Origin: Acidobacteriota bacterium
Lineage (GTDB): Bacteria > Acidobacteriota > UBA6911 > JACQSX01
DNA: 52,603 nt
Direction of reading: 5' to 3'
Assembly (NCBI GenBank): GCA_036507075.1
Contig: DASXQR010000208.1
Location: 1-52,603, forward strand
Below the pieces are notes generated by a model. It saw only the letters and a list, made by a program, of their open reading frames with translations, had not been told where the DNA came from and made no database searches. Shown here piece after piece: positions 1 through 52,603 of this stretch. The first letter of the stretch is position 1. The number at the start of each line of letters is the position of its first letter. The translations under genes were made by a program, and so were the position numbers.

Positions 1-2315
1 GAAATCGTAAACAACAGATACAAGCCCCCGATTCCAAACAGCAGATTGGGGGCCCAGGCGGCCAGCAGGGGAGCCAGCAGGCCGCTGCCGCCCATGACCT
101 CGAACACACCAAAAGCTCCCCAGTAGATCATTCCGATCAGAATGCTGACTGCCAGGCCCTGCAGTGTCCCGCGACGACCCATTGAAAAAGCAAACGGAAT
201 GCCGATCATAGCCATGATGATGCTGACCACCGGGAAGGAGATTTTCTTGTAGAGCTCTACCCGCAGCTCTTCCACATCGAAACCGGCCTGCTGCAGCTCC
301 CGGATGTGGTTCTTCAGTTCCAGATAGGTCATTTTGGCCGACTCCTTCACTTCTTTGGCAAAGTAGGATGGTCCCTCGGGAAGCTGCAGGAACTGCTGCT
401 CGAACTGTACCAGCCCTCGAGCAGGGTCGTTGAAGTTTCTGACAAATCCGTTGTAAAAAACCCATCCCTTCCTTTGCGTGTCCCAGGCGGCGCGGTCGGC
501 ATACGTGCGGCGGTAGTACTTGTTCTCCGAAATATCAAGTTCGTAGAGAGAGATTTGCGCGAATTCACGGCGCGATGCATCGTAATGCACGTAGTTATAA
601 AGACGGTTCTTCTGCCCGAAGATCCACTGTCGCTCCGGATGATAAAAGGTTTGAACCGGCTGGCCCTTGATAATGTGCCGCAGATTGTCCTGCTTCTGAT
701 TGGCGAAAGGCAAAACGTAGTCCTGCAGCACGAACAGAAATGAGCTGAGCATGGCGGCGCTCAGCAGCATCGGCACGGCAAGGCGGTAAACGCTGATCCC
801 GGACGCCTTCAGGGCGGTGATCTGATTGGTGCGGTCCATCAGGCCGAAGCTGACCAGGCTGCCGATCAGTACCGACATCGGAACCACCAGGGTCAGAATG
901 TGCGGCAGCAGGTACCAGAAATAGTCGAGCACAATCGCCGGCCCCGGCTGGGTTCGGACAATGTCCGACATCAGTTCGATCAACGTAAAGAGCACAAACA
1001 GTCCCACACAGATCATCAGCGTGATGGAAAAATACCTGAAGAATTCACGAATCAGGAACATATCGACAATCTTCAGGAAACTCAACCGCAGTCGCAAGAT
1101 GGCGCCGTTTCGCGGCTCAGAACGGCGCGCGTTTCGGCTTTGCAGCATCCGGGCCAGGCGGCCCGGGAATTCCGCGATCTTCAGCACCACCGGGTTGTCC
1201 ATAATGGACTTGATGAGGCGCGATTCCCGTTCCACGCGGCGGATCGCCCAGATTGCTGCGCAATAAATCAGAATATTACTTCCCCACACCCCGATCCAGA
1301 CCGGAACGCTTCCGTTTTTAGCCAGATCGGCCAGAGAAACAAAAATAATGAAATAACTGAATGCGATCAGGATGCCGATGATGAAGCCGTAAGCCCTGCC
1401 ACCCCGCCTGGTATTGATACCAAGCGCGACTCCCAGCATCGCAAAAGCGAACGTTGCCAGCGGAAGAGCCATGCGGCGGTGCAATTCCACCATGCTCCGC
1501 AGGCGTTCCTTTTCGTTCCTGCCCGGATCCCTGATCAGGCTCAAGGTGGTTCTTTCGTCGGCCTTCAGAGGCCGAATGTGGGCAGAAGCCGATTCAGTCA
1601 GGCGCACGGACACTTCCAGGGTCCCAAACCTGGAAAGATTGTCCTTGCGCAGGTCCTGGTTTTCCGTCTTGTAAATTGTGCCGTCCTCGAAATGCAGTTG
1701 AAAGGAACCGGTTTCCGGCTGGTGCACAATCTTGCCGTGTTTGGCCAGAATGATCCTCTGCTCGTTGGGTGCGGTGTTGTCCACCACAAAGACACCGTTC
1801 CATACCCCCTGCTGGTACTGAATGTCTTCCACATATAGCACCATGTTGGAGATATCTTCGTTAAAGACACGCGGTTTGATTTCGCTGATCACGGGGCGGA
1901 TCCCGATCTGCTCGCGCAGCTCCAGCAGGCGGCGATTGCCCGTCGGCAGCAGTGAGAGTGTCATTGCCGCCGCCGCAATGAATACCAGAAAACCCGTTTT
2001 CAAAACAGGATGGAGCAACCGCAGGGTGCTCACCCCGCAGGATCGCATGGCGATTATCTCGCTATCGGAGGAAAGCCGGCTGAAGGCGATCAAGGTCGCG
2101 ATCAGGAATGCCAGCGGGACGGTAAAAATCAGAATGCTCGGCAGGAGAGCAAGGCAAAGCTGAAGAATCATCCTTGGATCTGCGCTTTTGCGTATCAACA
2201 TCTCGGCAAAGCGGTTACCCATCTGATGCGTAAAGACGAGGAAGGTGAGGACCGAAAGCGAGATGAAAAGCGGGCCGGTCAGTTCCTTGTAAACACAACG
2301 ATCGATAGCGCGCAC
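1..2315 (-). CDS. lptF-lptG: Fused LPS export permease LptF-LptG (3' end runs off the window)
   Basis: Not in the ORF track because no stop lies in the window. Manual translation from GTG 2315 gives MRAIDRCVYKELTGPLFISLSVLTF...RLSSDSEIIAMRSCG (LptF-like), followed by a second module IVDMFLIREFFRYF...MDRTNQITALKASGISVYRLAVP (LptG-like). Confidence 0.85.
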   Translation of the reverse strand, partial: MRAIDRCVYKELTGPLFISLSVLTFLVFTHQMGNRFAEMLIRKSADPRMILQLCLALLPSILIFTVPLAFLIATLIAFSRLSSDSEIIAMRSCGVSTLRLLHPVLKTGFLVFIAAAAMTLSLLPTGNRRLLELREQIGIRPVISEIKPRVFNEDISNMVLYVEDIQYQQGVWNGVFVVDNTAPNEQRIILAKHGKIVHQPETGSFQLHFEDGTIYKTENQDLRKDNLSRFGTLEVSVRLTESASAHIRPLKADERTTLSLIRDPGRNEKERLRSMVELHRRMALPLATFAFAMLGVALGINTRRGGRAYGFIIGILIAFSYFIIFVSLADLAKNGSVPVWIGVWGSNILIYCAAIWAIRRVERESRLIKSIMDNPVVLKIAEFPGRLARMLQSRNARRSEPRNGAILRLRLSFLKIVDMFLIREFFRYFSITLMICVGLFVLFTLIELMSDIVRTQPGPAIVLDYFWYLLPHILTLVVPMSVLIGSLVSFGLMDRTNQITALKASGISVYRLAVPMLLSAAMLSSFLFVLQDYVLPFANQKQDNLRHIIKGQPVQTFYHPERQWIFGQKNRLYNYVHYDASRREFAQISLYELDISENKYYRRTYADRAAWDTQRKGWVFYNGFVRNFNDPARGLVQFEQQFLQLPEGPSYFAKEVKESAKMTYLELKNHIRELQQAGFDVEELRVELYKKISFPVVSIIMAMIGIPFAFSMGRRGTLQGLAVSILIGMIYWGAFGVFEVMGGSGLLAPLLAAWAPNLLFGIGGLYLLFTI

Positions 2316-2338
2316 AGGCTCTCAGAAGAGAAAAGACT

Positions 2339-2495
2339 GAACCGCCAAGAGCGCCAAGAACGCAAAGAGCGTAAAGATCGCCCTGGCGACTCCTCGGTCT
2401 ATGGGTGCTCTCACGGATACTTTGAAATCATATGCAGGACGCAGGTTGAGAAGAGCCATTTCAGGTCTTGGCGCTCTTGGCGTTCTTGGCGGTTC
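2339..2495. repeat. Inverted 9-mer-array element (GAACCGCCAAGA[GCGCCAAGA]n ... reverse complement)
   Basis: Left arm 2339-2376 and right arm 2466-2495 are complementary and flank a ~90-bp unique spacer. Confidence 0.85.
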
Positions 2496-2503
2496 CGTTT
2501 TTA

Positions 2504-3055
2504 TCAGTGGCCGGCGGTTTTCTTTTGGCCTTCCGCTTCCACATCGAGTGCCTGTGCCAGGCGCGTGACCATGTTGTAAAAGCCGGCAATCGTGGTCAGT
2601 TCGATTATCTGCTGCTGCGTCAGGTGATTCTTTAACTGCTTGAACAGCTCTTCGTCAATGGAAGCGGGATTGCGGGTCACGCCCTCCACCCAGGAAAGCG
2701 CTTCCTTTTCAACGAACGTGAAAAGCTCGCTCTTTTCGTGGTCCTCCAGAGCGGCGATCATTTCATCGCTCACTCCTGCTTTTTTAGCCAGCGGGAGATG
2801 GCTGTTCCGGCAGTAATCGCACTCGTTCAGCTTTGCGACCTTAAGAATAACCAGCTCGCGCGTTTTGTCATCCAGCGAATTGTCGCCCATTACGGCCCTG
2901 AACATGCTGTAGTAACCATCCAGAATGGCCGAACTGGGGGCCAGTGTCTTCGCCAGATTATCCGGTGGACCGCCAAACGTATCTTCATAATCGGAATAAA
3001 CTTGGCGCACGCGTTCCCCTGCTGCGTCAGGCTGCACTGGCAAAAATTTTGGCAT
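2504..3055 (-). CDS. Carboxymuconolactone decarboxylase / AhpD-like peroxidase family protein
   Basis: LDDKTRELVIL..AKLNECDYC..H motif (CxxC). Start placed at MPKFL, with an AGGAAGG RBS upstream. Confidence 0.8.
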   Translation of the reverse strand: MPKFLPVQPDAAGERVRQVYSDYEDTFGGPPDNLAKTLAPSSAILDGYYSMFRAVMGDNSLDDKTRELVILKVAKLNECDYCRNSHLPLAKKAGVSDEMIAALEDHEKSELFTFVEKEALSWVEGVTRNPASIDEELFKQLKNHLTQQQIIELTTIAGFYNMVTRLAQALDVEAEGQKKTAGH

Positions 3056-3147
3056 TGTCGCCGTCCTTCCTTCCTCTGGATTGCAAAACCCGTCTTTATA
3101 CAACGTTGGCGCTGTTTTTTCAGCAAAATTCAGGAAACATGAGGGAC

Positions 3148-3323
3148 TTCACCACAGGTTACACAGCGCGGCAGAGCCGAAACCAAACGCGTCATCGTTT
3201 TGCACGCGAAGCACGGAGCCACGTCCCGCAAGGGCGTGGCGGGGGCAGTGTAAGTCAGCTCGTGTGCCGACTGAGATGGTCTCCGCCACGCCCTTGCGGG
3301 ACGTGGCTCCGTGCTTTGCGTGC
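3148..3323. repeat. Composite palindromic element: CACCACAG arm + GCGGC-n-GCCG hairpin/AACCAAA + 41-bp-arm inverted repeat
   Basis: 3202-3242 pairs with 3283-3323 with one mismatch. 3148-3195 resembles 14363-14410 on the reverse strand. Confidence 0.85.
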
Positions 3324-3426
3324 CATAACCACGGACAACGGACAATACTTTGTTTTCCGGTTGATTCGTGGCATTCTGTACTTTTTCAGGTTTAGAAAAA
3401 TTATTCAACGGAGATAAACTTCTTAA

Positions 3427-6153
3427 ATGAAGGACGCCGTAAAGAACGAACAGGAAGTAAAAAGGGCAGAAGAGTCAGCCTCTGGCAGGGAACAGCAGTC
3501 CGCTGAGCTGGAACGCGCCGAGTTGCGCGAATGGCTTGATTCGCTCGATTATGTGCTCAAAAGCGGCGGGCCGGAACGAGTGCAGAGGCTTCTGCAGGAT
3601 CTCGAAACGCGGGCTTTCCAGGCCGGGGTTCGACTGCCGTTTTCCGCAAATACTCCCTACATCAATACGATTCCGCCCGATCAGCAGGCTTCGTTTCCGG
3701 GAAATCGCGAGATCGAACGCCGCATTCGCAGCCTGGTCCGATGGAATGCCATGGCCATGGTAGTGCGCGCCAACCGCGATGAGCCGGGCATTGGGGGTCA
3801 TATTTCAACCTACGCCTCGGCTGCCACGCTTTACGAAGTCGCCTTCAATCACTTTTTCCGTGCCCGGGGAGAGGATCATATCGGTGATCAGATTTACTTT
3901 CAGGGACATGCCACGCCCGGGATTTACGCCCGCGCTTTTCTGGAAGCACGGATTTCCGTTGAACAGCTCGAGAATTTCCGCCGAGAGCTCAGGAGCGGGG
4001 GAGGGCTTTCGTCTTATCCGCACCCGTGGTTGATGCCTGATTTTTGGGAATTTCCCACCGTGTCGATGGGGCTTGCCCCTATCATGGCGATCTATCAGGC
4101 GCGCTTTAACCGTTATCTGGAAGACCGTGGATTGAAGAAAAGCGAAGGAGCCAAGGTGTGGGCTTTTTTGGGAGACGGCGAAACGGATGAGCCGGAATCT
4201 CTGGGAGCCATCACGCTGGCATCGCGCGAGCGTCTGGATAACCTGGTTTTTGTGATCAACTGTAATCTGCAGCGCCTCGACGGGCCGGTCAGAGGGAACG
4301 GCAAGATCATCCAGGAGCTGGAAGCAATCTTCCGGGGCGCCGGATGGAACGTCATCAAAGTCATCTGGGGCGGCGAATGGGATCCGCTGCTGGAGAATGA
4401 TAAAGAGGGGATACTGGTCAAGCGCATGAACGAGGTGGTCGACGGCCAGTACCAGAAGTATTCGGTGGAGTCGGGGAAATACTTTCGAGAACACTTCTTT
4501 GGCGTCGATCCGCGCCTGCTGCAAATGGTCGAACCGTTCACCGACGAACAACTGCGCAAAGCGCGCCGCGGCGGCCACGATCCCCAAAAAGTTTATGCCG
4601 CCTACAAGGCCGCAGTGGATCATACCGGCTCGCCCAGTGTAATACTGGCAAAGACCATCAAAGGCTACGGATTGGGCGAGGCCGGCGAAGGCCGCAACAT
4701 TACCCATCAGCAGAAAAAACTCAATGAAGATGAGTTGCGGGAGTTCCGGACCCGATTCGCAATTCCCATCTCGGACCAGGAAGTCGCCGAAGCGCCATTC
4801 TACAGACCCCCCGATGACAGCCCTGAAATGAAATACCTGCATGAGTGCAGGCTCAAGCTGGGCGGCTATGTACCCGAGCGAAGAGTCAACTGCCCGCCGT
4901 TGACTGCGCCGCCAGAGTCGCTATTTGAGGAGTTCTACAAAGGAACACAGGGAAGAGAAGCTTCCACTACCATGGTGTTCGTGCGGATTCTTTCCAAACT
5001 GCTTCGCGACAAGGACATTGGCCGGCTGGTGGTGCCGATCGTGCCCGACGAGGCGCGCACGTTTGGAATGGAAGCATTGTTTCGCCAATGCGGCATTTAC
5101 TCTCACGTGGGCCAGCTCTACGAGCCGGTCGATTCGGACAGCCTGATTTATTACAAAGAGGCCAAGGACGGGCAGATTCTGGAAGAGGGAATCACCGAAG
5201 CCGGCTCCATGTCTTCTTTCATCGCCGCCGGCACTGCGTACGCAACGCACGGCGTAAATACGATTCCGTTCTTCATCTTTTACTCGATGTTTGGCTTCCA
5301 GCGAATTGGAGATCTCATCTGGGCGGCGGGTGATATGCGCTGCCGCGGATTCCTGCTGGGCGGCACGGCCGGTCGTACCACTCTGGCCGGCGAAGGCCTG
5401 CAGCATCAGGACGGCAACAGCCACCTGCTGGCTTATCCGCTCCCCAATCTGCTGGCCTACGACCCTGCCTTTGCCTACGAGCTGGCGGTGATCATTCGCG
5501 AAGGCATTCGCCGCATGTATGAGCAGCAGGAAAGCATTTTCTACTATCTCACGGTAGCCAATGAGAATTACGCAATGCCATCCATGCCCGAAGGTGCCGC
5601 CGAGGGTATCCTGGCCGGAATGTATCGCTTCAAATCAGCCGAGCTAAAGGGCGCCGGATTGCAGGCGCAGCTCTTTGGCAGCGGGGCGATTTTGAACGAA
5701 GTGATCAAGGCCCAGGAAATGCTGGCGGAAAAGTACGGTATTGCCGCCGACGTCTGGAGCGTTACCAGCTACAAGGAGCTGCACCGGGATGCGCTCGAAG
5801 CGGAGCGCTGGAACATGCTGAATCCGGATCAGCCCCGGAAGGTTCCCTACGTTACGCGCTGCCTGGCTGAGGCCCCAGGGGTGTTTGTGGCAGCTTCCGA
5901 CTATGTGAAGGCTTTGCCCGACTCCATTGCTCGCTGGATCCCCAGATCCCTGGTTTCGCTGGGAACCGACGGATTCGGTCGCAGTGAAAGCCGCGCCGCC
6001 CTGCGCAATTTCTTCGAGGTCGATGCCAGGTTTGTCACGCTGGCAACACTCACCGCCCTGGCGCGCGAGGGCAAAATTGATTTTGCGCTGGTAAAGCGGG
6101 CAATTCGCGACTTGAACATCGACCCGGAGAAGCTGGATCCGATGATTTCATGA
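3427..6153 (+). CDS. aceE: Pyruvate dehydrogenase E1, homodimeric type
   Basis: GGHISTYAS, YPHPWLMPDFWEFPTVSMGL, TPP motif GDGETDEPE...NCNLQRLDG, GEGLQHQDG; 908 aa. Confidence 0.97.
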   Translation: MKDAVKNEQEVKRAEESASGREQQSAELERAELREWLDSLDYVLKSGGPERVQRLLQDLETRAFQAGVRLPFSANTPYINTIPPDQQASFPGNREIERRIRSLVRWNAMAMVVRANRDEPGIGGHISTYASAATLYEVAFNHFFRARGEDHIGDQIYFQGHATPGIYARAFLEARISVEQLENFRRELRSGGGLSSYPHPWLMPDFWEFPTVSMGLAPIMAIYQARFNRYLEDRGLKKSEGAKVWAFLGDGETDEPESLGAITLASRERLDNLVFVINCNLQRLDGPVRGNGKIIQELEAIFRGAGWNVIKVIWGGEWDPLLENDKEGILVKRMNEVVDGQYQKYSVESGKYFREHFFGVDPRLLQMVEPFTDEQLRKARRGGHDPQKVYAAYKAAVDHTGSPSVILAKTIKGYGLGEAGEGRNITHQQKKLNEDELREFRTRFAIPISDQEVAEAPFYRPPDDSPEMKYLHECRLKLGGYVPERRVNCPPLTAPPESLFEEFYKGTQGREASTTMVFVRILSKLLRDKDIGRLVVPIVPDEARTFGMEALFRQCGIYSHVGQLYEPVDSDSLIYYKEAKDGQILEEGITEAGSMSSFIAAGTAYATHGVNTIPFFIFYSMFGFQRIGDLIWAAGDMRCRGFLLGGTAGRTTLAGEGLQHQDGNSHLLAYPLPNLLAYDPAFAYELAVIIREGIRRMYEQQESIFYYLTVANENYAMPSMPEGAAEGILAGMYRFKSAELKGAGLQAQLFGSGAILNEVIKAQEMLAEKYGIAADVWSVTSYKELHRDALEAERWNMLNPDQPRKVPYVTRCLAEAPGVFVAASDYVKALPDSIARWIPRSLVSLGTDGFGRSESRAALRNFFEVDARFVTLATLTALAREGKIDFALVKRAIRDLNIDPEKLDPMIS

Positions 6154-6191
6154 TGTTGAAACCTGGCTGAACTTTCATACTGCAATCGAAT

Positions 6192-7619
6192 ATGTCCAAG
6201 GAATTAACCCTCCCTGAGCTGGGCGAAAATGTCGAATCAGGCGATGTAATCAAGGTTCTGGTTGCGGCCGGCGACGTGATTGAAAAGGAACAGCCGGTTC
6301 TGGAACTGGAAACAGACAAAGCCACGATTGAAGTTCCAGCCGCTTTTGGTGGCAAGATCAAAGAAATTCATGTCAAGGAAGGCGAGAAGATAAAAGTCGG
6401 GCAAAAAATACTGACTGTCGATGACGCGCCGGCTTCAGAGCAGCCAAAGCAGGAACGCAAACAAGAGCCCAGGCAGGCGGCCACGCCTTCCGGCCGGGAA
6501 CCGACTCAAGCAGAAAAACCGGCCAAGACTCCGGCAGGACAGGAGACTCCTGCGGCTGTGCGCGGGCAACAGGAAACGGCTGATTCTCCCCAGGCAGACA
6601 AGGGCCGGATTGAGTCACCAAAGCCTGCGGTCTCAAAGAGCGCCGCCGCTTCGGAGACACGGGAAGCAAAGGTCGAGCAGAGAGGCGCATCGGTGGTTGA
6701 CTTTCTTCCCGCCGTGACAAGCCCAGTGCCGGCTTCTCCCAAGGTTCGACGTCTGGCGCGCGAGATCGGCGTGGATATCGCCCAAGTCCAGGGAACGGCT
6801 GAGGGTGGCCGCATTTCGATCGAAGACGTCAAGGAACACGCCCGTCGCTCCCAGAGACGGGAGGGCGCAGCCGGCGCCGGCCCGGCGACGATCCAACTGC
6901 CGGATTTTTCACGATGGGGAGAAGTTGAGCGACAGCCCATGAGCAACATTCGTCGCAAAACCGCAGAACATGTGAGCCTGTCGTGGAACGCGATTCCGCA
7001 CGTGACTCAGTTTGACAAAGCGGATGTTTCCGAGTTGGAAAAGCTGAAGGAGCGGTTCGCGCAAAAAGTGGAAGCTGCCGGCGGCAAGCTTACCATGACG
7101 GCAATCGCGCTTAAGGTCGTAGCGGCGGCGTTGAAGGCCTTTCCTCAGTTCAATGCCAGCCTGGATGACGCCGCCGCGCAGATTATTTACAAAAAGTACA
7201 TTCACGTGGGAGTCGCCGTCGACACAGATCGGGGCCTGCTTGTGCCCGTCATTCGCGACGTCGATAAGAAGAACCTGATCACTTTGTCTGCCGAACTTAC
7301 CCAGATCGCCGAGCGCGCGCGCAACAAGAAATTGGGCCTGGATGAAATGCAGGGCGGCACTTTTACCATTACCAATCTGGGCGGGATCGGCGGGACCAAT
7401 TTCACCCCGATCGTGAACCACCCGGAAGTGGCAATCCTGGGCATTGCCCGTGGAGCAGTCGAGCCGGTTTATGTCAACGGCAACTTCGAGCCTCGCACGC
7501 TGCTGCCGCTGGCGCTTTCTTACGATCATCGAGTAATAGACGGAGCGGATGCTGCCAGATTTCTGCGCTGGATCGCGGGCGCAATGGAGCAGCCTTTCCG
7601 TATTCTGCTGGAAGGGTAA
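6192..7619 (+). CDS. aceF: Dihydrolipoamide acetyltransferase E2 (one lipoyl domain)
   Basis: Lipoyl motif ETDKAT, E3-binding ASPKVRRLARE, catalytic DHRVIDG; directly follows aceE. Confidence 0.95.
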   Translation: MSKELTLPELGENVESGDVIKVLVAAGDVIEKEQPVLELETDKATIEVPAAFGGKIKEIHVKEGEKIKVGQKILTVDDAPASEQPKQERKQEPRQAATPSGREPTQAEKPAKTPAGQETPAAVRGQQETADSPQADKGRIESPKPAVSKSAAASETREAKVEQRGASVVDFLPAVTSPVPASPKVRRLAREIGVDIAQVQGTAEGGRISIEDVKEHARRSQRREGAAGAGPATIQLPDFSRWGEVERQPMSNIRRKTAEHVSLSWNAIPHVTQFDKADVSELEKLKERFAQKVEAAGGKLTMTAIALKVVAAALKAFPQFNASLDDAAAQIIYKKYIHVGVAVDTDRGLLVPVIRDVDKKNLITLSAELTQIAERARNKKLGLDEMQGGTFTITNLGGIGGTNFTPIVNHPEVAILGIARGAVEPVYVNGNFEPRTLLPLALSYDHRVIDGADAARFLRWIAGAMEQPFRILLEG

Positions 7620-7626
7620 AAAACGG

Positions 7627-7769
7627 GAACCGCCAAGAACGCAAAACCGAGCCGCCAAGAACGCTAAGACCGCAAAGTATCTAAAGCAAGGAAAGCGTGA
7701 ACGACTCGCCTGCTTCTATCGAATGAACGATATCGAGGTCTTCGCGCTCTTTGCGTTCTTGGCGGTTCC
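7627..7769. repeat. Inverted 9-mer-array element between convergent genes
   Basis: GAACCGCCAAGAACGC... left arm and ...TTTGCGTTCTTGGCGGTTC right arm; same family as 2339-2495. Confidence 0.85.
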
Positions 7770-7777
7770 GTTTTGCG

Positions 7778-8560
7778 TTAGCTTTTCTTTGCCCGCTTGC
7801 CGATTTCCTTGGCCAGGTTTTCAATTTCCTTGGAAACCGCGCGGTAAGATCGGGAGCTCAACTCGCTCACGCGCACAACCTTCGGATTCTCTCTCACCAT
7901 CCGATCAAGGTCCGCGTGCAGCGCCAGAGCCGAACTCACCAACTGCTCGGCCAGCGACTTAAGATCCTGATTTGAAGCAATGCGGGTCTCATCATCGGAC
8001 TGCCTCAGGTCGATGTAGGACAACATCGGATCCTTTCGAATGTCCTTTATCAGGCGCGATATGTAGGTCACTTTTTCCTGTACGCTGGCTCGAACTGAGG
8101 AATCCTGGTCCATACGATTGACAAGGTCACGCAGCTCGACGGCAGTCGCCAGCAGAGAGCCGGCGTTGAGCAAAGGCTCATGCAGGCCAATCTGCACTGC
8201 CTGATCGGTCAACAAAGGTTCGCGCCGCTGATAACGTCCCGCCCAGTCCAGATCCCAATATCCGCGCATGCGCAGAAACGTCATGAACTCCTGCCAGCGG
8301 TAGTAGTCGCCGTAGTAGCCGTTGTACGGATTGTAGTTGCTGGACCCACCGTAATTGTTGTTTGAATTGTTGTTGCTGCCAGTCGACGGAGCGGGAGCTG
8401 CCGGCGTGTTGATCGTAGCCACACGGCTTTCACCCATATCGCGGCTGCCGCGGGCGTCGCTGCTCTCTGCTCGCGGGCTGGACTCACGACGGTCTTGCGC
8501 CAGGACTGTCCAGCCGCTCAAAATAATTATTAATGCAAATCTGATAAACTTCATTCTCAA
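7778..8560 (-). CDS. Hypothetical exported protein
   Basis: Signal-peptide-like N-terminus (MKFIRFALIIILSGWTVLA), N/Y/G-rich low-complexity linker, predicted helical C-terminus. Confidence 0.7.
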   Translation of the reverse strand: MRMKFIRFALIIILSGWTVLAQDRRESSPRAESSDARGSRDMGESRVATINTPAAPAPSTGSNNNSNNNYGGSSNYNPYNGYYGDYYRWQEFMTFLRMRGYWDLDWAGRYQRREPLLTDQAVQIGLHEPLLNAGSLLATAVELRDLVNRMDQDSSVRASVQEKVTYISRLIKDIRKDPMLSYIDLRQSDDETRIASNQDLKSLAEQLVSSALALHADLDRMVRENPKVVRVSELSSRSYRAVSKEIENLAKEIGKRAKKS

Positions 8561-8718
8561 ATGCCTCCGGTAACAGCTATGTTACCCTAAAGGTGCCTGT
8601 CTTATCCACCTTAATCAGATGGGTTTAAGCGCTTTTGGGTTCACAATATATCGTGGCCCATCCAAAGCCTTGCAGGCGGGCAGGAACTTACCATCAATCA
8701 CATGAAACAAAGAGGTTT

Positions 8719-9480
8719 ATGAAAGACTCTAAACCCTCCTCGCCCCGGCCCGGAAATCCGCCGGCAGGCCGGGAATTAAGCAAGATCATCGACAAGCTCA
8801 TTTACACGCTTTGGAGCACCATCAGCGACGTGGAAGCAATGCATCCGGCGCACTCCCGTTTTTATCGGGTAACCGTCTTTGGCAGTGCCCGCATATCAAA
8901 CGGTGATGTGCTGTATAGCGAAGTGCGCAAGCTGGCCTGCCTGCTGGCACGCATGGGTTGCGACATCGTCACAGGCGGCGGACCTGGTTTGATGGAGGCG
9001 GCCAACGAAGGATCCAAGGAGTGCAGTCTTGACGGAAAGACGCGCTCCTTCGGACTGACCATAGACCTTCCAATGGAGCAATCGCCCAATCCTTATGTCG
9101 ACAAGGTTACCGCTCACCGGACTTTTTTTTCACGGCTTCACCACTTCGTTCGGCTTTCCAATGCCTACGTCGTATTTCCCGGGGGAATCGGCACGGCCCT
9201 CGAGTCGTTTATGATCTGGCAGTTGCTGCAAGTTAAACAGATCTCGAATCGCCCCCTGGTTTTTGTTGGCCAGATGTGGAACGGGCTGATCGAGTGGATG
9301 AAATCGACCATGCTGCAACAGCGGTTGGTAGACAGAGAGGATTTCCAGCTTGTTCAGGTCGTCACCAATATTGAGGACGCGGCCGAGATCATACGGAAGT
9401 CCAAGGAACAGTTTGATCGGGCGTTCGGCCGCAGAACCGTCGCACCACCAGCCCAAAAACAGGACAGAATCAAGGGATAA
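8719..9480 (+). CDS. LOG-family (TIGR00730-like) nucleotide phosphoribohydrolase
   Basis: VTVFGSAR, TGGGPGLMEAANEG and PGGIGTALE motifs. Start placed at ATG 8719 after AGAGG. Confidence 0.88.
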   Translation: MKDSKPSSPRPGNPPAGRELSKIIDKLIYTLWSTISDVEAMHPAHSRFYRVTVFGSARISNGDVLYSEVRKLACLLARMGCDIVTGGGPGLMEAANEGSKECSLDGKTRSFGLTIDLPMEQSPNPYVDKVTAHRTFFSRLHHFVRLSNAYVVFPGGIGTALESFMIWQLLQVKQISNRPLVFVGQMWNGLIEWMKSTMLQQRLVDREDFQLVQVVTNIEDAAEIIRKSKEQFDRAFGRRTVAPPAQKQDRIKG

Positions 9481-9487
9481 TAGAAGT

Positions 9488-9817
9488 CTATTCTTTAGCT
9501 TCTTTGCAGGCCACGCAGAGGCGAGTCCAGGGCACTGCCTTCAGCCGGGCCGCCGGAATCTCTTCGCCGCACATCTCACAAATGCCATAGGTTTGGCGCT
9601 CGATGCGGTGGATCGCGTCATCGATGGCCCGCAGCAGTTTACCGTCGGTCTGGCGGAGTCGCAGTCCTACGTATGCGTCGTGATTTTCATTGGACTGGTC
9701 ACCGAAATCTCCGGCGCTGAAATGACCCGCGCCCAGAGGAGCGTTTTCCTGGCGGAGTATCTCTGCCTTCTTCTCCAAGAGTGCTTCCCGGTAGTGCTGC
9801 AGTTCGGAACCGTGCAT
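9488..9817 (-). CDS. DksA/TraR family C4 zinc-finger protein
   Basis: YGICEMCGEEIPAARLKAVPWTRLCVAC; acidic DFGD coiled-coil tip. Confidence 0.92.
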   Translation of the reverse strand: MHGSELQHYREALLEKKAEILRQENAPLGAGHFSAGDFGDQSNENHDAYVGLRLRQTDGKLLRAIDDAIHRIERQTYGICEMCGEEIPAARLKAVPWTRLCVACKEAKE

Positions 9818-9893
9818 GTTAAACCTTTCGTCGGAACTGAAAAAACTCGACTATACCAGATCGGGACAGGCGCGTTCAACAGAGATGGGGGAT

Positions 9894-9970
9894 TTCACCA
9901 CAAAGGAGCCAGATGAGCGGACTCTGCCGTTCGGTCGTCTTCCTTCGTGTTCTTTGTGCCTTTGTGGTGA
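9894..9970. repeat. Inverted 8/9-mer-array element (TCACCACAAAGG ... CCTTTGTGGTGA)
   Basis: Terminal 12-bp inverted repeat with extra CTTCGTG/CTTTGTG units on the right arm. Confidence 0.75.
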
Positions 9971-10188
9971 CATCCCCCGTCGCAATAGATCGGGCTACTA
10001 GGGTTGATTTTTCGTGGAGCGGCGCTACAGTCAAATCAGGGGATTTCTAAACAGCAAGAGAGTCACGTCAGTGTGCAGTTGAAGGCGCCCTGGACGAATT
10101 TGTACCCAAAGTTGAACCGAGAAATCGCCAGGGAGAATAAGCGGAAACTCATCCCCTTCGAGTTTGATGGACTATTGAAGGAAAAATT

Positions 10189-10698
10189 ATGGCTCGTGCA
10201 GATAAAGCAGGAATGAAATCCATGGCCTCCGGAGCCGGACTTGGCCGAGGTGGTTACCAGCAAACGGAGACCCAAATCTTCGGGCGACAGCGGGCTCGCA
10301 GGGAAGGACCGAGGCGAGGTGATGTCGATCGCCTCGGCACCCAGGGAAAGAAGACCGCCGGCGTAAACAAAGTTGGAGGTCGCATCGATGCGGTCGCGGG
10401 TTCGCCGGCTGGAAATCTCTCGCAGCTTGCCGCCAGAAGTTCGGTCCGATCCGGCGCCGTAGCAACGACATTGAAGAAGTCACCAAAACGCGGCGTTCGT
10501 AAAGACATGTCCGATCTGGACCGGCAGGGCAACCCGGCGGGAAAACATGGCGAGCGTTTTGACAAGCGGGCGGTGAGGGGGCGACAGGGAGTCCGGCCGG
10601 GTGCCGGCGACGTGGGACGTCAAAAGGGCACTCCTGCTCCAGGCTCCGCCCAAAGCGACCGGCGCAAAACAAAGACAGGGTGGCAGGGAACGCAATAG
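10189..10698 (+). CDS. Hypothetical basic, Gly/Arg/Lys-rich hydrophilic protein
   Basis: 169-aa ORF with AAGGA RBS, co-oriented with the next gene; no recognisable family. Confidence 0.55.
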   Translation: MARADKAGMKSMASGAGLGRGGYQQTETQIFGRQRARREGPRRGDVDRLGTQGKKTAGVNKVGGRIDAVAGSPAGNLSQLAARSSVRSGAVATTLKKSPKRGVRKDMSDLDRQGNPAGKHGERFDKRAVRGRQGVRPGAGDVGRQKGTPAPGSAQSDRRKTKTGWQGTQ

Positions 10699-10761
10699 CG
10701 CCACCTGTCAGGGAACTGAACCGATGCTATCCTGAACTCAGGAGCCTTATCGGAGGAAGCT

Positions 10762-11532
10762 ATGCAAAGTATCGTTGGCATTTTCAGATCGCGAGTGAAT
10801 GCGGAACGTGCAGCCGAACGGCTGAAATCTCTTGGCATTCTCGAGCGCAACATTAACCTCCTGACACCCGGCAATGAAAACGACCTGCAACGGGTGCCAA
10901 TCGTCGAAGGCGAACAGCCCGGTATGGGAAAAGCCGTAGGTGCCGTGGTCGGAGGCGCATTGGGAGCGGCTACTGCCAGCCTGTTTCTCCCCGGAGTAGG
11001 GCCGGTTGTCGCCATCGGAACGGTTGCTGCAGCGCTTCTCGGCGCTGCCGTGGGAGCCGCCGGAGGGGCGGCGGCAGGAGCCGCTATGGAAGAGTCGCTG
11101 GCCCAGGGAATGCCTGTCGATGAAATGTTTATCTACGAAGATGCTCTGCGCCGTGGCCGGAGCATCGTAATTACGTTTGTCGAGGATGACAAACAGCACG
11201 AGCAGGCGACTGGAATCCTGTTAACTGAAGGAGCCGAAAGCCTGGACGCTGCGCGCGAGAGCTGGTGGGTGGGCCTGCGCGATGTCGAGAGCGAACACTA
11301 CCATGCTCACGGGCGTGATTTTACTGCCGATGAGATGAAGTACCGGCGCGGGTTTGAAGCAGCGCTCAGTCTGCCCAATCGCGGGCAGTCCTACGAGGAG
11401 AATGAGGAGCATCTGCGTCGCCGATATCCCGATCTGTGGCGCGATGAGGCATTTCGTTTCGGTTATAACCGGGGTGTTGAGTATCAGGATCGCGTGCGCG
11501 AACAGCACAGAAAGGAGACGATTCTTATTTAG
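10762..11532 (+). CDS. Hypothetical protein, general-stress/YflT-like with glycine-zipper segment
   Basis: GGAGG RBS; N-terminal IVGIF..R..AERA..L, long GA-rich hydrophobic zipper, YEDALRRG..IV. Confidence 0.75.
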   Translation: MQSIVGIFRSRVNAERAAERLKSLGILERNINLLTPGNENDLQRVPIVEGEQPGMGKAVGAVVGGALGAATASLFLPGVGPVVAIGTVAAALLGAAVGAAGGAAAGAAMEESLAQGMPVDEMFIYEDALRRGRSIVITFVEDDKQHEQATGILLTEGAESLDAARESWWVGLRDVESEHYHAHGRDFTADEMKYRRGFEAALSLPNRGQSYEENEEHLRRRYPDLWRDEAFRFGYNRGVEYQDRVREQHRKETILI

Positions 11533-11556
11533 TGGACCGAACGCCATCGCGATTCA

Positions 11557-13881
11557 TCATTCCTCCGTTGCGGGCGCGCGCCGGCGGGGAGGCTTCTTCC
11601 AGCCCCGAAATAAAATCCCGCCTGCCACAACCAGCATCGAGACTCCCGTCAGGCAGAGACCTGCAATCCAGCTCCAGGGACGGTACCGCAACTGCACCGT
11701 GGAATCTCCCGCAGCCACGGGCACGGCCATAAAAAGATAATTCGCATGCATCAGCGGTGACCGCTTTCCGTTGACCCAGGCCGACCATCCATCGGCGTAG
11801 CATTCCCGCACCAGCAGGAAGCCGGAACCGGCGGCGTTCACCTTGAACTTAATTTCGTTGGCAGTGTGTCCCAAAAGCTCGGCGCTGCCGCTGGCCAGAG
11901 GGTCTGACGGACTGTCAGTGGGGGCTTCCAGCAGCAGGGCATCGGCCGCGTCTCCGGATAGCAGCGACTGCAGGGCTTTGGGGGGGCCCACTTGCTTTAT
12001 TTTGGCAACGAACGCGCTATGCCCGGTCTTGTCCGAGAGCTGGTATAGAAATCCTGCGTACTCGACGCCGCCGGCGAGCTTTGCGCCGGGAATGGGAACG
12101 GGCGAGACCAGATATTCGACTCCGCAGTTTCTCAATGCTTGCAGCGTCACGCTGTCCGTTTGGAAGATTGTGTGCTGCGGATCCGCGACCCTTCCCGTCA
12201 GTTTGTTAAAGAAGGCCTGGGTTCGCGACAGCACGACAGGTTCATAGCCGCGTAAATCACGCAGGCGGTAGGTGACGGCCATTTCCGGAAGGAGTGTGCC
12301 CACGCCGATTCCGGCAATGCGTGCTTCTCCTGGAACCGTCGATAACAGCGCCGGCCGGCGCAAATACTCAGCGCTTTTGGCGGGATTAAAGTAAAACCCG
12401 AACAGGAATCCGAACACGGGCAGCAGGATTGCCAGGACCTGCGGAGTCCAGGCGGGACGCAGTTGCGTCGACGCGAAGATGAACAAAGCGGCCAGCGATG
12501 CCAGCGCGTACCAGGGAACGCGCGAATTGAATTTGAGAAAGCTGAAGTTCTTGTACAGGTACCATTGCCACAGGAGCAATCCCGCCATTACCAGGATGAA
12601 TAATTGAGGCAGGATACGCAGTCGCCGCTGAGATTCGCTCCACCTTTCCAGCCCCAGAGCGGAGAAGGCAATCAGGAAGAATTGAAAAAGCTGGATCACA
12701 TGCATGTGGTTTCCCTGCCTGAGCACGGGAAGTGACGTAAACCAGTCAAAGACCGGCCAGACCCCGAAGGGAATAAGAAAACTCAGCAGCAGGCAAAAAC
12801 CGAGCGCGGGAACCCGGTCGTTGGAAGCCGCCAGACCGTAGCAGGCGAGCAACAGCGGCACCACGCCGATGAAAATGAATTGCTCCATCTGGGCAACGTT
12901 CGCATGTTCGGGATGGTAAACGGGAGAGCCGTGAAAGTAGGGGATTACCAGGGCGGGCAGACTTTTCCACGAAATGTGAAAGGGGTTGACCGATTGTGTT
13001 CGTTCGGCCCAGGTTGAGCTCTCGCGCAAGTAAGAGGCAAACGGCACCCAAACGGCCGATGCAAGCAGCGCGCCCCACGCTGTATGCAACAGGTACGGGA
13101 CCAACGACGTTCGAATCGTCACCGGCGGTCCGTGCATGTATCGCGGGCCCGCGCTCACCACCCGTATGGCCGTATAGATGCCCAGGAACAGCAGAACGCC
13201 CACGGCGCTTTCGATGTGTCCTGCAGCCAGCAGCAGCGCCGCCAGCACGGAGTAAACCCAACGCCGCCGCACATCGCCGCCAAAGAAAGCCCTTTCGGAA
13301 ATCCACCAGACCCAGGGAATGAGCATACTGACGTAGCTGTTTGGGAAGCCGAGGAAATAGACGTTATATCCGCCAAGGCAGTATGCGACTGCGGCGCACC
13401 AGCCCGAAAGCGGCCGAACGCCCAGTGCATCCCTGGCGAAGAGATACGTCCCCAGGCCCGCCAAAAGAATTTTCAAAAATGCGCTCCATTCGAAGAACAT
13501 CGCGGGCGGAACCACCAGCACCAACCAACTGACAGGAAAAAGCACGGCAGAAACGTTGTTGGCAAGAAATGGTGTGCCTCCCAGAGCATACGGATTCCAG
13601 AGAGGGAAGCACCCGCTGCGGACCTGGTCTCGAAAAAACCAGAGGTAAGGATAAGACTGCTGCACCATGTCGGACAGATTTGCATTGTGGGACACTACTT
13701 TTCGCGCGCCGCTCCAGGGAGAGTAAGAAAGGAGCAGATCGGTTGGAAGCAGAACTCTGCTGGTCAGGAGCGCCAGCGCCAAAAAAAGCGCCGCCATCAC
13801 GGCCAGCGCACCCGCCGCAACGGCCACCTCGTACCCGGGCCGCGCGCCGGCAGTCGAAGGCAACTGTTTCGGAGAAGACAT
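11557..13881 (-). CDS. YfhO-family polytopic membrane protein (probable GT-C glycosyltransferase)
   Basis: FPLWNPYALGGTPFLAN near the N-terminus, many TM helices, C-terminal GWSAWVNG...ANYLFMAVPV.AG...VQLRYRP. Confidence 0.88.
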   Translation of the reverse strand: MSSPKQLPSTAGARPGYEVAVAAGALAVMAALFLALALLTSRVLLPTDLLLSYSPWSGARKVVSHNANLSDMVQQSYPYLWFFRDQVRSGCFPLWNPYALGGTPFLANNVSAVLFPVSWLVLVVPPAMFFEWSAFLKILLAGLGTYLFARDALGVRPLSGWCAAVAYCLGGYNVYFLGFPNSYVSMLIPWVWWISERAFFGGDVRRRWVYSVLAALLLAAGHIESAVGVLLFLGIYTAIRVVSAGPRYMHGPPVTIRTSLVPYLLHTAWGALLASAVWVPFASYLRESSTWAERTQSVNPFHISWKSLPALVIPYFHGSPVYHPEHANVAQMEQFIFIGVVPLLLACYGLAASNDRVPALGFCLLLSFLIPFGVWPVFDWFTSLPVLRQGNHMHVIQLFQFFLIAFSALGLERWSESQRRLRILPQLFILVMAGLLLWQWYLYKNFSFLKFNSRVPWYALASLAALFIFASTQLRPAWTPQVLAILLPVFGFLFGFYFNPAKSAEYLRRPALLSTVPGEARIAGIGVGTLLPEMAVTYRLRDLRGYEPVVLSRTQAFFNKLTGRVADPQHTIFQTDSVTLQALRNCGVEYLVSPVPIPGAKLAGGVEYAGFLYQLSDKTGHSAFVAKIKQVGPPKALQSLLSGDAADALLLEAPTDSPSDPLASGSAELLGHTANEIKFKVNAAGSGFLLVRECYADGWSAWVNGKRSPLMHANYLFMAVPVAAGDSTVQLRYRPWSWIAGLCLTGVSMLVVAGGILFRGWKKPPRRRAPATEE

Positions 13882-14017
13882 CCGGAGAATTTCACCACAA
13901 AGCCACAAAGATCACCAAGAACCAACCTCCAGGCAGGCGCACCTCTTTTTCCCAGCATCAGTCTGGGAAAAAGCCTGTACCACTAACTGCGAGAATTGAC
14001 TCGCGAAGAAAAACTTT

Positions 14018-14238
14018 TTCCTTATAGAGCCGCGCAGCGGCGGGAGAATTGTAGCCCCGGCCGGAGCGAAGCGGAGGCCGGGGTTGGCTCATTATTAAAA
14101 CACCAGCCCCGCAGGGGCGACAGAGGGTGTGACCACGGTCTGTCGCCCCTTCCGGGGCTAGCGCAATTGAGGCCGGGCTGGCCGCCCGGTTAACCCGGGC
14201 TACAAATTCTGGCCGCCGCTGCGCGGCTCTATAAGGAA
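14018..14238. mobile_element. 221-bp non-coding element with long terminal inverted repeats (REP/REPIN- or MITE-like)
   Basis: 26-bp perfect inverted repeat (14018-14043 / 14213-14238) extending imperfectly inward, plus an internal hairpin AGCCCC.CAGGGGCGACAGA ... TCTGTCGCCCCT.CCGGGGCT. Confidence 0.7.
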
Positions 14239-14326
14239 TTTGTCTTTTTCTTTTGATGTGATTTCCGCTCTGTAACACTCTGTAACCTCTTGGCGATTTC
14301 TTGTTTTTTAGCGAGATTCTTTAACG

Positions 14327-14368
14327 AATGACCAATGACGAATGACTAATGACCAATGACCAATGACG
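14327..14368 (+). repeat. Tandem heptamer (AATGACn)x6
   Basis: aatgacc aatgacg aatgact aatgacc aatgacc aatgacg. Confidence 0.95.
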
Positions 14369-14576
14369 CGTTTGGTGGCGGCCTACGGCCGGGCTGTGCC
14401 TCTGTGGTGGAGTCCTTTCTTGATAGCGGCACAAAAGCCCACTACTCTCAGGCTTGCTCCTTTCCCGGCTCGCCCCGATAATGTTCTCCAGGAGACTCCA
14501 GGTTTCAAACCAAACCCTTCGAATCCAGGACGTAGCGGGGTTAACTTCGATTTACTTGACAAGAAAGGACGATTTC

Positions 14577-15104
14577 ATGAGATTGCTTCAGGGCCTGTTA
14601 ACGCTGGCAATGGCGGCATGCGGAACTGCAGCTTGTTACCAGATATTTACGGCTGCCTTGGCGCAGCAACCTCCGGCCACGGTGCCCCAACCAAATGCGA
14701 CCACGCCGGCCCAGCTATCACCCACCCAGGAGATCAACAATCGTTTTGTGCAGCAGTTCACGGAACAAATTGCAGGCCGGGAGAATGAGCCAGCCGTGCG
14801 CGTTTTCAAAAACATACAATTCGAGTTGTTTAAGAGTGTGCCGGCAGGACGACTGCTTCGTATCATGAACGGCGGCTACAGCCGTGCGCTTGGCGTGAGC
14901 TGCACTCATTGTCACGTCGAACAAGACTTTTCGAGTGACGAAAAGCGGCCTAAGCGCGCCGCGCGTGAGATGGCCGGCATGCATAGGATGATCAATGAGC
15001 AACTCGGGAAGATGCAGAATCTGGAAACGAAGCCCCAGGAGCGCGCGATCAATTGCTCCACATGTCACCGCGGCGCAATTAATCCGATGGCTCCTCAGCG
15101 GTAA
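14577..15104 (+). CDS. Exported di-heme c-type cytochrome (reaction-centre cytochrome c-like family)
   Basis: Signal peptide; two CxxCH motifs (CTHCH, CSTCH); VFKNIQ and M..Y..ALGV.C motifs; AAGGA RBS. Confidence 0.85.
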   Translation: MRLLQGLLTLAMAACGTAACYQIFTAALAQQPPATVPQPNATTPAQLSPTQEINNRFVQQFTEQIAGRENEPAVRVFKNIQFELFKSVPAGRLLRIMNGGYSRALGVSCTHCHVEQDFSSDEKRPKRAAREMAGMHRMINEQLGKMQNLETKPQERAINCSTCHRGAINPMAPQR

Positions 15105-15109
15105 CGTTT

Positions 15110-15487
15110 GCAGTCTAGATCGTCGTTCATGATTTAGAACTACCGTTGCCTGAACCCGGATCCTTCGATGCCATCGTATCCAGCTTTGCGATTCATCACC
15201 TCCCGGATGGAAGGAAGCGCGAACTCTATGAAGAGGTTTGGGCGGCGCTGCAACCTGGTGGTGTCTTCTGCAACCTTGAGCACGTAGCCTCGCCCACACA
15301 GCACCTCCACGAACGTTTTCTGGCGGCACTTGAAGCGACCGCAGACGAGGAGGATCCATCCAACAAGCTGCTGGATGTGGAGACACAGTTGCGATGGTTA
15401 TGAGAAATCGGCTTCGATGACGTCGATTGTCATTGGAAGTGGCGCGAACTTGCATTGCTCGCCGGCTGGAAATTTCCGACCCGCTAA
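15110..15487 (+). pseudogene. 5'-truncated class I SAM-dependent methyltransferase with two in-frame stops
   Basis: One frame reads AV*IVVHDLELPLPEPGSFDAIVSSFAIHHL...LQPGGVFCNLEH...[26 protein letters not shown]. TAG at 15116, TGA at 15401; the SAM-binding motif I region is missing. Confidence 0.8.
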
Positions 15488-15488
15488 G

Positions 15489-15512
15489 CGTTCTTGGTGC
15501 TCTTGGCGGTTC
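15489..15512. repeat. Solo right arm of the 9-mer-array family
   Basis: CGTTCTTGGTGCTCTTGGCGGTTC, matching the right arms ending at 2495, 7769 and 37497; no left arm nearby. Confidence 0.7.
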
Positions 15513-15542
15513 AAATTTTTCTCAAAGGCTAAGGAGGACGTC

Positions 15543-16034
15543 ATGCGAAGATCGGTTACTCGAGTCGGCGCCACGATAGGAGCGCTGTTTGTGATCCTGG
15601 CGGTAGTGGTTCAGGCCAAAGAAGAAAAGGTGGGGTTGGCCAAGGTTCCCAAACCGGTCATGGAGGCTGTCAAGGTGCGGTTCAAGGACGCCCACGCAAC
15701 CGGCGCAAGCAAGGAGACCGAGGAGGGAAAGCTTGTCTATGAAGTGACCATCAAGCATGGCGGGCAGAATATCGACGTCACCCTGACCCCGGAAGGCCAG
15801 GTTCTCTTAATCGAAAAAGAGATCACTGCCCGGGACTTACCCAGGGCAGCAGCCAAAGTACTGGAGGACAAGTATCCCAGAGCGACTTACAAGATCGTCG
15901 AAGAGATCATCAAGGTAGAAAAGAAGCATGAGAGGCTGGCGTACTACGAAGTTCTGCTCGCGACAACCAAAAAGAAGACGCTGGAGGTGGAGGTGACGGC
16001 GGAGGGCAAGATCGTCAAGGAGGAGAAGAAATGA
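15543..16034 (+). CDS. Exported PepSY-like / BLIP-like repeat protein
   Basis: AAGGAGG RBS, signal peptide, two repeats of P..V.....YP/F.A......YEV.....dV..T.EG.....E. Confidence 0.8.
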   Translation: MRRSVTRVGATIGALFVILAVVVQAKEEKVGLAKVPKPVMEAVKVRFKDAHATGASKETEEGKLVYEVTIKHGGQNIDVTLTPEGQVLLIEKEITARDLPRAAAKVLEDKYPRATYKIVEEIIKVEKKHERLAYYEVLLATTKKKTLEVEVTAEGKIVKEEKK

Positions 16035-16123
16035 TCAGATTCAGATGAGGACGACAAGCAGTATCCTGGCGTGACACTCGATAAAATGATGCGTGCGGGC
16101 CTTGCTTCAGCTGCTCAGCCACA

Positions 16124-16450
16124 TTATTCCCTCGCCTCGATTACTGCCAGCACTTTGGCTATCCTTGAAGTCAACACGCCATAAGGCCGTTCGCCGTAAT
16201 CGTCGCTGCATTTGTCGTCAGCTTCCTCCAAAGCCGTGAGTGCTTCCCGCAGCGCCTCAAACATTTCCGGTGCTGCCGCGATCAGGCGTGCATTGGCGTA
16301 CTGTTGGTGTTCCTGTGTTGCCTCGACTAGAGAAACCACCGCGATCCAGTGACCTTCCAGTGTCTCTATTCCTGCAAATGCGAGTCTTTTGTGCCGCTCG
16401 TCAATGCACACCCGCCACGGCCCCGGCGTAAACCCAATTCTCTCGCTCAT
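16124..16450 (-). CDS. Phage-type hypothetical protein
   Basis: FTPGPW...ANARLIAAAPEMFEAL signature typical of small phage proteins; GAGGGGAG RBS. Confidence 0.75.
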   Translation of the reverse strand: MSERIGFTPGPWRVCIDERHKRLAFAGIETLEGHWIAVVSLVEATQEHQQYANARLIAAAPEMFEALREALTALEEADDKCSDDYGERPYGVLTSRIAKVLAVIEARE

Positions 16451-17011
16451 TGGGTGTCTCCCCTCTACGCAGGCCGAAATAGTCTGAATGTGTTGAGCGC
16501 TGGTTTGACCGCTGGATCTTTAACGTTCTTCACGGTTCGCTGTGACTTGAGCGCACACCAGCACGCATTCAGCATCGATTTTCCCGTCTTTACATCCCCG
16601 TGCGATTGCCGCGAACTCAACTGACCAGGAAGCGACTAACAGGCGTCAAACGGCAGTACTCCTGCACCTGCCAGAAGGCTTGGCACACTCAGCCTCTTTA
16701 AGGGAAATTAATGTGTTTGTTTGTAAACTGTGATGTCGTTACGCAAGATCCATGCCCGACATCCAACATGCTTGTTATGAGCTAAGAATTCCATCACGGA
16801 GGCCGTAAATCCGAGGGTGGGAGTGGGTGTCTCTAATTCAGCGAAGAAGGTTCGAGAACTTTAGCTATACAGCGGAGCGTCAAAAAAATGCCGACTAGTC
16901 ACAAAATATTGTCGGATGCGGTGAACATAATGTACCCTTCTCCATCCGTTCCGATCTGGGCACCACACCGTTACGCACCCGGCTCCGACATGGGCAGAAG
17001 CGGCGCAAGCT

Positions 17012-18091
17012 TCAGGCAATTTTTCGAAACTGAGAATAGGTGGCGTCCCGCTGAGCGGGGGTGAATCCGGCGCTGCGGATCACTTCGATCAGTTTTTCGC
17101 GGTTCGCTTGATGGCGTGCTCCGGCTGCGCTGATCACGTTTTCTTCAATCATCACGCTGCCAATGTCGTTTGCGCCATAGCGCAGGCCGATCTTCCCCCA
17201 TTCCAATCCTTGCGTCAGCCAGGAAACCTGCAGGTTACGGAAATTGTCAAGGAAGAGCCGCGACACGGCCAGAAGCTTTAGATATTCTACCGGTTGGAAG
17301 CTCTCCTTGATGACCGCTCCCATTTCGGTCTCCTCCAACTGCACGTTCCAGGGGATAAACGAGACAAATCCGCCGGTCTCGTCCTGCAGTTCGCGCAGTC
17401 GGCGCAAATGTTCCACTCTCTCTTCGACCGTTTCACCGCCTCCGACCATCATGGTGGCGGTTGTTTTGATTCGCAGGGAATGCGCGTCCCGCATCACTTT
17501 CAGCCACTCTTCCGCCGTGCATTTCCCGGGACTGATTTCCCGGCGCATCCGCTCCACCAGTATCTCCGCGCCGCCGCCCGGCAGGGAAGTGAGCCCTGCG
17601 GCTTTTAGCCTCTGCAGCGCCTCCTTGAACGTCAGATGCGACAGCCGGGAGAGAACAACGATTTCAGGCGGCGAAAAACAGTGCAACTGGATCGAGTAGC
17701 GCTCGCGAATTGACCGGAGGAGATCCTCGTAGTAATCGATCTTGAGATGGGGATGCATCCCGCCCTGCATCAGGATCCCGGTGCCGCCGAGCGCGATGGT
17801 CTCGTCGATCTTCTTGAAGATTACTTCCTTGTCGAGCAGATAAGATTCCTCGTCGCCCAGCTTCCGATAAAAATTACAAAAGGTGCATCGCGCCACACAG
17901 ACATTGGTGTAGTTGACATTGCGGTCGATGATGAAGGAAACAACATCGTCCGGATGCCACCGCCGGCGCATCTGATCGGCCGCGGCGCCGATCTCCTCGA
18001 CGGCATCGCTGTTCAGCAGAGCCACGGCATCGCTCGGCTCCAGGCGGTCGCCTGCAAGAACTCTGGTCAGGATCGAGCTTATTTCCGACAT
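17012..18091 (-). CDS. mqnC: Cyclic dehypoxanthinyl futalosine synthase (radical SAM, futalosine menaquinone pathway)
   Basis: FIIDRNVNYTNVCVARCTFC (CxxxCxxC), ILMQGG.HP, PGGGAEIL, GANDIGSVMIEENV. Confidence 0.88.
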   Translation of the reverse strand: MSEISSILTRVLAGDRLEPSDAVALLNSDAVEEIGAAADQMRRRWHPDDVVSFIIDRNVNYTNVCVARCTFCNFYRKLGDEESYLLDKEVIFKKIDETIALGGTGILMQGGMHPHLKIDYYEDLLRSIRERYSIQLHCFSPPEIVVLSRLSHLTFKEALQRLKAAGLTSLPGGGAEILVERMRREISPGKCTAEEWLKVMRDAHSLRIKTTATMMVGGGETVEERVEHLRRLRELQDETGGFVSFIPWNVQLEETEMGAVIKESFQPVEYLKLLAVSRLFLDNFRNLQVSWLTQGLEWGKIGLRYGANDIGSVMIEENVISAAGARHQANREKLIEVIRSAGFTPAQRDATYSQFRKIA

Positions 18092-18093
18092 GT

Positions 18094-18273
18094 CTACTTT
18101 GACCGGTCGCCCTGCCGGCTCAGAATCATCATAGCGCCGGCAACCAGCAGTATTCCTCCCACGACGTGGAAGAGCGGCAGATATGCGCGATAATCGAAGA
18201 CTCGTTTCGCGAGAATCCCAGCCACGATGCAAGCCGCCCCCAGAATTAGAATCAACCAACCCCACGTTTTCAT
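18094..18273 (-). CDS. Small two-TM membrane protein
   Basis: 59 aa, two hydrophobic helices, ends 2 bp before the mqnC start. Confidence 0.65.
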   Translation of the reverse strand: MKTWGWLILILGAACIVAGILAKRVFDYRAYLPLFHVVGGILLVAGAMMILSRQGDRSK

Positions 18274-18300
18274 GTTAGCTCTTCTGGAAGATGCGAATTT

Positions 18301-18342
18301 TTCACCACAGGGACACAGGGGACACAGTGTCCCTGTGGTGAA
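18301..18342. repeat. Short hairpin of the CACCACAG family
   Basis: 16-bp perfect inverted repeat TTCACCACAGGGACAC / GTGTCCCTGTGGTGAA. Confidence 0.85.
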
Positions 18343-18352
18343 TTTCCACGTG

Positions 18353-19648
18353 TTAATTCCCCTGGGGCAAACCCACCCACTCACGAAAATTCCCCGAAAG
18401 CATCTGCCGGGCGTCTCGCTTAATCTCTTCCCGGGTCACGGGCCGTCCGTCCTCCAGCAGTTCGCTGTAGGCGGCAACCAGCGCTCCGGCAATAGAACGG
18501 CGCGCGTGCTTCCACTTGTAGATCAACTGGTCCAGGATGCGGGCATCGGAATGCTGGGCGACAAATCGGGTGCCCAGCAACTCAATGCGCTCGCTGCAGA
18601 TCTCGTGGACAATGGACGGATTATTGAGAAACCACCAGCAGCCAAAAGGTAGGAGGTTACTGAATTTGCGGGCCGCCACGCATAGTTCATGCTGATTCTC
18701 GCGGGAAAGCATGGTGATCAAAAAACGATTCTTCGGATTCTCGGAACAGATATTATGCACCGCAGTCATGTCGGCCCTGCCCAATCCGTCGCCGGCGGAC
18801 CGCAGAGCGCGATTCACGTTTCGTCGCACCCCTATCATCAGAGAAAGGGGCAGATCATGCTGCACGCACGCAGGCAGCACCACGTCGCGCAGTACCCAGG
18901 TTCGCGCCGAGTTGTCGGGATAAGCAAAGCTGTCAGGCAGGGAAACGGCCAGATACAGCGGCCCCATCCGCGCAATCCATTCATCCAGAAAACGCCGCAG
19001 CTCACTTGACGTTTCCGCGTCGATGCTGTCGCGGACCTTGTATCCCCGAGCCCCCAACTGGGGCGCCGCGGCGGTCCAGTCATTCAGGATCGGGTCGAGG
19101 CGAAGCGCGGCGTGAAAACGCGGGTCGACGGACAGGCCCTGATCCCACAGTTTGACTTCAGACTCGTCAAAGGGATCGTTTGTCATCACAATGTCGCTCA
19201 CATTGGAGAGTCGCAGCACCTGATCCAGATAGTTATCGAGATTCTGGCTCTTGAAAAAACCGCGCGCCTGCTGAAGATTTTTCGCGCGCGGATCCAGACC
19301 GAGCGTGGAGAGGACTGCCACCACTCCGCGTGTGGCCTCGGAGAGCGGCGTGTTCCTGACGAAAAGGGTCTCCCAGATCAGGTCGGCCTGCTCGGCTCTG
19401 CCGAGCTGCCAGTAGGTTTCCGCGCTGATGTCGAAAGAGCGAAAGAGCTCGGCGATCAGATAATGATAATTGAGCAGATTGTCGATGCCCCACAGGTTGA
19501 GGACCCCAAATTGCGGGGCAAATAAGTGGGTGTGCATGTCAGTGACCGGCGTCGCTTGGACGATCTCCTCTACTTGACGCTGGAGAAGCTCAGGGGTCGT
19601 AGTCAGATTTTCTTCCCGGGAAACCTTTACTTGATTCAACGTGGCCAT
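18353..19648 (-). CDS. uxaC: Uronate (glucuronate) isomerase, amidohydrolase superfamily, Bacillus halodurans-type subfamily
   Basis: DMHTH metal motif, YHYLIAE, TPLSEATRGV, MTNDPFD, FGCWWF, QHSDAR.L.QLIYKW.H. Confidence 0.85.
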   Translation of the reverse strand: MATLNQVKVSREENLTTTPELLQRQVEEIVQATPVTDMHTHLFAPQFGVLNLWGIDNLLNYHYLIAELFRSFDISAETYWQLGRAEQADLIWETLFVRNTPLSEATRGVVAVLSTLGLDPRAKNLQQARGFFKSQNLDNYLDQVLRLSNVSDIVMTNDPFDESEVKLWDQGLSVDPRFHAALRLDPILNDWTAAAPQLGARGYKVRDSIDAETSSELRRFLDEWIARMGPLYLAVSLPDSFAYPDNSARTWVLRDVVLPACVQHDLPLSLMIGVRRNVNRALRSAGDGLGRADMTAVHNICSENPKNRFLITMLSRENQHELCVAARKFSNLLPFGCWWFLNNPSIVHEICSERIELLGTRFVAQHSDARILDQLIYKWKHARRSIAGALVAAYSELLEDGRPVTREEIKRDARQMLSGNFREWVGLPQGN

Positions 19649-19700
19649 GGGGTGTTCTTATCGTATTTCTGTAATTTTTTCAACGCCTTGGAAGGGGAAA

Positions 19701-19869
19701 CCACGAAGGCACGAAGACACGAAGTTCTTAAACCCTCAACTAGAAGTAACGCTCTAGTAGAGCTAACACGCTGGCCGAGGTAACACTCCGGCAACAGCTA
19801 AAAGGAGCTTAATTAAGAAGTACCACTTTCAGTCTCAATCATGCCCTTCGTGTCTTAGTGCTTTCGTGG
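19701..19869. repeat. Inverted 8-mer-array (CACGAAGn) element with internal AGAAGT-like boxes
   Basis: Arms 19701-19724 and 19846-19869; degenerate boxes at 19742 and 19816. Confidence 0.85.
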
Positions 19870-19967
19870 GAAAGAGTTACAGGGTCGGACATCGATTCAC
19901 AAAGTTGATTTTTGCGGTACTGGAGCTAAAGTCAAATCGGGGGGTTTTTAGAATCGAGGTCGAATCT

Positions 19968-20621
19968 ATGCTGTTCAAGGATCGAACAGAAGCCGGACGA
20001 TTTTTGGCAGAGAAACTTCGGCGCTACCGATTTCAACCCGGCGTCATTGTCCTGGCCCTGCCCAGGGGCGGCGTGCCGGTAGCATTCGAAGTGGCGCGCG
20101 AGCTTGATGTGCCTCTGGACGTTTTTCTGGTGCGAAAACTGGGTGTACCCGGGCACGAAGAGCTGGCCATGGGCGCCATCGCATCAGGCGGCGTCCGTGT
20201 GGTGAACAACGACGTTGTTCAGTATCTCAGGATTCCCCCGGACGTCATCGACGCTGTTGCCGAGCGCGAACAGCAGGAGCTGCAACGTCGGGAACGCGCC
20301 TATCGCGGCAACAAGGCTCGCCTTTCCGTGGCGGGCAAGACCGTCATTCTGGTCGATGACGGCCTGGCAACCGGATCTACTATGCGCGCCGCGGCGCTCG
20401 CGTTGCGTCGCCAGAATCCCGCCCAACTGGTCGTCGCCGTTCCGGTCGCGTCGGCGTCGACTTGCCAGGAATTCAAGAGGGACGTCGATGAAATCATTTG
20501 CGCCCGCACGCCTGAACCGTTTGTGGCGGTCGGTTACTGGTACACGGATTTTTCACAAACTACCGACGAGCAGGTGCACGACTTGCTGGAAAAGGCCGAG
20601 CGGCAGCATGCGGAGCCGTGA
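19968..20621 (+). CDS. Phosphoribosyltransferase family protein
   Basis: [23 protein letters not shown] loop [20 protein letters not shown] before ATG 19968. Confidence 0.92.
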
Positions 20622-20632
20622 TCTCGTTTTTT

Positions 20633-20688
20633 TGCCACGAAGACACGAACACGCGAAGGGACAGGATTCAGCCAGAAGTGGCACTTCT
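20633..20688. repeat. Left arm of the 8-mer family plus perfect AGAAGTGGCACTTCT palindrome
   Basis: TGCCACGAAGACACGAACACGCGAAG, then the box at 20674-20688; no matching right arm found. Confidence 0.8.
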
Positions 20689-20826
20689 TAAGTAATTCCC
20701 TTGGCTGTTGCCAGAGCCAAGCCATGCGCGACTACCGCGCCGGAAAAACCAGGCGCAAGCCGTCACCCAGACGGTCGCGCGCCACATCTCGGGCACTAAA
20801 ACGCGAAGGACACAGCGCTGCCTCCC

Positions 20827-20841
20827 GCAAGGCACTTGCCA
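20827..20841 (-). promoter_or_regulatory. Possible sigma-54 -24/-12 promoter
   Basis: Minus strand reads TGGCAAGTGCCTTGC (GG-N10-GC); no obvious downstream gene. Confidence 0.35.
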
Positions 20842-20879
20842 GGCAGACCCGCTCGGTCGCCCGAAAACGGCCAAAATGA

Positions 20880-20907
20880 ACGTCTGATAAGTAATATTAT
20901 GTCAAGT
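20880..20907 (+). other. dif-like XerC/XerD recombination site
   Basis: ACGTCTGATAA-GTAATA-TTATGTCAAGT has the 11-6-11 layout; the right arm matches the E. coli XerD arm TTATGTTAAAT at 9/11. It lies in a ~600-bp gene-free, AT-richer gap. Confidence 0.75.
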
Positions 20908-21104
20908 TTTGCGATAATGCGGTTGTTTTCTGAAAAAATCTTTCGCTGCTGAGCTTGACGAAGAACTTGATCTTTTGTTAACTGAGATATCATCGTCAAC
21001 CCTCGTGGGTTCTGCGATACTCGCTTTGTTGCTCTTGCAGCAGCAATCCGATTTGGGGTGTGGGTTCAATTCTACGAACTTTGAGCCCACCCCCCACAAA
21101 TTGC

Positions 21105-21216
21105 CCACAAAGGCTTAGGGCGGCGAAGCCGCAACCAAAAGTCAAGGAGAGACGGCCTGAGGGTCGTCTCTCTGCGGTGTACTGGCTAGCTGAGACGACC
21201 CTCAGGCCGTCTCTCC
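21105..21216. repeat. CCACAAAG arm + GCGGCGAAGCCGCAACCAAA hairpin + 25-bp perfect inverted repeat
   Basis: 21146-21170 pairs exactly with 21192-21216. A further imperfect hairpin lies at about 21051-21101. Confidence 0.85.
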
Positions 21217-21232
21217 GCTCCCGAGGAATGGT

Positions 21233-21715
21233 TTACATCTTGTAGCCTAGATCCTCCGGATTGAGGTTCTCCAGCCACTTGCGAACATCCTCGGGATCGA
21301 GCTTTTCTTTGGTCAAGGCAAGGTTTTTCGAATTAGCGATCACAGTTTCCGAGACATAAATAGGAGAATCCGTGCGTAAGGCCAGGGCGATTGCGTCGCT
21401 GGGACGGGAATCGACCGTGACCGATTCCCCATTCAGACGCAAATGGATGAGGGCGTAAAAGGTGTTATCTTTCAGCTCGGTCACCACAATTTTCTCAACT
21501 TCCGCGTTGAGCTGCATCAGCACATTCTTGAGCAGATCATGGGTCATCGGCCTGGGCGTGTCCACCCGCTCAATCTGCAGCGCGATGGCGTTTGCTTCGA
21601 AGATTCCCACCCAGATGGGCAGCAGCGTCCCATTCTCCACGTTCTGAAGAATCACAATCGGAGAATTCGTAAGAGGATCCATCATTAAACCCTTGATCTT
21701 GAATTCCTTGTCCAT
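21233..21715 (-). CDS. Bifunctional nuclease (DUF151) family protein
   Basis: LPIWVG.FEA.AIA, PRPMTHDL, VDSRPSDAIALALR. Confidence 0.93.
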   Translation of the reverse strand: MDKEFKIKGLMMDPLTNSPIVILQNVENGTLLPIWVGIFEANAIALQIERVDTPRPMTHDLLKNVLMQLNAEVEKIVVTELKDNTFYALIHLRLNGESVTVDSRPSDAIALALRTDSPIYVSETVIANSKNLALTKEKLDPEDVRKWLENLNPEDLGYKM

Positions 21716-21723
21716 AAGACTCC

Positions 21724-23040
21724 TCAGATCGGCTGCCCCTGCAGGCTGTTTGCTCCGCAGCCGGTAATTCGCACCTTAATGAATTGGCCTGCGGATGCGG
21801 CCTCCGACTCAAAATTGACGATCTTGTTGGCTGTGGTGCGACCAAATCGCTTTCGTCCGTCGCGCGCTGTTCCCTCAACCAGGATTTCTTCCGCGGAACC
21901 CACCATATGACTGTGATGGTGCATCTGAATGCGTTGTTGCATCGACTGCAGTTTCGCCAGGCGGGATTCCTTTGCCGGTTCGGGCACTCCTTCACGAGCG
22001 TCCAGCTTCAGCGCAGGAGTGTTAGGTCTGGGCGAGTATTTGAAGGAAAAAATTGAGTCGTACTGAACACGATCCACAAGCTCCAGCGTTTCTTCAAAAT
22101 CCTGGTCGGTCTCACCCGGAAAACCCACGATGACGTCAGTGGAAAGCGCTATCTGCCTGGTTAAAGCTTTCAATGAATCGATTATCTTTAAGTATTTGTC
22201 AACATTATATAATCGCTTCATGCGCCGAAGCACCCGATCCGAGCCCGACTGCACGGGCAGGTGGATCCAGTTGCACAAAGTCGGGGTTTCTTCAAGCGCC
22301 GTCATGATGTCGGAACTAAAATCTGCGGGATGGTTCGTTGTAAAACGAACGCGCCGGATTCCGGGAACTTTCCCTACCGCCTTGAGCAGCTCGGCAAAGC
22401 TCCACTGCCGGGGTGACGGGTCTTTGTAACTGTTGACGTTCTGCCCGAGGAGAAGAACTTCCACAAAACCCGCATCAGCCAGCCGGTAGATTTCATCCAA
22501 AATGTTCTGGCTGGGCCGATAACGCTCAGGTCCTCGAGTGTAAGGCACCACACAGAAGGTGCAAAACTTGTTGCAGCCTTCCATAATTGTCACGTTCGCG
22601 CGGAAGCCGTTCTCCCTGAGAGCCGCGTCAATCTCGACCGGTTTGGGATCATCCATCGGCTCGGTGCGCACCACAGGCACGCGGTCCGAAATGATCTGTT
22701 CCAGGATGTGGGGAATCTCGTGGTAACGGTGCGTTCCCACCACCATGTCGACAAAAGGAGCCTTGCGGATAAAGTCGGTTCCCTCCTGTTGCGCAACGCA
22801 GCCCATCACACCGATCACAAATCCGGGTCGTTGCTGCTTGATAGGACGGAATTCTCCCAGCCGGCTGTAAACCTTCTGTTCCGCTTTGTCGCGGATGCTG
22901 CAGGTGTTGATTAAGAATACATCCGCCGATTCGGCAGATTCAGCTTTCCTGAGACCGCGGCTGGCCAGCAATCCGGCGACCTTCTCCGAGTCATGGACAT
23001 TCATCTGGCATCCGTGCGTCTCGATGTAGAAGGTCTTCAT
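21724..23040 (-). CDS. miaB: tRNA i6A37 methylthiotransferase
   Basis: GCQMNVHDSE, NTCSIR, EGCNKFCTFC, LLGQNVNSY, C-terminal TRAM domain. Confidence 0.95.
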   Translation of the reverse strand: MKTFYIETHGCQMNVHDSEKVAGLLASRGLRKAESAESADVFLINTCSIRDKAEQKVYSRLGEFRPIKQQRPGFVIGVMGCVAQQEGTDFIRKAPFVDMVVGTHRYHEIPHILEQIISDRVPVVRTEPMDDPKPVEIDAALRENGFRANVTIMEGCNKFCTFCVVPYTRGPERYRPSQNILDEIYRLADAGFVEVLLLGQNVNSYKDPSPRQWSFAELLKAVGKVPGIRRVRFTTNHPADFSSDIMTALEETPTLCNWIHLPVQSGSDRVLRRMKRLYNVDKYLKIIDSLKALTRQIALSTDVIVGFPGETDQDFEETLELVDRVQYDSIFSFKYSPRPNTPALKLDAREGVPEPAKESRLAKLQSMQQRIQMHHHSHMVGSAEEILVEGTARDGRKRFGRTTANKIVNFESEAASAGQFIKVRITGCGANSLQGQPI

Positions 23041-23081
23041 CTTTTCCCAAGTGTCGCGAAATCGCGAGCTCTAATTCAGGC

Positions 23082-23135
23082 GCAGAGACGCGGCATGCCG
23101 CGTCGAAGCTCTGACGCGACATGTCGCGTCTCTAC
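23082..23135. repeat. GTAG-type REP doublet
   Basis: GCAGAGACGCGGCATGCCGCGTC-n8-GACGCGACATGTCGCGTCTCTAC; second copy at 43041-43094. Confidence 0.85.
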
Positions 23136-23196
23136 ATGGCGCCGCGAAGCGGCGCTGGGGCTTTCAGCCCTGTCTGCATCTTACGCCAGCTAACGG

Positions 23197-24909
23197 TTAA
23201 TTCACAAGGCGGGGCGAGGAGCGTGAAATGAGACTGCGGGCGTGATCGAGGGCCGACTTCCCTACCTGGGAGCCCGCCAGCATGCGCGCCACTTCCTGAA
23301 GCTTTCCTTCGGCATTCAATCGCGTGGCGGTCACAACCGTTCGCCCCTTTACAACCTCCTTCTCAACACAGTAGTGCACATCACCGAATGCGGCGATCTG
23401 AGGCAGGTGCGTGATGCAGAAGACTTGATGCCGGGCCGCCAGCCTCTTCAGTTTTTCTCCCACGGTTTCGGCCACGCGGCCTCCGATTCCCGCATCTACT
23501 TCGTCGAAGACGAGCACCTCGGTGCCGGAACCATGCAGCAGGCTCTTCAGGCCCAGCATCAGCCTGGACAATTCCCCTCCCGATGCGATGCGTGCAAGCG
23601 GGCGGGGCTGCTCGCCGGTATTTGCGGAGATCAAGAATTCCACGCGGTCATACCCTTTTGAGGAAGCCTCTGCGCGCCGCAGATCGACTAGAAATCGAGC
23701 TCGCTCCATGGCCAGAGACTTTAAGTCATGTTCCAGTTCTTTCTGCAGCCTGGCGGCAGCTTTCTTGCGTTTCTGCGAGAGCTGCTCGGCCCGCCGCTCG
23801 AATTCGTTCTGCGCCCGGCCATGTTCGGCCTTCAATTTTTCCCGGCTCGCTTCCCAGTTCGCCAACTGGCCGGATTCGACGCGCGCGCCCGCCAGCAAAT
23901 CCAGGATCTCGGCTATTGAGTTCCCGTATTTTTTCTTCAAGCGATCGATCCTTTCCAGCCGCAATTCGATCTGCTGAAGACGGGAGGGATCAAAATCGAT
24001 GGCCTGGGAGTAATCGCGCATCTGATAGGCCAGATCCTCCAAAGAATAGCGGGCATTCCCGGCGGCAGATTCAAGAGGCGCCAGCTTCGGATCGATGGAA
24101 GCCAGTCGCTGCAGGTTCTTGATGGAGCGTGCCAGCAGCGAGAGCGCGCTGTCGTCGGTGTTGTACAACCACTCGAAAATCTCGCCGCTCAATCGCAGCA
24201 GCTCTTCGCCGTGCGTGAGCAGATTCTTCTCCCTCAAAAGCTGTTCTTCTTCACCCGGTTCGAGCCGCAGTTCTTCGATTTCCCTGATCTGGAACTGAAG
24301 GAAATCGAGCCGCTGCAGGCGTTCCGCTTCCGCAAGGGTGACCGAGCGTAGTTTTTCCTCCAGCTCCTTCATTCCGGCAAAGGCTGCTCTGACTTCTGCA
24401 CAATCCTTGCCGTGGCCGCCGAACTGGTCCAGCAGGTCGACATGCAGGCCCGTCATCTGCAGCAGTTGCTGATCCTGCTGTCCATGAATGTCGGCCAGCA
24501 ACGGCGCGAGTTCCTGCAGAAAGCCGATCGTCACGGGCGATTGGTTGATCCAGGCGCGGCTTTTGCCGCTGGTTGTGATTTCCCGCCGGAAGATCACCAG
24601 GGAGGATTCAACCGTCGCGGCGGATTTCGAATTCGATCCGATCTGCGCCGGCTCGACCTCGATCCCAGACTCTAGAAGTCGCCGGCAGAGGAGCGCGGGA
24701 GCGTCCATTTCAGCCTCGACACGGGCCGCTTCGGCCCCGGACCGGATGATTTCGGTGCTGCCGCGTCGGCCCAGGATAAAGCCGAGCGAATCCACGATGA
24801 TTGACTTGCCCGATCCGGTCTCTCCGGTTAAAAGATTTAAACCTTCGCCAAATTCCAGCGTTAAGTCATCTATTAGGGCAAGGTTTTGAATGCGAAGCGA
24901 TCTAAGCAT
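23197..24909 (-). CDS. recN: DNA repair protein RecN
   Basis: MLRSLRIQN.ALID, LTGETGSGKS, IHGQ, ASGGELSR, FDEVDAGIGG, ITHLPQIAA. The upstream extension in the ORF track is translated repeat. Confidence 0.96.
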   Translation of the reverse strand: MLRSLRIQNLALIDDLTLEFGEGLNLLTGETGSGKSIIVDSLGFILGRRGSTEIIRSGAEAARVEAEMDAPALLCRRLLESGIEVEPAQIGSNSKSAATVESSLVIFRREITTSGKSRAWINQSPVTIGFLQELAPLLADIHGQQDQQLLQMTGLHVDLLDQFGGHGKDCAEVRAAFAGMKELEEKLRSVTLAEAERLQRLDFLQFQIREIEELRLEPGEEEQLLREKNLLTHGEELLRLSGEIFEWLYNTDDSALSLLARSIKNLQRLASIDPKLAPLESAAGNARYSLEDLAYQMRDYSQAIDFDPSRLQQIELRLERIDRLKKKYGNSIAEILDLLAGARVESGQLANWEASREKLKAEHGRAQNEFERRAEQLSQKRKKAAARLQKELEHDLKSLAMERARFLVDLRRAEASSKGYDRVEFLISANTGEQPRPLARIASGGELSRLMLGLKSLLHGSGTEVLVFDEVDAGIGGRVAETVGEKLKRLAARHQVFCITHLPQIAAFGDVHYCVEKEVVKGRTVVTATRLNAEGKLQEVARMLAGSQVGKSALDHARSLISRSSPRLVN

Positions 24910-25036
24910 TTCAGGAAGTTTAACAATGTCATCGCTCTTGCGCCACGGTGAACGAACGTGCACAATCAGATTAGTGCAGAGCAGGCCGAGGCTTCGAAGT
25001 ATGGCGATGGGACAGACCATCGAGATTTCTCTCGCA

Positions 25037-25143
25037 GAATGCGGAATGGGGAATGCGGAATGCGGAATACAGAATGCAGCCACAAAACTGCTTGCCGACA
25101 GATCATTAATTCCGCATTCCGCATTCCCAAATCCGCATTTGAA
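25037..25143. repeat. Inverted (GAATGCG)n / (CGCATTC)n heptamer arrays in the recN-tolQ divergent region
   Basis: About 6 degenerate heptamers, a short spacer, then about 4 complementary heptamers. Confidence 0.9.
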
Positions 25144-25181
25144 TTCCCTATCTTTGTGACGAGCCACGACAAGGAGGCTTA

Positions 25182-25919
25182 TTGCCGATTTTTCTGAGCT
25201 TGCAGGCCGGCAGCGGGGGTCTGTGGTACCTGATGCTTCACTCCGGGATTATCGCCAAGATTGTTTTGCTCATCCTGCTCGGGTTTTCCATTCTGAGTTG
25301 GGGAATCATGCTGAACAAATGGCTCACCTTCAGGAAAGTGAGCCGGCAAAGCCAGAAGTTTTACACCTTCTTCAGAAAAAGCCAGCGCCTGGGCGATGTT
25401 TATAACTTCCTGGACCGCTATCCTTTTTCTCCGCTGGCTGGAGTTTTCCGCGGCGGCTATGAGGAGCTGCAGGCCCAGATTCGCGCCGCCCAGTCCATCG
25501 AACAGGCACCCACCCAGTCGATCGCGGGGCGGCCTCGCATCCGCAGCATTCTGTCCGTCCAGCGAGCGCTTCAAAAGTCGGCGGTGGCGGAAATGACCGC
25601 ACTGGAAAACTCTTTGAGCTGGCTGGCTACGACCGGCGCGGTCACTCCATTTATCGGACTTTTCGGAACGGTGGTGGGAATCATCGACGCGTTTGAGGGA
25701 CTGGGAAGCAGCACCAGTACGACCATACAGGCCGTTGCGCCCGGAATCAGTGAGGCGCTGATCACCACGGCCGCCGGGCTGTTTGCCGCCATCCCGGCCG
25801 TGATCGGTTATAACCAGTTGCTGCAGCGCCTGAAGGTATTCGCAGCCGAGCTGGATGATTTTGTGATGGAGGTTCTAAATCTGGTGGAGCGCACCTTTTC
25901 TGTAGGTCCTTCGGATTAA
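25182..25919 (+). CDS. tolQ: TolQ (MotA/TolQ/ExbB family)
   Basis: LATTG..TPFIGLFGTV.GI, VAPGISEAL.TTA.GL..AIPA; first gene of the tol-pal cluster; AAGGAGG before TTG. Confidence 0.92.
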   Translation: MPIFLSLQAGSGGLWYLMLHSGIIAKIVLLILLGFSILSWGIMLNKWLTFRKVSRQSQKFYTFFRKSQRLGDVYNFLDRYPFSPLAGVFRGGYEELQAQIRAAQSIEQAPTQSIAGRPRIRSILSVQRALQKSAVAEMTALENSLSWLATTGAVTPFIGLFGTVVGIIDAFEGLGSSTSTTIQAVAPGISEALITTAAGLFAAIPAVIGYNQLLQRLKVFAAELDDFVMEVLNLVERTFSVGPSD

Positions 25920-25920
25920 C

Positions 25921-26343
25921 ATGGCCCTTAAAACGTCGTCGGGCAGGGTCGCCACTTCCCTTTCGGAAATCAACGTAACACCGCTGGTCGATGTGGTGCT
26001 GGTGCTGCTGATTATCTTCATGGTCACCGCCCCCATTCTTCAGACAGGAATCGATGTCAATCTGCCCGAGACGCGGACGGTGGCCGAAGTCGATCCGTCC
26101 AGCCGCGCCGTGATTTCCATCAGCGCCGACGATCTGCTTTATTTCCGCTCCGATCCGGTGAATTACAATCAATTGCCCGGATTGCTCGCCCGGGAATTGC
26201 CCGACAAGTCAAAGTCGATCTACTTACGCGCCGACCGCAACGTGAAATGGAAAACCGTGGTCTCCGTTTTTGACCAGTTGCGCGTTTCCGGGTATCGAAA
26301 CATCCAGGTTGTGACCAAGGTCTGGAAATCACAGCAGCCATGA
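25921..26343 (+). CDS. tolR: TolR (ExbD/TolR family)
   Basis: SEINVTPLVDVVLVLLIIFMVTAP. Confidence 0.92.
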   Translation: MALKTSSGRVATSLSEINVTPLVDVVLVLLIIFMVTAPILQTGIDVNLPETRTVAEVDPSSRAVISISADDLLYFRSDPVNYNQLPGLLARELPDKSKSIYLRADRNVKWKTVVSVFDQLRVSGYRNIQVVTKVWKSQQP

Positions 26344-27212
26344 AATCAAGCGTCCTCACAGCCCATGTGCACCCGCCGGCGCTCAATCGCGCCGTGCTCG
26401 GTTCTGTCGCGCTGCACCTGCTGCTGGCTCTGGTTGTGTGGGCCGCTTCCTTCTGGATGAAGCCGGAAGTTCTGCTTCTTGCAAGCGGCACAGGCGGAGG
26501 CCAGGGAGGAGAAACCGTGCGTGTCGCACTGACCGGCGCTCTGGATGGAGGATCCGGGGAACTGTTCAAGCCTTCACTGACGCCGCAGCCGCCCGTCGTC
26601 CCTGCTCCGGAGCCGGCCCTGCAGAAAGCGGCAGAAGCCGAGCCTCGAAAGGAGGATTTTCAGGAGGCCTCCAAACAACCGCCGAAGACAAGAACAGAAA
26701 AACAGGCCCGCCCGGAGACCACGTCCCGAACGCCTGCCGCTCCCGAGGTTTCAAAACCCGTGGCTGAAAAGAAAACCATGGAGACCGCAGCCAACCAGAT
26801 CCCGCGCGAGACCGGTCCCGGGGCCGGCGGAGCAGGACCGGCGGCCGGCGCCGGCGGGAGGTTTGGGGGAGGCCAGGGAGTGCGCATTGGTTCGGGATCC
26901 GGCAGCGAAGGATTGATGAATTCCTGGTATGCGCGACAGGTGGAGAAGAGAATCGGCGAAAACTGGCTGCGCACCAATTTTGCTTCGCTTGCAGGCCAGC
27001 GCCTGACAACCGTGATCCGTTTTGACATTCTTCCGGACGGCCGCATTGACAACGTATCGGTGGAGCAGCGCAGCGGCGTGACATTTTATGATTTGGCCGC
27101 AGAGCGGGCGATTCGCTCTTCCAATCCCCTGCCCCGGCCTCCCGCCGAATTTCAGGGTCGCGCTGTCCGGTTTGTTTCCTATTTCGAATACCCGCCGGGA
27201 CAGGGGATTTAA
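26340..27212 (+). CDS. tolA: TolA/TonB-like energy transducer
   Basis: N-terminal TM with S...H, Pro/Lys/Ala linker, TonB_C-like end (SG...YD.AA.RAI....PLP.PP); lies between tolR and tolB. Confidence 0.8.
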   Translation: MKSSVLTAHVHPPALNRAVLGSVALHLLLALVVWAASFWMKPEVLLLASGTGGGQGGETVRVALTGALDGGSGELFKPSLTPQPPVVPAPEPALQKAAEAEPRKEDFQEASKQPPKTRTEKQARPETTSRTPAAPEVSKPVAEKKTMETAANQIPRETGPGAGGAGPAAGAGGRFGGGQGVRIGSGSGSEGLMNSWYARQVEKRIGENWLRTNFASLAGQRLTTVIRFDILPDGRIDNVSVEQRSGVTFYDLAAERAIRSSNPLPRPPAEFQGRAVRFVSYFEYPPGQGI

Positions 27213-28577
27213 ATGAGACCGCTTCTTTTCCCGGCAGCCGCCCTGGCGCTGGCCCTTCTACCCCTGCTCGGGCGGAATGCGGCGCGGACCACTGAAATCG
27301 TCGTCGAGCCGATAGGATTTCAGGAACAGGGAATCAAAATCCGCCCCGTTCCGGAAGCAAGCACTTCGCTGGCCGTGGTCAAGTATTCGCCAAGAGCCGA
27401 GTCCGGTCCGGAGACCGGCACGGCGCTGCAAACTTTCAATGAGGTTCTGTGGGCCGATTTGAAATTTTCAGCCCTGTTCCAGCTTCCCAGTCCTGGGTTT
27501 TTCTCCCCAGAGGCGATTCGCCGGCCGGAGGACATCAAATTTGAAGACTTTTCAAAGCCGGAGGCGCAGGCGGAATTTGTCACCTTCGGCAATCTGCTGG
27601 CATCAGGAGATGAAATCGTCCTGGAGACTTATCTTTATGACGTGAAGACCAGACAGGAGATTTCCGCTCAGAGGTTCCGCCTGCGCTCGGCTCAGATCCG
27701 GGAGGCGGCGCACCGCGTGGCCGATGCCATCGCCGAAAAGCTTTCTGCAGGCCAAACGCGCGGCGTGGCTCGCACCAGAATCGCATTTGAAGTCCGGCGC
27801 GGCCGCGGCAAAGAGATTGCCGTAGCCGATTATGACGGCTACAACATGCAGTTGCTGACAATGAACGGGTCTGTCAATGTCAGTCCTTCATGGTCTCCGG
27901 ACGGTCGGCGCATCGTTTTTGCCTCGTTTGTGTCCGGTTTGCCCGCCATTTATGCACACGAAATCGCTTCCGGCGCGCGCGCCGTTGTTTCCGCTTCCGG
28001 CAGCTTCAATCACATGCCGGTGTTTTCGCCGGACGGGAGTCGCATCGCTTTTTCTTCGCGCAGCGATCGCGGAGACACGGATATCTTCGTTGCAGCCAGC
28101 GACGGAACCGGCAGGCGCAATCTCACGCACTCCCCCGGCGCGGACTTTTCTCCCACCTGGAGCCCGACCGGCCGTCAAATTGCCTTCGTGTCGGACCGTG
28201 CCGGAAATCCCCAGATTTATCTGATGGATGCCGATGGTTCCAATGTTCGCAGGGTGGTGAGCGAAGGTGGACACGCGGTGTCTCCGAACTGGTCTCCGGA
28301 TGGCCGCTTCATCGTATATGCGTGGCAACCCCCCAAGCGATTCAGCTACGATTTGTACCTGCTCAATGCGGCCAGCGGCCAAATCTTCCAGCTTACCTCG
28401 ACGGGGGCTTTCAATGAGAACCCGAGTTGGTCTCCCGACAGCAGGCACATCACATTTGAATCCTCGCGCTCCGGGGGAACGCAAGTGTTTATCATGAATG
28501 CGGATGGTCAAAATCTTCGCCAGATCACGCGCGAAGGAGTGAACGCCAACCCGGCATGGTCAGGTTATTTACAATGA
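27213..28577 (+). CDS. tolB: TolB beta-propeller protein
   Basis: TRIAF...DYDG and repeated PD40 motifs (PSWSPDG..I.F.S). Confidence 0.92.
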   Translation: MRPLLFPAAALALALLPLLGRNAARTTEIVVEPIGFQEQGIKIRPVPEASTSLAVVKYSPRAESGPETGTALQTFNEVLWADLKFSALFQLPSPGFFSPEAIRRPEDIKFEDFSKPEAQAEFVTFGNLLASGDEIVLETYLYDVKTRQEISAQRFRLRSAQIREAAHRVADAIAEKLSAGQTRGVARTRIAFEVRRGRGKEIAVADYDGYNMQLLTMNGSVNVSPSWSPDGRRIVFASFVSGLPAIYAHEIASGARAVVSASGSFNHMPVFSPDGSRIAFSSRSDRGDTDIFVAASDGTGRRNLTHSPGADFSPTWSPTGRQIAFVSDRAGNPQIYLMDADGSNVRRVVSEGGHAVSPNWSPDGRFIVYAWQPPKRFSYDLYLLNAASGQIFQLTSTGAFNENPSWSPDSRHITFESSRSGGTQVFIMNADGQNLRQITREGVNANPAWSGYLQ

Positions 28578-28617
28578 CGATATCAGTTCGTTAAGATGCC
28601 GGACGAAAATTGAATTT

Positions 28618-28687
28618 CTTTTGTGCCCTTTGTGTCTTTGTGGTGAAAAAATACGATCCACCACAAAGACACAAAGAACACGAAGGG
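28618..28687. repeat. Back-to-back 8/9-mer arms inside the tol-pal operon
   Basis: CTTTGTGTCTTTGTGGTG-n-CACCACAAAGACACAAAG. Confidence 0.85.
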
Positions 28688-28702
28688 ATTCGGAGGAGAC
28701 TA

Positions 28703-29497
28703 ATGTTGAATGTCGCGGGTCGTTCCTGGTTGGTTGCTGTTTTGATGTTTACTCTGCTGGCAGGGCTGTCCGGCTGCGGCGCCAAGAAAACGACGCGTGT
28801 TCCTCCCGCATCGCCCGGCAGCGGCCGTTCGGAAACGCCGGCCGCGGTTATCCCGGGCCCCACGCGCCAGCCCACCGTTCAGATCAAAGCCGACCCGTCC
28901 ACGCTCCGCCCGGGAGAGAATTTTACTTTGACGTGGAGCTCCACGGATGCCGAGCGGCTGACCATCGATCAGGGAGTGGGTACGGTGTCGGATTCCGGCT
29001 CACTCAGGTTGAGGGCCGGCCAGTCGGCGACATATACAGCCACGGCTGCCAACCGGCTTGGCTCGGCTTCCGCAAGTACCCGCGTTACCGTCACCGAACC
29101 TGTCGAACCGGTTGTCAAGCCCGCCCCCTCGCCTGACATCGGCATTGAAGAAATCATCAGCCGGGGCCTGATCAAGGACGTCTTTTTCGATTACGACCAG
29201 CACACGCTCAGCTCCGAGGCGCAGCAGATTCTGCAGAGGGATGCCGAGTATCTGCGCAAAAACTCGAGCGCCTCCTTTATTCTGGAGGGGCACTGCGACG
29301 AGCGGGGCACGTCGGAATATAACCTGGCATTGGGCGATCGCCGGGCCCAGGCAGTCAAAGAGTACCTGGTATCTCTCGGGATCAGCGCTTCGCGTCTGGA
29401 GACAGTCTCCTATGGCGAGGAGCGGCCGTTTGCCTCTGGACATGACGAAGCTTCCTGGGCGCAAAACCGGAGAGTGCATTTCACCCTAAGGAGATGA
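28703..29497 (+). CDS. pal: Peptidoglycan-associated lipoprotein with an extra Ig-like domain
   Basis: GGAGG RBS, lipobox LSGC, OmpA_C motifs FFDYD, EGHCDERGT.EYNLALG.RRA, SYGEERP, QNRR. Confidence 0.93.
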   Translation: MLNVAGRSWLVAVLMFTLLAGLSGCGAKKTTRVPPASPGSGRSETPAAVIPGPTRQPTVQIKADPSTLRPGENFTLTWSSTDAERLTIDQGVGTVSDSGSLRLRAGQSATYTATAANRLGSASASTRVTVTEPVEPVVKPAPSPDIGIEEIISRGLIKDVFFDYDQHTLSSEAQQILQRDAEYLRKNSSASFILEGHCDERGTSEYNLALGDRRAQAVKEYLVSLGISASRLETVSYGEERPFASGHDEASWAQNRRVHFTLRR

Positions 29498-29501
29498 CAA
29501 G

Positions 29502-30347
29502 ATGTATCGTTTTTGGACCTTCCTTTTTGCGCTTGGGTTGTGCACCGCTCTCGCCACGGCGGGAACCAAAGAGGAGTTGATTCGCCTGCAGAGTGATGTG
29601 CTGCAGCTCACCAATCAGTTGCAGCAACTGCAGAAGAGTACTACGGAAAATGATGCCGTCCTGAGAACGCTGCTCGAGCAGTTGAGCGACCGTGTAGCTT
29701 CGCTGAAGTCCTCGCTTGACACTTTGAACCAAAACCTGAGCCAGAATCTGACGCAAATACTTCAGACCAGCCGGGCGGACAATAAAGGCATGGCCGAGCA
29801 GTTGTCGCAGGCCGTGCAGAGCCTGTCGCTTAAGCTTGACGATACCAACAGCCGAATAGGAACGCTCTCGCAGAAATTCGAAGAAAACAAGCAGCGGACG
29901 GAAAAACTCACCAGCCCGATGCAGGCGGGCCCCAACGTTCCTCCCGACCAGTTGTACAACGCGGCCTACAACGATTACCTGCTGGGCAACTATGATCTGG
30001 CAATTCAGGCTTTCCGGGATTACCTGCAGCGATTCAACGCTTCCGAATTGGCCGATGACGCCCTTTATTACATCGGAGTGTCGTTTTTCGATCAAAAGAA
30101 GTACGAGCAGGCCATCCAGTCATTTGATCAACTGATCCAGCTCTATCCCAGGGGCAACAAAACGCCCACGGCGTATTTCAAAAAGGGAATGGCATTCCTG
30201 GCAATAGAGAAAACCGGAGACGCGATTACGCAGCTTCAGTATGTTTATGCCAATTTTCCCGGCACCCCGGAGGCCAATCTGGCCGAGCAGGAACTGAGAC
30301 GGATGGGAGTAGAACCGGCTGCCCGTCCGACGGCACGCAAAAAATAG
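29502..30347 (+). CDS. cpoB: Tol-Pal-associated TPR protein CpoB/YbgF
   Basis: Signal peptide, coiled coil and C-terminal TPRs; directly after pal. Confidence 0.88.
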
Positions 30348-30400
30348 TTTCGCAGATTTCAAAACTGGCCAGTTATGTGTGTCAGGAGGAGGTTAAAAAT

Positions 30401-30835
30401 ATGTCTTCGGTCAACAAAGTAATTCTAGTGGGAAGGCTGGGGAGAGACCCTGAGGTGCGCTATACGCCGTCGGGAGCACCGGTTGCCAACTTTTCTGTGG
30501 CCACCGACGAGGTCTGGAAGGACAAAAGCGGTGAGCGGCAGCAGCGGACCGAGTGGCACAACATCGTCGTCTGGAACAAGCTGGCGGAGATCTGCGGCCA
30601 GTACCTGACGAAGGGAAAGCTGGTTTACCTGGAAGGACGCATCCAGACTCGCGAGTATGACGATCGTGACGGCAACAAGCGAAGAATTACCGAAGTTATC
30701 GTCAGCGATATGGTGATGCTCGGCAGCAAGGCGGAGGGAGGAGGGACTCCCAAGGAGAGCCCTCGCCAGCCCGTACAAAGCGTGGCGGAGACGACAGCCG
30801 ACGTCGGCATCACCGACGACGATATTCCGTTTTGA
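30401..30835 (+). CDS. ssb: Single-stranded DNA-binding protein
   Basis: [16 protein letters not shown]...TEWH...DDDIPF; AGGAGG RBS. Confidence 0.97.
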
Positions 30836-30866
30836 TACTGAGTTTTTCGCAGCCGGTCACAGTTTT

Positions 30867-30990
30867 TTGCCACGAAGACACGAAGGGCTAACGGTCCTGT
30901 TTGACGCGACACTCTGCCCGACCCAGATCAGTGAGAAGTGTCCGTCTGGAGCTAAATCGAATTCTGCGGGCCTTCGTGGCTTCGTGGCAA
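30867..30990. repeat. Inverted 8-mer-array element
   Basis: TTGCCACGAAGACACGAAGG ... CCTTCGTGGCTTCGTGGCAA; the right arm overlaps the permease 3' end. Confidence 0.88.
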
Positions 30991-32301
30991 CTTTCCCGCG
31001 GATCGGCCGGCAAGGTACAGGACAACTCCCGCACCCGCCGCCGTTAATCCCAGAACAAGCTGCTGCTGTTGCATGCTGGCGATCAGCCAGATCGAGCAGG
31101 CGGTCGCCGCGATCGGCAGGACCCAACCGCCGGGAAGTTTCAGAGGCTCAATTCCGGACTCGGAAGGTCGCCGCCTCAGGAAGGGCAAAGCGGCGCACAC
31201 ACCCACATAGCTGACCAACCGCGCCACGGCGGCCAACCTTCCCATCTGGGCGAAATTCCCGGCGTAAGCAAAAGCCAGCGCACAAGCGGCGGTAAACAGA
31301 ATGGAAACATGAGGCGTGCGAAAATTGTGATGCACTTTACCGAAGACCTTCGGGATGTCTCCTTCTGCGGCGAACGCATACAGCATTCGCGGACCGGCCA
31401 GCATCAGACCACCGCACGTTCCGGTAATTGAGAGCAGCGCAGCCAGCGTAATGCCTCCTCCGCCTGCCCTCCCCAATAGCCTTTCGGCGGCCGAAGCAAT
31501 GGGAGTGCGGGAATTCTCGATCCCGGGAAAGATCCCGTAGGCAACAAGCTGGATCAACACATAAAAAACCGTAACAAAGCAGATGGTAAATAACAACGCT
31601 GCAGGCAGCGTGCGCTGCGGGTCTTTGATTTCTTCGGCCGGAATGGCCACGATTTCCCAGCCGGTCAAAGCAAAAACCAGCAGCAGCGTAGCTTCCCCCA
31701 GAGCGTCTCCGCTTCTCAGCGTGGTTCCCTGGTAACGCTGCCAATCGACAAAAAATAACCCGACAACTATGAAAAGCGACAGCGGCAGGATCTTTGAAAC
31801 AGTCAAGGCATTCACCACTGTTTTTCCATATCGCACACCCACAACATTCATCACCGTTACGAAGGCTATGAGAATCACAATGGCAATCATCTTTTGCGAC
31901 CCGCCCGCAGGGGGCCAGAAGTAGCCCAGATAAGTGGAAAACCCATTGCTGAGCGCTGCCAGTCCGGTGATGCGCGCCAGCCATGTCATCCATCCAACCT
32001 GAAACCCGACGAATCTGCCGAATACGGGGCGCGTATAAACATAAGGCCCGCCCGTTAGCTGGATCCTGCTGGCCGCTTCGGCAAAGCAAAGCACGATCAG
32101 AGCAATGGCCCCGCCGGCGATCAGATATGCCCAGATTCCAGCCGGGCCAAGCAGCCTTGATACGTCGGCGGGTATCAGGAAGATGCCGGCTCCCACTACT
32201 CCGTTGACTCCCGCCGCGGTCAGGTCCAGCGTCCCCATGGCACGAACGAGCTTTGGCCGAGCTTCAGTAATAGAAAACCCCCTGCTGCGAAGATTTGCCA
32301 C
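30952..32301 (-). CDS. APC-family amino acid permease
   Basis: G..VGAGIF..P, FAE......GG.YVY, GWE......EE..DP.R..P; about 12 TM. Start uncertain (GTG 32301 lies within a repeat arm). Confidence 0.92.
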   Translation of the reverse strand: MANLRSRGFSITEARPKLVRAMGTLDLTAAGVNGVVGAGIFLIPADVSRLLGPAGIWAYLIAGGAIALIVLCFAEAASRIQLTGGPYVYTRPVFGRFVGFQVGWMTWLARITGLAALSNGFSTYLGYFWPPAGGSQKMIAIVILIAFVTVMNVVGVRYGKTVVNALTVSKILPLSLFIVVGLFFVDWQRYQGTTLRSGDALGEATLLLVFALTGWEIVAIPAEEIKDPQRTLPAALLFTICFVTVFYVLIQLVAYGIFPGIENSRTPIASAAERLLGRAGGGGITLAALLSITGTCGGLMLAGPRMLYAFAAEGDIPKVFGKVHHNFRTPHVSILFTAACALAFAYAGNFAQMGRLAAVARLVSYVGVCAALPFLRRRPSESGIEPLKLPGGWVLPIAATACSIWLIASMQQQQLVLGLTAAGAGVVLYLAGRSAGKLPRSHEGPQNSI

Positions 32302-32420
32302 GAAGTCACGAAGAGCGCCAATTCACCTTCAGGCAAATCTTGTGCTCAGTCTCCGTAGGTTCCCATACTGCCACTTCTAAGGAAATCGCTAGACTTCGTA
32401 CCTTCGTGTCTTCGTGGCAA
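32295..32420. repeat. Inverted 8-mer-array element
   Basis: Arms 32295-32313 and 32394-32420; partial box TGCCACTTCT ending at 32378. Confidence 0.88.
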
Positions 32421-32456
32421 AAAATGTGTGGGTCTCCAGCAAAAAACCTTTGGCTG

Positions 32457-33194
32457 CTAGAACCGATAGCCGGCCTGGCGCACCGTCATCCGGAAATCTT
32501 CGCCTTCAAGTTTTATCACCTTGCACATTTCGTAAAGGCGGCTTCGCAGGCGCTGTCCTACGCGGTCGGTAAGCGTTTCTTCACGCCGCATTTGAGGATC
32601 TTCAGAACGGGTTTCTGGGGACCTATCCGGGAAATTGGAAGTGAAAATCGTAACACGTTTGTCGTTGTATCGGGAATTGATGATGTGGGTCATCGTGTCC
32701 TGCACCCACGCGGTGGGTTTGTTTGCGCCCAGCTCGTCCAGCACCAGTAATTCGGCTTCCAGCACGGGACGCAGGATCTCAAGCTCTGAGGCTTGTGAAA
32801 CGGGATCCCAGGAATGCTGAATGTCGCGCAGCAGATCGCGAAAGTCGTAAAAGAGTCCTTTCACTCCCTGTTCTATCAATTCCTTGAGCACTGCCACTGC
32901 CAGGTGGGTCTTCCCTACCCCGCAGGAGCCGATGAACAGAACTCCACCTTCGCGCTGGGGATGAAAGTCAGCGACGAATTTCTGGCAAATCAGTTTGGCG
33001 ACTTCCTGCGAAGGGTGCTTCGGATAATAATCCTCCAGCGTGCAATGCTCGTAGCGGGCGGGAATCCGGGCGGCCTTGACGCGGGCCAGTTTGCCCCTTT
33101 CAACAGCGCAGTCGCAGCGGCGCACAGAATTGCCGGATTCATCGAGCCGCCACCCGGTGTCGTTGCAGGCAGGACAACTGTCGAGTTCAGGCAT
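32457..33194 (-). CDS. DnaC/IstB-like AAA+ ATPase with N-terminal Cys cluster
   Basis: CPAC..TGW...RCDC, IPARY, Walker A GSCGVGKTHLA, Walker B LLVLDELG, SRLYEM. Confidence 0.88.
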   Translation of the reverse strand: MPELDSCPACNDTGWRLDESGNSVRRCDCAVERGKLARVKAARIPARYEHCTLEDYYPKHPSQEVAKLICQKFVADFHPQREGGVLFIGSCGVGKTHLAVAVLKELIEQGVKGLFYDFRDLLRDIQHSWDPVSQASELEILRPVLEAELLVLDELGANKPTAWVQDTMTHIINSRYNDKRVTIFTSNFPDRSPETRSEDPQMRREETLTDRVGQRLRSRLYEMCKVIKLEGEDFRMTVRQAGYRF

Positions 33195-33210
33195 TTAACT
33201 CACCGCTTTT

Positions 33211-33343
33211 TTGCCACGAAGCCACGAAGTCACGAAGGGAATGATTAAGCCCGAAGTGACACTTCTCATTCAATCTCTGTGCTCCTGCCAGAGTGTCACT
33301 TCTAATCGAATTGTCAAACTTCGTGCCTTCGTGGCTTCGTGGC
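33211..33343. repeat. Inverted 8-mer-array element with two internal palindromic boxes
   Basis: Three units per arm; boxes CGAAGTGACACTTCT (33252-33266) and CAGAGTGTCACTTCT (33289-33303). Confidence 0.9.
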
Positions 33344-33355
33344 ATTTTCACGGCA

Positions 33356-34516
33356 TCAAAATCTCAGAATTCCCCGGCGGCTCTGCTTCTCGGCGAGGGT
33401 CAAGGTCATCTTTCGCCGCTGGCCTTCGCGGTAGGTGGTGGCCGTGACTTTGTCTCCCGGATTTCGATCTTTGAACAGCTCGTCAATATCCTGCACAGAG
33501 TTCACCTCGTGGCCGTCGATCTCGGTGATGATGTCCCCTCCAACCAGCAGCACCAGGTTTCCGATCCTGACCCGGCGGTCGCCGCCTTTCAGCCCGGAAA
33601 TATCAGCCGTCGAGTTCGGCTCTATGGAAACGATCATTACCCCGCGATCGGTGGGAAGGCGGAGCAACTCAGCCAGATCCGGAAATACGGGCTGGCCGCG
33701 GATGCCGATGACCGGGCGTACTACTCTTCCATGGCTCACCAGTTGGGGCACCAGTCGGTTCAGAGTCTTTACTCCGACGGCAAAGCCGATTCCTATGTTT
33801 CCGCCGCCGCGCAGGCTGAAGATCGTGGTGTTGATGCCGATCATCTCTCCGGCGGTATTGAGCAACGGACCGCCGCTGTTGCCCGGGTTGATTGCAGCGT
33901 CGGTCTGAATCAAATCGTTCATCAACACCCCGTTTTCGGTGCGGATCGAGCGGTTCACAGCGCTGACGATCCCGGTAGTGAGAGTTTGTTCAAGTCCAAA
34001 AGGGTTTCCGATTGCCAGCACCTTTTGTCCCACGCGGGTTTCCCCGGAAGCGCTGAAGGGAATCGGGTGCAGTTTGGCTTTCGGGGCGCTGATCTGAAGG
34101 ATAGCCACGTCGGCCACCGGATCCGTTCCAATCACACGCGCAGAATATTTAGACTTGTCATTGAGTGTGACTTCCAGCTTGTCGGCTCCTTCGATCACAT
34201 GATTGTTGGTGAGAATGCGGCCCTGCAGATCGATCACAGAACCGGACCCGATGCCCTGCCTCGGCACCGGCTCAAAAAAGAAATCGTACTCAATCGTGGT
34301 GCTGGTTACGTTGACAACGCCGGGGCTGGCGCGTTCATATATCTCAACGTTATTGCGCTCGTCTTCATTGAAGGTGAGCGGCCGGTTCGTCTTGGTCTGA
34401 GGCTCGAAATTGCCTTTTGAGACGGGGGGTGAAGTCCAGCGCAAGGCAAAAAACAGAATGGCAGAGGATATCAGCCCTGAAAAAAAAACCAGCTTAACGA
34501 AAAGAGAGGGTTTCAT
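33356..34516 (-). CDS. HtrA/DegP-family serine protease with one PDZ domain
   Basis: GSGSVI, TNNHVI, D.A, IQTDAAINPGNSGGPL, C-terminal PDZ. Confidence 0.95.
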   Translation of the reverse strand: MKPSLFVKLVFFSGLISSAILFFALRWTSPPVSKGNFEPQTKTNRPLTFNEDERNNVEIYERASPGVVNVTSTTIEYDFFFEPVPRQGIGSGSVIDLQGRILTNNHVIEGADKLEVTLNDKSKYSARVIGTDPVADVAILQISAPKAKLHPIPFSASGETRVGQKVLAIGNPFGLEQTLTTGIVSAVNRSIRTENGVLMNDLIQTDAAINPGNSGGPLLNTAGEMIGINTTIFSLRGGGNIGIGFAVGVKTLNRLVPQLVSHGRVVRPVIGIRGQPVFPDLAELLRLPTDRGVMIVSIEPNSTADISGLKGGDRRVRIGNLVLLVGGDIITEIDGHEVNSVQDIDELFKDRNPGDKVTATTYREGQRRKMTLTLAEKQSRRGILRF

Positions 34517-35340
34517 CTGGATGTAGGCGCCGGAACCTGCCGCTGTAACTGCTGAATCTTAGAGTAATTCTTGAACCATTTGTGGCCCATCTCTTCCAAT
34601 TTACCCTGCGCCTTCAACTCCCGGATCGTATCATTGACCAGTTGCAGCAGTTTTGGCTCATCTTTTCGCAGCACCACGCCGTAGCGCTCGTTTGTCAAGG
34701 GCCTCCCGATGACGAGCAGGTTGGTGAAACTTTCTTCCAGGCTGTTTACCAGAATGGGAAAGTCGCCGATGACCGCATCCACTTCATGTTCGGCAAGCTT
34801 GAGAAGCGCGTCGTCCAGACTGGCGTAGGTGACAAGCTGCGAATCCTTCAGGCGGGGCTCCTTGCGGGCGAAAATATGTCCGGTGGTTTGCCCCTGAACG
34901 CCGATTTTCCTGCCTTTTAAACTGTTCAACCCGGTGATCTGTTTTTCATCTTCCTTGCGGATAGCAATGATCTGGCCGGATTGAAAATAAGCATCCGAAA
35001 ACGCAAACCGTTTCTTGCGCTCCTCTGTAATGGTAATGACGGAAACAATCAGGTCCGCTTTTCTCTGCTCCAGAATATCAAACAGTTCGTTGAACTCTTT
35101 TTTCACCCAACGAATGGGGACGTTGATTTTCTGGGAAATGGCCTCGGCCAGGTCGGCGTCCAGTCCGATGATTTTAATCCCGGCACTGAATCCAAAGGGG
35201 ACATTAACAGGCTGAATGGCGACGTAAAGATGCCGGGCCTGGCGGATCCTGTCCAAATCGTCTTCCGCTTCTTTCCTGGCACAACCCGCCACGCCGGCCG
35301 CAAAAAGAGCCGCACCCAGCAGACAATCCCTTCGTTTCAA
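34513..35340 (-). CDS. Polar amino acid ABC substrate-binding lipoprotein (family 3)
   Basis: Lipobox VAGC, G.D.DLA, ITEERKK...FSD.YF, IGVQ..TT. Start taken as TTG 35340. Confidence 0.88.
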   Translation of the reverse strand: MKRRDCLLGAALFAAGVAGCARKEAEDDLDRIRQARHLYVAIQPVNVPFGFSAGIKIIGLDADLAEAISQKINVPIRWVKKEFNELFDILEQRKADLIVSVITITEERKKRFAFSDAYFQSGQIIAIRKEDEKQITGLNSLKGRKIGVQGQTTGHIFARKEPRLKDSQLVTYASLDDALLKLAEHEVDAVIGDFPILVNSLEESFTNLLVIGRPLTNERYGVVLRKDEPKLLQLVNDTIRELKAQGKLEEMGHKWFKNYSKIQQLQRQVPAPTSR

Positions 35341-35419
35341 GCATCCCCCAAGGGTCTTATCAAAAGATGAAAGATAAATTATTGTTTGGGTCGAGACGTA
35401 AATCAACCGAAGGTTTTGT

Positions 35420-36166
35420 TCAGGTTCCTTCGAAACGGTTCAGCAGATCCTTCAGACGGCGCCGGCTGACTTCCAGGCGGATTCCATTTTTCAGCAGTAC
35501 TTCCGCGTGCCCGCCCGGTAAAGGAAGCACCTCGTGGATGGTGTTGAGATTGACAATGGTTGAACGCGAAATGCGACAAAACGTTGCCGCATCCAACCGG
35601 CCCTCCAGGTCCGTCAAGGTCGGCTCCATCCAGTAATGCTGGTCCTGGGTGCACAACTTGGTCAGTCCTTCTTCCGAAGCGAAGTAAACCACTTCGTCTT
35701 GCGGCACTACGCGGAATTTGGATCCGCGCTTGGCCAGGAAACGTTTTGTTCCCCCTCGAGAAGGCTGCGTGGCGTTGTCCAGCATGCGCTCTGTATCTGA
35801 CGACGACTCCTGCCGCACACGTTCAAGCGCCTGTGCCAATCTTGCTCTACTGACGGGTTTGAGAAGATAGTCAATCGCGTACAGCTCAAAAGCGTCAATG
35901 GCATACTGGTCATACGCGGTGCAGAAAATAATTTTGGGGCGGGGCGCGGGCAGCGACGCCACTACCTCCATACCGCTGCAACCGGGCATTTGAATATCAA
36001 GAAACAACAGATCGGGCTGAAACTCGACCGTCTTTTCAATGGCCTGTTCACCGTCCTCAGCTTCCGAAACGATTTCCACATCTTCGAAGAACCGCAAAAG
36101 CTGGCGCAGGCGCTCGCGGGCGGGTTGCTCGTCGTCGACCAGCAGCGCGCGTATTTTGTGGCTCAT
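35420..36166 (-). CDS. LytTR-family response regulator
   Basis: REC (VDDE, FLDIQMP, TAY, DYLLKP) plus LytTR domain (F.RISRS.IVNL, VSRR). Confidence 0.96.
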   Translation of the reverse strand: MSHKIRALLVDDEQPARERLRQLLRFFEDVEIVSEAEDGEQAIEKTVEFQPDLLFLDIQMPGCSGMEVVASLPAPRPKIIFCTAYDQYAIDAFELYAIDYLLKPVSRARLAQALERVRQESSSDTERMLDNATQPSRGGTKRFLAKRGSKFRVVPQDEVVYFASEEGLTKLCTQDQHYWMEPTLTDLEGRLDAATFCRISRSTIVNLNTIHEVLPLPGGHAEVLLKNGIRLEVSRRRLKDLLNRFEGT

Positions 36167-36167
36167 C

Positions 36168-37316
36168 TCACCTGATTTCCGCCATTACCAGCGTGATATC
36201 GTCGTGCTGCGGCGCGCCTTCGGTAAATTGCGACACGGCCCCCAGGAGCTGCGCTGAAAGCTCGTCGAGCGGAAGACTGCGGTTGCGAGATATTTCGTCC
36301 ACCAGCCTCGCTTCGCCGAATTCCTCGTCCCGGGGATTCATGGCCTCACAGATTCCATCTGTGGCCATCAGCAACAGATCTCCCGGCTTCAGTTCCATAC
36401 GGATTTCCTGGTAGCCTGCATCTTTGAACATTCCCAAAGCCGTTCCGCCCGCCTCGAGACGCATGGGGATTTGATCCGGTTGAGATTCCCGATCGGAGAT
36501 TCCCCTGCCCTGCGCGCCTGCGGCCCTGAAAAGCAGTGGTGGAACGTGCCCGGCATTCACCGCCGTCAGGATCCGCGTAACATCATCATAGTAAGCGCAA
36601 AAGAGCGCGGCATATTTGTTGCTGTCCGTCGAGGCGCACATCTGCTGGTTGATGGCGGACACCAGGTCGGCGATCGAATGCCGAAATTGCGGGGCCTGGC
36701 TGCGAAGCACTCCCTGAAGATTAGCCATCAGCAAAGCGCCGGGAACACTCTTTCCTGCGGCATCAGCGATGGCAAAACAGAACAGTTCCTCTGCGATTTT
36801 GAAGAAATCATAATAGTCGCCGCCCACTTCCCCGGCAGATTTGCACCGGGCTGAAACTTTCAGGGTGCGCGCCGTGGGAAAATCCTGTGGGAAAAGCCCG
36901 GCCTGGACCTGGCGCGCGGTTTCAAGGTCGGACTTCAGCCGGTGCAGCACGTCGTCGGGATACTGCAGGGCACGAATGCGCTCCATCGACTTGGCCAGTC
37001 GAGGCCGGCTTACCGGCTTGAGCAGATAGTCAACCGCGTGCTGTTCGAAAGCCTCGATCGCATAACGGTCATAGGCGGTGCAAAAAATGATCCGGGGCCG
37101 AGGAGCGGGAAGTGAGGTCACAACATCCATCCCGTTACGCCCCGGCATTTCGACGTCCATAAAGACAAGATCCGGCCGAGCCGACGCGATCTTTTCCACC
37201 GCCTCACTTCCGTCTTGCGCTTCCCCTACGATTTGAATGTCGTCAAAGGCTCCAAGCAGGCTTCGCAAGCGCTCCCGCGCCAGCTCTTCATCATCCACCA
37301 GCACCACTTTGATCAT
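36168..37316 (-). CDS. Response regulator with PP2C/SpoIIE phosphatase output domain
   Basis: REC from MIKVVLVDDE; phosphatase motifs VGGDYYD, IADAAGK, NAGH.PP, TDGI.EA, DDIT. Confidence 0.92.
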   Translation of the reverse strand: MIKVVLVDDEELARERLRSLLGAFDDIQIVGEAQDGSEAVEKIASARPDLVFMDVEMPGRNGMDVVTSLPAPRPRIIFCTAYDRYAIEAFEQHAVDYLLKPVSRPRLAKSMERIRALQYPDDVLHRLKSDLETARQVQAGLFPQDFPTARTLKVSARCKSAGEVGGDYYDFFKIAEELFCFAIADAAGKSVPGALLMANLQGVLRSQAPQFRHSIADLVSAINQQMCASTDSNKYAALFCAYYDDVTRILTAVNAGHVPPLLFRAAGAQGRGISDRESQPDQIPMRLEAGGTALGMFKDAGYQEIRMELKPGDLLLMATDGICEAMNPRDEEFGEARLVDEISRNRSLPLDELSAQLLGAVSQFTEGAPQHDDITLVMAEIR

Positions 37317-37347
37317 GGAATTGCCTGCTGAGAAAGATTCAAAAGCG

Positions 37348-37497
37348 GAACCGCCAAGAACGAACACCAAGGCGACAAAGGATCTAATGAGATTTACCGC
37401 TCGCAAACATTAAGAAACACGCGAGAAGTACAACATCGAGCCTACTGGCACCTAACTAATATCAATTCCTTGGTGTTCTTTGCGTTCTTGGCGGTTC
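37348..37497. repeat. Inverted 9-mer-array element between kinase and regulator genes
   Basis: GAACCGCCAAGAACG ... CGTTCTTGGCGGTTC. Confidence 0.85.
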
Positions 37498-37501
37498 AGT
37501 T

Positions 37502-39496
37502 TTAGCTTCCCGCCGCCGTCGGCATTTCAATAGAAACTACCGTCAGGTTGCGCAGCTTGTCCCGGTCGATTTTCAACTCCGCGGCGGCGCCGAAATATCC
37601 AATCAATCTCTGCCGCACATTCTTCAACCCATATCCGGAGCCGGTTCTCGAAGAAGCGGTCGCCGCAGGCGCCAATGGAGGCTGCAATTCAGTCTCTGAA
37701 TTCTTGAACCCGGGACCGTTATCCAGCACCTCGATGCGGATGCGGTCCTGCGCGCGCGTTGCGCGGATCCGGACTTCTCCCACGCCGCGAACCGCCGCCG
37801 CCCCGTGCTTGACGGCATTTTCCACCAGCGTCTGCACTATCATCGACGGAATCTTAGTCTCCTTGACCGAGTCGTCGATTTCCAGATCCACACGCAGCCG
37901 GTTGCCGAAGCGAGCCTGTTCTATGTCCAGATAAGAGCGAACAAATTCCATCTCATCTTCCAGCCGCACCCATTCCTTGTCTGAGCGCGTCAAAGTATAG
38001 CGAAACACGTCAGCCAGTTGTTCCACCGTTTCCTCGGCACGCATCGGATCTTTGTGAATCAGAACGGCAATCGCATTCAGGGCATTGAACAAAAAATGCG
38101 GGTTGATCTGCGCGCGCAGCGCTTTCAACTCAGAATGACTGGCGTGCAGCATCAATTCCTGCTCGCGCTTGTCCTGCTGCTGCTTCCTTTGCTGCAGATG
38201 CACGTTCTGCAACATGAAGGAAAACACATCCACCAGCGAAGCAAGCAGCGTGGAATCCTCGCTGAAATAAGGGATGTCGTTGATGCGCCGGCCCATCAGA
38301 ACAGTTCCCACTTCCTGCTGGTTCAGACGAATCAGCATCTTGAGGACGGCGGGAAATTCTTCCTCCTGCCCGGTGGGTTCGTCCGACAGTACTATGCGGG
38401 TCCTGGCCCGAAACAGCTCGCTCAGGCGCTTTTCGGCATGCTCGACAAGCTGCGGCCCGGTAGTGGCAGTTTGAACTCCGGCCAGAAAATATTTAACCGC
38501 TTCCTCGGGCGGAAACTTTCGACCCAGCCACGCCCGATCGAGCAACTGCTCCATCTTTCGATAAATCCAGGGTACGGCGAGAGCCAGCGGCAGCAGCGTC
38601 ACGGCAAAGAGAAACGGCGCCACAGTGAAGCTCGACCATGGCAGCCGCAAGGCTTCAAACCGCTTCATCAGGGGAAGTGTCAGCGAAAAATAAGCGGTGA
38701 GCACGACCATGGCGAGCAGGAAGAAAATTCCCTGCTTGATGAAAATATCGAAGAAGACGAAGCGCTCTTCGAAATAAACGCCAACGAACATGAAAAACAG
38801 CGGCATTGACTTGCAAAGCACCTCCACGTAGCGGCCCACGTTCTGCGAAACCGGGATCCAATCTGCGATCAGGCCCAGCAGTGGAACAAATATGACGAAC
38901 ATGAAAATGTAGAGCGCCACACGGGACATGTGTCTTCCCTTGTCCTCTTTTACTTCCTGTCTCTTTCGGCCCTTCAGCGAAACCAGAACGCCAAAAACCG
39001 AGGCGCCCATAAAGCAAAACGGCAACGCCATGATCATCCATTGGGAAAACCGCATCCACCGCAAAAACACCAAGGCGTAGGTGCAGATTATCCCAAGGCA
39101 GACGGCGTAAGTAACGGCAACGGCGGACTCCCATGCCCGGCGCGCGCGCAAATAAGGACGATAATGCAAGTACCACATATGAACCAGCAAAGGCGGAAAA
39201 AGAAAGGCCGTGGAGTAGGTCGCAATGCTGAATCGCCGGGGTACCTGGCCCCCTGTGACGGCAAATACCAGGTCATGAGCAATATTGAGGGCAAACCAGA
39301 TTGCGGATACCAGAAAGATGAGCCCCTCGCCTGCGTCTTCGCCCCGCGGGCATTTGCCTTTCCACTGGCGCTGCCATAAAACCAGCAGCGTGACAAACGA
39401 AATCAGCCCGAACGTGTAAGTGAGCAGCGATCCCAGAACAAGGGTGGAAAGAAATACGAAAATCCCCGCTGCTATCAGTTTGTAATCGCTCTTCAT
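37502..39496 (-). CDS. LytS/YehU-type membrane sensor histidine kinase
   Basis: About 10 TM helices, GAF-like segment, ELKALRAQINPHFLFNALN, LVENAVKHG, DNGPG, GYGLKNV. Confidence 0.93.
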   Translation of the reverse strand: MKSDYKLIAAGIFVFLSTLVLGSLLTYTFGLISFVTLLVLWQRQWKGKCPRGEDAGEGLIFLVSAIWFALNIAHDLVFAVTGGQVPRRFSIATYSTAFLFPPLLVHMWYLHYRPYLRARRAWESAVAVTYAVCLGIICTYALVFLRWMRFSQWMIMALPFCFMGASVFGVLVSLKGRKRQEVKEDKGRHMSRVALYIFMFVIFVPLLGLIADWIPVSQNVGRYVEVLCKSMPLFFMFVGVYFEERFVFFDIFIKQGIFFLLAMVVLTAYFSLTLPLMKRFEALRLPWSSFTVAPFLFAVTLLPLALAVPWIYRKMEQLLDRAWLGRKFPPEEAVKYFLAGVQTATTGPQLVEHAEKRLSELFRARTRIVLSDEPTGQEEEFPAVLKMLIRLNQQEVGTVLMGRRINDIPYFSEDSTLLASLVDVFSFMLQNVHLQQRKQQQDKREQELMLHASHSELKALRAQINPHFLFNALNAIAVLIHKDPMRAEETVEQLADVFRYTLTRSDKEWVRLEDEMEFVRSYLDIEQARFGNRLRVDLEIDDSVKETKIPSMIVQTLVENAVKHGAAAVRGVGEVRIRATRAQDRIRIEVLDNGPGFKNSETELQPPLAPAATASSRTGSGYGLKNVRQRLIGYFGAAAELKIDRDKLRNLTVVSIEMPTAAGS

Positions 39497-39502
39497 AAAA
39501 AA

Positions 39503-39682
39503 CAGTTTTCGGGTTTACGTGTTACGATTTCAAAAACGGTTCAAGCGTTTACGGGTTACGATTCCAAAAAAGGGTTCAAGGGTTTACGTGTTACGGGTTG
39601 CGGGTTCTGGACGGCACGTTAAATCGTGGATGACTTGCACGCTTCTTAACTCGTAACCCGAAACCCGGAACCCGAAAAACTG
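39503..39682. repeat. Inverted heptamer-like arrays (CGGGTTn / AACCCGn) containing a 34-35-bp direct repeat
   Basis: Near-complementary ends CAGTTTTCGGGTT / AACCCGAAAAACTG; direct repeats 39511-39544 and 39545-39579, plus a partial third. Confidence 0.85.
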
Positions 39683-39686
39683 TCTT

Positions 39687-40922
39687 TCAGAAATAGTACC
39701 TCAGCCCGAATTCGGATGCTCTCTTTACCTGTAGCTGGCCGAATTCGGCGTGCCTTTCACCGGTAAATTCGCTTTGAATCCAGTAAAGGCTCCAATCGGG
39801 CCGGATCTTCCAGTAAATTCCCGGGCGCACAATGCAAGAACCGTCGCGCAAAGATGAGAGAACGATGAGCTCCGTTTCGACCCGGTTTCTGGCAAACGGA
39901 GCATAAACCCGCAAGAAACCGTAATTCCTGCTCATTGCCAGCGGTTGATAATGCCGGTTTACCTCGAGCAGCAGCCAGGGATTGCCGCGGGACAGTTCTT
40001 GCTGGCCGCGGCCGGCCAGGTTTCGAAAATGCGACCACGCGGTCCTGTTCAGCCCTTCACCGTTGTAGAGGTATTCGGCCACCAGGTTAACGTTCCGGGG
40101 GAAAGTGTACTGTCCCCCCAGCAGCAACTCTGCGTGGCGTCGCTTTTGCAAAACGAATCGCTCGCTGCCGGGAACGTACCGCAGGGAATCCTGAAAGGCG
40201 GCCGCCTCGGCATGAACCTCCAGGGCATCACCCAATGTCTTGGCCGCGCTTACACCCTGGCTGTTTGGGAGGCTGCCTCCTCCGCTCGAGGTCAGCGAAA
40301 GATCAACGCCCCTTATCAGACGATACCCTCGAACCGCCCATCCCCCGGAGCGCACGAAACCGGGTTCATCCCCGCTCCAGTCAATCTCGGGAACCGCGAG
40401 CAGCGACACGTTCCATTGATGCACAAACAAATCCGCGCGCACCATGTCCACTCCGCGATAGGCCGAGCGGCGGTCGTTGGGATCGCTGGGGTTTTTCCTT
40501 GGATTCACCACGCCTGTCGGATTCCAGGCATAACCGGTTCCCCATTTTTCGATCACCCTGCCGATCTGAAGGTCCAGCCAGGGCGAGACTGAGTAGTTGA
40601 TGTAAAGCTCGCTCAAATCGACGCGCGAAAAGGAGTGCCGGCCCCACTCGCCGGAAGCGCGGATTTTTGCGTGAAGCTTCCATGACTTGCTTTCCGGGTA
40701 CAACTCGCCAAACAGCGCCATATCGGAAAGGTTAAGGCGGGGCGCAACGCCCAGGAAGTTACCGGGATTGAGCGGAGATTTGTCGTCGGCGGGAGTCCAC
40801 CGCGTCTCGTTTCCTACAGAGCCGAAAAGACGAAATACCGGTTTGGAAGAACTATTCCCGGCCGCGTGCAGCGTGGTCCACCAGAAAGACACGAAGAGCA
40901 CAAAGAGACCTTTATGCCGCAT
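39687..40922 (-). CDS. Probable outer-membrane beta-barrel protein
   Basis: Signal peptide, ELYINY...LQIGR....WG.G..WNP, alternating strands, C-terminal LRYYF; ATG overlaps the upstream stop. Confidence 0.75.
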   Translation of the reverse strand: MRHKGLFVLFVSFWWTTLHAAGNSSSKPVFRLFGSVGNETRWTPADDKSPLNPGNFLGVAPRLNLSDMALFGELYPESKSWKLHAKIRASGEWGRHSFSRVDLSELYINYSVSPWLDLQIGRVIEKWGTGYAWNPTGVVNPRKNPSDPNDRRSAYRGVDMVRADLFVHQWNVSLLAVPEIDWSGDEPGFVRSGGWAVRGYRLIRGVDLSLTSSGGGSLPNSQGVSAAKTLGDALEVHAEAAAFQDSLRYVPGSERFVLQKRRHAELLLGGQYTFPRNVNLVAEYLYNGEGLNRTAWSHFRNLAGRGQQELSRGNPWLLLEVNRHYQPLAMSRNYGFLRVYAPFARNRVETELIVLSSLRDGSCIVRPGIYWKIRPDWSLYWIQSEFTGERHAEFGQLQVKRASEFGLRYYF

Positions 40923-41641
40923 TACCACTTCCCCAGATAGTTTTTATTGAACATCTTGTCAGGAAGCGCTTTGGGCTGGAGATTGGAGTATTCCATGACA
41001 GTTCGGCGTCCGGGGCGGATGGCATCCTGTATTTCCATCCTGGTGACCACCCGGCCTGCGGTAAAATTTCCAAACTCCTGGTAGCGTACGCGCTTCACCA
41101 GCTTACCCGAAGCGACGTAAAATTCAGCCTTGATCGGCTCGCGATCCCTCTTTCCCACCCACAGGCGCACGCGCTTGTAGGCAATATCTACGTCGCGCGC
41201 AGCCAGTTCCAGGATGTAGGCGGCGCGACCGTCGACGGACTCTTCTCCGGCAAGCTGAGCCGTGTAGTCAACGCTGAAGTTGGTTCGCGCCACATCGCCG
41301 TTTGATGCCTCGCCCATCAGTCTTTGCAGAGGAGAAATTCGAATCGGCCGGCTTGTGTTGGGCATGTAAATCCACAGATCATCGCGCAGCATCAACAGGT
41401 ATTTCCCACGCTCGCTCGCGGGCGATCGGAATTCCACCAGGCTCTTGTCGGAACCCTGGCCGAAAACGCGGAAACCGGAGGTCTCTTTTTCCTCGTCGTG
41501 AAAACTGGTGAGCATAACATCGAGCACAAACCCGTCGAGCGGGTTGCGGTAGCCGTCCACCGAATGAAGAATAGCGGCGGCATCCTGCGCCTCGAGTCGC
41601 ACGGCGAACACCAATATCAGAAATAAGACTCTTTTCAACAT
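40922..41641 (-). CDS. Outer-membrane lipoprotein-sorting (LolA-like) protein
   Basis: Signal peptide; F..P..E.G...L....LWIY.P..RPIRIS..QRL.G..SN.D; in an operon with an FtsX-type permease. Confidence 0.85.
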   Translation of the reverse strand: MLKRVLFLILVFAVRLEAQDAAAILHSVDGYRNPLDGFVLDVMLTSFHDEEKETSGFRVFGQGSDKSLVEFRSPASERGKYLLMLRDDLWIYMPNTSRPIRISPLQRLMGEASNGDVARTNFSVDYTAQLAGEESVDGRAAYILELAARDVDIAYKRVRLWVGKRDREPIKAEFYVASGKLVKRVRYQEFGNFTAGRVVTRMEIQDAIRPGRRTVMEYSNLQPKALPDKMFNKNYLGKW

Positions 41642-41660
41642 AAAGCATTTCTCCAAAATA

Positions 41661-41764
41661 CGAATGCGGAATGCAGAATGCGGAATATAGTCGAACTTAA
41701 TTCTTCAAAGCAGACCAAATTGCCTCGCTATTCCCCATTCCGCATTCCGAAGTCCGCACTCGAG
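41661..41764 (-). repeat. ~104-bp heptamer-armed element, copy 1
   Basis: Its reverse complement aligns ungapped to 46530-46633 with 14 mismatches in 104 (manual count). Confidence 0.9.
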
Positions 41765-41792
41765 GCCAAACCTGCTGCTTAGAGGAGACAAA

Positions 41793-43007
41793 TTAGATAT
41801 GTCCCAAGGCGTCCACGATTCTCAGCCGGGTTGCTTTGAGCGCCGGCAAGATGGATGAAACTGTCGCCGTTATGACGGAAAGCACGAAGGCGATCACCAG
41901 GATCGACGACTTGAACATGATCTGAAGCGGATAACCGCGCGTGTATCCCGGAGGAGGCGGCAGTTGAATATGGGCGTGGTTGATCAAAGTGCCGGCCGAC
42001 CAACCAACCAGCAGGCCAAGCGCTCCACCCAGAATACCGATGAAGAGTCCCTCGAGCAGAAACATCGCCCAGAGACGAATTCTCTTGGTTCCAATGGCCA
42101 TCAATGTTCCGATTTCGCGCGTGCGCTCAAAAATGCTCATCATGATGGTGTTGGCGACGCTCACCACCACAATGGCAAACACCACAATCCCAAGAAAGCC
42201 GAAAATGCCGTTATAGATCAGGACAACCTGGTGATAGAAGGTAGCCAGCTTTGACCAGTCCTTCATTTCCAGATTCCATCCGCGTTTGGAGAACAGCGCA
42301 GCCAGATCCGCCTCCACTGCCCCGGTCTGTTCGGTTTCCTTCAACATCACAAGCATTTTTTCCACTTTCTGTGTCTGCAGCAGTTGTTGCGCGCCCTGGA
42401 TCGGCATTTTTACGGCGCGATCGTCATACTCTTTCACGCCGGTGGCGAACGTGCCGGCCACCCTGACATCCATGGCATTGAGCGAACCCCGCACAGTGGT
42501 GGTCATCAGCGTCAGATAGTCTCCCGGCTTAACGTTCATGCTTCGGGCCAAGCCCTCTCCGATGATCACCCCGTCGGGTTCCTTGTCCGAGATGAACTGA
42601 CCGGAAAGCAGCCGCTGCGCAGCCATCATTTTGTCGCGTCCAGGTTCGACGGCCGTTGCCAAAAAAGTTTCCGACTTATCGCCGTTGCTGATCAAGCCCA
42701 TCAATGTAATCTGAGCGGCCGTGGCTTTGACGCGTGGATCCGCTTCGATTGCCTGACGGAGCTGCGCCACGTCGTCCAGCGCGTAATCGAGCGGCTTTTG
42801 CGATTTCCCGTCAAAATAGCCTCTTTTGTAAATCTGCAGATGTCCCAATCGATTCCGAATGGTGCTCTCCCTGAGGCCCCAGAAGGAAAGTTCCTTGTAG
42901 CCGCCGAACAAAATCAAAGCAGTCGCTCCGAAAACCATTACCACCAGAGTCATGAAAGAACGACGCCGGTTCCTGAAAATGTTTCGAAAAGCGATTCTGG
43001 CTAGCAT
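41793..43007 (-). CDS. ABC transporter permease, MacB/FtsX (LolC/E-like) family
   Basis: IAFRNIFRNRRRS, N-terminal TM plus periplasmic domain, ERTREIGTL.AIG, three C-terminal TMs. Confidence 0.93.
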   Translation of the reverse strand: MLARIAFRNIFRNRRRSFMTLVVMVFGATALILFGGYKELSFWGLRESTIRNRLGHLQIYKRGYFDGKSQKPLDYALDDVAQLRQAIEADPRVKATAAQITLMGLISNGDKSETFLATAVEPGRDKMMAAQRLLSGQFISDKEPDGVIIGEGLARSMNVKPGDYLTLMTTTVRGSLNAMDVRVAGTFATGVKEYDDRAVKMPIQGAQQLLQTQKVEKMLVMLKETEQTGAVEADLAALFSKRGWNLEMKDWSKLATFYHQVVLIYNGIFGFLGIVVFAIVVVSVANTIMMSIFERTREIGTLMAIGTKRIRLWAMFLLEGLFIGILGGALGLLVGWSAGTLINHAHIQLPPPPGYTRGYPLQIMFKSSILVIAFVLSVITATVSSILPALKATRLRIVDALGHI

Positions 43008-43040
43008 ATTCCCAACCTTTCCACCGCAATTTTTCCGCCC

Positions 43041-43094
43041 GTAGAGAGGCGGCATGCCGCGTCAGAGCTCAGACGCGACATGTCTCGTCTCTAC
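43041..43094. repeat. GTAG-type REP doublet overlapping the ATPase stop codon
   Basis: GTAGAGAGGCGGCATGCCGCGTC-n8-GACGCGACATGTCTCGTCTCTAC. Confidence 0.85.
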
Positions 43095-43823
43095 GGGTTG
43101 CGGCATGATGTGCGGGCGAAGATCGTCCATCGCCTCGACGGAATACTCATCACTCAGGATTTGTCCGTCGCGCAGCCGGATACGGCGCCGGGCTCTCTCA
43201 ATGATCCTGGGGTCGTGGGTGGAAAACAGAAGCGTGGTCCCTGTTTCCCGGTTGATTCCCCACAGCAAATCCAGAATTTCCACGGCGGTTTCCGAATCGA
43301 GATTGGCGGTCGGCTCATCGGCCAGGATTACTGCCGGCTCGGTCACCAGAGCCCGCGCGATGGCAACCCGCTGCCGCTGACCGCCCGAGAGCTGATCCGG
43401 CTTCTGCTTGCGCTGTCCCGCCAGACCGATTCGTTCCAGCAGAGAGTCCACTCTTTCAAAGCGCTCTTTCTTTGGCATCCCGGAAAGCAACAGCGGATAC
43501 TCCACATTCTCAAAAGCGGTCAACACCGGAATTAGATTAAAAGTCTGAAAGATGAACCCGATCCGCTGCCGGCGTACAGCGGCCAGACGATGCAGCGGCA
43601 TGCCCGTCACGTCCTTGTCGCCGAGGTGAATCCGCCCTCGGGTCGGCTTGTCAATGCAACCGATCAGGTTTAACAAGGTGGTCTTTCCGCTGCCTGACGG
43701 ACCGGCGAGCGCCGCAAAGTCGCCGCTCTTTAATTCCAGATCAACATTCTTCAGCGCGGGAACGTCGATTTTTCCCAGGCGATAAGACTTGTCGATATTC
43801 TCCAATCTGACAACTGTCTCCAT
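43062..43823 (-). CDS. ABC transporter ATP-binding protein (LolD/MacB-like)
   Basis: GPSGSGKTT, IGFIFQ.FNL, LSGGQRQR, LADEPT.NLD; GGAGG RBS before ATG 43823. Confidence 0.95.
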   Translation of the reverse strand: METVVRLENIDKSYRLGKIDVPALKNVDLELKSGDFAALAGPSGSGKTTLLNLIGCIDKPTRGRIHLGDKDVTGMPLHRLAAVRRQRIGFIFQTFNLIPVLTAFENVEYPLLLSGMPKKERFERVDSLLERIGLAGQRKQKPDQLSGGQRQRVAIARALVTEPAVILADEPTANLDSETAVEILDLLWGINRETGTTLLFSTHDPRIIERARRRIRLRDGQILSDEYSVEAMDDLRPHIMPQPVETRHVASEL

Positions 43824-43899
43824 GGTTCGGCCTCCAGGTTCAAGGTACCGCCGACGAGGCAAAATCATGAGCGGATCCCGACCAGCGGCGTCAATAGGG

Positions 43900-43930
43900 G
43901 TTGAGCGGCCAGAATGTGGGAACGAGCGGC
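43900..43930 (-). promoter_or_regulatory. Candidate LytTR-regulator binding direct repeat
   Basis: Minus strand GCCGCTCGTT-n11-GCCGCTCAAC (21-bp period), with related CCGCT copies ending at 43888 and 43874, upstream of the operon that encodes the LytTR regulator. Confidence 0.55.
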
Positions 43931-43998
43931 AGGAGTAGAAATGTCGGAGCCAGGGCATGATGTCCAAAATCGGAATTGTCGGAGGCGGTCAAGGTGTG

Positions 43999-44102
43999 TT
44001 CACCGCAGAGCCGCAGAGAACGCCGAGTTTCCGCAGAGTTCCATTACAAACTCTGCGTTGAATTCGAAAACCCGAAACCCGCAACTCGAAAACCCGCAAC
44101 CC
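43999..44102. repeat. CACCGCAGAG 8/9-mer arm followed by an (AACCCGn) heptamer array
   Basis: TTCACCGCAGAGCCGCAGAGAACGCCGAG..., then aaaacccgaaacccgcaactcgaaaacccgcaacc. Confidence 0.8.
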
Positions 44103-44105
44103 TGC

Positions 44106-46616
44106 TTATTTATACCCGAGCATGTTGGCCAGCATCTGGAAGGCGCCATCGTGGAGCTCCTTCCACTGTCGATACCAGACGTAGGAGGTATAAATGTAGG
44201 TCCCCTTCCCCGTCGAAGCCACCAGCAGGCCGCCGTTAAGCGGTTCTTCACCGGGATCGTTTGAAGAAAGCAGCGCGGCGTAACGGCTGTCCCACTTGTC
44301 GGGATAGTAAAGACCCCGCTCCTGCACCCAGTTTTCGAAATCAACCGGTTCGATTTCGTTTGGCCTGCGCAACAGCGGGTGGTCGGGGATCAGGATTTTT
44401 ACCGGAGCTTCTTCTACGCTGATGCGCCGGCTTGAAAGGTGGAGAGGATAGGGGGCCAGAGCCGGATAGCCGGCTTCGGTGTTAAATTCCCCCGCTCGCT
44501 GGTAAAAGACAATCAAGTGGCCCCCGTTGCGGGCGTAGGTGAGAAGTTTATCGTTGTTTTCCACCAGCCATGGGATCAGAACATAAGCGCGATGATCCAC
44601 CAGGATCGCGTCAAATTGTGACAGATCTCCCGATTGCAGATCCTCCGGCCCGAGGACGCGGTATTGCAGGCCCAGATTCTGCAAAGCCTCTTCTGTGGTG
44701 GCATCGCTGTGGCGTATCAATCCAACTCTTCTGAGATTAGGAAGGCGTATGTCTCCTGCCCTGACCCGCATTTCCGTCGAAGCGAGCGTACCGTCGCTGG
44801 CCGCAAATTTAAATTGCCCGTTTGTACTCTGCTGTCTGGTCAGGCGCACAGGCAGAGAAACCTTCTGGGTTTTTCCGGCGGCGATCGCCACAGACTTGAC
44901 CGCGCCGCTGGAATCAGTCAGGTCCCCGTGAAGTTCGCCGGTTGATTTGTTTGTCAACTCTACTTCGGCGGTAAGGCTGCTGTCTTTCCAGGCAAGCCAT
45001 CGATCCGGCGATACGGACATCAAAAGTCGCGGCCATACGCCCGGCCCCACACTGGATTGGCAGGGGATGTCGATTTTCCCGTCGGTCAAAATCACTTTCC
45101 AGACCACCCGAGGCAAGTCATCCTGCATGTAGTGGAGGCGAAAGGGCTCCGTGGGGGCGGCATCATGGGAAAGGCGCAACACCCCGTACCGCCTGGGAAC
45201 AGACGCATTGGGGGAAGAAATCTGGCGACCCTCTTTCCAGCCGCGCGGCCATTCGACGGAAATCGATTTCAAACGCAAGGGCAGGCCGGTGCGAATCTCC
45301 AGCCGATAAATGGCGGGATCTCCAATAACGAGCTCGCCCGCCCCCGCGGCGAGCAACTCGTCCAAGGCAGCAGATGATTTGAGCCCGGCAGCGACTTTGT
45401 CCGGCACGGATCGCCAAACCAACTCCACTTCGACGCCGGCCAGTTCGGCCCGGGCGCGTCGCAGTCGAACCGTCAGATCGTCGATCGATGCCTGGATGCG
45501 TTTGCGTTTTTCCCCGGTGAATTGGCTGGAGAGTCCGCGCTGCATGCGCGCCAGGATATTCAGGTCCTTTTGAATTCGGCCAAGCGTGGAAGCGACGGCC
45601 GGAAGAACTTCGGCCTCGAGAAGATTCTGATACCGTTTCTGAATGATCCGCAGATTCATGCCCGCTTCGATTGGAAACGGCTGTGACAGTCCTTCGAAAA
45701 AACTGCCCGCCTCCGGTCCCAGCTTCACTGATGAAACGGAATTCCACAGGCGGTAATAGTGCGGCTTGGGATTTTTTTGAAGAGCGGGCCAGGGTCCCTG
45801 GGACACGTGCTTTATGTAGGCTTCGTGCCCAAGCTCTGCGTAGGATTTCCCGCTAGCGGGTTCCTCCTCTTCCACGCGCACGGTAACGTCGGCATTTTCG
45901 GGCCTGCGCGACCTCGCATCGGCATTACCTGATCCGCGCAGCCTTTGAAACAGCCTCTCGGCCTGCCAGGGCTCGCCCAATTCCGGCTTGTATTGGCCGT
46001 CTCCTGCCAGGCGGTACGCTTTCAGCAAGGCAATCGCCACGGCGCGATGGTTGCCATGTCCTTCATCGGTTGTGTGGTTGGTGATAATTACCGTGGGTTT
46101 CTCCGCGCGTATGGCCGCTACCAGACGATCCACGACTTTTTCCTCCCCGCCCCAGATCCGAAAAGTTTCTTCTGCGGTCTTTGAAAAACCGAAATCAATA
46201 AATCCCAGCGAGGAGATCCGAGAAACGCCGTATCCGGCGGCAGCGGCGTGCATTTCGTGGAAACGGAGCGCCCCCAGGCTGTCGTAGAGCTCCGGCCCTG
46301 TCGCATTTTGGCCGCCCTCGCCGTAATTGGAGACGACGATGGACGCGCGTACGCCCCATTTCCGGCGTGCCACGGCAAGCACTTCCCCATCTTCATCATC
46401 CGGATGGGCCGCCACACTCAAAAGAGAGAAGGCGCTGGTAAGATCTTTCAGCGCTTGTCGCTGCCGCAGCGCCGCATCGTTGGCTGAAAGAAAAGGGCAG
46501 CCAAGAAGGAGGGCGGCAACCAACGCCGCCTCAAGTGCGGATTTCGGAATGCGGAATGCGGAATAGCGAGGCAATCGGGCTGGCTTTGAAGAATCAAGCT
46601 TGACTATATTCCGCAT
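44106..46616 (-). CDS. Exported PIG-L/LmbE family deacetylase with C-terminal accessory domains
   Basis: AAHPDDED, GEGGQN..GPE, DFGFSK..EET, GHGNH, C-terminal FENWVQERGLY. Start uncertain because it lies in a repeat. Confidence 0.9.
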   Translation of the reverse strand: MRNIVKLDSSKPARLPRYSAFRIPKSALEAALVAALLLGCPFLSANDAALRQRQALKDLTSAFSLLSVAAHPDDEDGEVLAVARRKWGVRASIVVSNYGEGGQNATGPELYDSLGALRFHEMHAAAAGYGVSRISSLGFIDFGFSKTAEETFRIWGGEEKVVDRLVAAIRAEKPTVIITNHTTDEGHGNHRAVAIALLKAYRLAGDGQYKPELGEPWQAERLFQRLRGSGNADARSRRPENADVTVRVEEEEPASGKSYAELGHEAYIKHVSQGPWPALQKNPKPHYYRLWNSVSSVKLGPEAGSFFEGLSQPFPIEAGMNLRIIQKRYQNLLEAEVLPAVASTLGRIQKDLNILARMQRGLSSQFTGEKRKRIQASIDDLTVRLRRARAELAGVEVELVWRSVPDKVAAGLKSSAALDELLAAGAGELVIGDPAIYRLEIRTGLPLRLKSISVEWPRGWKEGRQISSPNASVPRRYGVLRLSHDAAPTEPFRLHYMQDDLPRVVWKVILTDGKIDIPCQSSVGPGVWPRLLMSVSPDRWLAWKDSSLTAEVELTNKSTGELHGDLTDSSGAVKSVAIAAGKTQKVSLPVRLTRQQSTNGQFKFAASDGTLASTEMRVRAGDIRLPNLRRVGLIRHSDATTEEALQNLGLQYRVLGPEDLQSGDLSQFDAILVDHRAYVLIPWLVENNDKLLTYARNGGHLIVFYQRAGEFNTEAGYPALAPYPLHLSSRRISVEEAPVKILIPDHPLLRRPNEIEPVDFENWVQERGLYYPDKWDSRYAALLSSNDPGEEPLNGGLLVASTGKGTYIYTSYVWYRQWKELHDGAFQMLANMLGYK

Positions 46617-46633
46617 TCAGCAATCCGCATTCC
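46530..46633 (+). repeat. ~104-bp heptamer-armed element, copy 2
   Basis: Inverted homolog of 41661-41764; overlaps the PIG-L 5' end. Confidence 0.9.
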
Positions 46634-46657
46634 GAACTTAAGGTTATCTGAGAAAAA

Positions 46658-47185
46658 CTACAAATTCTCACCGTGCCGCATCATCACCAGGGCGTGTTCG
46701 GCCGGGTCCTTGTAATACCACTGGCGTCTTCCATGATTCACAAAGCCGTGCGAGTGATAAAAGTGAATCGCGCCGCTGTTGGACTCGCGTACTTCCAGGA
46801 AACATTTAAACGCGCCCCGCACCCCTGCCATTTCAAGAAATCGGTGCATCATGAGGCTGCCGATTCCCTGGCGCTGATGCCGCTGGTCTACGGCAAGCTT
46901 GTAGATTTCGACGTCGGGCGGAAAGATGCGCCCCGCGATAAATCCCACGATTTTTGGGCCACCGGCGGCGAAATCTCCTCTTCCATCCAGCCGGCCTTCC
47001 GCCAGGGCGATCAGTCCGTGGAAACCTGGATCCCCGATCAGCATGTTTACGTAGTCCTGGCTACGCCATACTTCCAGCCCGCAGTTCTGCTCGAGCGCCA
47101 TCACTTCGCTCACATGATGCGAAAGAAATGTCTCCAGACGAATTTCCGGATCCCGCGTCTGTTGTACCTCGCTTCGCATTCTCAT
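46658..47185 (-). CDS. rimI: RimI-like GNAT acetyltransferase
   Basis: LAVD...QRQGIG, FLEVRESN..AI.FY...GF...GRR..YY.DP.E.A..M; ATGA overlap with tsaB. Confidence 0.88.
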   Translation of the reverse strand: MRMRSEVQQTRDPEIRLETFLSHHVSEVMALEQNCGLEVWRSQDYVNMLIGDPGFHGLIALAEGRLDGRGDFAAGGPKIVGFIAGRIFPPDVEIYKLAVDQRHQRQGIGSLMMHRFLEMAGVRGAFKCFLEVRESNSGAIHFYHSHGFVNHGRRQWYYKDPAEHALVMMRHGENL

Positions 47186-47877
47186 CGTGTTTTTGCTTTG
47201 ACGGTCTGCCCTGCTCCTGTGTCGGCATCCGGAGGCCGGACATAGTACGCATCGATCAAGTCGGCCGCCGGCAAGTCGCCGCTCTTGAGTTTCCGGAGCG
47301 CGCTGCAAACAGCCGAGCGCGCGATAAAGCAATCCGACGGTATGACCCTGTGTCCTGCTTGTTCGATCAGGTCGCGATAAATCTGCGTTCCATCACCCAC
47401 GAACTTCACGTCTTCCCGTGACAGGGATGCAATCCATCTGCCCGGCGCTTCGACTTCAGCCTCACGAATCATAACAGGCGGAGCCAGCGCGGAGTCCCGC
47501 GTGTAAAGAGCTGCAAAGACCTGCCCGCGCCGCGCGTCCATGAATGCTGCGACAGTCCCGCGGGTGAGCGCGCTTTCAGCCAGAGCGTCCAGGCTGGTCA
47601 CTCCAACCAGGGGGCGTTGCAGTCTTAAGGCCAGGGCTTTCATGCTGGCAATGCCGACGCGAAGACCCGTGAAAGAACCAGGTCCGGTGACAACGACAAG
47701 AGCATCAAGCTGCTCCAGGTTAGTTTCGGCAAGTTGAAGCACCGTGTCTATCATCTCAAGCAATTTCTGTGAGAATGTCAAACCAAGGTTTACATTCAAC
47801 TCGCAGATGACCTGCTCTGCGCAGGCCAGGCAAACGCCTCCTCTGCGACTACTGGTATCTGCCGAAAGGATTTTCAT
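47182..47877 (-). CDS. tsaB: t6A biosynthesis protein TsaB
   Basis: IL.ADTS, GPGSFTGLRVG, DARRGQVF, Y.RP.DA. Confidence 0.95.
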   Translation of the reverse strand: MKILSADTSSRRGGVCLACAEQVICELNVNLGLTFSQKLLEMIDTVLQLAETNLEQLDALVVVTGPGSFTGLRVGIASMKALALRLQRPLVGVTSLDALAESALTRGTVAAFMDARRGQVFAALYTRDSALAPPVMIREAEVEAPGRWIASLSREDVKFVGDGTQIYRDLIEQAGHRVIPSDCFIARSAVCSALRKLKSGDLPAADLIDAYYVRPPDADTGAGQTVKAKTR

Positions 47878-47937
47878 TCAACAGCCCAAGGATACCAATA
47901 CACCTATGGCGTTTGGAAGACTGACAGTACCCATCGA

Positions 47938-48029
47938 AATGACAAACTGCTATTCTTGCGCTTATCTTCGTGGTCTTTGTGTCAATGACAAACTGCTATT
48001 CTTGCGCTTATCTTCGTGGTCTTTGTGTC
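47938..48029 (+). repeat. Perfect 46-bp tandem duplication
   Basis: AATGACAAACTGCTATTCTTGCGCTTATCTTCGTGGTCTTTGTGTC at 47938-47983 and 47984-48029. Confidence 0.95.
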
Positions 48030-48074
48030 TTTGTGGTTGATTTCTTTCACCACGAAGACACAAAGATCACAAAA
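48011..48074. repeat. Back-to-back 8/9-mer arms in the tsaB-mutS divergent region
   Basis: TCTTTGTGTCTTTGTGGT-n-CACCACGAAGACACAAAGA. Confidence 0.85.
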
Positions 48075-48112
48075 AGGGCATCAAGCAAATTCTTTCTACT
48101 CCGGTTTGCGAC

Positions 48113-50611
48113 ATGACAGACGATTCATTGACCCCGATGATGCGCCAGTACCGGCAGATCAAACAGGAACATCCGGATGCGCTGCTTTTCTTTCGGCTGG
48201 GCGATTTTTATGAAATGTTCTTCGAAGACGCTCTACTCGCCGCCCGCGAGCTGGAGATTACGCTCACTTCAAGGAATCGAGACAAGAACGGCATTCCGGT
48301 CCCCATGTGCGGCGTGCCCTACCATTCTGCCGCCGGCTACATTGTTCGCCTGATCCAAAACGGACACCGGGTCGCCATCTGCGAGCAGGTGGAGGACCCT
48401 CGCACCGCGGTGGGCATCGTCAAGCGCGAGGTGATCCGCGTGATCACTCCCGGCACGCTGCTCGATGACCTGGCGCTGGAACCCAAGAGCCACAATTACA
48501 TCGCATCGGTCCACCTGATGGAGGGTTCGGCGGGTGTCGCGCTGGCGGATCTCTCCACCGGTCACTTCGTGCTCAGCGACTTTGTGGGCGAACGCGCTCA
48601 GCAGGAACTGCTTTCGCTGATCTCTTCCTTTCAGCCTTCCGAAATTATCGTTCCCGAATCGCAGAAGCAGCGACTGCTGCAGAGTAAGCTGGTCGAATTG
48701 CCCTGCATCAGCGCCGCAGACGAGTGGACTTTCCACGCCGATCGGGCCCGTTCGGACCTGCAGGATCAATTTCACCTGGCAACGCTCGAAGGCCTGGGAA
48801 TTCCCTCAGGCAGCCTGGCAGTGCCGGCAGCGGGCGGGCTGCTTCAATACCTGAGAAAGACGCAGAAGTCGGCGTTGGAACACCTGCGCCTTCCCTCTTA
48901 TCTGCACAAGACGGATTTCCTCCGCATCGATTCCATCAGCGCAAGGAATCTGGAGTTGGTGCAATCTGTGGACGGCCTCCGAAAGTGGACCCTTTTTTCT
49001 GTCGTCGACTTCACCCAGACCGGCATGGGAGGGCGACTCTTGAAGGAATGGCTGCTCAGACCAAGCCTCAAACTGGACACGATCCAGCGACGCCAGGATG
49101 CTGTCGAGGAGCTCGCGGGCAACCTGATACTGCGGCGCGAGCTCTGCGATCAGCTTTCGGCAGTCCATGACCTGGAGCGGCTCCTGTCAAGAGTCGTGTT
49201 GGGTGTGAGCACTCCGCGCGAAATGGCAGGCCTGGGGATTTCGCTCAAGCAGCTCCCAAAAATCAAGGGCAGCCTCTCGCAGGCGCAGTCGCACCTGCTC
49301 GCTTCAATGGCGAGCCTGGATACGCTTGATGACACTTCCCAACTGCTGGAAAGAGCGCTGGCAGACGATCCCCCCCTTACCGTTCTGGACGGGGGCGTGA
49401 TTCGCGACGGTTATCATAATGAGCTTGACGGCCTTCGAAGCATTCGCCGCGACGGCAAGAGCTACATCGCATCAATAGAGAGCCGGGAACGCGCACGCAC
49501 CCGCATTTCTTCATTGAAAGTAAAGTACAACCGCGTCTTTGGATACTTCATTGAAGTGACGCGATCGCAACTGCACCTGGTGCCGGGCGATTTCATGCGC
49601 AAGCAGACTGTTGCCAACGCGGAGCGATTCATCACCGCCGAGTTGAAAGAGTACGAGGAAAAGGTGCTTACGGCAGAAGAGCGAATTCTCGACCTGGAGC
49701 GGGAGTTGTTTGCGGATTTGCGCGCGAAGGTGGCGGCGGCCCATGCGCGTATTCAGGCGAGCGCTTCGGCGGTGGCCGAGCTGGATGCCGCCGCCGCCCT
49801 GGCGGAGGCAGCGCACCGTTACCGGTATTGCAGGCCTGTGGTGGACGATTCCACGGTGATTGAAATCCGCAATGGGCGACATCCGGTGCTCGAGCAGCGC
49901 GATGATCAGCCGTTCACTCCTAATGATTTCTACGCCGACACGAAAACGCATCAGGTGCTGATCATTACCGGTCCGAATATGGGAGGAAAATCTACTTTCC
50001 TGCGTCAGAACGCGCTGATTGTGATCCTGGCCCAGATGGGTTCCTTTGTTCCCGCAGACTCCTGTCGTGTCGGATTGGTGGATCAGATTTTCACTCGCGT
50101 TGGCGCCTCAGACAATCTGGCGCGCGGCCGCTCCACCTTCATGGTGGAAATGATCGAGACGGCAAACATCCTGAACAATGCCACTACCCGAAGTCTGATC
50201 CTGCTCGATGAGGTGGGAAGAGGGACAGCGACCTTCGACGGGCTTTCCATCGCATGGTCGATCGCCGAATTCCTGCACAATGACCCGTTGCGCAAAGCCA
50301 AGACCATCTTTGCCACGCACTACCATGAGTTGACGAAACTGGAGCGTTTGTATGATGGCGTAAAGAACCTTTGTGTCACGGTCAATGAAGCCGGAGATGA
50401 CATCGTGTTTTTACACAAGGTGATGCCGGGAAACGCGGACAAGAGCTATGGCATTGAGGTGGCCCGTCTGGCGGGACTGCCGCAGCCGGTTTTGCGGCGC
50501 GCACGAGAGATTCTCAAGAAGCTGGAACGAAAAGAAATCGACCTTTCCGGTCAGTCGCGAAGCAGGACCACGGACGACGTGTTGACCGAAATCCAGAAGA
50601 ATCTCTTTTGA
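48113..50611 (+). CDS. mutS: DNA mismatch repair protein MutS
   Basis: TPMMRQY, FRLGDFYEMF.EDA, ITGPNMGGKST, STFMVEM, DEVGRGT, FATHYHEL. Confidence 0.98.
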   Translation: MTDDSLTPMMRQYRQIKQEHPDALLFFRLGDFYEMFFEDALLAARELEITLTSRNRDKNGIPVPMCGVPYHSAAGYIVRLIQNGHRVAICEQVEDPRTAVGIVKREVIRVITPGTLLDDLALEPKSHNYIASVHLMEGSAGVALADLSTGHFVLSDFVGERAQQELLSLISSFQPSEIIVPESQKQRLLQSKLVELPCISAADEWTFHADRARSDLQDQFHLATLEGLGIPSGSLAVPAAGGLLQYLRKTQKSALEHLRLPSYLHKTDFLRIDSISARNLELVQSVDGLRKWTLFSVVDFTQTGMGGRLLKEWLLRPSLKLDTIQRRQDAVEELAGNLILRRELCDQLSAVHDLERLLSRVVLGVSTPREMAGLGISLKQLPKIKGSLSQAQSHLLASMASLDTLDDTSQLLERALADDPPLTVLDGGVIRDGYHNELDGLRSIRRDGKSYIASIESRERARTRISSLKVKYNRVFGYFIEVTRSQLHLVPGDFMRKQTVANAERFITAELKEYEEKVLTAEERILDLERELFADLRAKVAAAHARIQASASAVAELDAAAALAEAAHRYRYCRPVVDDSTVIEIRNGRHPVLEQRDDQPFTPNDFYADTKTHQVLIITGPNMGGKSTFLRQNALIVILAQMGSFVPADSCRVGLVDQIFTRVGASDNLARGRSTFMVEMIETANILNNATTRSLILLDEVGRGTATFDGLSIAWSIAEFLHNDPLRKAKTIFATHYHELTKLERLYDGVKNLCVTVNEAGDDIVFLHKVMPGNADKSYGIEVARLAGLPQPVLRRAREILKKLERKEIDLSGQSRSRTTDDVLTEIQKNLF

Positions 50612-50621
50612 GAAAAAACAT

Positions 50622-50775
50622 TTCCACCACGGAGGCACAGCCCCAAATGCGGATTTTGGAATGCGGAATGCGGAATAGGGAGTGATTTGGGTTCGGCTTC
50701 GAAGATTTGAGTTGAAAATTATTCCGCATTCCGCATTCCGCATTCCGCATTTGGTACTCTGTCTCTGTGGTGAAA
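50622..50775. repeat. Heptamer-armed element (copy 3, 50643-50754) nested between CACCAC.GAG arms
   Basis: Outer arms 50622-50640 and 50757-50775; the inner spacer resembles that of 46530-46633. Confidence 0.88.
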
Positions 50776-50801
50776 GCGTTCTATCAGTATAGAGGCCCCT
50801 G

Positions 50802-52511
50802 TTGCCGCTGCGCTCTCGAACCTTAACCTTCCTTTTAATATGCTTCCCTTATTTTCTCAATCTCGGCGTCTCATCAATCTGGGACGCCAATGAAGCATTG
50901 TATGCGGAGACTTCCCGCGAAATGCTGGAAAGCGGCGATTTTCTGCACCCACAGTTCAATGGTCAGCCCAGAATTCAAAAGCCACCTTTGACTTACTGGG
51001 TCATTGCCGCAAGTTACGCCGCTTTGGGTGTAAGTGAGTTTTCGACCCGCTTTCCTTCCGCGCTGGCGGTGGCAGGTCTTTTCCTGTTTATCATCCTCGG
51101 CCTGGGTCGAATTTCGGCGGCTTGCCGCGCTGCGGCCGTGTACAAGGTTGATCCCGAGGCTGGACTTCCCGTCAACGGCGTAAACGGCTTCACAACAGAG
51201 ACGGCGCTGCTGGCGGCGGCGATACTCGCCACCGTACCCCGATTTTTTATCGTGGCGCGCCGGCTTCCCATTGATTGTCTCTTTACAGTGTTTTTGACCG
51301 TTTCCCTGCTGCTGGTGATGTGGGGCTCCTGCCGCCCGTGGATGCCAGGCCGCAGCGCAGTCAACATACGGATCTGGCTGGCGGCCGGTTTTTTGGCCGG
51401 CCTCGCCGTTCTGACCAAAGGCCCCGTTGCAATCGTGATCGAAGTATCGATTGCGGCGTTGTTTGCGCTTGCAGAGAAGAAATGGCCATGGAGGAACTAT
51501 CTTATCTGGGCTGGGGCGGTCGTGCTGGTAGTGTTTCCCTACTATGCAGTCCTGGCGGCGCGCGGAGAATCGGGCGCCATCTGGAGTTTTCTTTTCAAGG
51601 AAAACCTCGGCCGCTACACGACCCTGGTCTTTGGACCGTCCCGGAGCTCCTTCTATTACTTTCGTATCCTGTTCGCGGATGCCTTCCCCTGGAGCTGGTT
51701 CCTGCCCGCGGCTGTTTATTACTTCCACCAGGTTCGAAAAGCGCACGGCGGCCTGATTCCCGGCGGCCGGATGACGCGCTTTTGCGCCATCTGGTTTACG
51801 GTGATATTTGTGCTGTTCAGCATCTCGCGCAACAAGCAGGAGTACTACATTCTGCCCGCTTATCCGGCGATGGCGATTCTGCTTGCCTGGTATTTCCAAG
51901 GCGGCTCAGCACGCGCTCTGACCAGTTTAAAGATTACGGCGCGTATGCTGGCAACCATGTTCTTCTTGCTGGCGGGATCATTGTTGTGGCTTTCGGCAGT
52001 TTTTCACATCGGAGTGGCGGGCTGGGTGATACCTGCGCTGCTGCTAGCCGCCGCTTCGTTTCTCTGGTTTCGTCCGGAGCCTCCGGCGCTCGCGGCCGGA
52101 ACCCTTGCCTTGTTGCTGTTGCTGGCAATGGTAGATGTGTGTGTGACGTTTTTGCCGGCACTGGAATTCCTCCGACCGGCCAGGCAACTGGCACAACAGA
52201 TTTCAGGACGCCTTGGTCGCGGAGATCGCGCGGGCTATTTCCGATACACCAGCCCGAGCATGGCATTCTATTTGAGGCGTCCTATTCTGGAGTTGTATGA
52301 AAACGACGAGTTGCAGCAGGCGATGGCTGAGCCGGGTAGACTCTTTTTGCTGATGGAAGCGCAAACCTACGAGAACCTGCCTCAAAACTTGAAGTCGCAG
52401 CTTTCAATCATGAATACAGCGGTCCGGATTCCCACGCGAGCCGCAGATTTTTTCAATTTCACGCGATCGAGAGAGCTGCCCCGACTGCTGGTTGTGGCGA
52501 AAGAGGAGTGA
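50802..52511 (+). CDS. ArnT/PMT-like (GT-C) glycosyltransferase
   Basis: D.NE..YAE.SREM..SGD...P..NG.P...KPPL.YW, LTKGP, SRNK..YYILP.YP; many TM helices. Confidence 0.92.
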   Translation: MPLRSRTLTFLLICFPYFLNLGVSSIWDANEALYAETSREMLESGDFLHPQFNGQPRIQKPPLTYWVIAASYAALGVSEFSTRFPSALAVAGLFLFIILGLGRISAACRAAAVYKVDPEAGLPVNGVNGFTTETALLAAAILATVPRFFIVARRLPIDCLFTVFLTVSLLLVMWGSCRPWMPGRSAVNIRIWLAAGFLAGLAVLTKGPVAIVIEVSIAALFALAEKKWPWRNYLIWAGAVVLVVFPYYAVLAARGESGAIWSFLFKENLGRYTTLVFGPSRSSFYYFRILFADAFPWSWFLPAAVYYFHQVRKAHGGLIPGGRMTRFCAIWFTVIFVLFSISRNKQEYYILPAYPAMAILLAWYFQGGSARALTSLKITARMLATMFFLLAGSLLWLSAVFHIGVAGWVIPALLLAAASFLWFRPEPPALAAGTLALLLLLAMVDVCVTFLPALEFLRPARQLAQQISGRLGRGDRAGYFRYTSPSMAFYLRRPILELYENDELQQAMAEPGRLFLLMEAQTYENLPQNLKSQLSIMNTAVRIPTRAADFFNFTRSRELPRLLVVAKEE

Positions 52512-52546
52512 AGCACTCTTCAATACCAGCCGAGCCGCGCGCGGAT

Positions 52547-52603
52547 TTGCCACGAAGCCACGAAGACACGAAGGACAACGATTGAATTAGAAGTGCCACC
52601 TCT
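52547..52603. repeat. Left arm of the 8-mer family plus AGAAGTGCCACCTCT box (cut by the window end)
   Basis: Arm 52547-52573; box 52589-52603. Confidence 0.85.

Follow-up and report, generated by a model that had tools for sequence, protein, structure and literature searches.

Short tandem arrays arranged as inverted pairs are already known from bacteria. In Geobacter metallireducens, hepta- or octanucleotides in tandem runs of three to five lie on opposite strands at variable distance, are multicopy and species-specific, and were interpreted as binding sites of a regulator ('global regulator sites', PMC2700814); GxxExxY genes, four-helix-bundle genes, a period rule and competence go unmentioned in the main-text passages on these sites. 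Many bacterial genomes have an excess of heptamer repeats, described as unexplained (PMC4692102). Those of Xanthomonas and Nostoc (PMC4692102) and of Beggiatoaceae (PMC4679880) are abundant between genes and near gene ends, in some cases as inverted pairs. In the relevant passages their origin is left unexplained and no partner gene is named; they were seen as G-quadruplex or protein-binding sites, with one unit family per study. The 23S rRNA intervening sequence (IVS) of Coxiella has a four-helix-bundle (S23p) ORF in its loop and tandem heptamers in its stem (PMC4990558). REPINs are multicopy units formed by extragenic hairpin doublets with preferred spacing (PMC3116915, PMC5581495); a genome can hold several families, each associated with the partner gene that it flanks (RAYT, a Y1 HUH transposase), and a competence link was reported in E. 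coli. As far as the passages found go, the published work covers fragments of the system described below. MITEs are short, gene-less, multicopy elements with inverted ends.

We analyzed a 52,603-nt stretch of Acidobacteriota DNA (the window) within its genome (G000), using relatives G001, G002, G003 and G005 for comparison at orthologous gaps. The elements found resemble REPINs in the features listed above and in that target duplication was not found. However, their arms are tandem 7-9-nt arrays, whereas those of REPINs are short palindromes; the flanked genes encode a protein of predicted PD-(D/E)xK fold and a four-helix bundle; and the RAYT genes of this genome carry their own, different repeats, as seen in the motif-led Y1 genes inspected. 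Unlike the 23S rRNA IVS, the cassettes and related gene-less elements occur between protein genes and amount to hundreds, with no RNA-strand bias. Like MITEs, they are short and multicopy, with terminal inverted repeats and no coding capacity, but target-site duplication was not found, and no related transposase was among the genes seen inside such ends. The papers found on GxxExxY appear not to concern repeats, and none was found on TIGR02436.

Array elements in the window

Twenty-two array sites lie between genes in the window (Table 1). They include all the arrays named in an earlier note on this DNA, which had put the number above 20. The grammar given there, an array, a spacer and the inverted array, applies to the 16 sites with both arms, and the upper spacer limit of about 120 bp was found as claimed; the remaining six are half or cut sites, among them the heptamers at 14324, a family unpaired inside the window. 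As single-stranded DNA, all but one of the 16 paired sites fold strongly (z ≤ −3.3 against dinucleotide shuffles), the exception being the weakly folding site at 39505 (z −1.5). The T-rich arm comes first, opposite to the usual polarity, at two pairs (28618 and 48012). The loop of element 33211 contains two self-palindromic words of 13-15 nt. Ten paired sites lie in co-directional, four in divergent and two in convergent gaps, which agrees with the earlier view that they are not simple terminators.

Also as stated before, the window has no recognizable transposase or recombinase: none of these families was found among its 41 ORFs at E ≤ 1e-10, a threshold at which 12 ORFs have no family at all. 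The window elements had no match in Rfam and are sited between protein genes, not in an rRNA gene, the 23S rRNA of this genome being assembled only from model position 1237 onward. Contigs from a second study span six elements unchanged (19700, 30867, 32296, 33211, 37347 and 39505), so these are not assembly artefacts.

Table 1. Array elements and associated features in the window (z, single-stranded DNA fold against dinucleotide shuffles)
Feature	Positions	Strand	Arms	Remarks
9-mer-armed hairpin element	2339..2495	.	both	z −6.5; co-directional gap, LptF-type permease gene / CMD-family gene
9-mer-armed hairpin element	7627..7768	.	both	z −5.2; convergent gap after aceF
8-mer-armed hairpin	9894..9970	.	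both	z −3.3; divergent gap upstream of dksA-type gene
Solo 8-mer arm	13893..13922	.	half or cut	no fold
Solo 7-mer array, 6 units	14324..14367	.	half or cut	unit family also flanks four-helix-bundle gene on G000:C225
Minimal 8-mer hairpin, loop nearly absent	18301..18342	.	both	z −8.6
8-mer-armed element, 65-copy loop family	19700..19870	.	both	divergent gap; bridged by run X2 contig
Left arm and partial loop, 65-copy family	20633..20720	.	half or cut	
7-mer-armed hairpin	25034..25140	.	both	z −10.8; recN/tolQ divergent gap
8-mer hairpin, reversed polarity	28618..28690	.	both	z −8.3; tolB/pal gap
Competence-type promoter-like motif (A-tract, TTTCGCAGATT, 11 nt, CAGTTATGT)	30336..30378	+		upstream of ssb; also precedes cassette genes
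ssb	30401..30835	+		PF00436; member of motif-defined regulon
8-mer-armed element	30867..30990	.	both	z −7.7; convergent gap after ssb; bridged by X2 contig
8-mer-armed element	32296..32420	.	both	extra 8-nt unit at 32298 in one run X3 contig (depth 3.3)
8-mer-armed element, seed of 65-copy loop family	33211..33346	.	both	z −13.3
9-mer-armed element	37347..37498	.	both	z −7.4; co-directional gap
7-mer-armed element, 35-bp repeat in left arm	39505..39680	.	both	z −1.5; unit family also flanks four-helix-bundle gene on G000:C73
7-mer-armed element, 43-bp loop	41662..41760	.	both	13-copy loop family
Decayed composite: 8-mer arm (43998), then solo 7-mer array (44068)	43998..44105	.	half or cut (two sites)	z −2.8
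7-mer-armed element, 43-bp loop	46536..46636	.	both	gap without it in G001, G002, G003
8-mer hairpin, reversed polarity	48012..48073	.	both	tsaB/mutS divergent gap
Nested element: 7-mer-armed hairpin within 8-mer arms	50625..50775	.	both	z −11.7; mutS/arnT-like gap
Left arm and loop start, 65-copy family	52547..52603	.	half or cut	ended by contig end

Genome-wide abundance and placement

The genome contains 2,355 arrays, of which 1,144 belong to a detected pair, and many unrelated unit families occur side by side. The commonest class is the 7-mers, with 1,207 arrays. Inverted neighbour pairs within 300 bp number 573, compared with a permuted mean of 59 and a maximum of 78 (100 permutations), and the first 2 Mb has 428, 249 and 122 arrays of period 7, 8 and 9 versus 3, 6 and 6 after shuffling. 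With both controls so far below the observed counts, a chance origin is excluded, and the pairing of arms proposed from the window extends to the whole genome.

Most arrays (92%) lie outside long ORFs, with 197 inside. Elements are present in 100 of 416 convergent and 50 of 420 divergent gaps (p 6e-6), and their presence in the latter led us to reject a terminator-only reading. In 153 of 204 co-directional gaps the element is nearer the upstream stop codon (median 17 vs 53 nt). These positions would suit arms that act on RNA, like those of the 23S rRNA IVSs, through a long stem that RNase III cleaves or to which the four-helix-bundle pentamer binds, with the effect that the insertion is made harmless or mRNA stability is set. 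The Coxiella IVS offers a precedent, having heptamers in the stem, an S23p ORF in the loop and RNase III cleavage (PMC4990558), and the median arm next to a four-helix-bundle gene has 4.4-4.5 units, close to the five subunits of a pentamer. However, the position bias also fits simple promoter avoidance, divergent gaps have elements too, and the RNA reading provides no route for copying 80-bp loops to 65 sites. Moreover, the sense strand shows no excess of G.U pairs (G.T 221 vs A.C 229, p 0.74), and loop orientation is unbiased (11 same, 18 opposite). Selection on the RNA strand was rejected on these grounds, and the lack of wobble bias points to action on DNA, so that the RNA hairpins offered as an option in the earlier note gain no support here. 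We regard the RNA reading as quite improbable.

Loop families and turnover at orthologous gaps

Loops fall into multi-copy families of 65, 54, 21, 20 and 13 copies, which are lineage-specific; no copy of the 65-copy loop was found in 60 relatives. Single-seed nhmmer searches found no further loop copies of the 9-mer elements 2339 and 37347 or of element 19700. Nested composites, with one element inside another, occur, and array elements are often central within REP-like hairpins. Target-site duplication was not detected in the one family tested, where end direct repeats equalled the cross-pair control (59 of 65 copies, with ends set by a 10-nt word). If the elements were neutral by-products of slippage or template switching, each site would have a separate origin. 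Unit number does vary by slippage (one contig), and half of the arrays are unpaired, but up to 65 sites have the same loop, spacer length and polarity are stereotyped, and the elements are tied to two gene families, all of which speaks against such an origin. Shared non-repetitive loops largely refute this explanation, which we find hardly credible.

Orthologous gaps show extensive turnover. At the gap of element 2339, G001 and G002 have a different 7-mer element, while the recN/tolQ gap holds other 7-mer families in G001, G003 and G005 and none in G002. The tolB-pal element is present in G000 only, with a short gap lacking it in G001, G002, G003 and G005, and G002 and G005 have mutS-arnT gaps of 1 and 0 bp, respectively. 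The miaB-recN gap contains a four-helix-bundle gene with a 7-mer array in G005, a gene-less 9-mer hairpin in G001, 27 bp in G003 and a REP-like element in G000. Thus, the polymorphism anticipated earlier exists as presence, absence and replacement by other elements or by a gene-bearing cassette, and the description of the elements as dispersed and non-autonomous stands. We consider it very probable that they are mobile DNA. No empty alleles were seen among close strains in runs X2-X6, of which X2 is approximately the same strain and the others are thin over the window.

The arrays could also be host binding or uptake signals, comparable to DNA uptake sequences, built up by drive and not mobile units. 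Some 2,355 arrays, mainly outside long ORFs, and the link to an uptake regulon described below would be in line with signals, and the paired tandem 7/8-mers of Geobacter were interpreted by Aklujkar 2009 as sites for a regulator (PMC2700814). However, one genome holds many unrelated unit families, whole elements are copied with conserved loops, and families replace one another at the same gap among relatives, making a signal origin very unlikely.

Partner genes and repeat period

The earlier note had tied similar arrays to four-helix-bundle (TIGR02436) and GxxExxY genes. The partner genes were correctly named, and the same arm types enclose both; the rule connecting period to gene and the competence-type promoter-like motif had been missed. 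In filled cassettes the four-helix-bundle ORF lies within a heptamer-bearing stem, and, apart from a few unknowns, the genes found within such arms belong to the GxxExxY and four-helix-bundle types. The suggestion that gene-less elements are 'empty forms' of cassettes was not upheld. In the abundant gene-less families, the loops lack homology to the interiors of cassettes, and an empty-cassette origin of these families was rejected: against 148 cassette-bearing loci, loop profiles gave one marginal match (E 0.04), one array-containing profile and otherwise none. Together with the low number of loci in the genome (6 GxxExxY and 7 four-helix-bundle by tblastn), this leaves the suggestion unsupported. 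True deletion derivatives of cassettes exist, but are few.

Repeat period follows the gene family. Period 7 was found at 128 of 151 four-helix-bundle loci (27/31, 69/80 and 32/40), and the 108 GxxExxY loci showed period 8 or 9 in 59, period 7 in none and no array in 40. The 75 distinct heptamers have little in common beyond a G preceded by a purine. The unit of the commonest 7-mer family in the window was not found in identical form at any four-helix-bundle locus, and two viral loci are one mismatch off. We consider a functional pairing of protein and repeat period likely.

The structural model of GxxExxY (pLDDT 97) matched PD-(D/E)xK folds. Its top match was the Cas4 protein SSO0001 (Z 8.0, rmsd 3.4, 96 aligned), tied with restriction-type folds, and a sequence search of solved structures gave no match. 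Residues E22, E72, K74, Q86 and Y90 are invariant and D62 is 90% conserved. Both the modelled fold and the E-x-K and QxxxY motifs fit PD-(D/E)xK nucleases; GxxExxY is a predicted nuclease. The four-helix-bundle protein reached 40 of the 80 bits set as cut-off for the DGR Avd model. This sub-threshold score could suggest spread by way of RNA, with an Avd-like protein assisting a reverse transcriptase. However, the reverse transcriptases of the genome, a full one and a fragment, are read as group II intron-like and, unlike in DGRs, are located on other contigs than the four-helix-bundle genes and not beside cassettes. As strand bias is also absent, this route appears extremely unlikely.

A competence-type motif shared with DNA-uptake genes

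In this bacterial family, cassette genes share a promoter-like motif with DNA-uptake and recombination genes. It is followed by both partner gene types, most Y1 transposases, comEA, comEC, comF, comM, dprA, recA and ssb, and the Pfam names of motif-led host genes are ComEA, ComEC, ComF, ComM, DprA, RadC, RecA, RecG, RecQ, UvrD and a pilin. A matrix built from 12 host genes gave 61 sites of at least 20 bits versus 0 in the shuffled genome; it is not fully independent, since its training sites were first located with a pattern from cassette genes and ssb. With this matrix, sites of 5 of the 6 GxxExxY and 6 of the 7 four-helix-bundle loci scored 17.8-41.8 bits. Similar sites lie upstream of ssb in G001, G002 and G003. 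In family relatives the motif precedes six of seven GxxExxY loci (at least 25 bits), and seven four-helix-bundle loci have a strong site in three cases, a weak one in three and none in one. The distance from motif to DprA domain is 218-221 nt in all four family genomes (6-34 bits).

Among 30 more distant genomes, no motif common to the upstream regions of dprA, comM and GxxExxY was seen by eye with script-chosen start codons, an approach that could miss weak motifs. At 41 of 79 cross-phylum GxxExxY loci, a same-strand ORF upstream ends within 90 nt. A general competence link was not seen beyond this family. On G000:C17, ECF sigma and anti-sigma genes have four motif sites nearby. The one preceding the anti-sigma gene is strong in G000 only and is not conserved in most orthologues. 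The motif is probably a promoter, and the ECF sigma factor beside recG may be its reader, a weak assignment.

The motif also bears on whether all the hairpins are moved by RAYT/IS200-type Y1 (HUH) transposases, a role suggested for these enzymes in REPINs (PMC3116915, PMC5581495), with GxxExxY and four-helix-bundle genes as loop passengers. An E. coli RAYT was reportedly induced with competence (PMC5581495, citing Sinha 2009). Here, 14 of 19 Y1-like loci found by tblastn with motif-led queries have the motif, 12 within 450 nt and two starting at the site. Y1 transposases are proven ssDNA enzymes, and their having the motif too counts against the model proposed below. The undetected target duplication and the central position of array elements in REP-like hairpins would fit Y1 movement as well. 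However, the inspected Y1 genes, all motif-led, have GC-rich palindromes of their own on either side and no tandem arrays there, and passengers would leave the strict match of period and gene family across phyla unexplained. We therefore hold movement of all hairpins by Y1 transposases to be unlikely.

Discussion

In the model that we favor, the hairpins would be selfish DNA served by period-matched partner proteins and moved as ssDNA during DNA uptake. We assign a probability of roughly 0.45 to this model as a whole. It builds on direct observations, namely the pairing of arms, lineage-specific multi-copy families, gap turnover, nesting, the period-to-gene rule and the common upstream motif. 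The hairpins would be dispersed and gene-less, with inverted tandem arrays as arms, and would be recognized in trans by unit length, 7-mers by the four-helix-bundle protein and 8- or 9-mers by the predicted GxxExxY nuclease. Since the partner genes share their motif with DNA-uptake genes, the hairpins likely spread as ssDNA during natural transformation; for action at this stage in this family, we see the odds as even. In competent cells, the partner proteins would meet incoming ssDNA and bind folded arrays, and the nuclease would cut. Annealing by DprA/RecA through arrays that pair in multiple registers could then place a hairpin into a new gap or a resident element, with insertion proceeding without target duplication. 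Naming GxxExxY plus host recombination as the mover is tentative. The enzymes are predicted candidates, and the empty alleles unseen among close strains also weigh against the model. In addition, 7-mers, the commonest class, pair with a protein of no known catalytic activity, so a further partner would be needed.

A broader reading, which we judge rather unlikely, would place the elements in a widespread and undescribed class of transposase-free mobile DNA, with period more than sequence as the recognition code and insertion by the host transformation machinery. A pentameric four-helix bundle would read 7-mers, and a minimal Cas4-like nuclease 8- and 9-mers.

TIGR02436 and GxxExxY are common orphan families, and the period-to-protein rule ties both to the heptamer puzzle. 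If the period-code reading is true, the heptamer excess of bacteria would be explained and two orphan families would be given a job. Should the nuclease recognize the geometry of the hairpin, it would represent a structure-selective enzyme of very small size. The upstream motif delineates a full competence regulon for an uncultured family of Acidobacteriota and indicates when to look for element movement.

Array elements in the window

The window, one contig (C208) of a 6.1-Mb genome (G000), has a housekeeping content including pyruvate dehydrogenase, recN, tol-pal, ssb and mutS among others. Every array named in the earlier note was located, and its claim of more than 20 sites in all gene orientations was borne out by 22 array sites, 16 two-armed and six half or cut, with the two-armed sites in co-directional (10), divergent (4) and convergent (2) settings. 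All but one of these two-armed sites reach a folding z of −3.3 or lower as ssDNA. The note's statement that the window encodes no transposase or recombinase holds in that none of the 41 ORFs scanned matched such families at E ≤ 1e-10; 12 of these ORFs had no family. The Rfam search of the window gave no match. Six window elements are spanned, unaltered, by contigs from a second study. The yfhO-mqnC interval, where the short ORF at 16124-16450 and the non-coding stretch at 16450-17010 lie, is ~3.1 kb in the window versus 0.2-0.5 kb in three relatives, and therefore represents a lineage-specific insertion.

Features of the window and of related loci (G000, genome holding the window; G001 and G003, relatives; C, contig)
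Location	Feature	Reading
Window 2339-2495	9-mer element, example for motif-like outward ends	
Window 3200-3315	REP/REPIN-like palindromic element, one of three other families	
Window 16124-16450 (-)	Short ORF, no Pfam match at 1e-10	
Window 16450-17010	Long non-coding stretch	
Window 21140-21220, 23080-23135	REP/REPIN-like palindromic elements, the other two families; both types elsewhere in the genome flank Y1 genes or Y1 remnants	
Window 32298	Extra 8-nt unit on one contig of a third study (depth 3.3)	Possibly an error, given this depth
Window 32457-33194	IstB-like ATPase gene, syntenic in relatives	Reads as a DnaC-like loader
Window 33238-33318	Loop of the 65-copy family, two self-palindromic 13-15-nt words ~22 nt apart	Resemble paired operator sites
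Window 47938-48029	Exact 46-bp tandem duplication taking in part of an 8-mer arm; bridged by none of the contigs listed from other runs	May therefore be an assembly artefact
Window 50625	Nest, one element within another	
G000:C17 ~64246-73700 (L065)	recG, rsmD-like, CHAT/TPR, anti-sigma, ECF sigma and XRE-type genes; four motif sites	Candidate competence control locus
G000:C28 572-2368	Pair of paralogues coding for coiled-coil proteins, plus a nuclease gene of ERCC4/XPF type; a separate motif site for each of the three, and repeats in the vicinity	May be additional cargo of cassettes
G000:C48, C97, C43, C83, C87	Several motif-led proteins without Pfam family (motif sites 9, 13, 14, 22, 27, 45)	Candidate new competence genes
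G001:C383 8799-10006; G003:C73 3250-4430	Truncated GxxExxY gene immediately 3' of dprA	

Genome-wide census

After de-duplication the genome contains 2,355 arrays, 197 of them within long ORFs; before de-duplication, counts by period were 1,231 (7), 736 (8) and 443 (9), and 22-229 for periods 5, 6 and 10-12. The first 2 Mb gave 428, 249 and 122 arrays of periods 7, 8 and 9 versus 3, 6 and 6 in shuffled sequence. A neutral origin of the arrays is the least probable explanation considered. Arms are paired beyond chance genome-wide, as had been anticipated: inverted neighbours at most 300 bp apart numbered 573 versus a permuted mean of 59 and maximum of 78 (100 permutations), direct neighbours 100 versus a mean of 58.5, and 1,144 arrays belong to a pair. 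With the A-rich arm first, preferred spacer lengths are ~46 bp at period 7, ~80 bp at period 8 and ~95 bp at period 9.

Among 466 spacers examined, 212 were singletons and the remainder grouped in families. Profile searches of the genome found 65 copies of the loop of window element 33211 and other loop families of 54, 21, 20, 13 and 7 copies. In the 65-copy family, identity of a copy to its nearest neighbour is ~0.80 in the median and ~0.98 at most, so the expansion of this family is mostly not recent. Elements are nested within other elements and within REP-like hairpins, and no target duplication was found in the 59 members of the 65-copy family whose ends could be set. A reverse-transcriptase route is very improbable.

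Action at the RNA level, as in the rRNA IVS, is improbable. On the sense strand of 204 co-directional elements G·T and A·C mismatches numbered 221 and 229 (p 0.74), and loops of the 65-copy family run with transcription in 11 cases and against it in 18. Of the 204 co-directional elements, 153 are closer to the stop codon of the gene before them, and elements favour convergent gaps, which fits either promoter avoidance or a 3'-end role.

Turnover among relatives

The closest genomes belong to other genera of the same family (~70% gene identity). A search of 60 relatives did not find the 65-copy loop; in three of them the arms alone matched. Comparison of orthologous gaps, suggested earlier for filled and empty alleles, showed that element type, cassette gene or a near-empty gap varies, these being differences between genera and not insertions caught between strains. 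At lptF-cmd, G000 carries a 9-mer element and both G001 and G002 carry a 7-mer one. At dnaC-htrA the element is of 8-mer type in G000, of 7-mer type in G001 and of 6-mer type in G003, and G002 lacks one. Of five genomes, G000 alone has an element at tolB-pal. Between mutS and arnT, G002 has 1 bp and G005 0 bp. At miaB-recN, G005 carries a four-helix-bundle gene and a 7-mer array, G001 a 9-mer hairpin without a gene, and G003 a gap of 27 bp.

Partner genes and unit length

The expected co-occurrence with partner genes was found: G000 has six GxxExxY and seven four-helix-bundle loci, several truncated and most inside the same kinds of arms. The proposal that gene-less elements are empty cassettes was not supported for the abundant families, whose loops do not match cassette interiors: against 148 cassette-bearing loci, their profiles gave one marginal match (E 0.04) and matches from one profile with arrays of its own; these are therefore sisters sharing the arm grammar, not simple deletions. 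The few true deletion derivatives (on C152, C82 and C192) retain promoter, arms and a gene stub.

Among 79 GxxExxY loci drawn from many phyla, 50 have flanks whose inverted-repeat alignment scores at least 32, versus 12.9% of cross pairs. Period-7 arrays accompany 27 of 31 four-helix-bundle loci from G000 and its class relatives, 69 of 80 such loci from metagenomes and 32 of 40 from viral contigs; period 8 or 9 occurs at 5 of the 151. Among 108 GxxExxY loci, 59 show period 8 or 9, 40 lack an array, nine show another period and none shows period 7. The loci behind this rule are best matches to subfamily alignments and are not phylogenetically independent; dprA flanks had no array in 22 of 27. 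In structure comparison the GxxExxY fold is PD-(D/E)xK. For the four-helix-bundle protein the match is XCC0516 (2gsc, five chains), reported to be a homopentamer (PMC4990558).

The 102 heptamers comprise 75 distinct units, whose common feature is mainly G after purine (4.1 bits versus 3.2 in controls); 8- and 9-mers have a tighter common core. That the arrays are uptake or regulator sites is quite improbable.

A promoter-like motif shared with competence genes

A bipartite motif precedes cassette genes and the window's ssb. Its matrix gave 58 genome sites of at least 30 bits and then a steep fall, and a shuffled genome had none of at least 16 bits. Genes 3' of the sites encode, among others, ComEA, ComEC, ComF, ComM, DprA, RadC, a pilin, RecA, RecG, RecQ, UvrD, a nuclease of the ERCC4 type and nine Y1 transposases; of 39 proteins scanned, 12 have no family. 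A second matrix, built only on 12 host genes whose sites had originally been located with a cassette-derived pattern, retrieves the sites of 5/6 GxxExxY and 6/7 four-helix-bundle loci.

In family relatives the motif is strong at 6/7 GxxExxY loci, and strong at three and weak at three of seven four-helix-bundle loci; some other families of the class have it with a variant downstream box, as judged by eye. The link to competence is not general, because at 41 of the 79 GxxExxY loci from many phyla an upstream gene ends no more than 90 nt away, and inspection by eye showed no common motif in 30 genomes further removed. A gene pair for an ECF sigma factor and a zf-HC2 anti-sigma factor sits among four motif sites near recG; the sigma factor has orthologues in the class, and the site 5' of the anti-sigma gene is strong in G000 only. 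Outward-facing ends of 9-mer elements score at least 5 bits for the motif in 36 of 206 cases genome-wide (inward ends 0, shuffles 1), far under the scores of true sites; such ends could give rise to transcription under competence, or the resemblance could be coincidental.

Known systems and proposed mechanism

The known systems compared are paired tandem 7/8-mer sites (PMC2700814), heptamer arrays (PMC4692102, PMC4679880), IVS (PMC4990558) and REP/REPIN elements (PMC3116915, PMC5581495, PMC3686654). No published link of arrays to GxxExxY or four-helix-bundle genes or to competence was found in a literature search that was thin in subscription journals. The elements are REPIN-like in working, yet they fall outside the REP-RAYT, MITE and rRNA IVS classes. 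The main rival, that Y1 transposases move the hairpins, is unlikely; Y1 genes have the same motif as cassette genes, and in E. coli the RAYT reportedly goes up with competence (PMC5581495), but Y1 genes in G000 bear other repeats and not tandem arrays.

Our best reading, with a probability of roughly 0.45, is that the elements are non-autonomous hairpin DNA, in which partner proteins matched to unit length would recognise the arrays and the elements would move as ssDNA during transformation.

Follow-up and report, generated by a model that had tools for sequence, protein, structure and literature searches.

The locus raises the question of what a short palindromic box is doing at a fixed distance inside tandem CACGAAG-type arms, and whether arm and box together form the end of a miniature element or a recombination site. 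The window, that is, the whole stretch of 52,603 nucleotides analysed, is contig C208 of the 6.1-Mb genome of an uncultured soil bacterium. Its canonical copy (33213-33343; like the other copies in the window, not assigned to a strand) runs from an arm (33213-33237) through a box (33252-33266), a 22-bp centre and a second box (33289-33303) to the facing arm (33319-33343), with arm distances of 14 bp for the first box and 15 bp for the second. The complete copy of 171 bp at 19700-19870 carries an internal duplication: between a left arm at about 19701-19724 and a degenerate right arm at 19846-19869 lie box-like units at 19742, 19776 and 19816-19830, the last at 15 bp from the right arm and that at 19742 at 17 bp. 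A truncated copy at 20634-20716, placed in the same subfamily by comparison by eye with cluster 6, has an arm (20634-20658), a perfect box at 15 bp from it (20674-20688) and a centre, and breaks off within the second box. Between ssb and an amino-acid transporter gene, a complete degenerate copy (30869-30988) has boxes at 30902-30916, 16 bp from the arm, and at 30934-30948. The complete copy at 32297-32418 retains a single recognisable box (32364-32378, 15 bp from the arm), the other having decayed. Finally, a copy of the largest subfamily (52549-52603) is cut by the contig end, leaving an arm (52549-52573) and a box at 15 bp (52589-52603); beside it, on the forward strand, lies a remnant of a RAYT-type REP hairpin (52530-52544, recognised by eye), a REP in which this subfamily is often nested. 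Every box reported in the initial annotation, clear or degenerate, is present where described, and the arm distances given there for the clear ones hold. The neighbouring genes are ordinary ones, such as miaB, recN, ssb, htrA and mutS. A lone gene for a DnaC/IstB-like AAA ATPase, with no transposase gene called adjacent, occupies 32457-33194 between two boxed copies, and further CACGAAG/CTTCGTG units without a box occur at 47966-48057 and 28184-28685, including an outward-facing set before mutS.

The association of box and arm extends to the whole genome. Of 340 tandem CACGAA-type arms found genome-wide, 204 begin with GC and contain an exact CACGAAG. When up to four mismatches were allowed within 35 bp of an arm, a box was found near 143 of these 204, compared with 1.0% of 20,000 random windows, and near only 7 of the 136 other CACGAA-type arms. 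The genome-wide histogram of distances is sharply peaked, with 82 boxes at exactly 15 bp and 131 of the 143 at 14-16 bp, so that both the enrichment and the preferred position of a conserved palindrome about 15 bp inside the arms, proposed from a handful of copies, hold throughout the genome. None of the genome's 22 perfect boxes, and none of its 37 boxes with one mismatch, is farther than 120 bp from an arm. There are 54 occurrences of the exact core GAWGTGnCACWTC here; each of 40 relatives has 0-4, much as for a control.

The family comprises about a hundred small, gene-less intergenic repeats with mirror-image arms. The 204 arms resolve into 79 facing pairs and 46 singles; the inner length is 79-86 bp in 69 of the pairs, and three long pairs (202, 205 and 385 bp) contain, by inspection, other repeats and not genes. 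A full copy reads arm, 15 bp, box, 22-23 bp, box, 15 bp, arm, and thus has a box at either end. Of the 69 complete copies, 50 pass for both boxes and 67 for at least one, which corrects the earlier description of a single box per set of ends. The centre between the boxes is 22-23 bp in 43 of the 50 two-box copies; measured otherwise, the distance between box centres is 37-38 bp in 52 of 60 copies, and that from box centre to arm end is 22-24 bp at 112 of 120 ends. The typical complete copy is about 113-140 bp, shorter than the 125-170 bp first suggested; a 171-bp copy does exist at 19700, and it is the internally duplicated one. The end motif is also longer than first described, consisting of the arm, seven free bases, ATTnAnTTw and GAAGTGnCACTTCT. 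Nor are the spacers, whose median identity is 49%, entirely unrelated except for the box: this outer ATTnAnTT motif precedes it, and there are subfamilies (29 clusters, the largest with 23 members).

Conservation of the box lies in its letters and not in its ability to pair. Among 21 representatives less than 67% identical, the information content is about 0.6-1.8 bits in the columns of the box and about 0.1 in free columns. Of 270 deviations within boxes, a change in the same box compensates for 32 (26.8 in the null) and a change in the other box for 38 (34.4 in the null), so that neither form of compensation is indicated, and covariation at the RNA or single-strand level was accordingly rejected. 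Complementarity between the outer spacers is no higher than with shuffled partners, and that of the centre is below its null (0.27 versus 0.34). Since the letters and distances are kept without pairing, the pattern is that expected of a protein site, and the protein may be a dimer. In DNA folding predictions, box pairs with box in 40 of 60 copies and the arms form a strong stem, so the boxes may also have a role in single-stranded DNA. The proposal of a bipartite end, an arm plus a sequence-conserved palindrome at fixed spacing, on a miniature gene-less element is thus supported, both by the letter conservation in the 21 representatives and by a geometry that is maintained in a related species with a different arm unit.

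The box is not confined to CACGAAG elements, a point missed in the initial annotation. Of 139 REP arms in this genome with no 8-mer element enclosed, 32 have a half-box at one and the same offset (0.84 in shuffled sequence), and this offset recurs in 11 of 79 arms from fetched loci of relatives in other genera. A second REP variant in genome G003, with a different 6-base linker, carries the box at the same offset: among 20 regions hand-picked from 48 one-mismatch matches there, 15 belong to this variant and the adjacent arm is intact in 13. These copies form one subfamily and so count as one event. A young family of 16 copies with 9-mer arms has a single box in mid-spacer, and 15 of 57 such spacers hold a box. 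Other arm families mostly lack it (1/33, 0/88, 0/20, 0/27 and 0/4), so the box is not a general need of such repeats. In other genera the GATGTGnCACTT box also adjoins 8- or 9-mer arms (L225 and L233 in G003, L208 in G005, L210 in G001), and at L082 (G041), in the upstream region of a GxxExxY gene, a box-like 15-mer of 11.2 bits is set a few bases in from a 9-mer arm; as one of 40 windows, it may be chance. Outside repeats there is no excess of boxes (47 versus 46 in the control), and all 112 matches of at least 20 bits are inside elements; an operator of a visible host regulon was rejected on this account. The sharing of one box at a fixed offset by unrelated repeat families makes it likely that it is a docking site for one shared protein, although the boxes in REP doublets could owe their likeness to common descent instead.

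The boxed element is confined to one narrow lineage. The arm-plus-box pattern was absent from the 40 relatives searched, four of them of the same family, and viral contigs gave no matches. The single match in GTDB is one copy on a 6-kb contig of a Pyrinomonadaceae MAG, 89% like a subfamily here; as this contig shares other repeats with the present genome, mis-binning is more likely than transfer, and the copy is probably mis-binned. A metagenome scan gave 12 loci in one assembly, with genes mostly 72-83% identical to those of this genome and two 89-93% identical. In this related species CACAAAG or CACAGAG makes up 71 of 88 arm units, whereas this genome has 337 CACGAAG units. The box nevertheless lies at 14-16 bp for 22 of 29 arms; 13 of these follow from the search design, leaving 9 of the other 16. 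The arm unit has thus changed between the species, with boxes and geometry retained. Some copies there hold 3-8 boxes, at periods of 37-39 or 19-20 bp.

Comparison of the two species also indicates how individual gaps are filled. Nine gaps could be aligned in both: four have a boxed copy in both species and five have another hairpin family here. The shared boxed gaps are above chance (p about 3e-4, or 4e-3 with one shared locus counted once), yet identity between orthologous copies is only 38-52%; at C88:54854, the copy matches its paralogues at 94% and its counterpart in the orthologous gap at 40%. The simplest reading is that copies appear to be replaced in place, or inserted repeatedly at hairpin-bearing gaps.

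An HMM found 85 near-full copies, every one outside the genes called by a home-made gene caller. Tandem, divergent and convergent gaps are occupied at roughly background rates (p 0.12). Gaps across the genome are saturated by other 7-, 8-, 9- and 10-mer arm families (GCGGAAT, CACAAAG, CACGAATTT, TCCCTC, GGGTT and others), several with a preferred spacer length of their own, such as 109-115 bp for CACAAAG arms. No target-site duplication was found, direct repeats of 2-9 bp being at chance level in 68 copies. Flanks are mutually complementary in 19 of 68 copies; 11 copies are centred in a REP doublet, another four adjoin that REP on a single side, and other palindromes host 7 of 53 REP-free copies (1.3% in the null). 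In 3 of 30 loci of relatives (one strong match and two weak), the REP that nests the element lies beside a Y1 transposase gene, and it is for this reason regarded as RAYT-type; the 8-mer element and the REP system nest in each other. No empty allele was seen in contigs of near-identical strains, and no junction with long sides across an element in sequencing-run data; one low-depth contig of a near-identical strain shows 8 gap letters across the arm at 32297, perhaps a single unit.

Candidates for a mobiliser come from the arms. This genome has six GxxExxY genes. One broken gene has a GC-CACGAAG-type arm lacking a box downstream of it, and in G365 an element with GCCACAGAG arms encloses what by eye resembles a GxxExxY N-terminal fragment. 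Arm plus box was found in none of 20 intact GxxExxY cassettes from five other genomes and in none of the six here; no intact cassette with GC-CACGAAG arms is among the 20, and these arms flank no RAYT/Y1 gene among 12 Y1 matches here (by eye) or 30 in relatives. The link to GxxExxY therefore comes from the type of arm. In this genome, a variant whose middle unit is CACGATG makes up pairs of arms that face outward and lack boxes (C40:12535-12602 and C194:4897-4956); it also adjoins the broken GxxExxY gene at C59. An upstream motif, TTCGCAGATTT-N8-10-CAGTTATG, is common to eight Y1/RAYT and three GxxExxY genes here (on C122, C85, C201, C107, C32, C223, C163, C167, C37, C83 and C152) and is absent from the boxed elements. 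A competence-type promoter of RAYT/GxxExxY cassettes was rejected, the best score in 69 spacers being 11.7, where the 11 training sites reach 24-37 and shuffled sequence at most 13.6. Another repeat, 140-250 bp long (C201:720-870, C107:3562-3813, C60:2065-2208 and C132:47998-48139), flanked by GTGAATTGAA- or GAGACTGA-type tandem repeats, has one copy directly downstream of a long (371-aa) Y1 gene. Box-like matches downstream of a long Y1 gene (C201:800, C132:48076) were set aside, as they belong to another repeat and score mainly from their flanks. The box resembles an E-V-P-L or E-V-H codon run in GxxExxY genes, but a coding remnant was rejected because the spacers vary in length by single bases (79-86 bp).

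On balance, and by no great distance, we lean towards a non-autonomous mobile element: a gene-less hairpin repeat whose arms would be read by a small cognate nuclease and whose two palindromic boxes would be sites for a dimeric protein that other repeat families would use as well. By analogy with IHF in BIME-1, a dimer on each box in double-stranded DNA could set the two arms in phase, and a small nuclease acting in trans would then cut the arms or resident hairpins. The nuclease is probably of GxxExxY type, or a RAYT for the REP-nested subfamily, and the element would probably spread by cutting at resident hairpins and being copied over them, leaving no target-site duplication. A broader proposal, which is possible but which we would sooner doubt than rely on, is that GAWGTGnCACWTY is a lineage-wide accessory operator recruited at fixed helical distances by unrelated hairpin parasites (the 8-mer GxxExxY-type arms, two RAYT-type REP variants and the 9-mer family), with one dimeric protein licensing spread by cutting and overwriting of resident hairpins. 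If true, this would be the first shared host factor for such systems since IHF in BIME-1, and would offer a handle on the movement of REP-like repeats.

The same nesting and signs of in-place overwriting could be explained without any protein if the box were the conserved inner part of an old REPIN end, captured by 8-mer arms and persisting by copying or gene conversion; the REP-linked box is indeed older and wider (two genera, two REP variants) than the boxed 8-mer element. We consider this unlikely, since copying should not keep the box columns whilst spacer columns are near random in 21 divergent lineages, and the 15/22/15 spacing is kept across species. The above-chance sharing of boxed gaps and the lack of presence/absence variants in the contigs of close strains are also what would be expected of a domesticated site, moving little and kept by the host as a platform for a nucleoid protein or, possibly, a Fur-like 7-1-7 dimer. 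This is improbable given the absence of the site from 40 relatives, four of the same family included, the other hairpin family here in five of nine orthologous gaps, the young near-identical subfamilies and the control-level count of boxes outside repeats.

A recombination site had been suggested at the outset. It could be a site-specific one, res-like or attC-like with the boxes as recombinase subsites, and the two dyads at fixed spacing, the asymmetric central bases (C and T in 26 of 50) and the rearrangement at boxes in a one-box copy of this genome (C39:6861) and in the 3-8-box copies all fit it. However, housekeeping genes and not cassettes lie at the flanks, there is no orientation bias (25:16, p 0.21), only 4 of 146 close pairs are discordant, so that mosaics are few, covariation is absent, and slippage between identical boxes would itself yield box duplications. 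Nor was cargo found between the ends: longer copies enclosing an ORF, whose existence the initial annotation had raised, did not appear in this genome, GTDB, the viral and metagenome scans or the 20 intact GxxExxY cassettes. The recombination reading is not supported, and we regard it as quite improbable. Least credible is an RNA-level element in untranslated regions, whether terminator, stabiliser or site for an RNA-binding protein: many copies begin 3-60 bp from a stop codon and the arm stem is strong, but 19 of 81 lie between divergent genes, which is the chance level, compensatory changes are lacking, the centre is less self-complementary than its null, and Rfam gives no match.

The boxed elements flank neither cassettes nor a recombinase gene in fixed orientation, as attC and res sites would. 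With MITEs such as Correia and ERIC, as characterised in the available part of PMC3184786, they share a length below 200 bp, long imperfect terminal inverted repeats, a gene-less core and an internal protein-site motif; the same text treats target-site duplication as a defining MITE feature, and here there is none, nor any insertion sequence with the same ends by exact patterns in this genome or in the GTDB, viral and metagenome scans. The GxxExxY tandem-arm cassettes (TIGR04256) have inverted 8-mer arms of the same sort next to GxxExxY genes, but none examined carries arm plus box, and arm families in other genomes have free spacers. A likely model for the arms, by analogy, is a small nuclease with cognate hairpin repeats, for which the Ssn nucleases (Ssn/SRM system; PMC11893778, in the portion available) are a precedent. 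How REP-like repeats and the widespread tandem-arm repeats (GxxExxY, four-helix-bundle) spread is unsettled, and the boxed family provides a clear-cut bait in its 15-bp dyad, found at 15/22/15 spacing in about 29 subfamilies and two species and shared with REP doublets. The signs of in-place overwriting likewise provide a testable model for the repeated filling of the same gaps by different hairpins.

The closest parallels are with REPINs and BIMEs. Like REPINs, so far as the accessible text of Bertels and Rainey (2011; PMC3116915) describes them, the boxed elements are gene-less inverted doublets of constrained spacer length, extragenic and with no target-site duplication seen; moreover, the largest subfamily is carried within a REP doublet, the REP in question lying beside Y1 genes in relatives, and the insertion of REP dimers within longer palindromes is on record in the part of PMC3733652 consulted. 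REPIN spacers are described in the same part of PMC3116915 as constrained for length and for hairpin pairing with compensatory changes, whereas here the letters of the boxes are kept with no compensation; nor are the arms REP hairpins, and they flank no RAYT gene. The BIME-1 or RIB of E. coli is depicted in the available sections of PMC2817692 as two inverted REPs with a spacer that binds IHF between them, and, on that account, it resembles the boxed element in its two inverted arms, its fixed-length spacer with a conserved internal site, its intergenic position and its high copy number. It differs, by the same sections, in that the arms here are tandem 8-mers and not self-palindromic REPs, and in that there are two dyad boxes and not one IHF site.

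An IHF site was itself rejected, the consensus being matched exactly in 0 of 69 spacers and with one mismatch in 3, against 5.7 in shuffled spacers. A literature search, mainly of the main text of open-access papers, gave no published account of the boxed element or of the box. What is new here is that RAYT-type REP doublets, both of this genome and of another genus, contain the same box at a single fixed offset. In our best reading, the family belongs with non-autonomous REPIN/BIME-like elements, equipped with arms of the GxxExxY-cassette type.
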